Source: Alphaproteobacteria bacterium
GTDB taxonomy: Bacteria; Pseudomonadota; Alphaproteobacteria; MPNO01; UBA830
Direction of reading: 5' to 3'
Assembly (NCBI GenBank): GCA_964291215.2
Contig: OZ219790.1
Location: 1,920,001-1,984,000 of the forward strand
DNA length: 64,000 nt
The notes beneath the pieces were generated by a model. It had not been told where the DNA came from and did not search any database. It saw nothing but the letters and a program-made list of their open reading frames with translations. A program made the translations under genes and the position numbers. This document shows positions 1 to 64,000 of the stretch, piece after piece; position 1 is the stretch's first letter, and every line of letters begins with the position of its first letter.

Positions 1-610
1 CGACATCGGCGCCCAGCTCCCACAGCATGGCAGGCGCCACCTTGTAGGCGGCACCGTGGGCGCAGTCGAGCGCGATCTTCACCCCGTCGAGCCTGAACTC
101 CCGCGGGAATATGGCCTTGACGAACTCGATGTAGCGCCCCTCGGCATCGCTAAGCCGCCGGGCCCGCCCGAGCCCGGACGGCGCCGCGAGGCCGTCCCTG
201 ACGGCGGCGGCGACCAGATCCTCGATCTGCCCCTCGACCGCATCGGAAAGCTTGTGACCGTCGGGGCCGAAGAGCTTGATCCCGTTGTCCTGATAGGGAT
301 TGTGCGAAGCCGAGATCATGACGCCGAGGTCGGCCCGCAGGCTGCGCGTCAGCATCGCCACGCCCGGCGTCGGCATCGGGCCGAGCAGGATGACATCCAT
401 GCCGACCGCGGTAAAACCCGACATCAAGGCGGCCTCGAACATGTACCCGGAAAGGCGCGTGTCCTTGCCGATCACCACCGAATGGCGATGGTCACCGCGG
501 GTCAGGAGGCTGCCGGCGGCCATGCCGAGCCGCAGCACCGTTTCCGCGGTCATCGGCTCGCGATTAACCCATCCGCGAAGGCCGTCGGTGCCGAACAGTC
601 TAGCGGTCAT
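1..610 (-). CDS. glmM: phosphoglucosamine mutase (5' part; runs off left edge)
   Basis: Reverse strand from 610 reads [10 protein letters not shown]..., later GKDTRLSG and MISASHNP catalytic Ser motif; follows folP. Confidence 0.95.
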
Positions 611-1683
611 CCATCCCGATCCTTCCCCACCGGCTTCGCACCGGACCCGCTCCAGTCTAGCATCAGCCGCTCACCCGCCACCGCCTGCCATACGGCGATT
701 GCCTGGCGAATGTCCGCAACATCGTGCACGCGATGAAGCTGGACGCCCCGCGAAAGCGCGATTGCGGTCGCCATGACGGTCCCTGCAAGGCGGTCCGCGG
801 GCCCGGCGACCTGCGCAAGCCGTCCAATGAAGCTCTTGCGCGAAACGCCGATCATCACCGCGCATCCCAGGCCATGGAACAAGGCGCCACGCTCCAGTAT
901 CTCGACATTGTGTGCGTCCGTCTTGCCGAACCCGATCCCGGGGTCGACGGCGATGCGGTCGCGCCCGATGCCCGCGCTGACGCAGGCTTCGACCCTGCTC
1001 TCGAGCCAACCGATGACTTCAGCAGAAGCAAGCCTGTAGCGGGGCCTGTCCTGCATCGTCGCCGGCGTCCCCTGCATGTGCATCAGGACAACCGATGCCG
1101 ACGACCCGGCGACGGTTTCGAGCGCGGCCGCGTCGCCCGAGAGCGCCGTCACGTCATTGACGACGGAAACGCCGGCGGCGATGGCCTCGCGCATGACTTC
1201 GGCGCGCCACGTGTCGACGGATACCGGCAGCCCCGACCCAACGGCCGCCTCGACCACCGGCATTACGCGCCGGAGCTCCTCGCCGACGGAGATTTCCGCG
1301 GCGCCGGGGCGGGTCGATTGGCCGCCGATATCGACGATATCCGCACCGGCTTCCACCAACTCGGCCACCCGATCGATCGCCGACGCGGGATCGCTGAACC
1401 GCCCGCCGTCCGAGAAACTGTCCGGTGTGACGTTCACGACTGCGACGATGCGCGGCCGCTCAAGGCTGACGCCGGCAAATGGCGGGCGGGCGCTGGTCAG
1501 CGCCGCCACCCGCTCCGGAAACCGCCTGTCCGCCTCGGCCGCACCGAGGATCCCGAACGACGGCTCTCCCCCACCCGCGAGGCTGATCTCCTGATACTCG
1601 GCAAAGGACACCCAGCCGCCGGCCAGCGCCTGCTTGCCGCCATCCGCGAGGAGGCCAACCGGGTGCAGGACGGAATTCCTCAT
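607..1683 (-). CDS. folP: dihydropteroate synthase
   Basis: [45 protein letters not shown] motifs; start taken at ATG 1683. Confidence 0.95.
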
Positions 1684-1756
1684 CAGCCGTTTCCCGGGAA
1701 AGCCGCCGTGCCCGCAGGCGCTGCGAACCACCCGGCCGGCAGCGGGCCGGCGCGGA

Positions 1757-3697
1757 TCAGCTCCCGGGCTGCGGTTCGGGCTCAAGCCCGCCCGTTGCGG
1801 GGCCGGCGCTCGACGACCGCCGGCCTCCGGAGGTCGGCACCGACGATTTCCGCCCGGGCGCCGGCGCAGCGCTGTCGTCGGACGGACGGACGATTTCCTC
1901 GCCGCGGAGCACCGCATCGACCTCTTCGCCGGACAGGCTCTCGAACTCGAGCAATGACCGGGCCAGAGTCTCAAGATCGTCACGGCGTTCGGTCAGCACC
2001 TTGCGAGCCGTCCCTTCGGCCTCGTCGATCAACTGCCGGATCTCGATATCGATCTTTTCCGCCGTCTTGTCCGACACGTTCTTGCGCTGCGTCACCGAGT
2101 GGCCGAGAAAGACCTCCTCCTCGTTGTCGGTGTAGCGCAGCGGCCCGAGATCGTCCGAGAACCCGAACTCCGTCACCATCCGGCGCGCAAGGTCGGTTGC
2201 CTGGCGGATATCGTCGCCTGCGCCCGTGGTCACGTTCTCGATGCCGAAAACCAGCTCCTCGGCAACGCGCCCGCCGAACATCATCGCCAGCCTCGACGTG
2301 AGCTCTACCTTGGAGAATCCGTAGCGGTCGCGTTCGGGCAGCGACATGGTGACGCCAAGCGCTCGTCCCCGCGGAATTATCGTGACCTTGTGAAGCGGGT
2401 CATGCTTGGGCACCGCAAGCGCAACGAGCGCGTGTCCGGCCTCGTGATAGGCGGTCAGGGCCTTCTCTTCCTCGGTCATGACCATCGAACGCCGCTCGGC
2501 GCCCATCAGCACCTTGTCCTTGGCGTCCTCGAAATCCGCCATCGTCACCAGCCGCTTGTTGCGCCGCGCCGCGAGCAGTGCCGCCTCGTTCACCAGGTTG
2601 GCGAGGTCGGCTCCCGAGAAACCCGGCGTTCCGCGCGCAATCACCTTGGCGTCGACATCCGGGCCCAGCGGCACCTTTGTCATGTGCACGCCAAGAATCT
2701 TCTCGCGCCCGAGAACATCCGGATTGGGCACGGTCACCTGGCGGTCGAAACGCCCCGGGCGCAGCAATGCCGGATCGAGCACATCGGGCCGGTTGGTTGC
2801 GGCGATCAGGATCACGCCCTCATTGGCCTCGAACCCGTCCATTTCCACCAGCAGCTGATTGAGGGTCTGCTCGCGCTCGTCGTTGCCCCCGCCGAGTCCG
2901 GCGCCGCGGTGGCGCCCGACCGCGTCTATTTCGTCGATGAAAATGATGCAGGGCGCATTTTTCTTGCCCTGTTCGAACATGTCGCGCACGCGGCTGGCGC
3001 CGACGCCGACAAACATCTCGACAAAGTCAGAACCCGATATCGTGAAGAACGGAACATTGGCCTCGCCGGCGATCGCCCGGGCGAGAAGCGTCTTGCCCGT
3101 CCCCGGGGGGCCAACCAGCAGCACGCCTTTCGGAATCTCTCCGCCGAGGCGCTGGAACTTCCGCGGATCGCGCAGGAATTCGACGACCTCCTCAAGTTCC
3201 TGCTTCGCTTCCTCGATGCCGGCGACATCCTCGAAGGTGACACGGCCGCTGCGCTCGGTCAGCAGCCGCGCGCGCGACTTGCCGAACCCCATCGCCTTGC
3301 CGCCACCGGACTGCATCTGGCGCATGAAGAAAATCCACACACCGATGAGAAGCAGCATCGGGAACCAGGATATCAGGATGTTGAGCAGCGACGGGGACCC
3401 GTCGTCGGCCGGCACCGCCCGGATCATGACGCCATTGCTGTGAAGCTTTTCGACGAGGCCCGGATCCTGCGGCGCGTAGGTCGAGAACGGCCGGCCGTCC
3501 TTGCGCACACCGACGATCTCGTTGCCCTTGATCGTGACTTCCCGAACCTGCCCAGCCTCGACATCGGCAAGGAATTCGGAGAAAGCGGTCGCCGTTTCGC
3601 CCGAACGCCCCGAGGGTTGCTGAAACAGGTTGAACAGGGCCACGAGGAGGAGCCCGATTATGACCCATAATGCGAGGTTCTTGCCAAAGTTGCCCAC
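1757..3697 (-). CDS. ftsH: ATP-dependent zinc metalloprotease FtsH
   Basis: Two TM segments, GPPGTGKT Walker [21 protein letters not shown] zinc motif; GTG start inferred. Confidence 0.98.
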
Positions 3698-3784
3698 AGA
3701 CGAGCGCTCCAACTGCAGAGTGGCAGGCGGCCTCCGGCCGCCCTTGCGCCGGTTCCGCACCGCGTCCTGTCCCTTACAGCAGCA

Positions 3785-5137
3785 TTAGATAATACACGGC
3801 TCCGATAATGCAAGTCTGAAGGCGGGGCCGCAAAGCGGCACCGACGGCCGGAACCGCACCGAAATCTGCGCTGCTGGCCCGTCCCCGCGCCGGTAGCCGA
3901 TCGAGGGGACCTCGGCAACTTGTCCGTCCGCCCACAGCGCAGGCAGGCCAAACAGCGCCGAGGCCGGAGGCAGGCGACGCAACGGCGCACCGGCGGTCTC
4001 CGCGATCGCCTGCCAGCCCGCCTCGCCGAGCGCGCTGATTCGCGCGTCCCGATGCGCCGCCGCACCGGCCGCCGAAACGGCGACCTCGAAACGACGGTCC
4101 CAGCGGAAGGCAGCGCAGCTGCCGAGTTCCCGCACCGCACCGATCGCCCGCGGTTCGCGGCAGACGCGAAATCCATTCCCCGCAGGCTCGACCAGGCAGC
4201 CTCCAAGCGTGTGCCGGCGCACCGGCCGGCCGATCTCGAGCGCCGCCGCCAGCCGCTCGAGCCGGCGGCTGCGCGGCTCGTAGCGCCATCCGCCCACCGT
4301 CCGCAGCACCGTCGACAGCAGGCGGCGCGCGAGCACCGGCGCAGCCTGGCGGAACGCCTCGCCGTCCACTTCCGCATATCCTTCCGGGAAAATCGCCACC
4401 GCGTGCCCGGCGAGATCGGCAAGCTCGCGTTCCCGCGCCGCCCGCACCCTGCCGAGCGCTGCCGCCACCCGGCCGATATCGTCTGCCCCGACACCGCGTT
4501 CGGCAAGCCGCATGGCGGTGTGGCGAATCCGGACGCGGGCAAATCTCCGGTCATCGTTGCTGGGATCGTCGAGCCAGTCCTGACCGGCAGCCTCGAGCGT
4601 CACCACCAGCCTGTCGCGCGGAATCGCAAGCAGCGGGCGGACGACACGCACCCCGTCGCGCAGCGCGACCGCAGACATCCCGGCAAGGCCGGCAACGCCG
4701 CTGCCGCGCTGCAGGCGCATGAGCAGGGTCTCGGCCTGATCGCCGAGATGATGAGCCAGCAACAGGTGTGCGAACCCGTGGTCGCGGCACCAGCGGACCA
4801 TCAATTCGTAACGGGCTGCACGCGCCGCCTGCTGGATGGCGGCGGACGGCTTGTCACCGCGCCATTCCAGAATCCGGTGCTCGATGCGCCGCGCCGCGCA
4901 CCATTCCGCGACCCTCGACGCCTCGTCGGCGGACTCCGCGCGGAGGCCGTGATCGACGGTCAGCGCGACAAGCCGAATGCCGGCGCCAGCGGCCCACCGC
5001 CCCGCCAGCACCAGAAGCGCCATGCTGTCGGGGCCGCCCGATACCGCAGCCGCCACCCTCGACCAGCCGCCGAACGGTCCCAGCGGAGCGACAAGAGCGC
5101 TGAACTCGGAAGCCTCGATTGGCCCGGTTACGCTCAC
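3785..5137 (-). CDS. tilS: tRNA(Ile)-lysidine synthetase
   Basis: AVSGGPDSMAL PP-loop, VDHGLR, AHHLGDQAET, DPSN; between ybgF and ftsH. Confidence 0.95.
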   Translation of the reverse strand: MSVTGPIEASEFSALVAPLGPFGGWSRVAAAVSGGPDSMALLVLAGRWAAGAGIRLVALTVDHGLRAESADEASRVAEWCAARRIEHRILEWRGDKPSAAIQQAARAARYELMVRWCRDHGFAHLLLAHHLGDQAETLLMRLQRGSGVAGLAGMSAVALRDGVRVVRPLLAIPRDRLVVTLEAAGQDWLDDPSNDDRRFARVRIRHTAMRLAERGVGADDIGRVAAALGRVRAARERELADLAGHAVAIFPEGYAEVDGEAFRQAAPVLARRLLSTVLRTVGGWRYEPRSRRLERLAAALEIGRPVRRHTLGGCLVEPAGNGFRVCREPRAIGAVRELGSCAAFRWDRRFEVAVSAAGAAAHRDARISALGEAGWQAIAETAGAPLRRLPPASALFGLPALWADGQVAEVPSIGYRRGDGPAAQISVRFRPSVPLCGPAFRLALSEPCII

Positions 5138-6105
5138 CGGCACTTGTTGCGGTTCTGCTCGTGCTCGATGCGCCTGCCGAGCCGCGGCGCAGCTCCGGGG
5201 AACCGTTCCGCAAGGGTCTTGAAGGCGGTGCATGCCTCCTTGCGCTTGCCGAGCTCGGCAAGCGCCATCCCGAGCCTGAGCAGCGTATCGGGCGCCTTCG
5301 AGCTTCGCAAGTGCTTGCGGAAGCCCTGGCCATAGGCCAAAGCCGCCTCGCGAAACTCCTTGCGCACGTAATGAGTCTCACCGAGCCAGTAATAGGCGTT
5401 GCCGGCCAGCCTGTGGCCGGCGTGGCGCTGGAGGAACTCCTGAAGCGCCTTCTCGGCCGTCGCATAGTCGTTCTTGTCCAGCATGAGGTCGAGGGCGAAG
5501 TCATACTGGACCTGCGGCGAACCTTCGGGAAGAACGGGTTCCGCCGGCGACGTCAGCGCCCCGGTTCCGGCCACAGCATCGGCGGCGGGGATGGTGCCGA
5601 GCACGCCCTCGGGCTTTCCAAGGACGGGACCGGCGGCCGGCGGAGCAGCAGGCAACTCGGCGGCTTCTGCGCCCTGTTCCGGCTGTGACAGGTCCGCCCC
5701 GCCGGCAACGACGGCCGGCGCCTTCTGCAGATCCGCCGCCAGCGCTTCGAGCCGGCTCAGCCTGTGATCGAGCTCTTCGACAAGACCGGTCAGTTTCCTG
5801 ATCTCGATTTCCAGCTGCGCGAGGCGGATCGAATTCCGGGCGCTGGTCTGCGGCGCATCCGCGGCCGGGCGCGAGGACGCAGCGGGTCGGTTCCCGTAGA
5901 CCTCCCGCTGCAGCGCACCAAGTTCGCGCTGCAATCGGTCAAGGCGGTTGACGAGCTCTCCGGTGTCCGTGGTCTGGGCCGCGGCGGCAACCGGATCCAG
6001 GAGTGCCGCGGTCGCCAGAACGCAGACCACACGGAACAACCGGCGGGGCCCGGCCCGGCGAAGATCCCGGCCATTTGCGATGCGCGCGCTGGAACAGGCC
6101 TTCAT
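5134..6105 (-). CDS. cpoB: tol-pal system protein YbgF/CpoB
   Basis: Signal peptide, coiled coil, C-terminal TPR (NAYYWLGE, KAPDTLLRLG, EAC); after pal; start uncertain. Confidence 0.9.
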   Translation of the reverse strand: MKACSSARIANGRDLRRAGPRRLFRVVCVLATAALLDPVAAAAQTTDTGELVNRLDRLQRELGALQREVYGNRPAASSRPAADAPQTSARNSIRLAQLEIEIRKLTGLVEELDHRLSRLEALAADLQKAPAVVAGGADLSQPEQGAEAAELPAAPPAAGPVLGKPEGVLGTIPAADAVAGTGALTSPAEPVLPEGSPQVQYDFALDLMLDKNDYATAEKALQEFLQRHAGHRLAGNAYYWLGETHYVRKEFREAALAYGQGFRKHLRSSKAPDTLLRLGMALAELGKRKEACTAFKTLAERFPGAAPRLGRRIEHEQNRNKCR

Positions 6106-6171
6106 GTCAACTGTTCCGACGGAGCCGCACGGTCTCTGCGGACACCACCGGCCGTATCCGGCCCCGGCCGC

Positions 6172-6714
6172 TCAGGTGGAGCCGCCTCCGACGACCGTCA
6201 CCGCACGCCGGTTGCGGGCCCAGGCATCCTCTGTCGAGGCGGGATCGACCGGCCGTTCCTTGCCGTAGCTGATGGTCGTGATGCGATCGGCCGCGACGCC
6301 GAGCGCTATCATGTAGTCGCGGACCGAATTCGCGCGCTGTTCGCCCAGCGCCAGGTTGTATTCCCGTGTGCCCCGCTCGTCCGCGTGTCCCTCGAGCATG
6401 ATCCTCACATCCGGATAGTCCCTCAGCCACACGACCTGGTTCTGGATGACGATCCGGGCCTCTTCCGACAGGTCGTGCCGGTTGAATCCGAAGAACACGC
6501 GATCCCCGACATTGGTAACGAAGTCCTCCGAACTGCCGGGGGCGCCGGCGCCGAGACGCTCCACGATCGGGCCGCTGTTGTCGACGACCGGCGCCTGGTC
6601 GACGGCCGGACCCTTCTGGCCATCGGCCACGCTGTCGGCGTCCTCGACCGGCGAAGACTCGCATGCTGCAAGAGCCAGCCCCGCGCACACGCAGGCTAAA
6701 TACACGAGTCGCAT
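6172..6714 (-). CDS. pal: peptidoglycan-associated lipoprotein Pal
   Basis: Lipobox LAAC, EGHADERGTREYNLALG, SYGKERP, NRRAVT. Confidence 0.97.
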   Translation of the reverse strand: MRLVYLACVCAGLALAACESSPVEDADSVADGQKGPAVDQAPVVDNSGPIVERLGAGAPGSSEDFVTNVGDRVFFGFNRHDLSEEARIVIQNQVVWLRDYPDVRIMLEGHADERGTREYNLALGEQRANSVRDYMIALGVAADRITTISYGKERPVDPASTEDAWARNRRAVTVVGGGST

Positions 6715-6892
6715 TGCGTTTGTTCCCTGATCGGTTGATGAAAAAGCGCCGGATCGGCCGACAAAACGTGACCGACCTGACCCCGATATTAGCCGCACCG
6801 GTGCCGCGGCTCAACACCCCGCGCAACGGCGGCGCCGGGCGTGACGCCCCCGCACCGCAGCAGCGGGCGCCCCGGATCCGTTTCTCGGCCGG

Positions 6893-8221
6893 TCACTTCA
6901 CGAGCGGCGACCATGCAGGATCCGAACCGCCCACCGGAGTTACCACCTCGCGTTCGTTATCGCCAGTAAGATCAATGGAATAGAGCTTGGGACCCGCCTG
7001 ATTGGGGGCCTGTCGGAAGAACATCAGCACCCTCCCGTTCGGCGCCCATGTCGGCCCTTCCACGAGAAAATCCTCGACCAGAATGCGCTCGTTCGAGCCG
7101 TCGGGACCGATGACACCGATGGCGAATCGGCCGTTCCTGATTCGGGTGAAGGCGATCTGGTCGCCGCGGGGCGACCAGACCGGCGTCGCGTAGCGGCCTT
7201 TACCGAAAGTGATCCGGCGAACACCACTGCCATCGGAATTCATGACGTAGATCTGCTGCGAGCCGCCACGGTCGGAATTGAACGTTATGCGGCGACCGTC
7301 AGGGGAATAGGAGGCCGACGTGTCGATCGCCGGATTGCGGGTCAACCGCCGGACCTTGCGGGTCCGCAGGTCCATCGCGTAGATCTCGGAATTGCCGTCC
7401 TGCGCCATGCTCATGACGACCTTGTTGCCGTCAGGAGAGAAGCGCGGAGCAAAAGTCATGCCCGGGAAATCCCCGATGACTTCCTGGCGCCGGGTGTCGA
7501 TATCGTAGAGATAGGCCCGCGGCCGGCCGGCCGTGTAGGACAGGTAGGTGATCTCCTGCGCCGTCGGCGAGAAACGCGGCGTCAGCACCAGCGCCCGCCC
7601 GTCGGTCAGGAACCTGTGATTCGCCCCGTCCTGATCCATGATGGCAAGCCTCTTGATCCGCGCCATCGGCGGACCGCTTTCCGAAATGTAGACGACGCGG
7701 GTATCGAAATACCCGTCCTCCCCGGTGATCCGCTTGTAGACCTCGTCGGCGATGATGTGCGCAACCCGCCGCCACTTGTCCGGCGTCGTGGTATAGGCGA
7801 CACCCGTCATCTGTACACCGCGGAAGACATCCCACAGCCGGACCTCGACCCTGAGCTGACCGCCGGGGCGGCGCTTGACGTCGCCCGCGACCAGGGCCTG
7901 AGCGTTGATCTGGCGCCAGTCCCCGAAGCGCGGCTGCACGGCCAGCGAGGCCGCCTCCTGTATGAATGCGCGGCGGTCGATGGGCCTGAAGAGCCCGGAT
8001 CTTGCAAGGTCGGCCGACACGACATCAGCGATCAGGCGGCCATGAGGCAGACCGGCCGGCCGGGGGTCGTGAAACACGGGCACCGCGATCGGGAGCGGCT
8101 CGACGGTGCCGCGCGTCATGTCGACCCGGATCTGGGCGTTGGCCGCGCCGGCGGCGCACAGTATCGCGGCCACGGTGACGAACAGCTGCAGAACTCTCCT
8201 GATTTCCGGCATAGCTTTCAT
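6893..8221 (-). CDS. tolB: Tol-Pal beta-propeller protein TolB
   Basis: IMDQDGAN, repeated PRFSPDG/PxWSP PD40 repeats; operon position. Confidence 0.97.
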
Positions 8222-9120
8222 TCCCCAAGCATTTCCTTTGGATCGAAACTGAACACGACATCCTTCCAGATGTTGTACTGCCCGTAAGGCAGGTTGAAGG
8301 GCACGCAACGCGGGTCCCGCAGGGCCCGGAGCGCGCTTTCGGCCACGGCACGGTACACCTGATCGCTTGCGAGCCGGGCTGCATTCTCGACCACCGGACG
8401 GCCGGCGAGCGAGCCGTCAGGCTGCAGGCGTATGCGAATCGGAACCGTGATGCCGGCGACATCCTTGCCGCCGGCCGGAACGCTCCAGCATGGCTCGAGC
8501 TGGTGCCTGAGCTCGGCGATGATCACGGTTTCGTCGCCGCGACGCCGCTGCTGAAACCGCTCCTGGAGTGACGGCGTCGCCGCCGCGACTGCCTTCTCCT
8601 CGTCGGGCGCCGGTTTCGGTACCGGCGCGGCGATACGGTCCAGGTTCTTGAGGATCGTCCCCATCCGGTCTGGAGGCCTGGCGCGTGGCCTGGGCGGCTT
8701 CTTCGCCGCAACCTTCTTCACGGCCTTCGGCGACGGTTTCGTCTGGGGCTTGGGAGGCGGCGCCGGATCGGGCTCCGGCGGCGCCGGCTTGGCCCGGGGC
8801 TTCGGAACCGCGGCTGGTGCAGGAGCGGCTTCCGGGGGCACCGGCCGCGGTTCCGGGATCGTCAGCGCCGGCGACGGCGGCAGGGACGGCGCCTGCGGCG
8901 GTGCGGCCTTGGCCGCGGGCGGCGGCTTCGCGACCGGTGCGACAGGCTCAGGCCTGGCCGGCGGCCCTGTCGCTTCTAGTTCGGAAAGCGAGGCGATCTC
9001 GATGGCGACGGCGCCCATCTCGACGGGTTCGGGATCGAAGAGCCTGGGCAGGCCGAGCACCGCGAGCGCAAAGATGCAGACATGGAGCAGCACGGAAAGG
9101 AAGCTCCCGTATCCCATCAC
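8218..9120 (-). CDS. tolA: TolA-like cell envelope protein
   Basis: N-terminal TM with SxxLH, Pro/Ala/Lys-rich linker, C-terminal domain ending FDPKEM; between tolR and tolB. Confidence 0.88.
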
Positions 9121-9581
9121 CTGCGCTCCCCGTCCTCTGCACCGCCAGCCGTCGCGCCGAAATCCGTGACCAGCGCGACGCGGCTGAAGCCGGCAAGGTT
9201 GAGCGTGCCCATCACCTCCATGACCTTGCCGTAGGCAAGCGCCTGATCGGCGCGAATGAAGATCCGCGTATCGCGGCGGATCTCGGTGATCGCCCGCAGC
9301 CGCGCGGCCAGCGAATCCAGCGCGACCCTGGTCTCCTGCAGGAATACCTCATTGTCGCGGTTGACCGTTATGACGAGCGGCTCGTCCTGCCCCACCATCT
9401 TCGACGCCTCGGTCTTCGGCAGGTCGACCGGCACCCCGGCAGTCAGGAGCGGCGCGGTGATCATGAATACCACGAGAAGCACCAGCATGACGTCGACCAG
9501 CGGAGTAACGTTGATCTCGCTCATGGGGACATATCCCTTGGCGCGGCCGTGACCGTTCCTGCCCGACGGAGCCATCGCCAT
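9117..9581 (-). CDS. tolR: TolR
   Basis: SEINVTPLVDVMLVLL motif. Confidence 0.96.
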   Translation of the reverse strand: MAMAPSGRNGHGRAKGYVPMSEINVTPLVDVMLVLLVVFMITAPLLTAGVPVDLPKTEASKMVGQDEPLVITVNRDNEVFLQETRVALDSLAARLRAITEIRRDTRIFIRADQALAYGKVMEVMGTLNLAGFSRVALVTDFGATAGGAEDGERR

Positions 9582-9584
9582 CGC

Positions 9585-10310
9585 TCAGTACCCCTCGTCG
9601 GAGCGGCGCGAGAGAATCGCGCCGAACTCGCCGGCGAACGATTCGAGCCGTGCCGCATAGCGGTTGATATCGTTCGACAGCTTGTTGTAGGCAATCACTG
9701 CGGGGATCGCGGCAACGAGGCCGAGCGCCGTTGCGAACAGCGCCTCCGCGATGCCGGGCGCAACGACGGCGAGCGACGTGTTCTTGGTCACCGCAATCGC
9801 GGTGAAGCTGTTCATGATCCCCCAGACGGTGCCGAACAGGCCGATGAACGGCGCCGTCGAGCCCACCGAGGCAAGAAAGGTCATGTAGCGCTCGACATGC
9901 TCGAGTTCGCGTGTGAGCGTCACCTGCATGACGCGATCGATGCGCTCCGAAAGGCTGCGCAGCGACTCCGTGCCGCGCAGCGCGCCATCGGTCGCCCGCC
10001 GCCATTCCCGCATCGCGGACACGAATATGGCCGACATCGGATCGTCGGGATGATCGCCGATCTTCTCGAACAGGTCGTCGAGCGATCCGCCTGACCAGAA
10101 CGTCCTCTCGAACTCGTTCGCGCGACGCCCCAGACGACGCATGCGGCCGAGCTTTTCGAAGATTATCGCCCAGCACCAGAATGAGGCCAGCAGAAGCGCG
10201 ATCATCACCGCCTTGACGACAATGTCGGCCTGCGCGAACAGGCCCACGAGCGACAGGTCCGCAGCGACCGAGCCGGCAAGCGGGACGGACTGTATGGCTG
10301 ATTGTTCCAT
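9585..10310 (-). CDS. tolQ: TolQ
   Basis: APFIGLFGTVWGIM and VAPGIAEAL motifs. Confidence 0.97.
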   Translation of the reverse strand: MEQSAIQSVPLAGSVAADLSLVGLFAQADIVVKAVMIALLLASFWCWAIIFEKLGRMRRLGRRANEFERTFWSGGSLDDLFEKIGDHPDDPMSAIFVSAMREWRRATDGALRGTESLRSLSERIDRVMQVTLTRELEHVERYMTFLASVGSTAPFIGLFGTVWGIMNSFTAIAVTKNTSLAVVAPGIAEALFATALGLVAAIPAVIAYNKLSNDINRYAARLESFAGEFGAILSRRSDEGY

Positions 10311-10324
10311 GAGTTTCCTGTTCT

Positions 10325-10750
10325 TCAGCGCGACGACGGCGCGCGCGGCGCCATCCGGCGCAACTGGTCGGGAATGCGGGCCGGCCGGCCGTCGGAGCGG
10401 AGGCAGACTATCTGCAGAGTCATTTCGACGAGAACTTCGCTGCCCCGGCGTACGGTCTGTCTGAACCGCAGCCGGGCGGCTGACGCGCCGGCAAGCAGTG
10501 TATGCACCTCCACAAGATCATCAAGGCGGGCCGGCCTGAGGAACTCGGCCTCGCACCGGCGCACGGCAAAGGCGAGGCCGTCCCGCTCGAGAAGCCCGGC
10601 GTGATCGAAGCCGAGCGCGCGCATCAACTCGGTGCGCGCGCGCTCGGCGAAGCGGAGATAGGCGGTGTGGTAGACCACACCGTCGGCGTCGGTGTCCTCG
10701 TAATAGACCCGCGTCTCCGGCACATGCGCGTCGTGTTGCTCAGACATCAT
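10325..10750 (-). CDS. ybgC: tol-pal-associated acyl-CoA thioesterase YbgC
   Basis: [21 protein letters not shown] hotdog motif. Confidence 0.93.
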
Positions 10751-11786
10751 CACCACCGTCGCCGTCGACCGCCGGCAGATCGAGCTGGCCCTCGTGCTCT
10801 GCCGGCGCCGTGCGGCCGATATGCCTGAAGGCATGCACGGTCAGCACCCGGCCGCGCGGTGTGCGCTGGAGGAGCCCGCTCTGCAGCAGATAGGGTTCGA
10901 TGATCTCCTCGATCGCATCGCGCGGCTCCGACAGGGCGGCGGCCAGCGTCTCGATGCCGACCGGTCCGCCCCCGTAGTTGTCGGCGACGCAGGTCAGGTA
11001 GCGCCGGTCCATGGCGTCAAGCCCGAACCCGTCGACATCGAGCCTCCGCAGCGCCCGGTCGGCAACCGCGGCGGTTATCGTGTCTCCACCGGCGAAATCG
11101 CGTACGCGGCGCAGCAGGCGCAGGGCGATGCGCGGCGTGCCGCGCGAGCGTCCCGCAATCTCGGACGCACCGTCATCAGACACCGCGACCTTGAGGACCT
11201 GGCTGTTGCGCAGCACGATCGCGGACAGCGCCTCGACCGTGTAGAACTCGAGGCGCAGCGGAATGCCAAAGCGCTCGCGCAGCGGCGTCGTGAGAAGCCC
11301 GGACCGCGTGGTCGCGCCGATCAGCGTGAACTCGGCCAGTTCGATCTGCACCGACCGCGCCGCAGGTCCCTCGCCGATGATGAGGTCCAGCCTGAGATCT
11401 TCCATGGCCGGATAGAGGATCTCTTCCACCGCGGGGTTGAGCCGGTGTATCTCGTCGATGAAGAGCACCTCGCGCGGTTCCAGATTGGTCAGGATGGCCG
11501 CGAGGTCTCCGGCCTTCGCGATCACCGGCCCTGACGTCGCCCGGAACCCGGTCCCGAGCTCGTGCGCAACGATCTGCGCGAGCGTGGTCTTGCCGAGTCC
11601 CGGCGGCCCGTGGAACAGGACATGGTCAAGCGCCTCACCACGGTTGCGGGCGGCATCGACGAACACACGCAGGTTTTCCCGCAGCGCCTGCTGGCCGACG
11701 AATTGGCCAAGGCGCTGCGGCCGCAGCGAAACCTCCGCCACGTCCTCTTCGGCGAACGACGCGGCTATCTCGCGGCTGTCGCTCAT
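10740..11786 (-). CDS. ruvB: Holliday junction branch migration ATPase RuvB
   Basis: [29 protein letters not shown]. Confidence 0.98.
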
Positions 11787-12376
11787 GACGCGAGTTCCCG
11801 CAGCGCGTGGCGGACCAGGCCCTCGACGCTGGCGTCCGCGCCAAGAGTGCGCGCCGCAGCGGCCACCGCACCGTGGGCGTCGGCGCGGCTGTAGCCGAGA
11901 TTGACCAGCGCCGCGACGGCATCGCCGGCAGCCTCGCGCCCTCCGGTGTCGGCCGCCGGCGTGGACACGCCCATGTCGTCCACCTTGTCGCGCAGTTCAC
12001 CTGCGATGCGCCCGGCCAGCCGCGGGCCGACGCCGGGTGCTCTGGCGATTGTCCTTGTGTCGCCGGCGACGATGGCGTTCAACAGGTCGGACGGGCCCAG
12101 CACCGACAGGATGGCGAGTGCCGCCCGGACGCCGACCCCCTGTACCGTGGTCAACCTGCGAAACCAGTTGCGCTCGGTCGCGTCGGGAAAACCGTAGAGA
12201 TGGATGTGCTGTTCGCGGACATGGGTCTCGATGACCAGCGAGACAGGCTCTCCGGGCGCCTGAAACCGCGACAGCGTCCGCGTCGAACAGTAGACGAGAT
12301 AGCCTACCCCGCCGACATCCACGACGATGCTGTCATCATCGATTCCGTCCAGGAGGCCGGTGAGCTTGGCAATCAT
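11783..12376 (-). CDS. ruvA: Holliday junction DNA-binding protein RuvA
   Basis: [18 protein letters not shown], HhH motifs, ALVNLGY. Confidence 0.97.
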
Positions 12377-12897
12377 GGCCCGGCACCCGCGGCTTCGCGG
12401 ACCACCTTCCGGGTGCTGCGGTTGTGCGCATGACAGATCGCCACCGCCAGGGCGTCGGCGGCGTCAGCCTGTTGGGATCCCGCAGTTGGCAGCAGCACCC
12501 GCACCATCGCCTGCACCTGGCGTTTCGCGGCGTGCCCGTTGCCGACGAGCGTCTTCTTGACGTGGTTGGCGGAATATTCCGCTACATCCAGCCCCGACTG
12601 CGCCGGCGCCAGCATCACCGCCGCACGCGCATGGCCGAGCTTGAGCGTCGAGGCCGGATTGCGGTTGACGAAGGTCTCCTCGATCGCGGCCTCGTCGGGG
12701 CGGTAGGTGACCACGATATCGACAATGCCGTCGAAGAGCTCAAGCAGACGGTGCGCCAGCGGCGCGGCGCGACTGGAGGCGACGACACCGCTGGCAACGT
12801 GGCGCAGGACATTGCCGTCGACATCGATCACGCCCCACCCGGTGCGCTGGAGCCCGGGGTCGAGTCCGATCAGCCTGATTGCTCCGGCCCACGCCAT
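12373..12897 (-). CDS. ruvC: crossover junction endodeoxyribonuclease RuvC
   Basis: IGLDPGL, EETFVN, DAADALAVAICH. Confidence 0.97.
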   Translation of the reverse strand: MAWAGAIRLIGLDPGLQRTGWGVIDVDGNVLRHVASGVVASSRAAPLAHRLLELFDGIVDIVVTYRPDEAAIEETFVNRNPASTLKLGHARAAVMLAPAQSGLDVAEYSANHVKKTLVGNGHAAKRQVQAMVRVLLPTAGSQQADAADALAVAICHAHNRSTRKVVREAAGAGP

Positions 12898-12907
12898 TAC
12901 CACGTCT

Positions 12908-13654
12908 TCAGCCCGCCAGACCCTCGAGCACGTCATCGTCGACCTCGAAGTTCGCGGAGATCGACTGCACGTCGTCGCTGTCCTCGAGGGTCTCGAGAAG
13001 CCTGAACAGCGGCGCCGCGCTGTCGGCGTCCACGGCCACCGTGCTCAGGGGACGCCAGGAAAGCCCGGCGCGACCGGCGGCGCCGAACCGCTCCTCGAGC
13101 GCCTGGCGGATGTCGTTGAAATCGTCGGGCCCGCATACCACCTCGTGACCACCGCCGCCGGATTCGACGTCCTGCGCGCCGGCCTCAAGGGCAGCCTCGA
13201 ACATCTCGTCGACCGTCGCGGCACCCCCAGAATAGGCAATCTGCCCGACGCGCTCGAACATGAAGCTGACGCTGTTGGTTTCTCCGAGATTGCCGCCGAA
13301 CTTCGAAAAGGCGGCGCGGACCTCGCTCGCGGTGCGGTTGCGGTTGTCGGTGAGCGCCTCGACGATGATGGCGACGCCGCTGGGCCCGTAGCCTTCGTAA
13401 CGGATTTCCTCGAACTGTTCGCCGTCGTCGCCGCCCGAACCGCGGGCGATCGCGCGCTCCATGGTGTCCTTGCCCATATTGGCGCTCTTGGCCGAGGCGA
13501 TCGCCGCGCGGAGACGCGGGTTTCCGTCGGGATCGCTGCCTGCGCGCGCCGCAGTGGTCAGTTCGCGAATGATCTTCGTGAACACGCGGGCGCGCTTCTG
13601 GTCCTGTGCGCCCTTGCGATACATGATGTTCTTGAACTTGGAATGACCCGCCAT
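12908..13654 (-). CDS. yebC: YebC/PmpR family protein
   Basis: MAGHSKFKNI, YEGYGPSG, TDNRNRT; upstream of ruvC. Confidence 0.97.
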   Translation of the reverse strand: MAGHSKFKNIMYRKGAQDQKRARVFTKIIRELTTAARAGSDPDGNPRLRAAIASAKSANMGKDTMERAIARGSGGDDGEQFEEIRYEGYGPSGVAIIVEALTDNRNRTASEVRAAFSKFGGNLGETNSVSFMFERVGQIAYSGGAATVDEMFEAALEAGAQDVESGGGGHEVVCGPDDFNDIRQALEERFGAAGRAGLSWRPLSTVAVDADSAAPLFRLLETLEDSDDVQSISANFEVDDDVLEGLAG

Positions 13655-13848
13655 ATCCGCTCCGCCATGAATTCCACCACCCGTCCGCCAAGCGCTAGAC
13701 GCCCGTGTGGCATAATGCTGCACCAATATGGCAAGAATAGGGCCGCCGTCCGAGTCTTATCAGTCTAACGCACTTAACCCAAGTTGGCATTTTTTGCGTC
13801 AGTTGAAGGGGAAATTTATGCGGCAGCCTCACTCGATATACTATATGT

Positions 13849-14370
13849 CCCCACTTCCAGTCTGAAGTGCAACACCCGGCCCTCATCGCAGTGAGGGCGT
13901 AGCCCGAACGGAGATGAGGGCCGGGTGTTGCACAAGTTTTCCTCCTCTGCCCCTCTCGATTCCGCCTGGAAACAGCTTCAGTTCCTTCAACATCGAGCTT
14001 ATGCAACGCCTTTGTCGGCTTCAAGCCACTATCTAAGGCGTCAACCGCCAGGAAACAGACGAGGCTGCCCTGCGTTTCTGCCATCCTTTGCGCCTGCTTG
14101 TGACGGTAACCCCGTCCCCCGGTGTTGCGCTTGATCTCCCGGTAAATTGTTGATCGGCCCAGCTGCCGAGCAATCGCACCTTGTGAAAGACCGCTTTTCT
14201 GCCTCAATCTGGCATCGCTCTTCGTAGGTGACGGTAGCCTTTGGACATGAACAAGCTCCCTCCATCTTGTACAGGAACTTTCGCCGCTGCTGGACAGCTC
14301 CGCAACATCATGCGTCTAAAAACACATGGTCACAGCCCATCATGTGTTGCACTTCACTATGGAACGGGGG
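13849..14370 (-). mobile_element. internally deleted IS30-family element
   Basis: Terminal IRs ttccagtctgaagtgcaacac / ttccatagtgaagtgcaacac; only HTH N-terminus of transposase remains (YEERCQIE..LSQGAIARQLGRSTIYREIKRN). Confidence 0.75.
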
Positions 14371-14412
14371 TACCCACCAAAAACCATCAATACAATGTAG
14401 TAGGACTGCTAG
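14371..14412 (-). mobile_element. orphan terminus of an IS630-like element
   Basis: Reverse complement matches the left end of the IS630-like element at 63011 (cattgtattgatggtttttggtgggta) and ends at CTAG. Confidence 0.6.
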
Positions 14413-15428
14413 ACCAATTCTGGAAATTGCAGAACGAGGCCGTTGCCGCCAAGCGGTACGCGCTTCTCTCCAAGGGCTGGACCGAGGTTGTCGTGCTCGA
14501 CATGGGCGAGCGATTCCACAAATGGGACCATGTGACAACGCCCAAGGACGAAGGCGGACGGGTCTATATCGAGGTGCGAGAGAACGGCGAAGTCACCGTT
14601 CACGAGGGCTTTGTCACCTCGAAAGAGCATCAGCGCCGACTGCGGAAAGCGGGAAACGAAGACGAGAAGAACGTCGCCACTGCCGACCGACCCGAACTCA
14701 CCAATCCGGCGCAGAATGATCTTGAGCTCCACCGCCACGCCGCCGTGCGCCACGCCTTGTTGAGCCATCCGGGCATCGCCCTCCGGCTCATGGTCGCTTA
14801 CGCCATCGGCGGCTCAGCGCTGTGGCAAACCCAGCCCGACCCGCAGACGACGCGCAAGGAGGAAATCGCCAGGAGCATCGCGAAATCGAAGGCCGAGACC
14901 GCATTGACCGAAGAACGCAAGGCCGTTTTGAAGTGTCTCGGATTGCCCGCGCACGGTCATTCCGTCGTCCGCTCGAACGGCGACGACTATCGCGTGGCCG
15001 AGCTTTTCGCCGCGCTCTTGAAACTTGGCGACGACGAGGTGATGCGGGTGCTCGCCCTCGTCATGGCCGAGACCTTGGAAGTCGGAACCGCCGTCGTCGA
15101 AGCGCTCGGCAGCCACATCAAGGTGGACATGCGAGACTATTGGCAGGCGGACGACGCCTTCTTCGACCTTCTCCGCAACAAGGCGGCGGTCAACGCCATG
15201 CTCCGTCATATCGGCGGCAAGGCCGTGGCCGACGCCAACGTGACGGCTACGACCAAGGTGCAGAAGAAGATCATCCGGGATTTCATCACCGGCGATGGTC
15301 GGAGACAAGCCGAAGGCTGGCTGCCGCGCTATATGGAGTTCCCTTTCAAGGCCTTCAAGGCCTACACGAAAGCAGGTGGCGGGCGGCTCACAGAGAACAC
15401 GGCACGCATCAAATCGTTCGTTTCCTGA
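14413..15428 (+). pseudogene. 5'-truncated ParB/RepB/Spo0J-like protein of ICE/plasmid type (C-terminal part)
   Basis: Open frame resembling C-terminus of alphaproteobacterial ICE ParB-like proteins (LHRHAAVR, WQADDAFFDL, WLPRYMEFP); 5' end replaced by IS ends. Confidence 0.6.
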
Positions 15429-15656
15429 AACCGGCGGCAGGCGGGAGCGGCCCTCTCACCCGAACGGGAGGGCCGCGAGCGCCGGTCGCAGTCCGAGACG
15501 CGTCTCTCGCCTACGACCGCTTCAAGCCCAATCTACGGGATGCTGGGCATTGAACGAACAACCGAAAAGCGTGCATGGCCGATCTTCGGGCGTTCTGGCG
15601 TGACAAATACAGAAACCGCTGCGATGCTTCGTCAAACTCCGAATGGAAAGCCGATC

Positions 15657-16250
15657 ATGAGCGACGAAGAGCCAGTAAACAGAACGATTATTGACCGGGC
15701 AAATTTGCCGCAGATGTTTCCTACGCATCGGCATGAACCCGAATTTTGGGAACACCTTGGGCGGACAATCGCATCGTTCGGATTCCTAGAGGAAGTTCTA
15801 GGGAAAGCGATCTTCGCGTTCACCGCTACCCGGCGCTACAGCGAAGACGAGATTGACAAAGCGTACCAGGCTTGGCTTCCAAAACTTGAACGGGCTTTGA
15901 CCGACCAGCTTGTTAATCTTGCAGAGGCGTACGGCAAGGCGACCCGGGACAATCCCGACACGACAACCGAAAATGTCTCTGATCTTGTCAAGGATATCAA
16001 GTGTGCTGCGGCTATCCGCAATGTGCTTTGCCACGGAAGCTGGCGCGCGCCCGACGCCAACGGCGCGTCTATTCCATTGTTCGTGAATCGACAGAAAGAG
16101 ATATTTGAGACGCCAATCGACGTGTCTTTTCTGCGAAAAGTCCAAGCTCACGTAGCCGACCTATCGTGCAGCGTCATGGACACGGTTACGCACATGAGAT
16201 GGCAATTCCCTAGCCCGAAGTTCCAGCACCGATCAGACGTATCATTATGA
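15657..16250 (+). CDS. hypothetical protein, possible HEPN-like; C-terminus altered by IS insertion
   Basis: Lower-GC ORF with RNVLCH (RxxxxH); last ~13 codons derive from IS end at 16210. Confidence 0.55.
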   Translation: MSDEEPVNRTIIDRANLPQMFPTHRHEPEFWEHLGRTIASFGFLEEVLGKAIFAFTATRRYSEDEIDKAYQAWLPKLERALTDQLVNLAEAYGKATRDNPDTTTENVSDLVKDIKCAAAIRNVLCHGSWRAPDANGASIPLFVNRQKEIFETPIDVSFLRKVQAHVADLSCSVMDTVTHMRWQFPSPKFQHRSDVSL

Positions 16251-17180
16251 ATGTATTGACGTTTGAAAAAATCGGGTGTGTCGCTACTGGGAACGCTACA
16301 AGCGTACGCCGAGGTAGTCCAGGGCCTTTTTCTGGAGCGGCGTGGGCCGCGTGGTGACCTGGAAGGGTTGGGGCGCCCGCAAGGCGGGGCGCCACGGTGT
16401 TGCGGGTGGCGAGATCGTCGATGAGGGTGGAGAAGCTGTGCCACCCCCGGGTGTCCTCTTAGTTGCCGCCTTGGCCCGGGCGCTCGCCGAGACCTCTGCC
16501 GGCGCCACGACGGAAGACCGCCTTCGGCATCCTCGTCGTCGAACAGCATGGGCTTCAGTTTCTGGCGCATGTGCCATTCAACGTAATAGGCGAGCATGCA
16601 CAGGAAGACGTGGGTCCGGGGCGGTGGTAGACGGGACGGACCTTCAGATCCACGGTCTTGAGGCTGCGGAAGGCCCGTTCCACCGAACTCAACCGCTTGT
16701 AGGCGCGCACCGTGCCGTCGAGCTCGCTCTGCGGCAGGCGGATCACGTAGAGGAGCCTGGCCTCGGCGGCAGCCTCATCGCGCCCATAGGTGAAGACACC
16801 GTCGTCGTCGATGGACCACGTGAAGTGCTTCGCCATCTTGTACTTGCCGATGACCTTGCCGACCCTCTCCCCGATCTTCCCGGCGCTTGTCGCGCCGTGT
16901 CGCTGCTGCGATCGGTTCAGGCAGGACCTCGGTGGCCTCGAGCAGTTCCTGGCGCTTGCGGGCCCGGTCCAGCAGGGGGTTGCGGCAGAGGCGTTCGCCG
17001 GGATACGCATCGCTGGTGATCTCCACCAGGTCCCTCTCGTCGAAGAGCGACATCTCGATGTCGCCGGCCTCCACAAGGGCGCGGATGCCCCTCAAGGCGC
17101 TGATCCAGTCCAGGCCTGCGGGCTTCACCTCCTCGCGTATCCGCGCCTCGGACAGACCCTTCCGGAGCTGCGACGTGTAT
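16210..17180 (-). mobile_element. degraded IS1634-family element (right part)
   Basis: Frameshifted fragments DWISALR, LFDERDL, YKRLSSVERAFRSLKTVDLKVRPVYH, MLAYYVEWHMR; end ggaacttcgggctag. Confidence 0.8.
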
Positions 17181-17369
17181 CGGACAGGACGCAATGTGTT
17201 TGTGAACTGACATCCCCGCACCATGACAACTTCAGTACAGGAAAGCCAGCGAAAACTGCAAAAAAATCTCTCGCACCAACCCGCGCCCCCCGCAAAGCCC
17301 AGGTACTGCCTTGAAAAATCAAACAGAATTTAGCGTAGGATCACCCTGCCACCCTCCTGTCGCGGGCGG

Positions 17370-18182
17370 TCAGTCGGGCAACGCCTCCTGCAGCCGCCCG
17401 CCGACGCGCACCGGCTGTATCGCCACGGCGAGTCCGGTCGCATCGTCAGTGTCGACAAGGACACCGCAGAGCGTCGCTTCAGCCCCCGCCGCTTCCATGC
17501 GCACGGTCGGCATCTTGCGTACGAACCGCTCCATGCTGATCTCCTTGCGCACCCCGATGACCGAGTCGTAGTCGCCGCACATGCCGAGGTCGGAGATGTA
17601 ACCGGTTCCGCCTGGCAGGATCTGCGCATCGGCAGTCGGTACATGCGTGTGGGTGCCGACGACAGCGGAGACACGGCCGTCGACGAAATGGCCCATGGCC
17701 ATCTTCTCGCTGGTCGCCTCGCCATGGAAATCAAGGAGAATGGCGTCGCAGTTGCCGCCAAGCCGCCACGTGCCGAGCATCGCGGACACTGCAGCAAAGG
17801 GATCGTCGAGCGGATCCATGAACAGCCGCCCCATCAGGTGGAGGACGACAAGGTTGCGCCCGCGCCCGTCCGAGATCCTTGCCACGCCGCAGCCGGGCGT
17901 GCCCGCAGGATAGTTGTCGGGCCGCAGGAGCCGGACCTCCTTGTCGAAATGGGAGATGATCTCCCTGCGGTCCCAGACATGGTTGCCGGTAGTCAGAAGA
18001 TCCGCCCCCGCCGCGAACAGCTGTTCGCAGATCTTCGGCGTGATCCCGAAACCGCTGGCCGCGTTCTCGCCGTTGACCACCGCGAAATCCACGTCATACC
18101 GTTCCCGCAAGGCGGGAAGGTGGGTCTCGACTGCCTTGCGGCCAGCGCGCCCGAACACGTCGCCACACACAAGAATGCGCAT
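17370..18182 (-). CDS. ymdB: TIGR00282/YmdB family metallophosphoesterase
   Basis: GDVFG, VNGENA, GNHVWD, DFHGEATSEK, GTHTHVPT. Confidence 0.95.
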   Translation of the reverse strand: MRILVCGDVFGRAGRKAVETHLPALRERYDVDFAVVNGENAASGFGITPKICEQLFAAGADLLTTGNHVWDRREIISHFDKEVRLLRPDNYPAGTPGCGVARISDGRGRNLVVLHLMGRLFMDPLDDPFAAVSAMLGTWRLGGNCDAILLDFHGEATSEKMAMGHFVDGRVSAVVGTHTHVPTADAQILPGGTGYISDLGMCGDYDSVIGVRKEISMERFVRKMPTVRMEAAGAEATLCGVLVDTDDATGLAVAIQPVRVGGRLQEALPD

Positions 18183-18199
18183 TCGCCCGAACTCCCCGG

Positions 18200-18841
18200 T
18201 TATCGGCCGCCGGCGAGCGGTACCGGACCGCTTTCGGCAATCACGGCGTCAAGCGGCTCGTCGCCACGCGCGACCGGTACCCGCGCCGATTCCTGGGCCG
18301 CGTAGGCGGCGCCGACAGCAAAGACCGGTCCGGCGCCACGAAGCTCGCGCAGGGTGCGGTCATAGTAGCCCCCGCCATATCCGAGCCGGGTGCCCGTCCT
18401 GTCGAAGGCAAGGAGCGGGGCGACCACCACCTGCGGCGTCGCAGAACGCCCGTCCGCGGGTTCCGACAGGCCGAACGCCGCGGTCCGGAGACGCTCGCCC
18501 GGGCGCCAGGACACGAACCCGAGGGGCTTGCCGGGGCCGCGCAGTACCGGGAGGACGATCCGATGCCCGGCCACCGCAAGCCGATCGATGAGCGGCCGCA
18601 CATCGATTTCGGTACGGATCGGCCAGTACAGCGCCACCACCGCGTCCGCAGAGAGCCGATCGGCGAAACTTGCGAGGAAATGGCCGGCCAGCGCCCTGCC
18701 CACCGCCGGGTGCAGGCGCGCATGCGCCCGGGCGCGGCGGTCGGCCGCCTCTGCGCGGAGCGCCGCCTTCGCAGCCTCCGCGCCTGCAGCCCCGTTATCC
18801 GCCGCCTGGACGCCGACAGCAGTCACGCGGGCCGTCCGCAC
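18200..18841 (-). CDS. ygfA: 5-formyltetrahydrofolate cyclo-ligase
   Basis: PLLAFDRTGTRLGYGGGYYDRTL; start uncertain. Confidence 0.93.
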   Translation of the reverse strand: MRTARVTAVGVQAADNGAAGAEAAKAALRAEAADRRARAHARLHPAVGRALAGHFLASFADRLSADAVVALYWPIRTEIDVRPLIDRLAVAGHRIVLPVLRGPGKPLGFVSWRPGERLRTAAFGLSEPADGRSATPQVVVAPLLAFDRTGTRLGYGGGYYDRTLRELRGAGPVFAVGAAYAAQESARVPVARGDEPLDAVIAESGPVPLAGGR

Positions 18842-18902
18842 CGCCGGTCCCCGGCGCAGACATCAGCACGCCGCTGGCCCGGACCACTCCATCGTGTCAC
18901 CG

Positions 18903-19292
18903 TCATCCGGTCGCCGATCCGGCGTCGTCACGGGTGCGAAGGGCGGCGAGCGCAGCCGCGAGTCCCTCGATGCGGCCGGCGGCGTCGACCAGGCCATCCG
19001 CCAGTTCCGCGCGCTCCCTCTCGGCACTGTCCGCCGCCTGCCGCGCGGCAGCAGCCTCCGCGCCCTTTTCGGCAAGCGCGGCGCGGGCCTCCTCGAGGTC
19101 GGAGGCAATCATGAGCGCAGTCATGACGAGCAGCAGCGGCTGGCTGGCGGAGCTGACGCGCGTCGCCAGCTCGCCGACCTGTTTGTCGATACCTCCGGCG
19201 AGCGCGATCACCTGGTCTTCCGTGCCGTCTTCGCACGCGATCTGGTAGCTCCGCCCACCGACCGTTATCGCAATCGTCGCCATGTCATTCAC
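18903..19292 (-). CDS. zapA: cell division protein ZapA
   Basis: ITVGGRSYQIACEDG, LLVMTALMIA. Confidence 0.88.
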   Translation of the reverse strand: MNDMATIAITVGGRSYQIACEDGTEDQVIALAGGIDKQVGELATRVSSASQPLLLVMTALMIASDLEEARAALAEKGAEAAAARQAADSAERERAELADGLVDAAGRIEGLAAALAALRTRDDAGSATG

Positions 19293-19506
19293 CGAGCAAA
19301 GTCCGGATCTGTCCGATGACCGCGGTCAGCCGCCGGGACGCGGCAGCCAGCGTCCGTTCGAGTTCGTAGCAGCGCACGCGCATCTCGGCGCCGTCGGCCT
19401 CCAGCGCCGCCACTGTCCGCTGTTCGAGGGTCAGGTGCCGCACCGAACCCTCGAGGGACGCAATGGCCTGGTCAAGTCTCGCTCTCGCTTCGGGCAGTCC
19501 GGACAC
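19285..19506 (-). CDS. small coiled-coil protein (DUF4164-like) upstream of zapA
   Basis: RLDQAIASLE...IGQIRTLLGE; conserved position. Confidence 0.65.
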   Translation of the reverse strand: MSGLPEARARLDQAIASLEGSVRHLTLEQRTVAALEADGAEMRVRCYELERTLAAASRRLTAVIGQIRTLLGE

Positions 19507-19586
19507 GAAAACCCCTAACGCATGGATTATCTTGTTATTTACACTATATCCTGTTCCCCTGGAAGATGTCAACGCCTATATAGACC

Positions 19587-20081
19587 TTGGCGGCAGGCTT
19601 CCGCCACGCGGCGCCGGCAGGACAGGAAGGACAAGTGGAGCAGCCGCAGGACATCCGCCCGGTCTTCATCATCCACTCGCTGGCCGATGCCGCGGCGGCG
19701 GCGCTGGCGGCCACGAAGGCGGGAAAGGCGGTTACGCTTTCGAGCGCGCCGGGGGCGACGGGCTATGCCGGCGCCGGATGGTTCCTGGCCGTCCTCGCCG
19801 CGCTGGCCGAAACGCAGCCGGCGGCGGACATCGACGGCCTTCTCGACTGCGGCGACGACGCTGCAGCAGCCATCGAGGCCCTGCATGCGGGTGCGCGGTG
19901 GATCCGCCTCGACGGCGCCGGGACGGTCCTGCGGGAAGTCGCCGAACTTGCCGAATCGGCAGGAGCCAGACTCAACGGCCCTGCCGGACCGGCGCTCGAT
20001 CTCGGGAAGATCCGCGACATCGACGAAGCGTGCCGCGACTTCCTCGCCCGAACGCCGTCCCGGGGCGGCGCCGCCGTTTGA
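19587..20081 (+). CDS. conserved hypothetical protein upstream of fba
   Basis: IIHSLADA, LSSAPGA, LLDCGDD; true start may be GTG 19636. Confidence 0.65.
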   Translation: MAAGFRHAAPAGQEGQVEQPQDIRPVFIIHSLADAAAAALAATKAGKAVTLSSAPGATGYAGAGWFLAVLAALAETQPAADIDGLLDCGDDAAAAIEALHAGARWIRLDGAGTVLREVAELAESAGARLNGPAGPALDLGKIRDIDEACRDFLARTPSRGGAAV

Positions 20082-20153
20082 AAACGGCGCCCCGTTGCGC
20101 TATGCAGCGAATCTGCGAGGTGGAACGTCGACACGCCCTGGAGCAAATGAAGC

Positions 20154-21074
20154 ATGCGCATCAGCCGAAAAGTCAGGACAATCCTGGCGCAATACGAAAG
20201 TGACAATCCGGGAACCAAAGGCAATCTCGCCCGCATACTGATGAGCGGCCGTCTCGGCGGCACCGGGAAGCTGGTAATCCTGCCAGTTGACCAGGGTTTC
20301 GAGCACGGTCCGGCGCGGAGTTTCGCGGCCAATCCCGAAGCCTACGATCCGCACTACCATTTCCGGCTGGCCGTCGACGCCGGCCTGTCGGCCTATGCGG
20401 CGCCGCTCGGCATGCTCGAGGCCGGCGCAGACAGCTTCGTCGGCGCGGTGCCGACAATTCTCAAGTGCAATTCGGCAAACTCGCTGGCGTCCAATACCGA
20501 CCAGGCGGTCACCGCATCGGTCGGTGACGCGCTGCGCCTCGGCTGCGCCGCGATCGGCTTCACCGTATATCCCGGTTGCGAGGACCAGTACGAGATGATC
20601 GAGGAGATCCGCGAACTCGCAGAAGAAGCGAAGTCCGCAGGCCTCGCCGTGGTTATCTGGTCCTATCCGCGCGGACCGGCGCTGTCGAAGGAAGGCGAGA
20701 CCGCGGCCGATATCTGCGCCTACGCGGCGCACATGGCGGCGCTGATCGGCGCTCACATCATCAAGGTCAAGCCGCCGACAGACGCACTCTTTCTCGACGC
20801 GGCCGCGAAGGTCTACCAGGAATTGTCGATACCGGTCGGGACGCTGACCGAACGAATTGCGCATGTCGTGCAATCCTGCTTCAATGGGCGGCGGCTGGTG
20901 GTGTTCTCCGGCGGCGAGGCCAAGGATCTGGACGGCGTCTACGATGAGGTTCGCGCGATCCGCGACGGTGGTGGCAACGGATCGATCATCGGCCGCAACA
21001 CTTTCCAGCGCCCGCGGAACGACGCCCTGAAGATGCTCGATACGATCATCCGCATCTACCGGGGACAGGCCTGA
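20154..21074 (+). CDS. fbaB: class I fructose-bisphosphate aldolase (DhnA type)
   Basis: [34 protein letters not shown]. Confidence 0.93.
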
Positions 21075-21078
21075 TCAC

Positions 21079-21711
21079 ATTCGCGCCGCGCGCTGCCAGC
21101 TCTATCTCGTCACCCCGCCCCGCCTCGAAGGCGGCGCCGGAGAATTCGCCGACATTGCGGCCGCGGCCCTCGATGCGGGGCCGGTCGCCTGTCTCCAGCT
21201 TCGTCTGAAGAACGCCTCCGATGACGAAATCCGCGCCACCTGCGACATCCTTCGCCCCGTGGCCCAGGAGCGCGGCGTCGCCTTCGTCCTGAACGACCGC
21301 GCCGACCTGGCGGCGGAGCTCGGCTGCGACGGCGTCCATGTCGGCCAGGAGGATGTTGCCTGCGCCGAGGCCCGCACGCTGGTCGGTCCCGACGCAATCG
21401 TCGGCGTCACCTGCAAGACATCCCGGCATCTCGCCCTCGAGGCCTGCGAAGCCGGCGCCGACTATGTCGCGTTCGGCGCGTTCTTCGCCTCGCCCACCAA
21501 GGAGGCGACGACCCCCGCGGACCCGGACATCCTGTCGTGGTGGCAGGAGACGGTCACGGTCCCGTGCGTAGCCATCGGCGGCATCACCGTGGAGAACTGC
21601 GCCCCGCTGGTCGCGGCCGGCGCCGACTTGCTCGCCGTGGCGTCGGGCGTTTGGGACCATCCCGGCGGACCGGCCGTCGCGGTGCGGGACTTCGGCAGCC
21701 GGCTCACCTGA
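21079..21711 (+). CDS. thiE: thiamine phosphate synthase
   Basis: [37 protein letters not shown]; no standard start codon in frame upstream (ATT assumed). Confidence 0.88.
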
Positions 21712-21750
21712 CGTCGGACGGCCGGCAGAGGGACCAGCCCTGTCCCGGCA

Positions 21751-22803
21751 TCACGGCGACACGACCGGAACCCAGAGCACATCCTCGATCCGCGCCGCGC
21801 CGGTTGCAAGCATCACCAGCCGGTCGAAACCCATCGCAATGCCCGCGCAGTCCGGCATCCCGGCCTCGATCGCCTGCAGCAGGTCGTCGTCGGCCGGCCA
21901 TGCCGCCCGGCCTTCGCGCCGGCGCCATTCGGCGGTCTCGGCAAAGCGGCGGCGGTGCTCGGCGGGATCCGTCAGCTCGCCATAGCCGTTGGCGAGTTCG
22001 ACACCGCAAGCAAAGATCTCGAAACGCTCCGCCACCGACGGATCGCCGGGCGCGGTCCGCGCCATCGCGGCCATCGATACCGGCCAGGAATGGAGAATGA
22101 CGGGCACGTCGTGTCCGAGATGCGGCTCGACGCGCTCGAGGAATATCCGGAAGAAAACATCCTCCCAGCTGTCCCCGTCGGCTGCGCGGACGCCGACCGC
22201 GCCGGCTGCCCCGCTGAGGCGGCCGGGCGACGGCTGCCGTGGATCGTCGATCGTCGCCGCAAGCTCGATGCCTGCATGTTCGCGAAAGGCCTCTGCGACG
22301 GTCACCAATCTCCATGGCTCCGACAGGTCGCATTCCACCCCGTCGCGCGACAGCGCGGGACCGGCCAGCGCGCGCACCAGCTCCGCCGCCTCGGTGGCAA
22401 TGTCCCGCCATCCGGCCCCGGCCCGGTACCATTCGAGCATGGAGAATTCCGGATGATGCTTCCACGACCGCTCGCCGTCGCGAAACACTCTCGCCAGCTG
22501 CCAGATCCGGTCCATGCCCGCGACCAGCAGTTTCTTCATCGCGAATTCGGGCGAGGTATGAAGGTACATTCGCCGAACGTCGCCGGCCGGCGACGCCAGC
22601 GCCGTCTCGAACGCAGTCAGGTGCCGTTCGAGGCCCGGCGAGACTTGAAGTGCGGGGGTTTCGACCTCGGCGTAGCCGCGCGCCGAGAAGAACAGGCGGA
22701 GCCGGCGGATCATCTCCTGACGCCGTTCGAGGATCTGCCGCCGCCCCTCGAACAGCGGCGGCTGCCACCATGCCTTGCCTGCAGGCTGTCCGGTGCTATT
22801 CAT
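21751..22803 (-). CDS. epmA: EF-P lysine aminoacylase EpmA (GenX/PoxA)
   Basis: LHTSPEFAMKKLL, HHPEFSMLEWYR, ELANGYGEL, GIAMGFDRL; no anticodon domain. Confidence 0.93.
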   Translation of the reverse strand: MNSTGQPAGKAWWQPPLFEGRRQILERRQEMIRRLRLFFSARGYAEVETPALQVSPGLERHLTAFETALASPAGDVRRMYLHTSPEFAMKKLLVAGMDRIWQLARVFRDGERSWKHHPEFSMLEWYRAGAGWRDIATEAAELVRALAGPALSRDGVECDLSEPWRLVTVAEAFREHAGIELAATIDDPRQPSPGRLSGAAGAVGVRAADGDSWEDVFFRIFLERVEPHLGHDVPVILHSWPVSMAAMARTAPGDPSVAERFEIFACGVELANGYGELTDPAEHRRRFAETAEWRRREGRAAWPADDDLLQAIEAGMPDCAGIAMGFDRLVMLATGAARIEDVLWVPVVSP

Positions 22804-22858
22804 GTCGCGATAATGCACGATCCCGGCGGCAACCGTCATCCCCTCGCGGAATTCGCAC

Positions 22859-23899
22859 ATGAACCCGATCCCGTCCACATTGCGAACCGGCGCCGAGCTC
22901 GCGGCAGCGGGCCTGATCGAACCGGGCCGGGAAGCGGCCACCGACGCCGTCGGCGCGCGCTACAGCGTCGCGCTCTCCCGGCATCTTGCAGAACTGATCG
23001 ACCGCGCCGATCCCAGCGATCCCATCGCGCGCCAGTTCGTGCCGTCAACCGAGGAGATGGCCGTCGGCGGCGACGAACTCGCGGACCCGATCGGCGACGG
23101 CGTCCGGTCTCCGGTCACGGGACTCATCCACCGCTATCCGGACCGGGTCCTGCTGATGCCGACACTCGCCTGTCCGGTCTACTGCCGGTACTGCTTCCGC
23201 CGCAATCGCGTCGGCCGGGCGTCGGGCGCGCCCGACGCCGGCGAACTCGACGCGGCTTTTGCCTATATCGAGGATCGCGAGGAGATCAGGGAAGTCATCC
23301 TGTCGGGAGGCGATCCGCTCACGCTCTCGGATGCGCGGCTCGCCCGCATCCTGCAAAGGATCGAGGCCGTCGACCACGTCTCGGTCATCCGCATCCACAC
23401 AAGGGCGCCGGTCGCGGTACCGTCGCGCGTGACGCCAAGCCTCATCGACGCCCTGACGCTCCGGAGGCGGCCGTGGATGGTGGTGCACTGCAACCATCCC
23501 CGCGAACTGTCGCCAGAGGTCGAGGCGGCCTTCGCCCGGCTTGCCGGGGCCGGCGTCCCGCTGCTCTCGCAGTCGGTGCTCCTTCGCGGCGTCAATGACG
23601 ACGCGGACACGCTCGCAGAGTTGATGCGGGGTCTCGTGGCGGCGGGGATCAAGCCGTACTACCTCCACCATCCCGACCGGGCCGCAGGCACCGCGCACTT
23701 CCGCCTGCCTCTGGCCGAAGGCCTGGACCTCGTGCGTGCGCTCAGGGGCCGCGTCTCGGGCCTGTGTCAGCCTACATATGTCGTTGACATCCCTGGCGGC
23801 TACGGCAAGGTCCCGGTCCTCGACGCCGTTCCCGGAGACCGCGACGGCGAATGGACGCTCAGGGACTTCACGGGCCGGGAGCACGCCTACACGGACTGA
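22859..23899 (+). CDS. epmB: lysine 2,3-aminomutase-like radical SAM (EpmB)
   Basis: HRYPDRVL, CPVYCRYCFRR, SGGDPL, QSVLLRGVND; divergent from epmA. Confidence 0.9.
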   Translation: MNPIPSTLRTGAELAAAGLIEPGREAATDAVGARYSVALSRHLAELIDRADPSDPIARQFVPSTEEMAVGGDELADPIGDGVRSPVTGLIHRYPDRVLLMPTLACPVYCRYCFRRNRVGRASGAPDAGELDAAFAYIEDREEIREVILSGGDPLTLSDARLARILQRIEAVDHVSVIRIHTRAPVAVPSRVTPSLIDALTLRRRPWMVVHCNHPRELSPEVEAAFARLAGAGVPLLSQSVLLRGVNDDADTLAELMRGLVAAGIKPYYLHHPDRAAGTAHFRLPLAEGLDLVRALRGRVSGLCQPTYVVDIPGGYGKVPVLDAVPGDRDGEWTLRDFTGREHAYTD

Positions 23900-24001
23900 C
23901 CGACAGCGCTCCCGGAGCGGGCAGGTCCCGGCGGTGGCGGCGCGCCGGTTTCGGCTATAGGATCGGCGCCGCCGGGCGCCAGCGGTGACCGGGAGAGGAA
24001 C

Positions 24002-25126
24002 ATGCTGTCATCGATACCTGCCATATTCATGCGCGGCGGCACGTCGCGCGGACTGTATTTCGACCGTGCGGACCTGCCCGAAGACCGCAGCCTCTGGGAC
24101 GGCATCCTGCTGGCGGCATTCGGATCCCCCGACCCGCGCCAGATCGACGGCGTCGGCGGCACCACATCGGTGACCAGCAAGGCCGCCGTTATCTCGCCCT
24201 CCGCCCGCGACGACTGCGACGTGGACTACTTCTTCGCCCAGGTTGCCGTCGACCGGCCGGATGTGGATTACGGCCCTACCTGCGGCAACATGCTTGCCGG
24301 CGTCGGTCCCTACGCGGTCGAGACTGGCATGGTGCCGGGCGCCGACGGGGAGACCAGCGTGCGCATTCACCAGGTCAACACCGGAGGCTTGGTCGAGGCG
24401 GTGGTGCGCACCCCCGGCGGACGGGTCGAGTACGAGGGCGACGAGGTGATAGACGGCGTGCCGGGGACCGGAGCGCCCGTCCTTCTGAACTTCATGCAAG
24501 CGACCGGCTCCCATACCGGAGCGCTCTTTCCGAGTGGCGAGCGCCAGGAGGAGATCGACGGCATTGCCGTCACGCTCGTGGATGCGGCCATGCCGGTCAT
24601 GATCCTGCGCGCCGCCGATGTCGGCAAGACCGGACGCGAGACCGCGGCCGAGCTCGGCTCGGACCGCGCCTTCTTCGACCGGGTCGAGCCCATGCGCCGG
24701 GAGGCCGGGCGGCGCATGGAACTCGGAGACGTTCGCGGCAAGGTCGTGCCCAAGATCATCATCGCCGCGCCGGCGGTGGACGGCGGAACGATCGCATCGA
24801 GGTATTTCGTGCCCGACCGGCCCCACGAGACCCATGCCATCACCGGCGGAATTGCGCTCGCCTTCGCGGCGCTGTCTGACGGCACCGTGGTCCAGCCGCT
24901 GGCCGACCGCCTGCCGGCGGCCGGGCGCCCGGTGTTCTCGATCGAACATCCCGCGGGCCGCCTCGATCTGGTGCTGACCCTCGGCGAGGATGCGCCCGAA
25001 CCCGGAATCGAGGCTGCCGGGACGGTGCGCACCGCCCGCATGATCATGCGCGGAAGCGTGATGGTGCCGGAAAGGCTGCTGACCCTGACGGGCAGGCCCG
25101 GGCGTGCGGTCGACGCGATCCCGTGA
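24002..25126 (+). CDS. PrpF family isomerase (4-oxalomesaconate tautomerase-like)
   Basis: MRGGTSRG, GSPDPRQIDGVGG, CGNML, EHPAG. Confidence 0.88.
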   Translation: MLSSIPAIFMRGGTSRGLYFDRADLPEDRSLWDGILLAAFGSPDPRQIDGVGGTTSVTSKAAVISPSARDDCDVDYFFAQVAVDRPDVDYGPTCGNMLAGVGPYAVETGMVPGADGETSVRIHQVNTGGLVEAVVRTPGGRVEYEGDEVIDGVPGTGAPVLLNFMQATGSHTGALFPSGERQEEIDGIAVTLVDAAMPVMILRAADVGKTGRETAAELGSDRAFFDRVEPMRREAGRRMELGDVRGKVVPKIIIAAPAVDGGTIASRYFVPDRPHETHAITGGIALAFAALSDGTVVQPLADRLPAAGRPVFSIEHPAGRLDLVLTLGEDAPEPGIEAAGTVRTARMIMRGSVMVPERLLTLTGRPGRAVDAIP

Positions 25127-25465
25127 CCGGTCGGCGCGTCCGGAATTCGCTCCGCAGGAGGGTATTTCCCGGAGCTGGCAGGCTGCGCCACGGCAACGAA
25201 AACCACGGCCGGCGCAGTTGAACCGCGCTGACCGACCTTGGCCCTTTCGCCGCGGGCCATCGCACGGTCGCCGGTCTGCCGCTCCCGCGGAGAGCAACGG
25301 CCGATTGTCCGCCCCGCCCTTCATTGCCCGCGCAACCCCGGAACACGCGCCCGTCCCGACTGTGCCGCACGGAGCGTTACGGGGCGAACCGCGCTTCCGA
25401 ATTGCCTGGCCCGGCGCAGGCTGATAGTTTGGCCCACCCTCCGGCAGCCGACCACGGAAGACACC

Positions 25466-26032
25466 ATGAAGATTCAGGCCAACACCATTCGTGCGGGGAA
25501 CGTCATCGAGCATGACGGCAAGCAGTGGAACGTGATGAAGATCGAACTGCTGCTGCCCGGCAAGGGCAACGCCTTCATCCAGGTCGAGATGCGCGACGTG
25601 CGGACCGGGAACAAGGCGAACGAGCGGTTCCGCACCTCGGAGACCGTCGAGAAGCTCATGGTCGAGGAGAGGGAGTGCACCTTTCTCTATGCCGAAGGCG
25701 ACAAGCTGACCTTCATGGACAGCGAGACCTACGACCAGTTCGAGCTCTCGCGCGACACCATCGGCGGCGCCGCCTCGTTCCTGCAGGAAGGGATGGCGGT
25801 CACCGCGAACACCATCGAGGGCGCGCTCGCCGGCATTCGCCCGCCCCAGCACGTCGCGATGGAGGTCGTCGAGGCTGATCCCGTGGTCAAGGGCCAGACC
25901 GCCTCGTCCTCTTACAAGCCGGCCATCATCGAAAACGGCGTGCGCGTGATGGTGCCGCCGCACATCGAGGCGGGCACGCGCATCGTCGTCAACACCGAGG
26001 ACGCCTCCTACGTCGAGCGCGCCAAGGACTGA
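25466..26032 (+). CDS. efp: elongation factor P
   Basis: PGKG loop, KGQTASSSYKPA, YVERA. Confidence 0.96.
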   Translation: MKIQANTIRAGNVIEHDGKQWNVMKIELLLPGKGNAFIQVEMRDVRTGNKANERFRTSETVEKLMVEERECTFLYAEGDKLTFMDSETYDQFELSRDTIGGAASFLQEGMAVTANTIEGALAGIRPPQHVAMEVVEADPVVKGQTASSSYKPAIIENGVRVMVPPHIEAGTRIVVNTEDASYVERAKD

Positions 26033-26090
26033 CCGCGTGGCCGATACCGGATCCCGCAACGAGCCGCATCACTGACGAGGCAAGGATGCG

Positions 26091-26912
26091 ATGGCACGGC
26101 CGGGTCCCCTGATCAACCTGATGGAGAAGGCGGCGCGCAAGGCGGCGCGGCCTCTCATGCGCGATTTCGGGGAGGTCGAGCAACTCCAGGTCTCCGTCAA
26201 GGGCCCCGGCGACTTCGTTACCGAGGCCGACCGTCGCACCGAGAGCATTCTCCGCGAAGAGCTCCACAAGGCCCGCCCCGAGTTTGGCTTCCTCATGGAG
26301 GAGGCAGGCGCCGTCGCAGGGTCCGGACAAGATCGCCGCTGGATCATCGACCCCATCGACGGCACGACCAACTTCCTGCACGGCATCCCCCATTTCGCCA
26401 TCTCCATTGCCGCAGAGAGCGAGGGAGAACTGGTGGCCGGGCTCATCTTCGAGCCGCTGCGCAACGAGATGTTCTGGGCGGAGCGCGGCCAGGGCGCCTA
26501 CATGAACCGTTACCGGCTGCGCGCGTCGGAACGGGGACGGCTGGCGGATGCCCTGCTAGCGACCGGCATCCCTTTCGGGGCCCGCGCAGGCAAGAAGGCC
26601 TTCACGACCATGCTCGGGGCCGCCATGGACCGCACCGCGGGCGTCAGGCGCTTCGGCGCGGCCTCCCTCGACCTCGCATATGTCGCGGCCGGCCGCTTTG
26701 ACGGCTTCTGGGAAGTCGGCCTGTCGCCATGGGATGTCGCCGCCGGCATCATCATCGTTCGCGAATCCGGCGGGATGGTCAGCGAGATCGGCGGCGGTTC
26801 CAAAATGTTGCACGGCAACACGATTCTTGCTACCAACCCGCGCCTGTACAACGACATTCGCAGACTTTTGACTGAGGCTGTCCAGAACCGCGGCCTCGAG
26901 TTCACAGATTGA
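26091..26912 (+). CDS. suhB: inositol monophosphatase family SuhB
   Basis: WIIDPIDGTTNFLHG, RRFGAASLDL, WDVAAG. Confidence 0.94.
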   Translation: MARPGPLINLMEKAARKAARPLMRDFGEVEQLQVSVKGPGDFVTEADRRTESILREELHKARPEFGFLMEEAGAVAGSGQDRRWIIDPIDGTTNFLHGIPHFAISIAAESEGELVAGLIFEPLRNEMFWAERGQGAYMNRYRLRASERGRLADALLATGIPFGARAGKKAFTTMLGAAMDRTAGVRRFGAASLDLAYVAAGRFDGFWEVGLSPWDVAAGIIIVRESGGMVSEIGGGSKMLHGNTILATNPRLYNDIRRLLTEAVQNRGLEFTD

Positions 26913-27099
26913 TAGGCGGGGACCAGGTACTGTCCCGACCGGCGCCGGAAACCGGAAGGGGCCGGCCACCCGGTCACCCAGTACTCTTGCCGGGCGCGGG
27001 CACAAACCGGCCGGGGGTCGAACCCGGCTCGAGTTCGGGAATAGCGGTGTCAGCCTGCAGGAGGCCCCCGGTGGCAAAACCAGAGGACGGAAGCGACCG

Positions 27100-28254
27100 A
27101 TGACCCATCCGCAACGCTACCTGTTCCGCATGACCGGGTTCCTTGCTGCCGTCGCAATCGGCATAGCCCTGTTGTCCGAGGGCGTCAGCGACAGCTTCAT
27201 GGCCAACCCCGGCCTCAACGGGCTCATCCTCGGGGTGCTTTTCCTCGGCATAGTCTACATCTACCACACGGTGACCGTGCTCATCAGCGATGTCGGCTGG
27301 CTGGAGAATTTCCGCGCAGAACAGGCCGGCGTGCTTGCAGACGGGCGCGAGCGGAATCCAAGGATGCTGGCCCCGATGGCAGCAATGCTGGGAAACGGCG
27401 CCGAGCCGTTCAGGATGTCCTCTACGGCCATGCGCTCACTGCTCGACGGTATCTTCTCCCGGCTCGCCGAGTCGCGCGAGATCTCGCGCTACCTTATCGG
27501 TCTCCTCATATTCCTAGGCCTGCTGGGAACCTTCTGGGGGCTGCTGAAGACCATCGGAGCAGTTGGCGACGTAGTCGGCGGCCTGACCGTGGAAGGCAGC
27601 AACATGGAGACGGTCTTCGCCGACCTCAAGGCCGGGTTGCAGTCTCCCATGGCGGGAATGGCCACCGCGTTCTCGTCTTCGCTGTTCGGACTCGCCGGCT
27701 CGCTCGTGCTGGGTTTCCTCGAACTTCAGGCCGGACAGGCCCAGAATCGTTTCTCCAACGAACTCGAGGACTGGCTCTCGGGACAGGTCCGCCTCGGGAC
27801 GGGCGAAGCGAGAGCGGCTGGAGAAGCTTCCGTTCCGGCGTATATCGAGGCTCTCCTAGAGCAGACATCGGACAATCTGGAGAATCTCGAGCGCACGCTG
27901 CAGCGCGGCGAGGAAGCCCGCATCAGCGCCAACACCAGCATTACCGAACTCGCCGAGCATATCGGTGTGATCAGCGAACAGATGAAGCAGCAACAGCCGC
28001 TGTTGTCGCGGCTCACCGAAGCCCAACTCGAGATCAAGGTGGTCCTGGACCAGATGGCAGCGATTCTCTCGCGTCCAGGGTTTGGGGACGCCAGCGACGA
28101 AATTCGGGGCCATCTGCGGAGCATCGACAACCATTTCACCCGGATGCTTGACGAATCGGTCAAGGGACGGGCCCAAGTCGTCGAGGATCTCCGCAGCGAG
28201 ATCCGCGTACTGTCGCGCACCCTCGCCGCAGCGGCCGAACAGGCGCGGCGCTAG
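27100..28254 (+). CDS. MotA/TolQ/ExbB-like proton channel protein
   Basis: LGLLGTFWGL and AFSSSLFGL TM motifs with C-terminal coiled coil. Confidence 0.88.
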   Translation: MTHPQRYLFRMTGFLAAVAIGIALLSEGVSDSFMANPGLNGLILGVLFLGIVYIYHTVTVLISDVGWLENFRAEQAGVLADGRERNPRMLAPMAAMLGNGAEPFRMSSTAMRSLLDGIFSRLAESREISRYLIGLLIFLGLLGTFWGLLKTIGAVGDVVGGLTVEGSNMETVFADLKAGLQSPMAGMATAFSSSLFGLAGSLVLGFLELQAGQAQNRFSNELEDWLSGQVRLGTGEARAAGEASVPAYIEALLEQTSDNLENLERTLQRGEEARISANTSITELAEHIGVISEQMKQQQPLLSRLTEAQLEIKVVLDQMAAILSRPGFGDASDEIRGHLRSIDNHFTRMLDESVKGRAQVVEDLRSEIRVLSRTLAAAAEQARR

Positions 28255-28277
28255 GCAGGTTCCGGGAGCCGCCCGAG

Positions 28278-30050
28278 ATGGCACGCATCCCCGAGCGGCA
28301 ACGACAGACGCCGGACATCTGGCCGGGCTTCGTCGACGCCCTGGCGGCGCTGCTGGTGGTGATCATCTTTCTCGTGATGATCTTTACCGTAGCGCAGTTT
28401 TTTCTCAGCGACGTTCTTGTAGGGCGTGAAAGGGCTCTCGACGATCTGAAGCGGGAGGTCACCACAGTATCCGAACTCCTGTCGCTCGAACGGACGAAGG
28501 CAAGCCGAGCGCGCGAGGATCTTGAGCAGCAAATCGCGGATCTCGGACAGCAAATTGCCGAGCGCGACGAGACCATAGCCCGTCTGATCGCAAGTTCGAA
28601 GGAACTCATCGCCCTGCTGTCCATAGAGAAGGAGCGGTACCGGGAGGCGGCAGCAGACGCCAAGACCACGAAGCAGGCGCTCGAACAGACGCGCTCCGAA
28701 CTGAAGGAAGAGCAGGACGTCAGCGCGGAAGTACGCAGGCAGATCGAAATTCTCAGTATTCTGCTTGCGGAAATCCGCGGTGACCTCGCGAGACGTACCG
28801 AGACCGTCTCGCAGTTGACCGCCAAGTCGGAAGAGCTGACGACGGCCCTGACTGCCGAAAGGGAACGGTCGGGGACGGCTGAGAAGGTCCTGGATGCGAC
28901 GGCGCGATTGCTTGAAAAGGCGCGTGCCGAACTGGCCGCCGAAAAGAAGGCCAGCGCCGAAGCCCTCGAGGAAATCAGGTCGCTGACAGCCCGGGCGGCG
29001 GCGCTTCAGCAAGATCTCGCGGACCGCGCCGAGACAATCGCCCGGTCGCGCGCCAGTTCCCGGCAGCTACAGGCGCTGCTGGCCGCCGAAAGGGAAAGAT
29101 CCGCAAGAGCCGAAGCGGAACTCGAAGCCAGGGCGCGCACGATCGCGCAGACGCGCAGCGAGCTCGCCAAGGCGCGCGAGGCCGGCGCGCAGGCCCGCAC
29201 GGAGATAGAGGTGTCGACCGCCTTGACGGAAACCCTTCACCAAGAGATCGCCGAACATCGGCAGGCCATCTCGATCCTCGGTATCCGTTCTCAGGAACTC
29301 TCGGATCTGCTGGCGGCCGAGGAGGAGCGGGCGGACAGGGCCGAAAAAGAGGCCGAATCGAAAGGACGCGCTCTGGAGCGGGAGCGCGTCCGTCTCGCCG
29401 AAGAGCGTGAAATCGGCGCCGCGGCACGCAAACGGGCAGAGGCCGTAGCGGAGCAGGTTGCGGCGCTGCGCCGGGAACTTGCCATGGTCAACACGGCGCT
29501 CGAGGCGTCCGAAACCAGGGAAGACGCAAGGTTGGCGGAAATCGTCGATCTTGAAGAACGACTCGGCCGGGCGCTCATCTCCAGGGTCGCCGAACTGGCA
29601 CGATACCGGTCCGAGTTCTTTGGCAAGCTGCGCGAGGTGCTCGGCAACCAGGAAGGCATCCGGATCGTGGGTGACCGCTTCGTGGTGCAGTCGGAGATAC
29701 TGTTCGATTCGGGATCGACGGACTTTAGCGAGAACGCGCTCGTACAGATCAACGGGCTGGCGAACACGCTGAAGGACGTCTCGGCGCGTATTCCCGATAG
29801 CGTGGACTGGGTGCTCCGGATCGATGGTCATACCGACCGCATTCCGATCAATACACCGGCATTTCCCTCGAACTGGGAACTGTCCACCGGACGGGCAATT
29901 GCCGTGGTGCGTCAACTGATCGACCGTGGGATACCCGCCGATCGGCTGTTTGCGGCCGGCTTCGGATCCAACCACCCCATCGCCAAGGATAACACCGTGG
30001 ACGCCTACCGCCTCAACCGGCGAATCGAGCTCAAGCTTACCCAGCGCTGA
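28278..30050 (+). CDS. MotB/OmpA-like peptidoglycan-binding protein with long coiled coil
   Basis: WPGFVDAL TM, long heptad region, C-terminal DGHTD..SNWELS..NRRIE. Confidence 0.9.
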   Translation: MARIPERQRQTPDIWPGFVDALAALLVVIIFLVMIFTVAQFFLSDVLVGRERALDDLKREVTTVSELLSLERTKASRAREDLEQQIADLGQQIAERDETIARLIASSKELIALLSIEKERYREAAADAKTTKQALEQTRSELKEEQDVSAEVRRQIEILSILLAEIRGDLARRTETVSQLTAKSEELTTALTAERERSGTAEKVLDATARLLEKARAELAAEKKASAEALEEIRSLTARAAALQQDLADRAETIARSRASSRQLQALLAAERERSARAEAELEARARTIAQTRSELAKAREAGAQARTEIEVSTALTETLHQEIAEHRQAISILGIRSQELSDLLAAEEERADRAEKEAESKGRALERERVRLAEEREIGAAARKRAEAVAEQVAALRRELAMVNTALEASETREDARLAEIVDLEERLGRALISRVAELARYRSEFFGKLREVLGNQEGIRIVGDRFVVQSEILFDSGSTDFSENALVQINGLANTLKDVSARIPDSVDWVLRIDGHTDRIPINTPAFPSNWELSTGRAIAVVRQLIDRGIPADRLFAAGFGSNHPIAKDNTVDAYRLNRRIELKLTQR

Positions 30051-30127
30051 AACCCGCCGGCGCCTGGACAGGAACAGCGCGAGCAAACGCTGCGGCCGGT
30101 CCGCGCCGCAGCCGCCGCGCGGGACGG

Positions 30128-30637
30128 TCAGTTCGGCGCACGCTCGAATGTCACGAAGGAATAGTCGTGGTCGTCGCCATCGCCCGCGGGGCGGCGCTCA
30201 CGCGAGACCTCCCGCCATTCGGCGCCGAGAGGCAGAGGAAATGTCACAGTGCCCTCAGCCGCGGCATGCACCTCGGTCATGTAGATGATGTCGGCCATGT
30301 TCATCGCCTCGCGGTAGACCTCCGCGCCGCCAATGACGAGAATTTCGTCCGCCCCGAGTTCCACGGCAGCGGTGGCACCGAGATCAAGCGCCGCTCGCAA
30401 GTCGGGTACCGCGTCGACGGCACCGGACAGGCGCGTGGAATCGCGCGTGATCACGATGTTCCGGCGGCCGGGGAGCGGCCGTCCTATCGACTGGTAGGTC
30501 TTGCGGCCCATCACCACGGGTTTTCCGATGGTCAGCGCCCGAAACCGCCACAGGTCGCCGGACAGGCGCCAGGGCAGCCCCCCGTCCCTGCCGATGACGC
30601 CGTTTCCGGCGACGGCGGCAATTATCGCAACGCGCAA
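30128..30637 (-). CDS. folA: dihydrofolate reductase
   Basis: GVIG..LPW, MGRKTYQSIGRPLPGRRNIV, IGGAEVY. Confidence 0.96.
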   Translation of the reverse strand: MRVAIIAAVAGNGVIGRDGGLPWRLSGDLWRFRALTIGKPVVMGRKTYQSIGRPLPGRRNIVITRDSTRLSGAVDAVPDLRAALDLGATAAVELGADEILVIGGAEVYREAMNMADIIYMTEVHAAAEGTVTFPLPLGAEWREVSRERRPAGDGDDHDYSFVTFERAPN

Positions 30638-30646
30638 GACGGACCT

Positions 30647-31441
30647 TCAGACCGCAACGGCTGCCGGGATATGGGGATGGAACCTGTACTCCTCGAGGGA
30701 GAAATCCTCGTAACGGAAACCGAAGATGTCGCGGATTTCGGGATTGATGCGCATCGCGGGCAGAGGATGGGGTTCGCGTTCGACCTGTTCATCCGCCTGT
30801 TCGAGATGGTTGGCATAGAGATGGGCATCGCCGAGGGTATGGACGAATTCTCCGGCCTCGAGGCCGGTTATCTGGGCCACCATCATGGTCAGCAGCGCGT
30901 ACGAGGCGATATTGAACGGCACGCCGAGGAAGATGTCCGCACTGCGTTGGTAGAGCTGGCAGGAGAGGCGGCCTTCGGCAACATGAAACTGGAAGAGGCA
31001 GTGGCACGGCGGCAGGGCCATGCGGCCGATATCGGCCACGTTCCAGGCGCTGACGATCAGGCGCCGCGACGCGCCGTCGACCCTGATTGCCTCCACCACG
31101 CGCGAAATCTGGTCGATCTCGGCGCTGTCACCGCCCTTCCAGGAGCGCCACTGCGCGCCATAGACCGGCCCCAGATCGCCGTCTTCGTCAGCCCATTCGT
31201 TCCAGATCGAAACGCCGTTCTCGTTGAGATAGCCGATATTGGTGTCGCCGCGCAGGAACCACAGCAGCTCGTGAATCACCGACTTGACATGAATCCTCTT
31301 GGTGGTCACGAGCGGAAATCCGTGCGCGAGGTCGAAACGCATCTGGTGGCCGAAGACGCTGTATGTTCCGGTACCCGTGCGATCGTCCCTGTAGACGCCG
31401 GTGTCGCGCACGCGGCGAAGAAGTTCGAGATACTGTTCCAT
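30647..31441 (-). CDS. thyA: thymidylate synthase
   Basis: [28 protein letters not shown]. Confidence 0.98.
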
Positions 31442-31920
31442 GCCTCACTTTTGTTCCCGCAGCCCAGACTGCCAGTGCACCGGAATCCCGGGCGGGCGGA
31501 CCGGCGCGTAACACCTGCCCCGGCGTCAACCGACGCAGCCGATCCCGGTCAGCCCTATCGTTATCCCTGGAGGCCAGCGGATCAAGCAGAATACGCCGTT
31601 GCGGGCGATCTTCCCACCCGTTCCCCCGGGGGATCCACAGCTTGTCAACAGGGCGAAACCGTCGAACCGCTCCGGACCGGCAAGCCACGGCATCGCTCCA
31701 GTCTGGCCGGGGTTCCGCAGTCCACCCGATCTTGCTGGCAACCGGTACGGGTGTGGCCGTTCCGGACCTCGGACAGGCGCAGGCGCACGATTCCGCCCTT
31801 GCAGGGCCCGATTTTCTGTGACAGCCGGCGCCATCCGACCGTTGCCTTCGCTGCCGGCTTCGGCGGCCACGGTCAGCGGCCACTCGCTGGCCCGGAGGCA
31901 GAAAGCCCCTTCTTCGGCGT

Positions 31921-33177
31921 CTACAGCCGCGCATCGACGATGCGGGCGATCAATCCGTCGAATTCCCGTCGCGTGATGAAGCGGTGCTCGACGCAGTATT
32001 CGGATGCCCTGTTATCCCTGCTTCTGCAATCCCGTATCATCTTCAACAGGATGTCTTCCGCGTCCCCGCCCCGTCTGGCCGCTGCAGAGAAACGCTTCCT
32101 GAATTCCGTCGTGTCCGCCTGGTGAACGATGACCGTGTCCCAGGCCGGTATGACGAAAACCGCCTGGTTGCCGAGCCCCCAAGCCCAGTAGGTGCCTTCG
32201 GGAAACCCTGTGTCCGGACCGGGAACCCACCACAGATATCCGTGTCCCCACCGCAGGTCGTTTCGCCCGGTCGAGGTCATGTCCTCGTGAATGCGGTCGA
32301 TCCATCCGGCGGGAATGATCTCCCTGGCGCCGATCCGGCCCCGGTCGAGGTAGAGCCGGCCGAACCGGACGAGGTCTCGCGTCGACATTCTGAACGCGGC
32401 CGCGCGATGCCTCGAGACCTCCGGTTCTTCCATATACCGGACCGCGCCCGTCGTGAATTCCTGCATCCCGGCAGGCCGGGCAATCCCGTTCAGAAATGCG
32501 TTGGCGACAGTCAGCCCAGTGCGTTTCTCGAAGATGGTCGTGAGAACATTGTAGTCCCAGTTGTTGTAGGCCCATTTGGTGCCGGGGGTGTTTTCCCCCC
32601 GGCCCAGTAGCCGGTCCTTCTCGGCGGTCAGCCCGCCTTCGCCGGCTGCGGGGCGATTTATGCCCGAAACGCTCTTCAGCAGATGCCTGACGGTTGCCGT
32701 CTTCTGCAGGGCCGTAAGCGGCCGCGGCGCCTCGCCGATATTCAGGTCGCCCAGGGTGTCCGCCAGAGAGATCCGTCCGCGTCCGGTCCCGACGTACTGT
32801 CCCAGGATCGCGCTCAGCAGCGCCTTGCGAATCGAATGAACGTCATAGGCCCTGCCAGGATCGCCAAATGACGCGACGGTCCTGCCCTTCGTCACGATCA
32901 CCAGGGCATCCGTGCTCAACGACGCGGTGTATTCGAACGCGACGTCCAGACCCTCGGAACTCCAGCCCAGCCCTGTCGTCTCCTCTGCGCTCAATCGCGA
33001 GACGACGAGGGTTCTCGCCTGCCCGTCGCACGCCGACAAACCGCGTTCCCCCGTCGCAAGCAGATAAACCGTTGCACAAGCGGCAACCACGACCAGCCCA
33101 ACCGCAGATTTGGCAGCCGTTCGCATTTTCCCTGGCTCCACCGAATCGACATTCGCCGGATTCTGGCCATCCGGCAT
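31921..33177 (-). CDS. serine hydrolase (beta-lactamase class C-like family)
   Basis: SIRK (SxxK), YNN, GYLWW, AWGLGNQ; N-terminal membrane anchor. Confidence 0.8.
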   Translation of the reverse strand: MPDGQNPANVDSVEPGKMRTAAKSAVGLVVVAACATVYLLATGERGLSACDGQARTLVVSRLSAEETTGLGWSSEGLDVAFEYTASLSTDALVIVTKGRTVASFGDPGRAYDVHSIRKALLSAILGQYVGTGRGRISLADTLGDLNIGEAPRPLTALQKTATVRHLLKSVSGINRPAAGEGGLTAEKDRLLGRGENTPGTKWAYNNWDYNVLTTIFEKRTGLTVANAFLNGIARPAGMQEFTTGAVRYMEEPEVSRHRAAAFRMSTRDLVRFGRLYLDRGRIGAREIIPAGWIDRIHEDMTSTGRNDLRWGHGYLWWVPGPDTGFPEGTYWAWGLGNQAVFVIPAWDTVIVHQADTTEFRKRFSAAARRGGDAEDILLKMIRDCRSRDNRASEYCVEHRFITRREFDGLIARIVDARL

Positions 33178-33187
33178 GATCCAAATT

Positions 33188-36100
33188 CAGACGTCCTGAC
33201 CTCGTGAGCTGACTTGATCAGTCCGCCCCCCCTTTTTCCAACACAATGGTAACTGCTCACCCCCTGGTTCCAGCTTGATGTCGGGGTAGAGCAACGAACG
33301 GGTTTTCGTGGAGATTTGACACTGCAGGCCGATTCGTTTAGTGGTGGTAATCGAGAACGACGGGGACCGCCAGTGGGCTACTTTGGATCGAAGGCGACGA
33401 GCGGGCTGTGCCAGCTGCTTTCGGGGCTCCAGCCCCCGCATGATCTGTATGTGAAAACGCATCTCGGAAGCGGCGCGCTGATGAAGCGCAAGGCCGGGTG
33501 ATGGCGACGGGCGGCGCGCGAGGAGTTCGAAGCGGCCAAGACCGCGGCGCTGCCGGCAAGGTGGCGGAAGAGGCCGTCATCCGCGTCCTCGTCATCCTGC
33601 TCGACATCATCATCGTCGTCCTTCTGGAGAAGACCACGCACGAGCCGGAACTCCGGTCTGCCGCCGTCACAGACGGACGAGAGCGTGCCGGGAGCAACGG
33701 CAAGGGCCCGAAGCCGAACCGGCAGATGGGCGACAACCTGCGCAAGATCATCGTCGAGGAGACGGTCGCGGCCTGCGACGCCTGCGGCACCGACATCGAC
33801 GGCCCCATCGATCGGGAGCGCCGCACGACATCGTGTTCGAGGTCGTCGAGCGCCGCGCCGAGATCAAGGAATGGCCGAAGTGCAAGGCCCGGTTCCCCGA
33901 CAACATCCCGTGCAGTACGGCATCGGCATCCAGGCCCTCGTTATCAACCTGCTGGTCGCCCAGATGCTGTCCCTGCGCCGTCGCGCTCGTGCAGGCGATC
34001 TCCGGCATCAAGCTCTCCGAGGCAACCTGCCTCAGCTATGCTTTCACGATGCGTCATGGGAGGAGGCCGCCGTGGCGCACCTCCTGCAACGCCCTGCCCT
34101 GCATGTCGACGAGACCGGATTTCGGATCAACAGTAAGTGGCTCCATGTCGTGGGACCCTGACGTGCAAGTTCCCGCACCGCAAGCGCGGCCGGGAGGCAA
34201 GAGATCGGCCCGTGCTACAAGGGCGTCCTGGGCCTCGTACATGGCAGTGTAGCCACCAGCTGTGCGGTAGCCACCTGCTGCGCGAACTGACCTTTGTCGT
34301 CGAGGCTACCGCGCGACTGATGAAGAGCCTGCTCCGCGAGGTCTGCCACAAGATCAACAAGAGCGCATCCAAAACCCTGAACGACGCCGGGCGCAAGCGC
34401 TACCGCACCATCAGGGCGCCAGGGAACTGCCCGACATCCCGCCGAAAGGAAAACGTGGACGCAAGTCCGACGCGCACAACCTGCACGAACGTCTCGTGAA
34501 ACACGAAAACCTGCGCTTCATAGACGACCCCGATGTCAGCTTCACCAACAATGCCGGAGAACAGAAAATCAGGATGGCAAAGCTCAAGGTGTCCGGATGC
34601 TTCCGCTCCACGCAAAAGCATGGTGCCAAGCTACCTCACCTCCATGGCCGCACTCGGCTACAATCATCACGTCGCAACCCAGATCGCCCTCGACGGAAAA
34701 GCCGCAGACATCATCAACGAGCACTACGACCAATCAGAACCCAACTAGGGGTGAGTAGATACACACAATGAACGATTTTCCCGGTTTTTGCTTGACAACG
34801 TAGCCGCGTGATGGCCCGATATACCATGATGCCTGTAATTGGATACTCCCGGCCATGAACACGCTCGCGATGCACCCTCCTGAAGCCATCGGAACCTCGT
34901 GCTTCTCCCTTGCGGATGTCGACGGACAGACCGTCTACTTCTCGAACATGGAGCCCTGCCACGACGAGGGCGGCGATGCTGCTGCGGATCGCCAGGCACC
35001 GCATTCCTCAAAGAGACCTGCAGGCGGCGTGAGCCGCGCGACCGTGCAGCGGGCGGTGAAGAAGCTCCGGGACAGGGGCGAAGCGAGCTTCCACGAGGCG
35101 CGCAGGAGCCGCGGTATCAGCGTGTTCACCGGCGAGACGGCGGACGCGGCGAATCGTCTCCTGGCCGAGGGCATGAGCGCCGCGGCACTGGCCCGGGAAC
35201 CGGGGATTGCGAGATCGACGGTGTACTACAACCTCGGCAACGGGTTTGTCGGCGCCGGAGGGCGGCCGCAGCCGGAGGCGGCGAAAGTCGACGAGGCCAC
35301 GAGATGTCCGGACGATCTTCTCGGCCGCGGCGAGCGGGACCGTCGCGACAGGGTCGCGCCGATGGGGCGCGCGCGACAGCGCCGGGCGCGTCGCGGCCTC
35401 GACGGGGGCCATGACCGAAGCGCCGCCGCGCTTCGACGAGCCGCTCTCGGCGCTGTTGAAGGAGGGTCTCCCGGAGCACGCGAACAGGTTCCTGTCGCTG
35501 CCGAAAGGGTATTACGGGCTGACGGGCGTGCTTCTCATGCTCGCGTTCCTGTTCATGGGCCGGAACCCCGAGGCGCTCGGAGAACGGGGCGCGGTCGTGG
35601 GGCTCGACCGCTGCCCGGAGGCCAGGACGCTGCGGCACAAGATCAGGACGCTTGCGAGCGACCCGCAGCGGGTCCGGGACTGGCAGGACGCGCTGGCCTG
35701 GATCGCGGACGCGCGACGCTGTCGGTGGACGAGCACGTGAAGGTGTATTCGGGCCGCAAGGGCCGCCTGCAGAAGCACTTCGTGTCGCAGCTCTGCCTGC
35801 CGGCCTTGATCAGCTGCTGGGTCAACGCGCTCGGCGGCAGGCCGCTCCTGTGCCTGCACAAGGACCCGACCATGACGCACGCGCTGGAGCACGACATCCT
35901 GCCTGCGCTGGAGCGGCCTGCCGGGGCGCCGGATCTCGCCAAGGGAGAGGCGGCCGCGCTGACGCTGGTGTTCGACCGCTGGAGCCCGGCGCTGTTCGCC
36001 CGCCTCGCCCGGCGCAGGATGGCGGTGATCGCCTGGCACAAGGGGTTCGGGGGCGATCCCTGGCCGGAGGGGGAGTTCCGCACGGCCGCTCCACGGTCCA

Positions 36101-36890
36101 GGTTCCGGACCGCCGAGGTGCGGCTCGCGGAGAAACGGATCACGCTGTCCGGCGGGCCGGAGGTGCGCCAGATCCGGCGTCTTCCGGACAGCGGCCGGCA
36201 GGTGCCGCTTGTCACCACCGACATGCACACGCCCATGGAGCGGGTCGCTGGCGCGCTGTTCTGGCGCTGGTCCCGGGAGAACTTCTTCAAGTACATGCGC
36301 GAGGGGCTCGGCCTCGACGCCCGTGCACGGCCTTGTCGAGCAGGACCCCGCAGCGCGCGTCCCGGACTGGCGCCGCTGCGACCGCCGCATCCGGCAACTG
36401 CGCCAGAATCTCGGCACGCTGCGCAACCGCGTCGCCGACCTGCTCGGGGGCACCCCGTCCGACACCGCTGTCACGCTGAAGGACGAGATCGTGACGCTCG
36501 ACGCCGAGCACGAGGCGCTCAAGGTCCGGCGTTCAGAAACCCCGAAGCATGTCACGGTGGCCGAGCTCGACGAGAGACTCGACGCCCTGCCCTCCAGCGA
36601 GAAGCTTCTGCTCGACATCGTTCGCATGATCGCCTACCGCGCCGAGACCCGGATGATGTCCGCCGTCGCCGCGGCGCAGGGCGCAAAGCAGCGTCCACGA
36701 CGCCCTCTCGCCGAACTGTTCCAGTCGGACGCCGACATCGCCGGACTGCTCGACGAACTCAACCGGACGCGCACGATCTTCCCCGGAACCGGCCTCCGCA
36801 TGATCTACGAACTGCCAGACAACGCACGCAAACCCGGCCCGGAAGCATCACTCCGATTGGAAGAAATCGAAGCCGCGGTCAGGACCTCTG
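33188..36890 (+). mobile_element. degraded unclassified IS-like element hosting an IS66 copy
   Basis: IRs cagacgtcctgacctc / cagaggtcctgaccgc, flanking AAATT duplication; frameshifted transposase-like text (VDEHVKVYSG, WSRENFFKYM) at 34855-36890. Confidence 0.7.
33249..34762 (+). mobile_element. degraded IS66-family element, copy 1
   Basis: IRs gtaactgctcacccc / gtatctactcacccc, 8-bp duplication ACACAATG; fragments HVDETG, CGSHLLREL, FTNNAGEQ. Confidence 0.88.
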
Positions 36891-37024
36891 AAATTATGTC
36901 TCCGGCCTTTCCGGTCAATCGGTGTCGGGCGCTACCCTGGAAGGCTCCTCCGGTGCATGGTGCGGTCCGGCCAATTTTTGTCCGGAACGGGCTTTACTGT
37001 CCCGGTTGCATACGCCATATTCGT

Positions 37025-37308
37025 CCTGTCGGCTTGCCGACTATGGCGATAAACGGCTTGTGCAATAAGCGCCGTGGACCCGGGGGCAGTACCCGGCGCC
37101 TCCACCAACGCATCCTGCGGGAACTGCCGCGGATGTTCCGACGGGGGCGAAACAGGATCGACACGCGTCTAAAGACTTGCTTTTCGCCCGGTATGGTACC
37201 GCCGTTAGCGGGCCGCCTTTACAAATGCCAATGACAACGAATTGGCCCTCGCTGCCTAGATCTAGGAAAGCGCGGTCCCGGGGGCACCGGGCAACAGAAG
37301 CCCCCGAC
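37025..37308 (+). ncRNA. ssrA: two-piece (permuted) tmRNA
   Basis: T-arm + CGCCTCCACCA end at 37107, hairpin spacer, GGGGGCGAAACAGGATCGAC 5' end at 37143 (G3:U pair), tag ANDNELALAA* at 37227-37259; next to sspB; outer ends approximate. Confidence 0.95.
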
Positions 37309-37465
37309 TTCCACGACCCGACAGGCCTCTGGAAGCGGACAGTCCGATGTTGCCCGGGCTGCAAACCTGGCCGAAGCGCTTGGCTAGGTCCGGTTCCGGA
37401 GCTATTCTGCGATCCGGCTGCGAGGTGCAGCGCACGGACAGCAGAAATGCGGGACTTGCCGGCTC

Positions 37466-37945
37466 ATGGCTGACGACCTGATCGACTACGCGCAACTGGC
37501 TGCACGGGCAATGCGCGGAATCATGCGCGAAGCGCTCGCACGCGTCGAACAGGAAGGCCTGCCCGGCGAGCACCATTTCTACATCTCGTTCCGGACCAAG
37601 CATCCGGATGTCCGTATCGCGGATTTCCTGAGGCACAAATACCCCGAAGAGATGACCATCGTCCTTCAACACAAGTTCTGGGGCCTTGCCGCGCGCGAGG
37701 ACACCTTCGACGTCACGCTGAGCTTTTCCGGCCGGCACGAGGTTCTCCATATCCCCTATGAGGCAATAACCGTCTTCGCCGACCCGTCCGTCAATTTCAG
37801 CCTTCAGTTCGACGGCGCAGGCGACGGGACCGTCGCGGAGGGTCCGGCAGATTCCGATGAAGACGCGCCGCCGGCTCAGGCCGACCGCGGCGAAGGCACC
37901 AGCGAGGTCATCGCCCTTGATGCCTTTCGCAAGAACAGGACCTGA
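37466..37945 (+). CDS. sspB: ClpXP adaptor SspB (alphaproteobacterial type)
   Basis: LPGEHHFYISF, YPEEMTIVLQH, FADPSVNF, C-terminal VIALDAFRK. Confidence 0.93.
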   Translation: MADDLIDYAQLAARAMRGIMREALARVEQEGLPGEHHFYISFRTKHPDVRIADFLRHKYPEEMTIVLQHKFWGLAAREDTFDVTLSFSGRHEVLHIPYEAITVFADPSVNFSLQFDGAGDGTVAEGPADSDEDAPPAQADRGEGTSEVIALDAFRKNRT

Positions 37946-38015
37946 GCCGGTGAGTTTGCGTGCCGCGCCCGCCGCCCAACCCCGCACCAACCAGCAACCA
38001 GGGAGTTGATCCGAC

Positions 38016-39626
38016 ATGGCCGACGGCTCCTACGATGATATCCTTCCTCTCGGTCCCGATGAGACCGAGTACCGCAAACTCACGTCGGACTTCGTGTCGG
38101 TCGCCGATTTCGAAGGGGAGGAGATCCTCAAGGTCGAACCCGAGGGTCTCGAACAGCTTTCCGCGGAGGCGTTCTCCGACATCGCCCACTTCCTGAGGCC
38201 GGGGCATCTGCAGCAGTTGCGCGATATTCTCGATGATCCGGAGGCGTCGGACAATGACCGCTTCGTGGCTCTCGATCTCCTGAAGAACGCCAACATCGCC
38301 GCCGGCGGTATCCTGCCCATGTGCCAGGATACCGGGACCGCGATCATCGTGGGCAAGAAGGGACACAATGTTCGCACGGACGGCAACGACGAATCGGCGC
38401 TGTCGGACGGGGTTCTCAGAACCTATCGGGAACGAAATCTGCGTTATTCCCACGTCTCGCCGCTTGCGACGTTCAGCGAAACCAACACCGGTACCAACCT
38501 GCCCGCGCAGATCGAGATCTATTCCAGCCGCGGCGACGAGTACAAGTTCCTCTTCATTGCCAAGGGCGGCGGTTCGGCCAACAAGTCGTTTCTCTACCAG
38601 CTGACACCAGCGGTGCTGAACGAAAAGGCGATGCTCTCGTTCATTGACGAGAAGATCCGCTCGATCGGAACCGCGGCCTGTCCGCCATACCATCTGGCAA
38701 TCGTCATCGGCGGTACGTCGGCCGAATTCACCATGAAGACGGTCAAGCTCGCCACCACCCGCTATCTCGACTCGCTGCCGACCGAGGGCGGCGATCGAGG
38801 GACCGGCTACCGCGACCTCGGGATGGAGGAGAGGGTTCTCGAGCTCTCCCGCAAGACCGGCATCGGCGCCCAGTTCGGAGGCAAGTATTTCTGCCACGAC
38901 GTCCGCGTGATCCGCCTGCCGCGGCACGGCGCGAGCGTTCCCATAGGCCTCGGCGTCTCCTGTGCGGCCGACCGCCAGGCGCTTGCAAGGATCACGAGGG
39001 ACGGCGTGTTCCTCGAACAGCTCGAGATGAACCCCGCCAGGTTCCTGCCCGAAATCGAACCCGCCGATCTCGCCGGCGAGGTGGTGGAGATCGACCTCGC
39101 CCGCCCGATGGAAGATCTCAGGCGTACGCTCGGGCGCTGCGGCATAAGCACGCGCCTCTCGCTCACCGGGCCGATGGTCGTGGCGCGCGACGCCGCTCAC
39201 GCCAAAATCAAGCAACGGCTCGACGCCGGAGAGCCGATGCCCGACCATTTCCGGAACCATGCGATCTATTACGCGGGCCCAGCCAAGACACCGAAGGGAT
39301 ATGCCTCGGGCTCGTTCGGCCCGACCACTGCAGGCCGGATGGATTCCTATGTCGAGGAATTCCAGGCCCGCGGCGGTAGCCACGTGATGCTGGCCAAGGG
39401 CAACCGGTCGCGGCAGGTGACGGAGTCGTGCAAAAAGCATGGCGGCTTCTACCTTGGCTCGATAGGGGGTCCAGCTGCCCGGCTGGCGCAGGATTGCATC
39501 AGAAAGGTCGACTGCATCGAGTATCCCGAACTCGGGATGGAGGCGATCTGGCGCATCGAGGTCGAGGATTTTCCCGCGTTCGTCGTGATCGACGACAAGG
39601 GAAACGATTTTTTCGCCGGATTTTGA
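38016..39626 (+). CDS. fumA: class I fumarate hydratase
   Basis: [32 protein letters not shown]. Confidence 0.93.
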
Positions 39627-39956
39627 CGGGCCTGCCTCGGGCGATGACGGCGCTTCCCGATACTTGACCGACGCGCGGTCACGGCCCGGTGCGGCTCCGC
39701 GGCAGACGCCTGCGACACCGATAAACCGCGGCGGAAGGTCCAAGCCCTCTGCCCGCGCCTCCCGGCCTTCAACGCCAAGGCACCGCCGCAGCGCCCTCTC
39801 GCCGAACCGTTCGGCATCCGACTGCCGCCTCCAGGCGCAGACGATCGGCCCGACGCAGATGTTCGCCCTGCCGTCGATCCCCGGCGCAGCACGGCGCTGG
39901 CGGTCGATCCAGCCACGGCACCGCTTGGCCGAACTCCTCCGGAACAGGTCCGTCAG

Positions 39957-40330
39957 ATGAAATTCTGCGTGTTCGGTGTCGGCGGATTCGTCGGCGGCAT
40001 GGTCGCCCGTTCCGTTGCCGAGGTGTCGTTGGTAGCGCACGGACCCCACCTTGCCGCGCGTCGTGCCGACGGCCTCGAAGTCATCGCCGATGGCGAGCAG
40101 TTCACGGTCAAGGTCCCGGCAACGGACAGGCCTCAGGAACTGGTCTGCAGGATGTCGTGTTCATGGCTGTCAAGGCGCATGGCCTCGCCGCGGCGGCGCA
40201 GGCTGCCAGACCGCTGATGGGTCCGAAAACGGTGGTCGTCTCAGCACAGAACGGAATACCGTTCTGGTACTTCCACGCCCACGGCGGCCCGTTCGACAAC
40301 CGCGCATTGCAGACGGTGGATCCACGACGA
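39957..40330 (+). pseudogene. 2-dehydropantoate 2-reductase (PanE/ApbA family) remnant
   Basis: Damaged Rossmann N-terminus, frameshift near 40145, then MAVKAH and AQNGIPFWYF; truncated. Confidence 0.75.
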
Positions 40331-40545
40331 TCCCACGCTGCTAATCCAGCGGCGACCGGCGAGATTTTTCGGTCTGCGTCGCGCTGCAATCGTGCCGCCA
40401 AGGCTCAATGAGGCCTTCTCGGCGCGAAAAATTGCGATCAAGGAGCGATCCGTGATGACGCGAGCCCCAACACATTCGGATTTCGCGTCTCGGAATCAGC
40501 ATGGAATCACCGTGATCAACACCTAGGGGAATCGCTTTTGAAGAT

Positions 40546-42148
40546 GTAACTGCTCACCCCCTGGTTCCGGCTTGATGTCGGGGTAGAGCAACGAACGGGT
40601 TTTCGTGGAGATTTGACACTGCAGGCCGATTCGCTTAGTGGTGGTCATCGAGAACGACGGGGACCGCCAGTGGGCTACTTTGGATCGAAGGCGACGAGCG
40701 GGCTGTGCCAGCTGCTTCCGGGGCTCCAGCCTCCGCATGATCTGTATGTGGAAACGCATTTCGGAGGCGGCGTGCTGATGAAGCGCAAGGCGGAGTACCG
40801 GAAGATGCCGCCGGGCGAGCGCCAGGCGATGCTCGCAACGATCATGACCGTCGAGGCCGGGTGATGGCGACGGTCAACGCGGCGTCGCTACGCGAGGAGT
40901 TCGAAGCGGCCAAGATCGCGGCGCTGCGTGCGGCCGGCAAGGTGGCGGAAGAGGCCGTCATCCGCGTCTTCGTCATCCTGCTCGACATCCTCATCGTCGT
41001 CCTTCTGGAGAAGACCACGCACGAGCCGGAACTCCGGTCTGCCGCCGTCACAGACGGACAAGAGCGTGCCGGGAGCAAGGGCCCGAAGCCGAACCGGCAG
41101 ATGGGCGACAACCTGCGCAAGACCATCGTCGAGGAAACGGTCGCCGCCTGCGACGCCTGCGGCGCCGACATCGACGGCCCCGTCGATCGGGAGCGCCGCA
41201 CGACATCGTGTTCGAGGTCGTCGAGCGCCGCGCCGAGATCAAGGAATGCCCGAAGTGCAAGGCCCGGACCAAGGGCCGGTTCCCCGACAACATCCCGTGC
41301 AGTACGGCATCGGCATTCAGGCCCTCGTCATCAACCTGCTGGTCGCCCAGATGCTGTCCCTGCGCCGTCGCGTTCGTGCAGGCGATCTCCGGCATCAAGC
41401 TCTCCGAGGCCTCGGCTATGCTTTCACGATGCGTCATGGGAGGAGGCCGCCGTGGCGCACCTCCTGCAACGCCCGATATCGACGAGACCGGATTTCGGAT
41501 CAATAGCAAGTGGCTCCATGTCGTGGGACCCTGACGTGCAAGTTCCCGCACCGCAAGCGCGGGCAAGAGATCGGCCCGTGCTACAAGGGCGTCCTGGGCC
41601 TCGTACATGGGCCAGTGTAGCCACCAGCTGTGCGGCAGCCACCTGCTGCGCGAACTGACCTTTGTCGTCGAGGCTACCGCGCGACTTATAAAGAGCCTGC
41701 TCCGCGAGGTCTGCCACAAGGTCAACAAGAGCGCATCCAAAACCCTGAACGAGGCCGGGCCGTGCGCAAGCGCTACCGCACCATCAGGGCGCCAAGGAAC
41801 TGCCCGACATCCCGCCGCCGACGAAAGGAAAACGTGGACGCAAGTCCGACGCGCACAACCTGCACGAACGTCTCGTGAAACACGAAAACCTGCGCTTCAC
41901 AGACGACCCCAACGTCAGCTTCACCAACAATGCCGGAGAACAGAAAATCAGGATGGCAAAGGTCAAGGTGTCCGGATGCTTCCGCTCCACGCAAAAGCAT
42001 GGTGCCGGGGCTCAAGCTACCTCACCTCCATGGCCGCACTCGGCTACAGCCCACTCGTCGCCACCCAGATCGCCCTCGACGGAAAAGCCGCAGACATCAT
42101 CAACGAGCACTATGGCCAATCAGAACCCAACAAGGGGTGAGTAGATAC
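40546..42148 (+). mobile_element. degraded IS66-family element, copy 2
   Basis: Same IRs and body as copy 1; flanks TTGAAGAT / CTGAAGAT. Confidence 0.88.
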
Positions 42149-42208
42149 CTGAAGATTAGCTGTTAGGCGCTTGTGTTTTCGATTCACACTCCCGCTGGTC
42201 CCCCCGCT

Positions 42209-43449
42209 GGTACTGTAACTTGATGTCTGGAAATTTGTCTGAGGTTTGCGCTTTGAGGCGTTTCACTGGGGGGCTAGCCCCCCAGTGAAACGCGGCGCCA
42301 TCGTGCTATCCCATGGAGTTGCAAAACCTTCATGGAGGAAGCGAATGGACCTGCGACACACTACGACGATCGGGACTGTTTTGGAACATCTGATCGCAAA
42401 CGGAGCAACGGATCTGGGGCGGATCTTTGGTCAGCTCTTCGAGCTTGCGATGCAAATCGAGCGCGAGCAGCACTTGAAAGCGGGCCACTACGAACGGACA
42501 CCGGAACGACAGGGCTATGCCAACGGCTATAAGCCCAAACGGATCGACACCCCCACTGTTGCCAAACGGTCACGGGGACGACCCCCCAGTCGCTTGAACG
42601 CGGCCAGCGATCTTCTCGCGCCGTAGCCGAGATGTACATCAAGGGTGTTTCCACACGGCAGGATGTAATGCGCGAGTTCGGGAGCCTGTCCTCTTCTCAG
42701 GTCAGCCGGGCCACCAAGTTGCTCGATGAAGAACTCGCCGCGCAACCGGCCCCTGATGGAATACCTGATCCTGGATGCGCGCTACGAAAAAGCCCGCCAT
42801 GACGGCGTTGTGCGCGATGTTGCAGTACTCTCGGCCATTGGAATAGGGGCTGCAGGCACGTTCTGGAGCTCTCTGTGGCGCTCTCCGAGGCCGAGGTCCA
42901 TTGGAGAGCCTTCCTGGAAAGCTTGCTAGCCCTGCATGGTACGACCTTCATCGTCTCGGATGCCGGGCTGAAAGCGGCACGACGCGCGGTGCTGGGCGCG
43001 GCGACGTGGCAGCGCTGCCAGTTCCACCTGGCGCAAAACGCCGTGCACCGAACAACGACATCAGGAAACGTATTGGAAAACAGCTCAGAGCCATGCGTCC
43101 TCACTCCAAACCGCCGAGGCTGAACTGGGCGCCCTCGTGGCCAGCTATCGCGACAAGCATCCAAGCTTCGCAGACTGGCTGGAAAAGAATGCGGGGCTCG
43201 CTGTCTTCACCTTGCCCGATGCTCACCGCAAACGTATGCGAACCTCGAACGGCATCGGGCGACCGATCCAGCAAGAGCTCAAGCGGCGCACCTCCAAAGT
43301 CAGGGTCTTTCCGAACCTCGCCTCGTTGGAGCGCCTCTCAACCGCAGTCCTCATCGACGAAAAATGGGAAACCGAAACCAAGGCATACATCAAATGGGAA
43401 CAGCTCGATCAGCTTCACGACAATTTCCAGACATCAGGTTGCGTAATCC
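42209..43449 (+). mobile_element. degraded IS256-family element, copy 1
   Basis: IRs sharing tgatgtctggaaatt; fragments GYANGYK, YLILDARYEK, WQRCQFH, MRTSN; no target duplication. Confidence 0.88.
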
Positions 43450-45260
43450 GCGCACAACCTGCACGAACGTCTCGTGAAACACGAAAACCTGCGCTTCATA
43501 GACAACCATCGCGGTAGGGAACCGGGTTACCCCCCGCACAGAACCGGACGTGCGCTGTTCGCTCCTCCCCTGACGACAAGGCGCTGGTTTGGCCACGGAT
43601 GCTGGCTCATTGGGCAGCGGTGAGGGTGTCTATGTCCCCGGTGAAGTCCTTTTGGGAGCGTCGCCGAAGGGCACGCAGCTGTTTGCATTGGTGTATGAAC
43701 TTCTGCAGGCTGCTTCCTGGAACGGCGTAGTAGCAGCCGTTGATAACTCACCACTTGGCCGTTTCGTGCCGGTTATCGTGCCACCGCCTGCGCAAGGCCT
43801 CCTTGATCCGCCGCAGGGTGCCCGTTTGCGACCGACCCTGAACCTGCCTTTCCTCGTCTGTTCGCAGAAGTGCGTCATGCCGAGGAAGTCGAACGTCTTG
43901 CCCTGTCCACGCTTCCGGCGGTTCGCTCTGGCAAACCGACCGAACTCGATGATTTTCCGGGTGCAGTTCAAGTGGGCCAGTCTCTCCCCAAGGTCTCAGC
44001 GCCGCCCAGATGCTGAAAGCCGCACACGAAGTCGTCCGCATAATGATCGTGTCGCCTCCAGCCATCCGCTTGCGCCAGTGGTTCTGGAACCAGTCGTACG
44101 TAGTGCAGGTTCGCAAGGCATGGCGCCGCCCCTTGCGGCGTTACCTTGCCAGTCGGTCCCTTCCATGACGCCGGCGTCACTTGATGATCAGACCCCCCGA
44201 TCCGTGAGCATCGCGACCAGATGGTCGAGATTGTCGAAGGGGCGTCAACGATCCAGTTGACCTTCCGCCGTTCCACCGTGACGGCGCATGATGCGCCCCG
44301 GCCGGAAGCCGTAACTAAACCCGAGGAACTCCGTCTCGCGGCACCAGAATCACACCGCCCGCTGAAGAATCTTGTCCGAGGCAAGCGGTCGTTGCCCCTC
44401 CTTGGGTATGTAAACCCTGGAGGCGCCCGGTACGCACCCCTGTGCACACGGGCGTGCAGGCAGTTCCACACCCTCCGCGTACGCTTGCCACACAACGCCC
44501 CGCCGCCGCGTCCTTCCTCAAGGAATGGAACGCATCGTGCAGAACGTCGACCGTCACGTGGTGGAGTAAAGACGCTCTTCCGGGTTCCTCTTCGCTACCT
44601 GCGTTCAGCCGCCTGTGACCCCCGCTTCTGCGCGCGGCGCGGGCCAACCGCATTGCCCTTCCCTCCAACAACTCCGCAGGCTCCGAAGAACCCTTGTTCG
44701 CCGCCTTCAGCGGTACTATGGCCGAATCTGACTTCTCGTTCATCATCGGTTTACGGAATTTCCTCTGCGGCCCCTCCACGACAGAGGGGCAAGACCTCCC
44801 AGGTCCCTGCTTCGGCGCGTGCCCTGGTTCTCGGATCCCGCGGAGCCCCCCTCACCAACGCGGCTCGTTGCCTTCGGCCACGACCTCGGCACTCCGGTTT
44901 CAAAGCATCTCGTGGCTCAATAGCCTGCCGCTCCCCAACGCTTCGCCTCACGACGCATGGTTCACGGAGAAATTAGCCTCTCTCGGGACTTGCACCCGGC
45001 CACATTCCACCAGTTTGCCTGGCGCACCCGACGTCAGCTTCACCAACAATGCCGGAGAACAGAAGATCAGGATGGCAAAGGTCAAGGTGTCCGGATGCTT
45101 CCGCTCCACGCAAAAGCATGGTGCCAAGCTACCTCACCTCCATGGCCGCACTCGGCTACAATCATCACGTCGCAACCCAGATCGCCCTCGACGGAAAAGC
45201 CGCAGACATCATCAACGAGCACTACGACCAATCAGAACCCAACTAGGGGTGAGTAGATAC
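43450..45260 (+). mobile_element. IS66-family copy 3, right end only, split by group II intron
   Basis: 43450-43507 and 45028-45260 join to match the right end of copies 1/2, ending ggggtgagtagatac. Confidence 0.85.
43508..45027 (-). mobile_element. degenerate group II intron with frameshifted RT/maturase
   Basis: 5' GTGCG at 45027; 3' ...gcacgtccggttctgtgcgggg...ccctaccgcgAT at 43508; RT fragments TPQG, LHYV, YADDF, FDFLGMTH; host sequence rejoins precisely. Confidence 0.9.
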
Positions 45261-45622
45261 CCGACTTCTTTGTTGATAGTGGATACGTCGATGTAGGTAA
45301 ACGCTGACTCTGGAACTCTCTGCTCTCTATCGCTGGTAACCTGACGCATTCTTGCCCAACACCAATTCTGGGGAACGCTGAAAGGCGAGTTTGTTACGGG
45401 GGAGAAAGTCTTTTGCCGCCTGATAGCCCTCAACTTCACCAGCCGCGCCTTCTCCGCCGCGATCCGCTTCAGCAGTTCCGATGCTGGTTCGTCCGCCGGA
45501 TCCTGCTCCGCTAGCTTCCCCCGAACGGCGAGATCAAGCACGAAGCGGCGCAAGCAGGGAACAGCTTCGGGCGCTTCGGCCACGCGGTCGTAGAGAGCAA
45601 GCAAACGCCCGGCGGGATTCAT
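45261..45622 (-). pseudogene. hsdS: Type I R-M specificity subunit, N-terminal fragment
   Basis: LDLAVRGKL..QDPADEPASELLKRI..PFSVPQNWCW; cut by IS66 end. Confidence 0.88.
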
Positions 45623-45975
45623 GCCTCCGGCGGTCCCAGCTCGTTCAGCATCGCCTGCACCACGACGCGCAGGGCCGGCAGATCGTTGCGGGCATAGTCC
45701 CAGACATCTTCGGGCACGATGCTGTCGTAGCCGTGGGCCAGAACGTTCCGGAAACCGATAATCCTGGGCAGATCGGGGATTTGATCCGCATATTCGGGAT
45801 GGCTTTTGTGCAAGCGGTTCAACGCTTCGCCGATGATTTCGAACTTGCGCTCAACCGCGGCCTGGGTGCGCCGATCCTGAAGCCAGGCGTCGCGATCCAT
45901 GTCCTCGACGAACCGCTCGATATCGGCGCCCGCCTGCTCGACATCCCACAACGGGACGCGAGGATCACGGCGCAT
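45619..45975 (-). CDS. HEPN/DUF86 (HepT-like) toxin
   Basis: AVERKFEIIGEA and FRNVLAHGYD (RxxxxH). Confidence 0.9.
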   Translation of the reverse strand: MRRDPRVPLWDVEQAGADIERFVEDMDRDAWLQDRRTQAAVERKFEIIGEALNRLHKSHPEYADQIPDLPRIIGFRNVLAHGYDSIVPEDVWDYARNDLPALRVVVQAMLNELGPPEA

Positions 45976-46276
45976 AGACGAGCTCGCGGGACTTGTCGAT
46001 GGCCGCGCGCAGATAGGGGTTGCCGATTGCACGGGTTTCGAGCAGATCGACAGGACAGCCAAGCGCCTCCCGCAAGGCCTCGGCGAGATCGAAACGCCGG
46101 TGGAACGGCCGCAGTTCGCTGGCGGGATCGAATTCGACCAGGAAGTCGGCGTCGCTGGTGGCGGGATCGAAATCCGCGCCCCGCGCCGCCGAACCGAACA
46201 CTTCCAGCCGCACCACATCGTAGCGGCGGCACAGTTCCGCCAACTCGTCTTTCTTGTCAGCAATGGCGGGATGCAT
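45965..46276 (-). CDS. minimal nucleotidyltransferase (MntA-like) antitoxin
   Basis: FGSAARG...SDADFLV, PVDLL; overlaps HEPN gene. Confidence 0.9.
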   Translation of the reverse strand: MHPAIADKKDELAELCRRYDVVRLEVFGSAARGADFDPATSDADFLVEFDPASELRPFHRRFDLAEALREALGCPVDLLETRAIGNPYLRAAIDKSRELVYAP

Positions 46277-46321
46277 GGCCAGTCCTCCTGCGCAGGCGGC
46301 AAACAATACCCTTGCCCGGCG

Positions 46322-47773
46322 TCATCGCAGCAACGCTTCCGACAGGGCAGCCTTCAGCCGGTCGCGCAACGATGCGACTTCCGCCTCGGCAGCGTTCAAC
46401 TCTGCGAGCAGCGTCTCCGGGTCGCCGAGGTCGGCACTCTCCGTGTGCGGGTTCCTGATGTCGAGATTGTAGCCGCGCGCCTCGATGTCCCCGGCGCTTA
46501 CCTTCCAGGCGCGCCTGCCTTCGGTGCGGCCCTTGCGCTCCTGTCCGCCCCACCAGGCGGAGCAGTCGTCGAGATGCTCCAGCCGGATGGGGCGCGTCAT
46601 CGAATAGGCTTTCTGCCCTTCGGGCACAAGATGTTCCCGGAACCAGACCTCCCGCGTCGGTTCGCCCTTCTCGAAGAACAGCAGGTTGGTCCCGATCGAG
46701 GCGTAGGGGCGGAAAACCGAGTTAGGCAACCGGACGACAGTGTGCAGCTTGCATTCCTTCATCAGGCTCTCCTTGAGCCGGGTCTTGACGCCCTCGCCGA
46801 ACGGCGAGCCGTCGGGCAGGACCACGGCAGCCCGGCCGCCGGGTTTCAACAGCCGGATGATGAGGGCCAGAAACAGGTCCGCGGTCTCGCGCGTCCGGAA
46901 CCGCTTCGGGAAATTGGACTCGATGCCGTCCTCTTCCTTGCCGCCGAAGGGCGGATTGGTCAGAACGATGTCCACGCGCTCGTCCCGTCCCCACGAAATC
47001 CACGGACGCGCCAGCGTGTTGTCGTGGCGCAGAAAGGACGGATCCTCGATGCCGTGCAGCAACATGTTGGTGGTCGCCAGCATGTGGGGAAGCGGCTTCT
47101 TTTCCACGGCGCGCAACGAAGCCTGCATGCGGGCCTCGTCTTCGGGGCGCCTGACGTGGCGCTCGCGCATGTGGCGGATGGCGCAGGTGAGGAATCCGCC
47201 AGTTCCGCAGGCCGGGTCGAACAGCGTCTCGCCGGGCTTCGGGTCGATCATCCGGGTCATGAAGGAGGTCACGGCGCGCGGCGTGTAGTATTCGCCCGCG
47301 TTGCCGGCCGACTGCAGGTCGTTGAGGACTTGCTCGTAGATGTCGCCGAAATGCCGGCGTTCGGCCAGATCGTTGAAGTCGACGCCGTTGATCCTGTTGA
47401 GGACCTGACGCATCAACTGGCCCGACTTCATGTAGTTCCAGGCATCCTCGAACACGGCGCGAACTACATGGGCGCGGGGGCCACTCCCCGGCGGGAGATT
47501 CTTCAGGGCCGGAAAGAGCTTCCCGTTGACGAAGTCGAGGAGTTCCTCGCCGGTAACGCCCTCCGGGTTGGCGGCCCAGGCGCGCCATTGCAGGCCGGCG
47601 GGTATTGGCGAGCGATAGCCCTCCCTGAGCTCTTCAAGTTTCTGGTCCTGATCGTCGATGATCTTGAGGAAGAACATCCAGCAGAGTTGGCCGATGCGCT
47701 GGGCGTCGCCATCCACGCCCACATCCTGGCGCATGATGTCCTGGATGGACTTCACGAGGGTGCTGACAGCCAT
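46322..47773 (-). CDS. hsdM: Type I R-M methyltransferase subunit
   Basis: GEYYTPR, DPACGTGGFL, NPPF. Confidence 0.96.
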   Translation of the reverse strand: MAVSTLVKSIQDIMRQDVGVDGDAQRIGQLCWMFFLKIIDDQDQKLEELREGYRSPIPAGLQWRAWAANPEGVTGEELLDFVNGKLFPALKNLPPGSGPRAHVVRAVFEDAWNYMKSGQLMRQVLNRINGVDFNDLAERRHFGDIYEQVLNDLQSAGNAGEYYTPRAVTSFMTRMIDPKPGETLFDPACGTGGFLTCAIRHMRERHVRRPEDEARMQASLRAVEKKPLPHMLATTNMLLHGIEDPSFLRHDNTLARPWISWGRDERVDIVLTNPPFGGKEEDGIESNFPKRFRTRETADLFLALIIRLLKPGGRAAVVLPDGSPFGEGVKTRLKESLMKECKLHTVVRLPNSVFRPYASIGTNLLFFEKGEPTREVWFREHLVPEGQKAYSMTRPIRLEHLDDCSAWWGGQERKGRTEGRRAWKVSAGDIEARGYNLDIRNPHTESADLGDPETLLAELNAAEAEVASLRDRLKAALSEALLR

Positions 47774-47775
47774 GT

Positions 47776-50190
47776 TCAGGCGGCTTCCCTGTAGAGAGAG
47801 GACTGAAGGTCGTGAACGGCCCGCTCAAAATCGGACCTTTCGCCGAATGCCCGGACCAGCTCGAGCGGAGTGCCCAGCCTGTCGATAGGCGGAATCCTCA
47901 GCACATTGGCGTCATCGAGGTTGAGCAAGCCCTCGTCGGCGTACTTGTCGAGCAGCGCATCGAGCACGGCGCGGGCGCGCTCTCCGTATTTCGAGAACAC
48001 ATCGCGCTTTCGTACCTTGTCGGCCCGCTCGCGGCGCGTCAGCGGTTTGGCGTCGAAGGCAACATGGCAGATGAGGTCGAAGGGATCGAGGTCCTTGCCC
48101 AACTCGTCGACCAGCACATCCATCGGCAGGCCTTCGGCCGCCATCTCCTCGATGATCGCCTGCTTCCGCTCGGCGGCATTCCAGCGCCTCAGGAAATGGT
48201 CGAGGCTCGCAAAGCGCCTGCGCAGGGCCTTTCTGGTGAAGTCGCGCAGCGACTCGGTCACGAGCTTGCCGTGCTCGTCGAGATACTCCACACGCTCGGC
48301 TACGACGGTCGCGTCGATACCATCGACATAGATTTTCTTTATCGGCCCGCCCCCCGGCGGGGACGGAAAGCCGGGACCGGGGCCGACTTTCTCGTCGTCG
48401 CCGGGAAGCGGGCCTCCGTCATCATCGATTGGCGGCCCGTCGGGCGGATCAATGGGATCGTTCTCCCCCGGTTCGTGGATCTGCACGGGCTCGCCGTCGA
48501 ACTCCAGATCGGCAAAATGGCTGGTGGCGCCGCGGAAGTCGATCAGCGTGAAATAGAGCTTGCCCGTGTCCTCATGTACGCGGGTGCCGCGACCGACAAT
48601 CTGCTTGAACTCGGTCATCGAACCGATATTGCGGTCGAGCACGATCAGCCGGCAGGTCTGCACATCGACGCCCGTGGAGAGCAGCCGCGAGGTGGTGACA
48701 AGCACGGGATCCCTCGATTCCGGGTCGGTGAAGCGGTCGAGTTCGGCCAGTCCCTCGACATCGCCGCCCGTGATGCGCACGACATAGCGCGGATGGCTGT
48801 CCAGCATGTCGGCGTTTTCGTTGATAAGGGCCTGACGCATGCGCGCGGCGTGTTCCCGGTCGACGCAAAAGACGATGGCCTTCTGAAAGCGGTCGCCACT
48901 TTCCTTGAGGAACTGCGTGACCTTTTGCGCCACCCGCTTCGTGCGCCCGTCGATGACCAGCGTACGGTCGAAGTCCCTGCCGTTGTAGATGCGGTCCGCG
49001 ACCGGCTCGCCGCAGCGGTCGAGCTGGCCCTTTTCCGGGCGGTAGCCTTCCACATCGCGGTCGATATGAACCTTGACCACCTTGTAGGGTGCGAGGAAGC
49101 CGTCGCGAATGCCCTGCTTCAACGAGTAGGAGAACACCGGCTCACCGAAGTAAACGATGTTGGAGGCGTATTTCGTTTCTATCGGCGTGGCGGTAAGGCC
49201 GATCTGGGTGGCGGAAGAAAAGTACTCGAGAATCTCGCGCCAGACCGAATCATCGGCAGCGCTGCCGCGATGGCATTCGTCGACAACGATCAGGTCGAAG
49301 AAACCGGGAGAGAGCTCGCGGTAAGCCTTCTGGTATTCCTCGGGGCCGGTGATTGCCTGATAGAGTCCGAGATAGATTTCGCAGGCCGTGTCGATGCGCA
49401 GGGTGCCTCCGGCGTCGCGCTGTATGGTCCTGGCTTGGGTGGACAGCTTGGCCATCGCGCCGCCGAAGGGGCGAAAGTCGTTCACCATCGTCTGGTCGAC
49501 CAGCACATTGCGGTCGGCGAGGAACAGGACGCGCTTCTTGCGTCCCGCCTTCCACAGCCGCCAGATGATCTGGAAAGCAGTGTAGGTCTTGCCTGTGCCG
49601 GTAGCCATGACGAGGAGAATGCGCGACTGCCCCCTGGCGATGGCCTCGACAGCGGCGTTGACGGCGCTGGTCTGGTAGTAGCGCGGAGTCTTGCCGCTGC
49701 CATCGTCGTGATAGTCCTGAAGGACGATGTCCTCGACCTCCGGGGCAAGGCCTTTCCAGATTCGGTAACGCGCCCAAAGGTCGGCGGGCTGCGGAAACCC
49801 GTCTAGGGCAAGGTCCGTCTCGCGCGGCGTGCTCGCGCCGGTGCGGTCGTGGAACACGAAGCCGTCGCCGTTGGACGAGAAGGCGAAGGGAACGTTCAGC
49901 GTTTCGGCGTAGCCGAGGGCCTGCTGCATGCCGTCGCCAACGCTGTGGTTGTTGTCCTTGGCCTCGATGACCGCCAGCGGGATGTTGGGCTTGACGTAGA
50001 GCACATAGTCGGCGCGCTTGGCTTGCCCGCGCGCGACCAGCTTTCCCCGAACGATGATGCGGCCTTTGGTGAAGCTCACCTCCTCGCGGATCTGCCGCAT
50101 CTCGTCCCACCCTGCCCGGCGCAGGGCGGGGGTGACGAACTTGGTGCAGATGTCGCGCTCGGAGAGGCTGCGCTTGTCCAGGGAGGTCAC
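47776..50190 (-). CDS. hsdR: Type I R-M restriction subunit (EcoAI/EcoEI-like)
   Basis: ADY..VIEAK nuclease, MATGTGKT, DECHRG, TATP, QIVGRGTR. Confidence 0.96.
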   Translation of the reverse strand: MTSLDKRSLSERDICTKFVTPALRRAGWDEMRQIREEVSFTKGRIIVRGKLVARGQAKRADYVLYVKPNIPLAVIEAKDNNHSVGDGMQQALGYAETLNVPFAFSSNGDGFVFHDRTGASTPRETDLALDGFPQPADLWARYRIWKGLAPEVEDIVLQDYHDDGSGKTPRYYQTSAVNAAVEAIARGQSRILLVMATGTGKTYTAFQIIWRLWKAGRKKRVLFLADRNVLVDQTMVNDFRPFGGAMAKLSTQARTIQRDAGGTLRIDTACEIYLGLYQAITGPEEYQKAYRELSPGFFDLIVVDECHRGSAADDSVWREILEYFSSATQIGLTATPIETKYASNIVYFGEPVFSYSLKQGIRDGFLAPYKVVKVHIDRDVEGYRPEKGQLDRCGEPVADRIYNGRDFDRTLVIDGRTKRVAQKVTQFLKESGDRFQKAIVFCVDREHAARMRQALINENADMLDSHPRYVVRITGGDVEGLAELDRFTDPESRDPVLVTTSRLLSTGVDVQTCRLIVLDRNIGSMTEFKQIVGRGTRVHEDTGKLYFTLIDFRGATSHFADLEFDGEPVQIHEPGENDPIDPPDGPPIDDDGGPLPGDDEKVGPGPGFPSPPGGGPIKKIYVDGIDATVVAERVEYLDEHGKLVTESLRDFTRKALRRRFASLDHFLRRWNAAERKQAIIEEMAAEGLPMDVLVDELGKDLDPFDLICHVAFDAKPLTRRERADKVRKRDVFSKYGERARAVLDALLDKYADEGLLNLDDANVLRIPPIDRLGTPLELVRAFGERSDFERAVHDLQSSLYREAA

Positions 50191-50212
50191 TGGCTTGCCA
50201 ACCCGATGCTAC

Positions 50213-50404
50213 TCATCGTCGTTCCTCCCGCGCGGTCGCCGCGGCCTCGGGCGCATCGAGCGACTTCAGCCGCTGGTACTCCTCAACGGAGAGCACGACG
50301 ACGACCGGCCGTCCGTGCTTGGCTACGACCACGGGTTCGACGCGGGCCAGATCGATCAACCGGCCGAAGCCGTACTTCGCATCCTTGGCGCTCAGGGTCT
50401 GCAT
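50213..50404 (-). CDS. Phd/YefM family antitoxin
   Basis: SAKDAKYGFGRLID...PVVVAKHGRPVVVVLSVEEY. Confidence 0.85.
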   Translation of the reverse strand: MQTLSAKDAKYGFGRLIDLARVEPVVVAKHGRPVVVVLSVEEYQRLKSLDAPEAAATAREERR

Positions 50405-50587
50405 GGGCCTTCCCGTTGACATTCTCGCCATTCTGGCCAATTTGGCCGGAAACGCAAGAGGCAGGCGCCCGTCCGCCTTTGGGCCGCCGCTTGAAGCCCC
50501 GTGTCTTCCCGGAAGGCAACGAATTCATGAATCCTCATTTACTGCGAACCGTGTCTTGATACGTTCGGACCAGAATAAAGATTCTGA

Positions 50588-51433
50588 CTACATCGTCGGG
50601 CTGTTCATGACGACACCGATGCTCTGAAATCCTTTCACCGGGTCGAAAGACTCCAGTTCGTCCCGCTTGTCCAGAATCGGAAGCCCGACTTTCTCGGCGT
50701 CTGGAAGCGGTGCGAAAAAGTGCCGAAACCGCTTGCCTTCGAACACCAGATAGTCGTACCGCTCGCCATAAGCGGGCCCCGACAGAATTTCAAGCCGGTC
50801 GCCCTCCTTCCCCCACTCTGGCGAGTTCATACGAACTGTCAGCCAATCCCGCTGGCGCTTCCACCTTTTCCGTTGGCACCGCCAGCTGTAGGTGTGCCTC
50901 AACGCGCTTTCTGTATCTTCGTTCCGCACAATCGCTCTTATCAGACATACACATCCGTGCACAAGCTCATGCATCACATCGATGCCGACAATGGGCATTG
51001 GGCTGAGGATTTCTCCTTCTATCGGGAAGTACCGCCAAACAAGCGACCCTTTGGAACTCTCTTGAGGGCCGTCCAGATTTGCCAGAAATTCGTTGAGTGT
51101 CGAGAATGGAAATGAGCTCATGCTGGGGAAACTGTGGCGGAAGTCGTCGTAGTACGCGCACAGAACATCTCGATCTCCCCCCGGAAGTTCGGCGAACAAA
51201 ACGGATTGTGCGTGTGTCTTCCGTGGCTGCACACCGCGTGCATACAGAATCGCCTTGAAACCTTGTTCGATCAGAAAATATCCGGCAACAACGTATCCCC
51301 AACCCTGAGCCACTTCGTATTCCGGGATCAGATCTGGCGTTATCGGAGTTGCTGCATACTTTTTCCGTTCCATCTTCAGCGCTGTTTCCAACCGGGACAA
51401 AAAGCGCTTCTTGTAGGCAATCTTGCCTGTCAT
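50588..51433 (-). CDS. hypothetical protein, HEPN-like
   Basis: 281-aa lower-GC ORF; IEQGFKA...KTH and WRY resemble HEPN signature. Confidence 0.6.
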   Translation of the reverse strand: MTGKIAYKKRFLSRLETALKMERKKYAATPITPDLIPEYEVAQGWGYVVAGYFLIEQGFKAILYARGVQPRKTHAQSVLFAELPGGDRDVLCAYYDDFRHSFPSMSSFPFSTLNEFLANLDGPQESSKGSLVWRYFPIEGEILSPMPIVGIDVMHELVHGCVCLIRAIVRNEDTESALRHTYSWRCQRKRWKRQRDWLTVRMNSPEWGKEGDRLEILSGPAYGERYDYLVFEGKRFRHFFAPLPDAEKVGLPILDKRDELESFDPVKGFQSIGVVMNSPTM

Positions 51434-51810
51434 TGGTATGTCTCCGACTCATGTTCTATGCGATCCGGTACCAGCCGCCAGCCCTCTTCCGTGCTTTCGA
51501 CTGAGGAAAGCGTCGACATGCGTGTGGACACCAGTCTCGCCGGGCTCGCGGCGTCGATCACCGCGCCGAATCGATCCTTGATCGCGTCCACCAGTTGCGC
51601 TGGCATCATCGGAGTCCCAGTATCGCGCAGCGCCATTTGGCACAGAGCGTCGATCTCCCTGCCGGACACCGTCCGAGGCGGGGGGCGACTGAACTCTTCG
51701 TGGACCAGCAGGTACGCATTCAGCCGATCCAACTCTTCTTGCAGTTTGGCAATTTCGTCACCCAGTTTCTTGCGGCGACGCCTTACGCGATTCACGGGTG
51801 ATTCGTTCAT
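51430..51810 (-). CDS. hypothetical protein (coiled coil + possible winged HTH)
   Basis: 126-aa ORF overlapping next gene by ATGA. Confidence 0.55.
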   Translation of the reverse strand: MNESPVNRVRRRRKKLGDEIAKLQEELDRLNAYLLVHEEFSRPPPRTVSGREIDALCQMALRDTGTPMMPAQLVDAIKDRFGAVIDAASPARLVSTRMSTLSSVESTEEGWRLVPDRIEHESETYQ

Positions 51811-51839
51811 TTACTGGCCCATACTATCTGCCTAGGCAT

Positions 51840-51920
51840 TGATAGTAAGATATATATCAAGATACGTCAAGAAAATATGATTTGACATCAACTTTCATCT
51901 TGACACTCCGTTGTCAGATT
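51840..51920. promoter_or_regulatory. AT-rich divergent promoter region with palindromes
   Basis: GTCAA-N11-TTGAC (51866-51886), TGACA-N6-TGTCA (51901-51916), two TTGACA hexamers. Confidence 0.45.
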
Positions 51921-51963
51921 GCCATTATTGATTTGGCACGACAACCATGAGGGCCCACATTTG

Positions 51964-52767
51964 ATGACCAAAAGATTCTCGGAACGGCACGGCTATCGAC
52001 CAACCGCTCCAAAGATCACAGTTCGTGAGGATGCTCCCCCGGAACTGCGTGGCGTTATTCCCTTGATTGCTGAAGAGGCAGGCATGAAGCCATCCGTCAT
52101 GCGGAAGGTGATTTGTAAAGTCTTGCTGGTGCCTCCCGACCTGAGCAATTGGTCCGATTACCCAAACATCTTCGAGGAGGTCACTCTGCTTATTCAAGAG
52201 GCCTCTTGGTACAAGATTTACGACATAGCCGAGGCTCTTTATGCGAAACTCGCCGTAAAAGGCCCGCCGCTGGAACCTTCTGAGCCGGCAAACAAGTTCG
52301 TGCGGCTCCTGAACGAATTCTTCGTAGAAAACGGCATCGGTTGGGAACTCCGCAACGGCCAGATCATTCGCAGAGGCTCGGATACTTTCGCCAAGAGTAC
52401 GCGTGAAGTTCCTGACCGTTTGGAAAAGAAAGGCTTTCAACGCACTGCAAAAGAAATGCGCGAGGCCCTGATAGACATTTCTCGTCGTCCGGAGCCGGAC
52501 ATCACCGGCGCCATTCAACATGCGATGGCGGCCCTTGAGGCAACCGCGCGCGAGATAAGCAGCCAACCCAATTTGACCTTGGGCAAGCTCGTGTCCAAAC
52601 TTGATTTGCCAACGCCTCTCGATCAAGCCGTGCACAAACTATGGGGCTATGCTTCCGAGTACGCTCGCCACATCCACGAGGGGAAGTCCATTGATGACTC
52701 CGAAGCCGAATTGATTGTTGCAATCGCCGGTTCGCTTTGCGCGTTTTTGGTTCAGCGCGACTCCTGA
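51964..52767 (+). CDS. AbiJ-NTD4-like domain protein
   Basis: RFSERHGY..ITVREDAP N-terminus, WYKIYD, C-terminal LWGYASEYARH. Confidence 0.7.
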   Translation: MTKRFSERHGYRPTAPKITVREDAPPELRGVIPLIAEEAGMKPSVMRKVICKVLLVPPDLSNWSDYPNIFEEVTLLIQEASWYKIYDIAEALYAKLAVKGPPLEPSEPANKFVRLLNEFFVENGIGWELRNGQIIRRGSDTFAKSTREVPDRLEKKGFQRTAKEMREALIDISRRPEPDITGAIQHAMAALEATAREISSQPNLTLGKLVSKLDLPTPLDQAVHKLWGYASEYARHIHEGKSIDDSEAELIVAIAGSLCAFLVQRDS

Positions 52768-52948
52768 TTTCGATGTCTTCTTTGGTGCTGGGTGCCCATG
52801 GTTTGGGGTTCGTTACCGAATATCTGCCAGTGGCGTTTTGTGAGTACGCTGCGTTGGCTTAATCGACACCCTCACGGTCCCGGGGCGCGAAACACCCCCC
52901 CCCCCTTTCCGATGCGAGTCGCCGAATGTGAATTTCACCAGAATACGG

Positions 52949-54316
52949 TTATATCCAGTCCAAGTCAGGGCGTTTTCGAGGCGCACCCGAGACACATGCC
53001 GATTTCGTACCATCTGATTGCTCCATATCCTTGGTTCTGACCCAAAGAGGAACTCGCTCTCTTTCTGGCGCAGCTGGCTTTCCGGGACTTTGGAGCTCGG
53101 GCGTGGCGCTCAATACATCGTCCGTTTCGTCTGACAACGATGGTAACTCGGCTTCGTATCCCATCGCTCGCGCTATGACGGCAGCGGCCTGCGCTGCGGC
53201 GGCGCGTAATGCGCCATCGTCGAGATGGGCGTAGATCGCCGTGGTCTCGCGCTGGCGGTGTCCGAGAAGTCGGCCGACGGTGGTGAGCCCCACACCGCTC
53301 ATTACGCCCTGCGAGGCCCAAGTGTGGCGGCAGTCGTGGATGCGAAGACCCGGAAGCCCCGCTTCCTCGCGGATGCCGCACCAGAAGGTGTAAAGCCGGT
53401 CCGACGTGAGGTCTTCGGGGAATACGCGGGCGCAGCCATTGATGCGCGGCAGCACGGCGAGCAGGCCAGCCGCCTCCGGCCCGAGCCAGATGGTGCGCTG
53501 CCCGGTTTTCGAGTCTTCGATGCGCGCACTTGCACCATCCTTGCCAAGCTCGCCGCCCTCATCCCATTTGAGGTTGAGGATTTCGGAGAGGCGCGCCCCG
53601 GTGAGCGTCAGCAGCCGGACTGCTGTGACTGGCCAAAGGTGTTCCTGACGGTGGCGCTCCAGCACCGTGCCGAGACGCTCCAACTCTTCGCGGTTGAGGT
53701 AACGCGCGACGGGCTTGCGAGGATTCTTCACGATATTGGCGCAGGCATCGGGGACATGCTCACCAATATCGCCCCACTGGCGGGCCGTCCTGAGCATGGC
53801 GCGCAGGATCTCGAACGCGCGGTTGGCTGCACCGGGCTTGTCCGCACTCGCGGAGTCGAACCACGCCGAGACGCGGGCATGGTCGATGGCGTCGAGCCGG
53901 AGCCTGCCGAAGTGCGGTGCCAGGCGGTTTCTCATGTAGACATCGAAGGTCTCCAGTGACGACGGCTTCCAGCGATGCCGGCGACGCTCGCGGTAATGCT
54001 TGGCGAAGTCCCGGAACAGCGGCGCCTTCTTCTTGCGCATCGGCGTCACCTCCTCGCCGCCCCACAGGCGGGCGAGCACAGCCGCGCCTTCCCGGCGAGC
54101 CGTATCAAGGGGCAGTTCGGGAAAACGGCCGAGGGTGATCTTGCGCATGCGTCCCCGGACGCGGGTCTGGACAATCCAGGAGCGCACTCCCGAGGGCTGC
54201 ACACGGACCCCGAAATGGGCGAGCAGACTGTCCCAGAGGGTGTATTCCCGTTCCGCTGGCTTCGCGGCAGCGACGGCCTTCACGGTGAGCCGCACCCGGT
54301 GCTTTCCGCGGTTCAT
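52949..54316 (-). CDS. tyrosine recombinase/integrase with arm-binding domain
   Basis: TGARLSE, SKTG, HDCRH, LGH, IYAH; N-terminal FGVRVQPSG. Confidence 0.93.
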   Translation of the reverse strand: MNRGKHRVRLTVKAVAAAKPAEREYTLWDSLLAHFGVRVQPSGVRSWIVQTRVRGRMRKITLGRFPELPLDTARREGAAVLARLWGGEEVTPMRKKKAPLFRDFAKHYRERRRHRWKPSSLETFDVYMRNRLAPHFGRLRLDAIDHARVSAWFDSASADKPGAANRAFEILRAMLRTARQWGDIGEHVPDACANIVKNPRKPVARYLNREELERLGTVLERHRQEHLWPVTAVRLLTLTGARLSEILNLKWDEGGELGKDGASARIEDSKTGQRTIWLGPEAAGLLAVLPRINGCARVFPEDLTSDRLYTFWCGIREEAGLPGLRIHDCRHTWASQGVMSGVGLTTVGRLLGHRQRETTAIYAHLDDGALRAAAAQAAAVIARAMGYEAELPSLSDETDDVLSATPELQSPGKPAAPERERVPLWVRTKDMEQSDGTKSACVSGAPRKRPDLDWI

Positions 54317-55455
54317 CGTGCGCTCTCCTTCCCGTTGCCGGTCATGGCGCTATGGACGATGCCGGAGATGCGCCCGGCCGCCTCGCGGACATGCTCATCA
54401 GCGAGATGGGCGTAGCGTTCGGTGGAGGCGGTGTCGGCGTGGCCAAGCAGGCGGCCGACGGTGTAGAGGTCGAGGCCGCTCATCACGGCATAGGAGGCGA
54501 ACGTGTGCCGGCAGTCGTGAATGCGCACATCGTCCAGCCCGGCGAGATTGCGCAGTTTCCGCCAGCGCAGCCCGAGGTCGGCCATCGGGCCGTCGCTATT
54601 CCGGTTCGGGAAGACGAAGCATCCTTCACGCGGCAGGCTGCTCAGAACGGCCCGTGCAGGCGGTGGAAGCTGGATCGCCTTCGGCCCAGTCTTGGAATCG
54701 GGCAACACCGCGCGAGTGTCGCGTATCCAGTCCCATTGCAGGCCGACGATCTCGGACGACCGCGCGCCGGTGAAGAGCAGCAGGCGAATCGCGGCGGCAG
54801 CCTGCCGGTCCTCCGCATGGTCGAGCACGAAGCCGAGGCGCTTCAACTCGTCCAGCGACAGGAACCGCTCGCGCGGCGTTGTCTTGTAGCGCCGCATGTT
54901 GCGGCAGGGGTTCGATCCCTGCGGGCGAATATCCCAGAGCTCCGCCTGCCGCATCATCACCGACAGCACCGGCAGGATCCGGTTGGCGTTGCTGGGGGTG
55001 CCGCTGAGGGAATCGAACCAGCGCTGCACATCGGCGCGCTCGATCTTCGCGACGCGCATCGTGCCGAAGAAGGGCACGATGTAGCGGTCGATCAGGTGGG
55101 CGTTGCCCGCCCTCGTGGAGGGCTTCCAGCGCCTTCCCTGACGGCGCATGAAGTCGGCCGCGAAATCGGCGAACAGCAGGCCGCTCTCGCGCACGGTCTT
55201 GGCTTCGGCGATGGCGGCAATGGCCTTCTCTCTTGCCTCGGCGGCGGTCATATCGTCGGCGGTGCCGAGGACGGTCTTCGATGCGCCGACGGGTCGCAGG
55301 GCCCGGACGAAGAAGGTCTTCGTCCCGTTCCTGGCGACGGTGAAGCCAAAGGCGGGCAGGTCCCTGTCGATGACGGTCAGGCCGTATCGTCCGGGTTTCT
55401 TCTCCTTGAAGGTGCGGCGGACCGTCCGATCGTTGATGGTGGCGTGGATGCGCAT
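54313..55455 (-). CDS. tyrosine recombinase/integrase (second, tandem paralog)
   Basis: TGARSSE, SKTG, HDCRH, LGH, RYAH; ATGA overlap with partner. Confidence 0.93.
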   Translation of the reverse strand: MRIHATINDRTVRRTFKEKKPGRYGLTVIDRDLPAFGFTVARNGTKTFFVRALRPVGASKTVLGTADDMTAAEAREKAIAAIAEAKTVRESGLLFADFAADFMRRQGRRWKPSTRAGNAHLIDRYIVPFFGTMRVAKIERADVQRWFDSLSGTPSNANRILPVLSVMMRQAELWDIRPQGSNPCRNMRRYKTTPRERFLSLDELKRLGFVLDHAEDRQAAAAIRLLLFTGARSSEIVGLQWDWIRDTRAVLPDSKTGPKAIQLPPPARAVLSSLPREGCFVFPNRNSDGPMADLGLRWRKLRNLAGLDDVRIHDCRHTFASYAVMSGLDLYTVGRLLGHADTASTERYAHLADEHVREAAGRISGIVHSAMTGNGKESAR

Positions 55456-55649
55456 GGGCGTGTCTCCGTTGTCTGTTTCCTCGGGTGCCGTCCGTCCCAA
55501 GGGAACAAAACGGCGGTTTTGAACGGACAGCACGCCCCGCACACGGGATCGCGGCCAGTGAACGGATCTGGCCTAACCATCTGTCAGATAAAGGAAAACT
55601 CCCGACCGATGCAGGCCGGATTGTCCTCGCTCTTTGCGCCCCAGGCGCG

Positions 55650-56041
55650 TGGGGTGTGAGCGCGCTTGGAGGGCGCTTGTGCGCCTCGACCCCGGGGCAG
55701 ACAAGCGCGGGACGTTCCTCGCCTTCGGTCCCGCGCACGGGCGGGCGGAGAGCGGCTTGGGGCAGCTGTTCGACCACGGCCTGCCCGCGGCGGCGGACAG
55801 AACGGCGGCGGCAGAGGCCGGGAGCCGCCTGGAGGCGGAGGTGGGGCACGGGTTCGGCCTTGCCGGTCCGGGGCCGCTGGCGGTGCTCACCCCCTGGGCC
55901 GGGCTCTGCCTGGCGGAGGGGCGCACCCTGCGGCTCGGCGCGCGCTACCGCCTCTGCGCGGGGCTCTCCCTCGGCCTCGAGGGCGCGCACCGGCCGGGCC
56001 CCGAAGACAGCCTCATGCTGCGCGGCGCGCTGCGATGGTAG
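55650..56041 (+). pseudogene. C-terminal fragment of autotransporter-like outer-membrane beta-barrel
   Basis: LVRLDPGAD, RLEAEVGHGF, LTPWAG, LRLGARY, terminal LRGALRW*; no 5' part. Confidence 0.65.
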
Positions 56042-56559
56042 GAAAACGCCCGGCGTGTCCTGATCCTGCCGATGGCGGCGCGGCGCTTCATCCGGGCGAA
56101 CCTGTCGCAAGCATCGGTGGCGGCGCCATTCGCTCATGAAGGACCGGACCGGTTGCGACGGGCGTCGCACGTGGAGATCGTCATGCGCAAGCGTTCCGCC
56201 AGACCCGTGGAGCAAACTCTGGAACAAACCTCGCAAGTACGTCTGGTCCCTCGGAAGGGATTGGCGGCGCACCCTCAACCGATAGAATCCAGGCGACCGG
56301 GCATGCGTGCAACCGTGCTGACGTGAGCATGGCCTTTTTCACGGTCTGGCGGAACGCTTGCCGTCATGCCCTTCGGGCGATGGACCGTTTGTCGGCATGC
56401 GCGAGCCGGCAACGCCTCTTTTCGGATCGATCCGGTCTCGGGCCGCTATCTGGAAACAGGCTTGATTTGCCGAAAGCCGGGAAAAACCAGTAAAATCAGT
56501 GTTGTATAGAATATTTAAAATATCCTGCAACATTGGGGGCAAGGGGGACATGGCAGCGA

Positions 56560-56955
56560 CATGGACCTCCGACAGCTGGATGCGCTCGCAGGTGCGGCGC
56601 TGGGTCCCGAAGGCGGAGGCGCTTGCCGACGGCGGCTGGCGCGAGTTCGTGCCGCGCGCCCTGGCCGGAGAGTGATCGGGAGGTGCGAAGCGCTGCTCCA
56701 CGGCCACCCGCCGCTGTTCGAAGCCGCGTGCAGGCCGCAGCCGAGGACATCGTCAACAGGGGCCCGGAGGTTCCGCGCCGACGCTCCGGAGGAAGACGCA
56801 CGCAAATTGCGACCGTCAACCTCGACAGCCTCGAGAACCCGCGCCCGGTCGGCTGCCTGTGCCTCGAGGCGCGATCTCGGCTTCACGACCTCGGCATCAC
56901 GAGTGCGCTGATCGTCGCCAGGATGATCCGCCAGCGAGCGCTGGCTGCGCGATGA
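56560..56955 (+). pseudogene. possible eroded LysR-type regulator
   Basis: Begins MDLRQLDAL after an AT-rich promoter-like stretch; rest fragmentary. Confidence 0.3.
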
Positions 56956-57099
56956 CAGCGCGGCCGCGGAGCTTCTGGAGCGCAAGGCGCGCAAGACGCT
57001 GTACCGCATCGGCGACCTGCGTCACCGGGCCGCCATCCGGAAGGGGCTGTTCAACCACGAGCGCGCGCTGCATCCCCGACACCATCGCCTTTTGCGATC

Positions 57100-57425
57100 T
57101 CGCCAATGTTCACGGCCGCGCCACCAGCAGGTCCATGCCGGGCGCGAGCGCCGGCACGCCCCCGGAGCGCGCGGCTCGGGCGCATGTTTGCGTAGAGTTC
57201 CAGCCGGGTGCGGACGGCGGCGCTCGGATTGACGCCGCCCTCCTCCGGCGGCGGATAAGCGGCCGTATCGACCGGCCCCAGAATGGTGAGGTCCGCGGCG
57301 CGCACCGCCGCCTCTGCCGCATCCGGCCACATCGTCCCCGTCCCGCTCCAGCGCATCGAGGCCGACGCGGCCTTCCGAGAGCCGCAATCCGAGCGCGAAG
57401 CGGGTATCCAGCGCCTCCAACGCGC
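57100..57425 (-). pseudogene. isocitrate/isopropylmalate dehydrogenase family fragment
   Basis: ILGP...GGVNPSAAVRTRLELYANMRPSR; truncated by IS256 end. Confidence 0.65.
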
Positions 57426-57507
57426 GCCGGGTACTGTAACTTAATGTCTGGAAATTTGTCTGAGGTTTGCGCTTTGAGGCGTTTCACTGGGGGGGGGGGG
57501 GCTAGCC

Positions 57508-59465
57508 CTCGCATGTCACGGAAATTTTAGCTGACAACGGTGTTTCGGCGTGGCATAAGTGTCCCATGTCACAGATCAGCCGCACATTGCGGGACGAGGC
57601 AGCAGTTGCGCGGATCGCGTCGCTGCTGTCCTGTGAGCAGTTCGACAGCCGGTCGGCTCTGGGTCGTCTGCGAGGAGTTTGCCTTTGTCGACGCGCGCGG
57701 CCGTCTGCAGCTTGCCGGCTGCATGAAGGCGCTGAGGGCGCCCGGAGATCGTCCTGCCGGTGCCGAAGTCACCGACAATCGACCGCCGGCCTCGCCTGTT
57801 GGTATCGCTGCAGAGGTTCCGGCGCGCGCATTCGGGATCTCGAGATCATCGTGGTCGGGGATCGTATTGACCGAGCGGTCACGCTGATTGCGCGTGAACA
57901 CCCGCGACGACCTTCGCCGGCTGCCAATATCTCGTGGGCTCGGCGCACGGGTGGCGGGGTTTGCCGCCGCCGCGCGGCGCGGGACCGCTGGATGGAACGA
58001 CGGGCAGCGCCGGAACCACCTGCAGCGGATCGTCTGTCTGAGCCGTTTCTTGATCAGGTGCTCTGCCCGCCCAGCCATGTGCGCATCCTGCGCCGCGTGA
58101 CTTCGAGGACCGTTTCGACCATGGCTCAGTTTTGCCGATGAAGGTTACCCTGCCTGCGCGCGGCCAACTTCCTGTGCAGGACCGAAGGCCGGCAGGACTG
58201 GGAGACGGTGAAGACGGTCTTCGTGGCCGAACTGGAGCGCGCAGGAAGCTGGGGAGGTCGATCATGCGCCCTCGCCGGGCGAAGGTCTGAACGACTGGGC
58301 GCAGAACGAGTTTGGAGGGGGGTGACAAGCGACTTTCTGCGCGCCTGGAGCGCCAGCCTTCTGGCGGCCGGTCAGAAGATCAATGCGTCTCCCAGCGCCG
58401 ACAACACCGCGATCAATGCGTTTTACCGGATGGTCGCCCTCGGAGATCACGCCGGCGAACATTCTTGCGCCGCACCGTGAGCGCAGCATCCGGCGCATCC
58501 GTGGCCAGAAGACGGTTCTTGCGGCACGGACCTGAACTTCTCCCGGCCTGCAGGTGAGAACCAGACCGGGGCCTGCACGCGACCCTGGCGGTGACTGACC
58601 TGCCACTCGGGGTGCTGGGTCCGGTGAAGCCCCGGTCGCAGGAGACACGCCGCAGCTCGAGGGGTTCAAGGCGCTGCCACCCCGGCGGCAAGACGCGCGT
58701 CATCTCCGTCGGGAAGCCGACATCTTCGAGCTGTTCGACACGCGCTTGCCCCGCGTCGATCTGCGCGCCAAGCATGACAGGGTGCTGAAGGAGGGAAGGC
58801 TGTTCGCCGTCATGGCCGGCGGCCTGATTGAGATCGAGGGACTGACGGAGCAAGCCAGCCGGAAGAAGGCCCGCGCGACAGAAGCGCCTGGCGAGTTGCG
58901 GTCCGTCACCCGTGACGGGCACCGCCCCCAGCGCGAAGCCGGTGTCCCTGCACGGGGTCAGGGAGCGCCCGAGGGTGAGGATCCCGGTGCCTGCTGACCA
59001 CCGTGCGGGTTGGCGAAGGAGGCGGCCGACATCGTCGGCTTCTACCTTCAGCGCTGGCGAATCGAGGATTACGTGCTCAAATCCGGATGCAGGGTGGAAC
59101 ACCTGCTGTTCCGCACCGCCTGCAGCGGGCGATCAACGCCGTCATCGCATGGCGCATCATGGTCATGACCCTGCTCGGCCGCCAGGTGCGAGCCGCAGCT
59201 GATGTTCACCGACAGCGAACTCGCCTTCCTGCGCGACTACGCACACAAGTACGCCCTGAAGGAACCGGAGCGTCTCGCCGATGCGGTGCACCTGGTCGCC
59301 CATCTCGGCGGCTACCGCAGCACGCCCGGGTCACCAGATCATGTGGCCAGACACACCAGCGCCGCACTGGGTCACCAAATCGGCCGGGAAATCGGGTTCC
59401 GGGATGGACAAAGACACGCGTGAACACGTAAACCATTGTCAACCAGATTTGTCATGACACGGCAG
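57508..59465 (+). mobile_element. degraded IS4-family element with N-terminal DUF4338-like region
   Basis: GGCTAGCC duplicated at flanks; imperfect IRs ctcgcatgtca / ctgccgtgtca; fragments AARDRW, NHLQRIVCLSRFLI, RWRIEDY, AVIAWRIMVMTLLGR, AHLGGY. Confidence 0.75.
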
Positions 59466-59599
59466 GGCTAGCCCCCCAGTGAAACGCGGCGCCATCGTGC
59501 TATCCCATGGAGTTGCAAAACCTTCATGGAGGAAGCGAATGGACCTGCGACACACTACGACGATCGGGACTGTTTTGGAACATCTGATCGCAAACGGAG

Positions 59600-62500
59600 C
59601 ACGGCGATCCCACGCTAGTGTTATGTCAGCAATGATATGTCGTACATTTGGTGCTAGACTGTCCGTCCATTCGGGATGGAGGTCGGAGTATGAAACGCTA
59701 CGTGGTGACCCTGGACGAGGCGGAACGGAAAGAACTTTCGGAGATCACGACCAAGGGCTCGCACCTGTCGCAAAAGGTAATCAACGCCCTGATCCTGCTT
59801 AACTGCGACGAGGGCGCGTTCAATGAATGCCAGATGACCGGGAAGGTCATTGCTGAGATTCTGCGCATCAGCATGCGCAAAGTAGACCGAGTGAAGAAGC
59901 GTTTCGTTGAAGAGGGGCTAGAGGCGGCATTGGGTGGCCGGCAAGGACGCCGTCCTACCTATATGCGAAAAGCCGACGGCGTCTTCGAGGCGCGCTTGGT
60001 GGCCCTGAGTTGTGGTGAACCGCCCGAGGGTTACGCGCAATGGTCGTTGCGGCTGCTGGCCGACCGCGTTGTTGAGCTTGGTTACATTGATACCGTGTCA
60101 CACGAGACGGTGCGGCGTGTTCTAAAAAAAACTGCATCAAGCCATGGCAGCGGGTTGGGTGGGTAATTCCTCCTCAAGGGAATGCCGACTTCGCCGCGGC
60201 GAAGGTGCTCGATGTCTATCGCCGCCCCTATGATGCCGCCTTCCCCGTGGTCTGCATGGACGAAACGCCCCGACCGGCGAGACACGGCAACCGATCGCCA
60301 TGGCGCCGGGACGGCCAGCGCGTAACGACTACGAGTATCGACGTTGCGGCACCTGCAACGTCTTCACGGAACCCCTGGCCGGCAAGCGCATGACCAAGGT
60401 AACCGAGCGCAAGATCGACTGGGCGCAGTTCCTGGCCGACATCGCCGAGCGCTACCAGGATGCTACCACCATCACCCTGGTGATGGACAATCTCAACACT
60501 CCCCGGCGCCTTCTATGAGGCCTACCCGCCGGACGAGGCCAAGGCCTTGTGGGACCGCTTCGAGTTCGTCTACACCCCCAAGCACGGCAGTTGGCTGAAC
60601 GTGGTCGAACTCAACGTCATGATCCGCCAGTGCCTGAACCGCCGCATCGACTGCATCGAGGTGCTACGCCGGGAAGTTGCCGCCTGGCAGGCGACCGCAT
60701 CCAGGCCAAGGTGGATTGGCAGTTCACCACCGACGATGCCCGCGTGAAACTCAAACGTCTTTATTCGACATTTGACGAATGACAAGACACTAGGTTTGTT
60801 GGAAGGGTCGGTTTTGCTTGTTCAGGATGATTCGCATTTTCGCTGGCTTTTTGTGAAGCGACGTAGTATCCGTTGTCGTGGGGGCAGCGGATTTTTTTGA
60901 GACGACTCCGGAGGGTTTTGAGCTCCGGGATGTGGTTGTGCGCCTTGCGCGGCTTGATGTCGCTGGAACCGTGTTGTTGACCGTATCTTGGTTTCAAGCA
61001 GTTTGCCGGTCGAGGTCTGCGCTACGTGTTCACTTGGCGCGGGCGGTGGATTGGTGCTGCGGGCTGGCAGACGGGCGCCCTCAGCTGCGCACCCGTTGGA
61101 TTGGCTGGCGCCGCGAGGAACAGTTCAGGCGGTTGCCGGGAACAACACGAGGTTTGTTGTTCCTGGTGGTCGTTTCCGGGCCTTGCCTCGTTTGCGTTGT
61201 CGCGGATGGTGCGGCGGCGACTGGGAGGCTGCGCCATCCGTTGCTTGTTGCGGAGTCGTTTGTCTTGCCGACGAAGTTCAGCGGCACCATGTACAAGGCG
61301 GCGAACTGGGAGTGCGTTGGCAGGGGCCATGCGCGCGCCAGCGGGCGCTATACCGACCGGGGAGGCGAAGGATCTTTACGTGTTTCCGCTGCGTCGCGAT
61401 GTCGGCTGCGGGATCGTTCGCCGCTTCCTGTGGCGTGGGAGTTGCGGGCGCCGCTGGTCGGCGCAGGAGTTGCGCTCGATTTATCAGCGGCGCTTTCCGA
61501 CTTCCGGCGCGCGCAGGGGCACCGCATCGCCTCGGTGCTGTGCGTGATTTTGCTGGCTTGCGAACCGGCACGGTTGCGGCGGCGCACTACGCGATGACGC
61601 AGAAGGAGCTGGAGCAGCATGGAAGAACAGGGACACCGGCAAGTATGAGCCGGTCTCCAAATCGACCGTGCACCGGGTGCTGCAGAACACCGACCCGGGA
61701 TGGATCGAGGATGCTCTGCGGCGCTGGGCGCAGCCGCGCCTGGAGGTCGGCAACGCGGTCGACGGCAAGCGCATCCGCGGCCGCACCGGCGAGGATCATT
61801 ACGAGACAGTCTCGCTGGCCGGTATTCGATCCTCAACTATCACGACGGGGAGATCGCTGCTGTCCACGCCGCGACGGCACCGGTTGCCGGCCGTCTGCTC
61901 ACCCTCGACGCGCTCCACACCACCCGCGAGGCTGATCATCGAGACCCATCTCGCGGACTGATGGTCAAGGGCAACGCACCTTCGAGAGAGCATCAACTGG
62001 AAGACCGCCAGCGCTACAACGAAAAGCCCGCGCATGGCCGCCAGCGCACCATCTTCACCCCGCTGGCGAAGATGATCAACTAGTCAAGCAGATCTTCCGC
62101 GTCACCCGGCGCGTCGAATTCAAGAAATCCAGAAAACGGACAACCGAATACGCCATGACCTCGGCCGAACGCGCCTCGCCGCAACAGCTGCTCGCATGGA
62201 ATCGTGTACACTGGGTAGTCGAGAGCCATCATCATGTCCGCGATGCCACCTTCCGCGAAGACGACTCCATGCTCCGAACGCGCCCGCAAACAACGCGATC
62301 ACCCTCGCAATCGCCGTCATCATCCGCAACAAACGCAAGCTGCCCAAACCCTTCAACAGCTTCCCACTATGCCGACAAGCGCAAGCAGGTCCTGCACGCA
62401 ATCACAAGACCAGGCTGACCGCGCCTCTCTCCCCGACAGAAACTGCAAGCTTTCGAGCCCGGCAACCAAGACCTCTCGCTCGCCCCGGATACGCCGACCA

Positions 62501-62620
62501 ATCGCGCCCCGCACCGTAACAGCGCGTCAGCAAATCTCAAAATCGCAGCCTCAAACGCGTCGACCCGCGCCACGATCAGGACTCCGATCACATCACATCA
62601 ACAAGCATGGGATCACCTTG
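59600..62620 (+). mobile_element. degraded ISAs1-family element with DUF4338-like region
   Basis: 10-bp duplication GCAAACGGAG; IRs cacggcgatcccacgc / caaggtgatcccatgc; fragments AVDGKRIRG, LTLDALHT, VKGN, HWVVESHHHVRDATFRED. Confidence 0.8.
59618..60790 (+). mobile_element. IS630-family element (orfA intact 59690-60166, orfB frameshifted)
   Basis: CTAG at both flanks, IRs gtgttatgtca / gtgtcttgtca, A8 run at orfA end, VCMDE, MDNLNT, YTPKHGSWLN. Confidence 0.9.
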
Positions 62621-63010
62621 GCAAACGGAGCAACGGATCTGGGGCGGATCTTTGGTCAGCTCTTCGAGCTTGCGATGCAAATCGAGCGCGAGCAGCACTT
62701 GAAAGCGGGCCACCGGACACCGGAACGACAGGGCTATGCCAACGGCTACAAACGGATCGACACCCCACTGTTACCGTTCAGGTGCCAAACGGTCACGGGG
62801 ACGACCCGTTCTATCCCCAGTCGCTTGAACGCGGCCAGCGATCTTCTCGCGCCGTGGCCGTAGCCGAGATGTACATCAAGGATGTTTCCACGCGGCAAGA
62901 TGTAATGCGCGAGTTCGGGAGCCTGTCCTCTTCTCAGGTCAGCCGGGCTACCAGGTTGCTTGATGAAGAACTCGCCGCGCAACCGGCCTCTGATGAAATA
63001 CCTGATCCTA

Positions 63011-64000
63011 GTAGTCCACCGGCATTGTATTGATGGTTTTTGGTGGGTAGTATTCCTGTGTCGGCATCCGTTGGAATCTGGACAGTGTCGATATCCACAC
63101 GGGCAAGATGCCGAACAGGCAGCCGCAGCCCCATGTACAGGTCTGGACAACGGGAGCGGCGCAATGACAGGAGCAGCGTATATGGCCAACTCTCGGGGCA
63201 GGAAGCTCTACCGCGTGACCCTTTCGGCGCAGGAGCGCCGGGATCTGAAGGCGATTGTCGACGGCACCGGGGCTGCCTGGCGTCGGCGCCGGGCACAGGT
63301 CCTGATGCTGAGGGGGCGCTTGTCGATGCCGACATTGCGCAAGGGCTGGGCATCGGCACGGCGACGGTTGAGCGCTTGCGCAAGCGCTGCGTTCTGGAGG
63401 GGCTGGACGCCGCCCTCAGCCGCAAGGAGCAGGTGAACCGTCGGCCGAAACGGGGGCGATGGAGGCGAAGCTGGTCGCCCTGTTCGTCCCCGCCCGAGGG
63501 CTGTGGACGCTGAAGCTGCTCGACGGCCGTCTGGTGGAGATCGTCGAGCGCATTTCGGAAGAGACGGTCAGGAAGACGCTAAAAAAAAGAGATCAAGCCG
63601 TGGCTGAAGCAGTACTGGTGCATTCCACCGCACCGGAGCGCACAGTTCGTAGCGGCGGATGTGCTTGACATTTATCAGCGGGACTTTGCCGGGGACGAGG
63701 TGCTGGAGACCAGCCGGCAGCAGGAAACCCGCATCCCCCCGGTCAGCCGGAGGTGGTCGACTATGAATATGAGCGCAACGGCACGGCCAACCTCTTCATG
63801 GCCTTTGCGCCCAACGAGAACTGGCGCACGGTGAAAGTCACCGCCGCCGCGGGACTGGGCGCACTTCATCCGGGAGCTTGCCGACGACCATTTCCCCGAC
63901 AGAAAGATCGTGCTGGACAATCTGAACACGCACAGTCACTGTATGAAGCCTTCGAGCCCGAGGAGGCGGGTACGAAAGCGGTTCGAGTTTCGCTATACGC
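63011..64000 (+). mobile_element. second degraded IS630-family element (runs off right edge)
   Basis: Inserted at CTAG; VERLRKRCVLEGL, ISEETVRKTLKK A-run, DYEYERNGTANLFM, LDNLNTH. Confidence 0.8.

Follow-up and report, generated by a model that had tools for sequence, protein, structure and literature searches.

Deletions of five to seven base pairs in the old mobile elements of an alphaproteobacterial genome, possibly spread by exchange between copies

Results

The window, that is the whole stretch of 64,000 nucleotides analysed here (contig OZ219790.1, positions 1,920,001 to 1,984,000 of the forward strand), comes from an alphaproteobacterium that is apparently sponge-associated, and its features are collected in Table 1. 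In the defence island the minus strand carries hsdM, hsdR and the genes of a HepT-like RNase and a Phd antitoxin, and the plus strand an AbiJ-like gene. The element with the Transposase_29/HTH_7 gene is found directly upstream of the tmRNA gene at a copy depth of ~5. It was left out of the family pipeline, which yielded 1 full-length copy only of F6, a family that looks broken. No Pfam match was obtained for the ORFs of F5. About 40 copies of the IS66 derivative harbour the group II intron, always at the same site; the intron shows ltrA similarity, and a sister copy of it carries an RVT_1 piece. Read evidence consisted of Logan contigs of the runs X9, X10 and X11, which can phase only sites up to a few tens of bases apart.

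Table 1. Features of the window. Fractions give the sites in the deleted state in the window copy among the clean polymorphic 5-7-bp sites of its family; G001 is the relative used for comparison.
Feature	Position	Strand	Evidence and remarks
Nine single-copy sites with 5 or 6 bp missing relative to G001	8681, 8872, 13691, 18795, 18855, 25395, 26915, 31501, 31695		G001 comparison
Dead IS66-family derivative (F1), copy 1	33249..34762	+	8-bp target duplication ACACAATG; deleted at 32/48
Low-copy element, Transposase_29/HTH_7 gene in three frames	34804..36900	+	Three ORFs hold Pfam pieces
Alphaproteobacterial (permuted) tmRNA gene, intact	36989..37309	+	Rfam RF01849, 249 bits
sspB and class I fumarase, single-copy core, open frames	37388..39626	+	Pfam; 0 differences in X9 contigs
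panE (ketopantoate reductase) remnant	39980..40322	+	Residues ~32-147, two frames
190-bp repeat, 106 copies analysed	40323..40514		9.6% pairwise divergence
Dead IS66-family derivative (F1), copy 2	40546..42148	+	Deleted at 28/48
Dead IS256-family copy	42209..43448	+	Transposase_mut pieces in two frames; deleted at 16/27
Group II intron remnant	43508..45026	-	Rfam group-II-D1D4-6, 61.5 bits, 44826-44992 minus strand; deleted at 51/61
Third IS66-derivative copy, right end	45027..45260	+	Host of the intron
Single-copy defence island, open frames	45622..52764	-	Pfam; copy depth 1
Two tandem tyrosine-integrase genes, intact here	52952..55572	-	Pfam
F5, unnamed family, 14 copies	57551..59025	+	Deleted at 15/16
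F6, unnamed ~3-kb family, ~47 places in genome	59626..62625	+	HTH_32/HTH_29 piece
Second IS256-family copy, fragment	62621..63009	+	Versus first: gaps of 6, 6, ~10, 8, 6 bp
F7, unnamed family, 54 copies analysed	63010..64000, beyond window end	+	Deleted at 13/25

F1 is assigned to the IS66 family by tblastn matches to intact transposases of the genomes G004 and G001. The derivative occurs at ~180 genomic locations, and 123 of its copies are short and full-length. Aligned over 1322 columns, the two window copies show 37 mismatches and 12 gap openings that amount to 77 gap positions. As the preliminary description had it, they carry different target duplications: ACACAATG in copy 1 and, in copy 2, 8 bp made up of TGAAGAT and a preceding base that is T at one end and C at the other (one mismatched base). 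The deletions that it cited for this pair (TCAAC, GTCGCT and a 66-bp piece with AGGC at its borders) exist, as do those of the IS256 pair (a TACGAA gap and a ~10-bp gap in the region of ACCGTTCAGG), but they had been called private and this did not hold: the 66-bp piece retained by copy 2 is absent from 88 of 120 copies of the derivative, and none of the 16 indels that distinguish the window copies is private, each state recurring in 8 to 110 of the 120. States common to separately inserted copies, which had been noted before, are the rule in this sample.

Deletions of almost exactly 5, 6 or 7 bp riddle at least five old mobile-element families, namely the IS66 derivative, the group II intron nested inside it, IS256 and two that are unnamed, at 13 to 51 per window copy, and the dense erosion described earlier is borne out by the tallies of Table 1. 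The statement that almost every IS is eroded goes too far: a young 2.36-kb IS66 family (11 copies) has no 5-7-bp indel and two 422-aa IS256-type ORFs are intact; the survival of element ends is a mild effect only. The 5-7-bp class makes up 52 of the 60 indels carried by at least five of the 120 copies of the IS66 derivative, and among all distinct indel events it contributes 31/70 in IS256, 70/99 in the intron, 59/128 in F7 and 21/28 in F5. The spectrum has its mode at 6 bp; sizes of 5 and 7 bp are enriched as well, and there is a dip at 3-4 bp. Shared deletions are nearly all of 5-7 bp whereas private ones cover a broad size range (5-7 bp in 9/38), which fits a filter acting on spreading.

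These events are deletions and not insertions, since one codon phase is regained only if every long allele is kept. The all-long reconstruction of IS256 holds one codon phase across 1140 nt, and the coding signal is lost in the majority reconstruction, the all-short reconstruction and the real copies. By likelihood the all-long reconstruction was the best in five of five families, making the long alleles ancestral. Element interiors carry 10-28 deletions per kb versus 0.43 per kb in single-copy non-ORF DNA; the class is also present in the single-copy DNA of this lineage, ~50 times thinner, but not in that of its 92% sister, and the deletion-to-substitution ratio in the elements is ~60 times that of single-copy non-coding DNA.

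No motif was found within 25 bp of the deletion sites, and their spacing is Poisson-like (CV ~1). Deletions start with ATC at 10% of 176 shared sites (5% at random) and with GC at 47% of sites (32% at random). Microhomology, which had been noted at some deletions, is weak and not the main driver, with at least 3 bp at 18% of 177 sites versus 7% at random positions and none at all at 36%. The process is not simply repeat-directed either, as had been considered possible, because the 106-copy 190-bp repeat is nearly free of such deletions (0.2 of 5-7 bp per copy). The ratio of deleted sites to substitutions was 2.0 in F5. Families diverging by 2.7-4.3% had ratios of 1.4, 1.3, 0.9 and 0.7, and the lowest values were those of the integrase unit (0.07, 8.5% divergence) and the 190-bp repeat (0.02). 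F5 has a pairwise substitution divergence of 0.8%, yet ~15 deleted 5-7-bp sites per copy.

A comparison of 209 kb of single-copy DNA with the 92%-identical relative G001 revealed 42 pieces of 5-7 bp absent here and 2 absent from G001, in agreement with the proposal of a deletion-biased process. The left half of the window, said to be clean, contains nine such gaps of 5-6 bp, six of which (18795-31695) lie under X9 and X10 contigs showing 0 gaps. The panE remnant had likewise been described as densely eroded, but against the intact G001 gene it lacks just 9 bp and 1 bp in ~380 coding bases before a repeat truncates it, and the remnant appears without any gap in X9 and X11 contigs. Pseudogene decay of the ordinary kind, driven by the deletional bias usual in bacteria, would account for this ordinary-looking panE, for the excess of deletions over insertions seen in other bacteria as well, and for the dominance of GC-to-AT changes among private substitutions (199/354). 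It is scarcely credible as the explanation of the spectrum, with its mode at 6 bp and its dip at 3-4 bp, and the single-copy comparison contradicts it: gap sizes in the sister lineage G001 were 1 (40), 2 (8), 3 (13), 4 (3), 5 (2), 6 (0) and 7 (0), without the peak. The sister lineage fits the published picture, and the expectation that the spectrum here departs from ordinary decay was correct; the indel sizes given in the sections of Danneels et al. 2018 (PMC6054270) drawn on here, which concern bacterial pseudogenes, are distributed as a power law in which multiples of three are over-represented.

The deletions might instead arise in sequencing or assembly, as systematic drop-outs of 5-7 bases or a chimeric consensus in repeats. 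Stochastic consensus errors would likewise generate a site propensity multiplied by a copy exposure, all runs are represented by contigs, and X9 may be the source sample. X9 contigs show 0 differences from the window between 17557 and 32500. The single-copy events avoid intact frames, 23 of the 42 falling in the 25% of bases outside ORFs, and those that break a frame are confined to the margins of ORFs or to one gene with several breaks. X9 and X10 contigs show these events identically, and X11, at 0.7% divergence, almost identically. In the four full copies of the integrase unit 12 of 15 indels are of 5-7 bp, and 8 of these 12, in intact integrase genes, are in-frame 6-bp events. Copies with identical local sequence differ in state, both alleles are present in X9, X10 and X11 repeat contigs at a depth >1000, and the young IS66 copies lack such indels. 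An artefact of this kind is hence most improbable. A polishing artefact was rejected on the 11 indel-free young copies, on the X9 contigs without differences from the window and on the presence of both alleles at that depth.

The states of different sites combine almost freely in the IS66 derivative, where all four combinations occur in 780 of 894 site pairs and r2 has dropped to background by a distance of ~20 bp, whether a deletion is paired with a substitution or two substitutions with each other. Transversions constitute 22 of the 80 common substitution variants, and recurrent mutation explains them poorly. This mosaic derives from one assembly. Plain descent, in which non-autonomous elements mobilised in trans inherit their deletions from a succession of masters and mixed combinations are homoplasy or alignment noise, agrees with several observations: no intact gene was found in 120 copies or in the family consensus, ends and 8-bp duplications are preserved, substitution differences are mostly shared (~24 per copy versus 2.8 private), and the intron family has a clear subfamily structure (background r2 0.12-0.15). 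It is nevertheless improbable, since the substitution tree requires more than two changes for 70 of the 90 shared indels and the four combinations are so widespread, and it leaves the ~60-fold ratio unexplained. Nor was an autonomous partner found in the genome, the best transposase match being 37% identical. The sites are barely nested (0.88 versus 0.84 expected), and copies that had simply inherited their deletions from eroded masters would not show this. Of the earlier suggestion of trans-mobilisation or gene conversion of eroded copies, exchange stands as the preferred inference.

Discussion

We infer from the sequences that gene conversion between copies is the preferred, though tentative, reading of these patterns. 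Each deletion would have a single origin at an essentially random place (no motif, Poisson-like spacing, small microhomology), and heteroduplex between copies would carry deletions over in patches of ~10-20 bp. Loops of 5-7 nt may slip past MutS, which is intact here, since MutS of E. coli acts on smaller loops, and larger heterologies would hinder pairing. A bias towards loss in transfer would lift the frequency of deletion alleles in families with copies of sufficient length and similarity for pairing. The families would earlier have spread as non-autonomous elements with transposase in trans, and no source remains. The dependence of deletion load on pairable homology, evident from the falling ratio in divergent families, is counted in favour of exchange, as are the nearly free combination of sites and the intact state of RecA, MutS and MutL.

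Other observations count against exchange. No conversion event was seen directly, and bacterial gene-conversion tracts are much longer than patches of 10-20 bp. Load per copy is over-dispersed (variance 41.4 versus 6.6 expected) and the halves of one copy correlate in load (r = 0.48-0.87), so that the exchange model needs copy-specific rates; free random exchange should erase load differences between copies. It also leaves the 6-bp peak of the raw spectrum unexplained, and the sister genome too has MutL, RecJ and XseA. That the young 2.36-kb IS66 family is free of such deletions counts in the same direction, as does F5, in which the substitution markers are fairly tree-like and the deletion states are not.

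A serious rival, if a rather unlikely one, is that deletion recurs de novo at fixed hot spots, a putative cut-and-rejoin or copying activity removing the same 5-7 bases independently in each copy according to site propensity and copy exposure. This would suit the weak nesting, the over-dispersed load and the correlated halves, and also the absence of a relation between load and substitutions (rho ~0 in the IS66 derivative and IS256). The sister copies 3 and 11 of F5 have many substitutions in common but differ at nine or more deletion sites. Overlapping alternative deletions cluster at the same spot, and the same class occurs in single-copy DNA, where there is nothing to transfer. However, nothing marks the sites beyond the slight ATC and GC preferences, over a third of them have no microhomology, the 5-7-bp class does not dominate among private deletions, and common transversions assort as freely as deletions. 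Of the candidate enzymes, no Ku, LigD-type (ATP-dependent) ligase, NucS or TopIB was found in this genome. Among the repair genes named in the preliminary description mutS, mutL and recA are intact, as are those for RecJ and XseA; non-homologous end joining is excluded as far as Ku and the ATP-dependent ligase go.

The eroded elements may be set beside known systems. Non-autonomous IS derivatives and MITEs are mobilised in trans and combine intact ends with a dead interior and high copy number. The elements described here likewise keep ends and target duplications around a dead interior at high copy number, but they are 1.5 kb long, lack an autonomous partner and do not differ in their interiors as a few subfamilies would. 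Repeat-induced point mutation (RIP) of fungi introduces C-to-T transitions into duplicated DNA during the sexual cycle. As in RIP, mobile or repeated DNA is inactivated at many sites per copy and much faster than single-copy DNA; unlike RIP, the lesions are short deletions, a 190-bp repeat of 106 copies is spared and single-copy DNA is affected at a low rate.

Gene conversion reportedly maintains non-functional IS copies (Cordaux, 2009). Wolbachia, whose fossil IS copies are treated by Cerveau et al. 2011 (PMC3205602), is also host-associated and, according to the portions of that paper used here, has retained a great many degraded IS copies that date from past bursts, with exchange between non-functional copies proposed there. 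Compared with the fossils described in those portions, the present elements show one narrow class (5-7 bp) at recurring sites, in nearly free combination and at ~60 times the load per substitution of single-copy non-coding DNA. The sections of Danneels et al. 2018 (PMC6054270) referred to above also concern small deletions in unselected DNA of a host-associated bacterium, with microhomology at 171/396 deletions and Ku and LigD absent from most of the genomes, just as neither was found here. Relative to those sections the peak at 6 bp, the enrichment of 5 and 7 bp, the depletion of 3-4 bp and the low share of microhomology set the present genome apart.

Old mobile elements make the right half of the window a graveyard, in which a real, lineage-specific class of 5-7-bp deletions may have been spread by short-patch exchange favouring loss between long, similar copies.

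Layout and identity of the eroded elements

The genome under study (G000; contigs C1 and C2) comprises 6.15 Mb in two contigs with 64% G+C, no N and a completeness of 99.3%. For the window's fumarase there is no close named relative, and its best matches were to an uncultured marine alphaproteobacterial MAG (76%) and to Nitrospirillum (72%). Between 56 and 66% of sampled words of one 9.5-kb stretch were present in three sequencing runs of one organism, with small shares in sponge and marine metagenomes, and a relative of approximately 95% identity is found in the sponge metagenome X1 (for example, an 8558-base contig with 376 differences). The map of 33-64 kb was built from copy depth against the whole genome together with Pfam and Rfam.

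Features of the window and related loci elsewhere in the genome
Feature	Position	Strand	State and copies
PF00144 gene (beta-lactamase-family serine hydrolase)	31924-33186	minus	adjoins IS66 copy 1
IS66 derivative, 1.5-1.6 kb	33249-34762; 40546-42148		two copies and one right end in 33-64 kb; ~180 places in genome
Transposase_29/HTH_7 element with tmRNA	34804-37309		low-copy element, in three frames
tmRNA gene, permuted, alphaproteobacterial	36989-37309		intact; element directly 5′, sspB just 3′
sspB and fumarase			intact
panE			remnant
190-bp repeat			106 copies in genome
IS256	42209-43448; second fragment 62621-63009		dead
Group II intron remnant	43508-45026	minus	
Defence island	45622-52764		single-copy, open frames: HepT-like RNase, type I hsdM and hsdR, Phd/YefM antitoxin, AbiJ-like protein
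Two tandem integrases			intact; boundary of the island
F5, F6, F7			three more repeat families in 33-64 kb
137-bp stretch, 100% identical	42271-42407; 59465-59601		in families otherwise ~3% different
Young IS66, 2357 bp	G000:C1:476941-479300		intact 463-aa ORF; ~11 other places, outside the window
Intact 422-aa IS256-type transposase genes	G000:C1:885113-886225; C2:3220224-3221333		

The assignment of the most abundant family to IS66 in the preliminary description is borne out indirectly, in that ORF pieces of both window copies gave no Pfam match and the transposases of intact relatives match pieces of the family in several frames. In tblastn against the family reconstruction, the transposase of G004, a genome of the same genus with an intact DDE_Tnp_IS66 gene (6e-31), and the closer, intact 488-aa transposase of the 92%-identical sister lineage G001 gave pieces of 33-65% identity. 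The termini are GTAACTGCTCACCCC... plus an inverted partner, and the target duplications have the 8 bp typical of IS66, namely ACACAATG and, at the other copy, TGAAGAT plus one mismatched base. From 336 chained matches, 123 full-length short copies were obtained, and about 40 further copies carry a 1.45-1.7-kb intron remnant at one fixed position. An intact transposase gene was found neither in any of 120 copies nor in the consensus, and no autonomous partner was found in the genome, where the best other transposase is 37% identical. The young IS66 encodes a transposase 72% identical to that of G004, and identity among its copies is 99.5-100%, with gaps at 0-4 positions. Its similarity to the dead family is confined to the first ~8 bases of the terminus and to two short stretches at the 5′ side (73-81% identical).

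Two ORF pieces of IS256 match Pfam Transposase_mut (1.2e-11 each), a domain with 117 matches in the genome. The two intact IS256-type genes were considered as master of this dead 100-copy family and rejected, being unrelated at the DNA level (55% in forced alignment, no BLASTN match). The intron scored 61.5 bits with Rfam group-II-D1D4-6 (cut-off 49), a sister copy holds an RVT_1 piece (1.6e-9), similarity to ltrA was seen as well, and the ORF is broken in the copies examined. Pfam searches of the F5, F6 and F7 ORFs gave a single weak HTH_29 match. F6, with one full-length copy, and the Transposase_29 element, with eight of which fewer than three passed the length filter, are hence not part of the family statistics. 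Searches of G001-G004 revealed neither F5 nor the dead IS256, although both may have been missed in G001, a 220-contig assembly.

Some features of the surroundings deserve mention in their own right. The Transposase_29 element abuts a tmRNA gene, and tmRNA genes are classic integration sites. No hsdS was found among the ORFs scanned in the defence island, and many between-run differences occur in contigs at 45.6-46.5 kb. The PF00144 gene shows no sign of a resistance role; many esterases and penicillin-binding proteins belong to this family. The identical 137-bp stretch may represent a recent copy or a recent exchange tract.

A class of 5-7-bp deletions in repeats

The preliminary description held that dispensable DNA is eroded by short deletions, partly shared between separately inserted copies. 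This observation is real and sharper than first stated. Its interpretation holds in part, in that the process is deletion-biased and separate copies have states in common. The cited gaps are all visible in pairwise alignments, as are the 8-bp target duplications, and a string cited as a shared frameshift was found 124 times in the genome. The deletions described as private turned out otherwise: the two window IS66 copies differ by 16 indels, of which not one is private, and among 120 copies the 66-bp piece is absent from 88, TCAAC from 79 and GTCGCT from 110.

The IS66-derivative alignment holds 120 of the 123 full-length short copies (length filter 1350-1750; intron-bearing and partial copies left out) and yielded 82 distinct deletions, 81 "insertions" and 687 substitutions relative to the majority sequence. 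Of 60 indels present in at least five copies, 52 were 5, 6 or 7 bp long, while private deletions were broad in size (1 bp in 10 of 38, 5-7 bp in 9 of 38). Within families, 44-75% of distinct indels were of 5-7 bp, and the same gap sizes recur in low-copy relics of another IS66 lineage. No such indels were found in the young intact IS66 (11 copies, 0.3% divergence), and the 190-bp repeat has 0.2 deletions of 5-7 bp per copy. Long families carry 10-28 deleted sites per kb and single-copy non-ORF DNA 0.43, but these two families fit poorly with a process directed simply at repeats, a possibility raised in the preliminary description. The proposed sparing of element ends was seen as a mild effect, not as strong protection. 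In the part of the literature reached by keyword search, no description of a 5-7-bp deletion class in bacteria was found.

Deletion density by family (ratio: deleted 5-7-bp sites to substitutions against the family consensus)
Family	Copies analysed	Distinct indels of 5-7 bp	Deleted sites per kb	Ratio	Pairwise divergence
IS66 derivative	120		26	1.4	3.0%
Intron	49	70/99	28	1.3	3.6%
F7	54	59/128	18	0.7	4.3%
IS256	51	31/70	16	0.9	2.7%
F5	14	21/28	10	2.0	0.8%
Integrase unit	4	12/15, 8 of them in-frame 6-bp	3.3	0.07	8.5%
190-bp repeat	106		1.3	0.02	9.6%
Young IS66	11	0	0		0.3%
Single-copy non-ORF DNA			0.43		

Single-copy DNA and comparison with the sister lineage

Single-copy DNA was compared with 296 kb of G001 (17 stretches from 7 contigs); 36 of 95 HSPs were kept (at least 1000 columns, at least 85% identity, no overlap), giving 209,336 aligned columns with 6.8% mismatches.

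Gaps in single-copy alignments by size
Absent from	1 bp	2 bp	3 bp	4 bp	5 bp	6 bp	7 bp
G000	52	13	6	2	9	25	8
G001	40	8	13	3	2	0	0

The 5-7-bp mode is thus found in the genome under study and not in its sister. The sizes of bacterial pseudogene indels have been described as following a power law in which multiples of three are over-represented (PMC6054270). The G001 lineage fits this benchmark and the G000 lineage does not. Ordinary pseudogene decay, for which 1 bp would be the dominant indel size and which the preliminary description had named as a possible refutation, is therefore an unlikely explanation, the size spectrum being off the power law and unlike that of the sister.

Bases outside predicted ORFs make up 25% of the aligned total and hold 23 of the 42 single-copy 5-7-bp events; 9 of the 42 lay in the left half of the window. 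The eight frame-breaking events within stop-to-stop ORFs fell in the first 181 nt of the ORF, close to a 3′ end, or in a single gene that carries seven events. The dense erosion ascribed to panE could not be reproduced: compared with the intact G001 gene, the remaining ~380 coding bases show only a 9-bp and a 1-bp deletion before a repeat truncates the gene.

Reality and polarity of the deletions

Sequencing runs were compared as Logan contigs, so that read support here means contigs and not raw reads, and run X9 is possibly the source sample. Contigs of X9 matched window 17557-32500 without differences or gaps, pieces of X10 covering six single-copy deletion sites had no gaps, and X11 (~0.7% divergent) had 6 gap letters over 15 kb. 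X9 and X11 also contain the panE remnant without gaps, and repeat contigs of X9, X10 and X11 carry 5-, 6- and 7-base indels in both allelic states, at depths above 1000. Because the contigs agree with the assembly and intact frames are avoided, the deletions are taken as real and a sequencing or assembly artefact is unlikely; for the repeats, a polishing artefact was dropped on these same grounds and because the young IS66 lacks 5-7-bp indels. Within 13000-13756, X9 is identical to the window and contigs of X10 and X11 differ by 16-17 letters plus 7 gap letters; a 5-bp single-copy deletion at 13691 may be polymorphic between strains. Contig joints near 33216/34785 are inconsistent with a precise empty site.

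Polarity was addressed by reconstructing each family with every undeleted (all-long) or every deleted (all-short) allele and scoring it with a hidden Markov model of codon phase, for which fumarase, hsdM and hsdR served as training genes. With all long alleles retained, IS256 kept one codon phase across 1140 nt, but the coding signal was gone from the majority sequence, the all-short reconstruction and real copies. All-long gave the best likelihood per base in all five families, and for IS66 it matched the G001 transposase over residues 365-483 within a single frame (65% identity). Since the all-long reconstructions regain reading phase, the short alleles are deletions. For two 6-bp events in window 30167-32122, orthologues in relatives gave split matches with stops.

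Distribution across copies

Plain descent from eroded masters would leave deletions nested along the tree of copies. When shared indels were mapped onto a tree of substitution columns, 70 of 90 called for more than two changes, and one that 48 copies carry called for 38; all four combinations occur in 780 of 894 pairs of common sites, and nesting is weak, the probability of the commoner deletion given the rarer one being 0.88 compared with 0.84 overall. Descent is contradicted by the nesting and tree tests and is rejected as sole cause.

Linkage is short. In the IS66 derivative, r2 is at background within ~20 bp, falling for substitution pairs from 0.49 (<10 bp) through 0.10 (10-20 bp) to ~0.02-0.04 (>20 bp) and for deletion-substitution pairs from 0.19 through 0.07 to ~0.01-0.03. 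Decay in IS256 is similar, and the background r2 of the intron stays at 0.12-0.15. Transversions make up 22 of the 80 common substitution variants. Private substitutions in dead IS66 copies follow the usual bacterial GC-to-AT bias in this 64% G+C genome (C>T 107 and G>A 92 of 354 versus T>C 29 and A>G 27).

The deletion sites carry little that would mark them. Their spacing is Poisson-like (CV ~1), which rules out regular spacing, and no motif was found within 25 bp apart from a weak preference for G at the first deleted base and C at the second. Microhomology, considered as a driver, averaged 1.37 bp over 177 sites against 0.81 bp at random and reached at least 3 bp at 18% of them against 7% (p = 4e-6), with none at 36%, and does not hold up in that role. 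An ATC start (either strand, any equivalent placement) was present at 10% of 176 shared sites versus 5% at random and in 12% of the 42 single-copy events versus 6%; AT starts were at 19% versus 12% and GC starts at 47% versus 32%.

Copies differ in load, the number of 5-7-bp sites in the deleted state per copy. The load variance exceeds that expected under independence in the IS66 derivative (41.4 versus 6.6), IS256 (17.6 versus 3.7) and the intron (150.9 versus 9.6), and within a copy the load of one half correlates with that of the other (r = 0.48-0.87). In the IS66 derivative and IS256, load was unrelated to private, shared or total substitutions (rho ~0); elsewhere signs were mixed (intron -0.47, F7 +0.40). 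Neither strand nor contig had an effect, save for the intron by contig (p = 0.002). Copies 3 and 11 of F5 have many common substitutions, yet differ at 9 or more deletion sites.

Repair genes and candidate enzymes

Repair genes, which the preliminary description proposed to check, offer no ready cause. MutS (981-aa frame), MutL, RecA, RecJ and XseA are intact, MutL, RecJ and XseA also in the relatives G001-G003, and loss of any of the five genes is thereby dismissed. No match to Ku (PF02735) or ATP-dependent ligase/LigD (PF01068) was found in this 99.3%-complete genome, control genomes being matched, which speaks against non-homologous end joining as far as these two proteins go. NucS/EndoMS (PF01939), likewise with matching controls, was not found, and cutting at mismatches by NucS was set aside on that account. 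Type IB topoisomerase (PF01028), again with control genomes matched, was found neither here nor in four relatives searched; together with the 5-7-bp sizes and the 36% of sites free of repeats, this discounts the topoisomerase-IB signature (ID-TOP1; 2-5 bp, short tandem repeats).

Two possible explanations: exchange between copies or deletion at fixed sites

Three facts have to be joined: the raw 5-7-bp mode of the lineage, the excess of this class in repeats, and free assortment with linkage over 10-20 bp. The excess is 20- to 60-fold in long, still-similar families and is not seen in the short diverged repeat, and the short linkage is common to deletions and substitutions, transversions included.

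The model we prefer is short-patch, loss-biased exchange between copies. Each deletion would arise once, at a random place, and heteroduplex would pass it between copies in short patches. In E. coli, mismatch repair is limited to smaller loops. Loops of 5-7 nt would thus escape, the mismatch system acting on smaller loops and larger loops impeding pairing, and repair would prefer the shorter strand. Such exchange accounts for the lack of a motif, the different spectra of private and shared deletions, the role of length and similarity, and linkage that is short. The load differences require copy-specific exchange rates, and the raw spectrum stays outside the reach of the model.

The chief competing view is that some activity deletes the pieces independently in each copy, at fixed hot sites. 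This agrees better with the load pattern and with F5 than exchange does, but has no visible site determinant and leaves the free assortment of common transversions unexplained. On a more far-reaching view, a dedicated process would cut 5-7-base pieces at fixed places in every copy, disabling mobile DNA here and perhaps in sponge symbionts widely, as a deletion-based bacterial counterpart of fungal RIP run by a novel enzyme; we consider this rather improbable.

Models of bacterial genome decay usually combine point mutations with an indel spectrum that is smooth and biased towards deletion. In this genome, a single narrow class of deletions accounts for most of the damage to transposons and intron, is about as frequent as point mutation in the 0.8%-diverged F5, and affects sites that behave, in up to 120 copies, as though each were hit or exchanged on its own. 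Should exchange prove to be the cause, the families would be a clear example, in bacteria, of a repeat family losing sequence through biased gene conversion, and the length of conversion tracts could be measured in an uncultured symbiont. Should an activity that cuts or copies DNA be responsible, it would be a new mutational process and possibly a new form of transposon control. In either case, the ~600 dead copies in this genome constitute a ready-made natural experiment.
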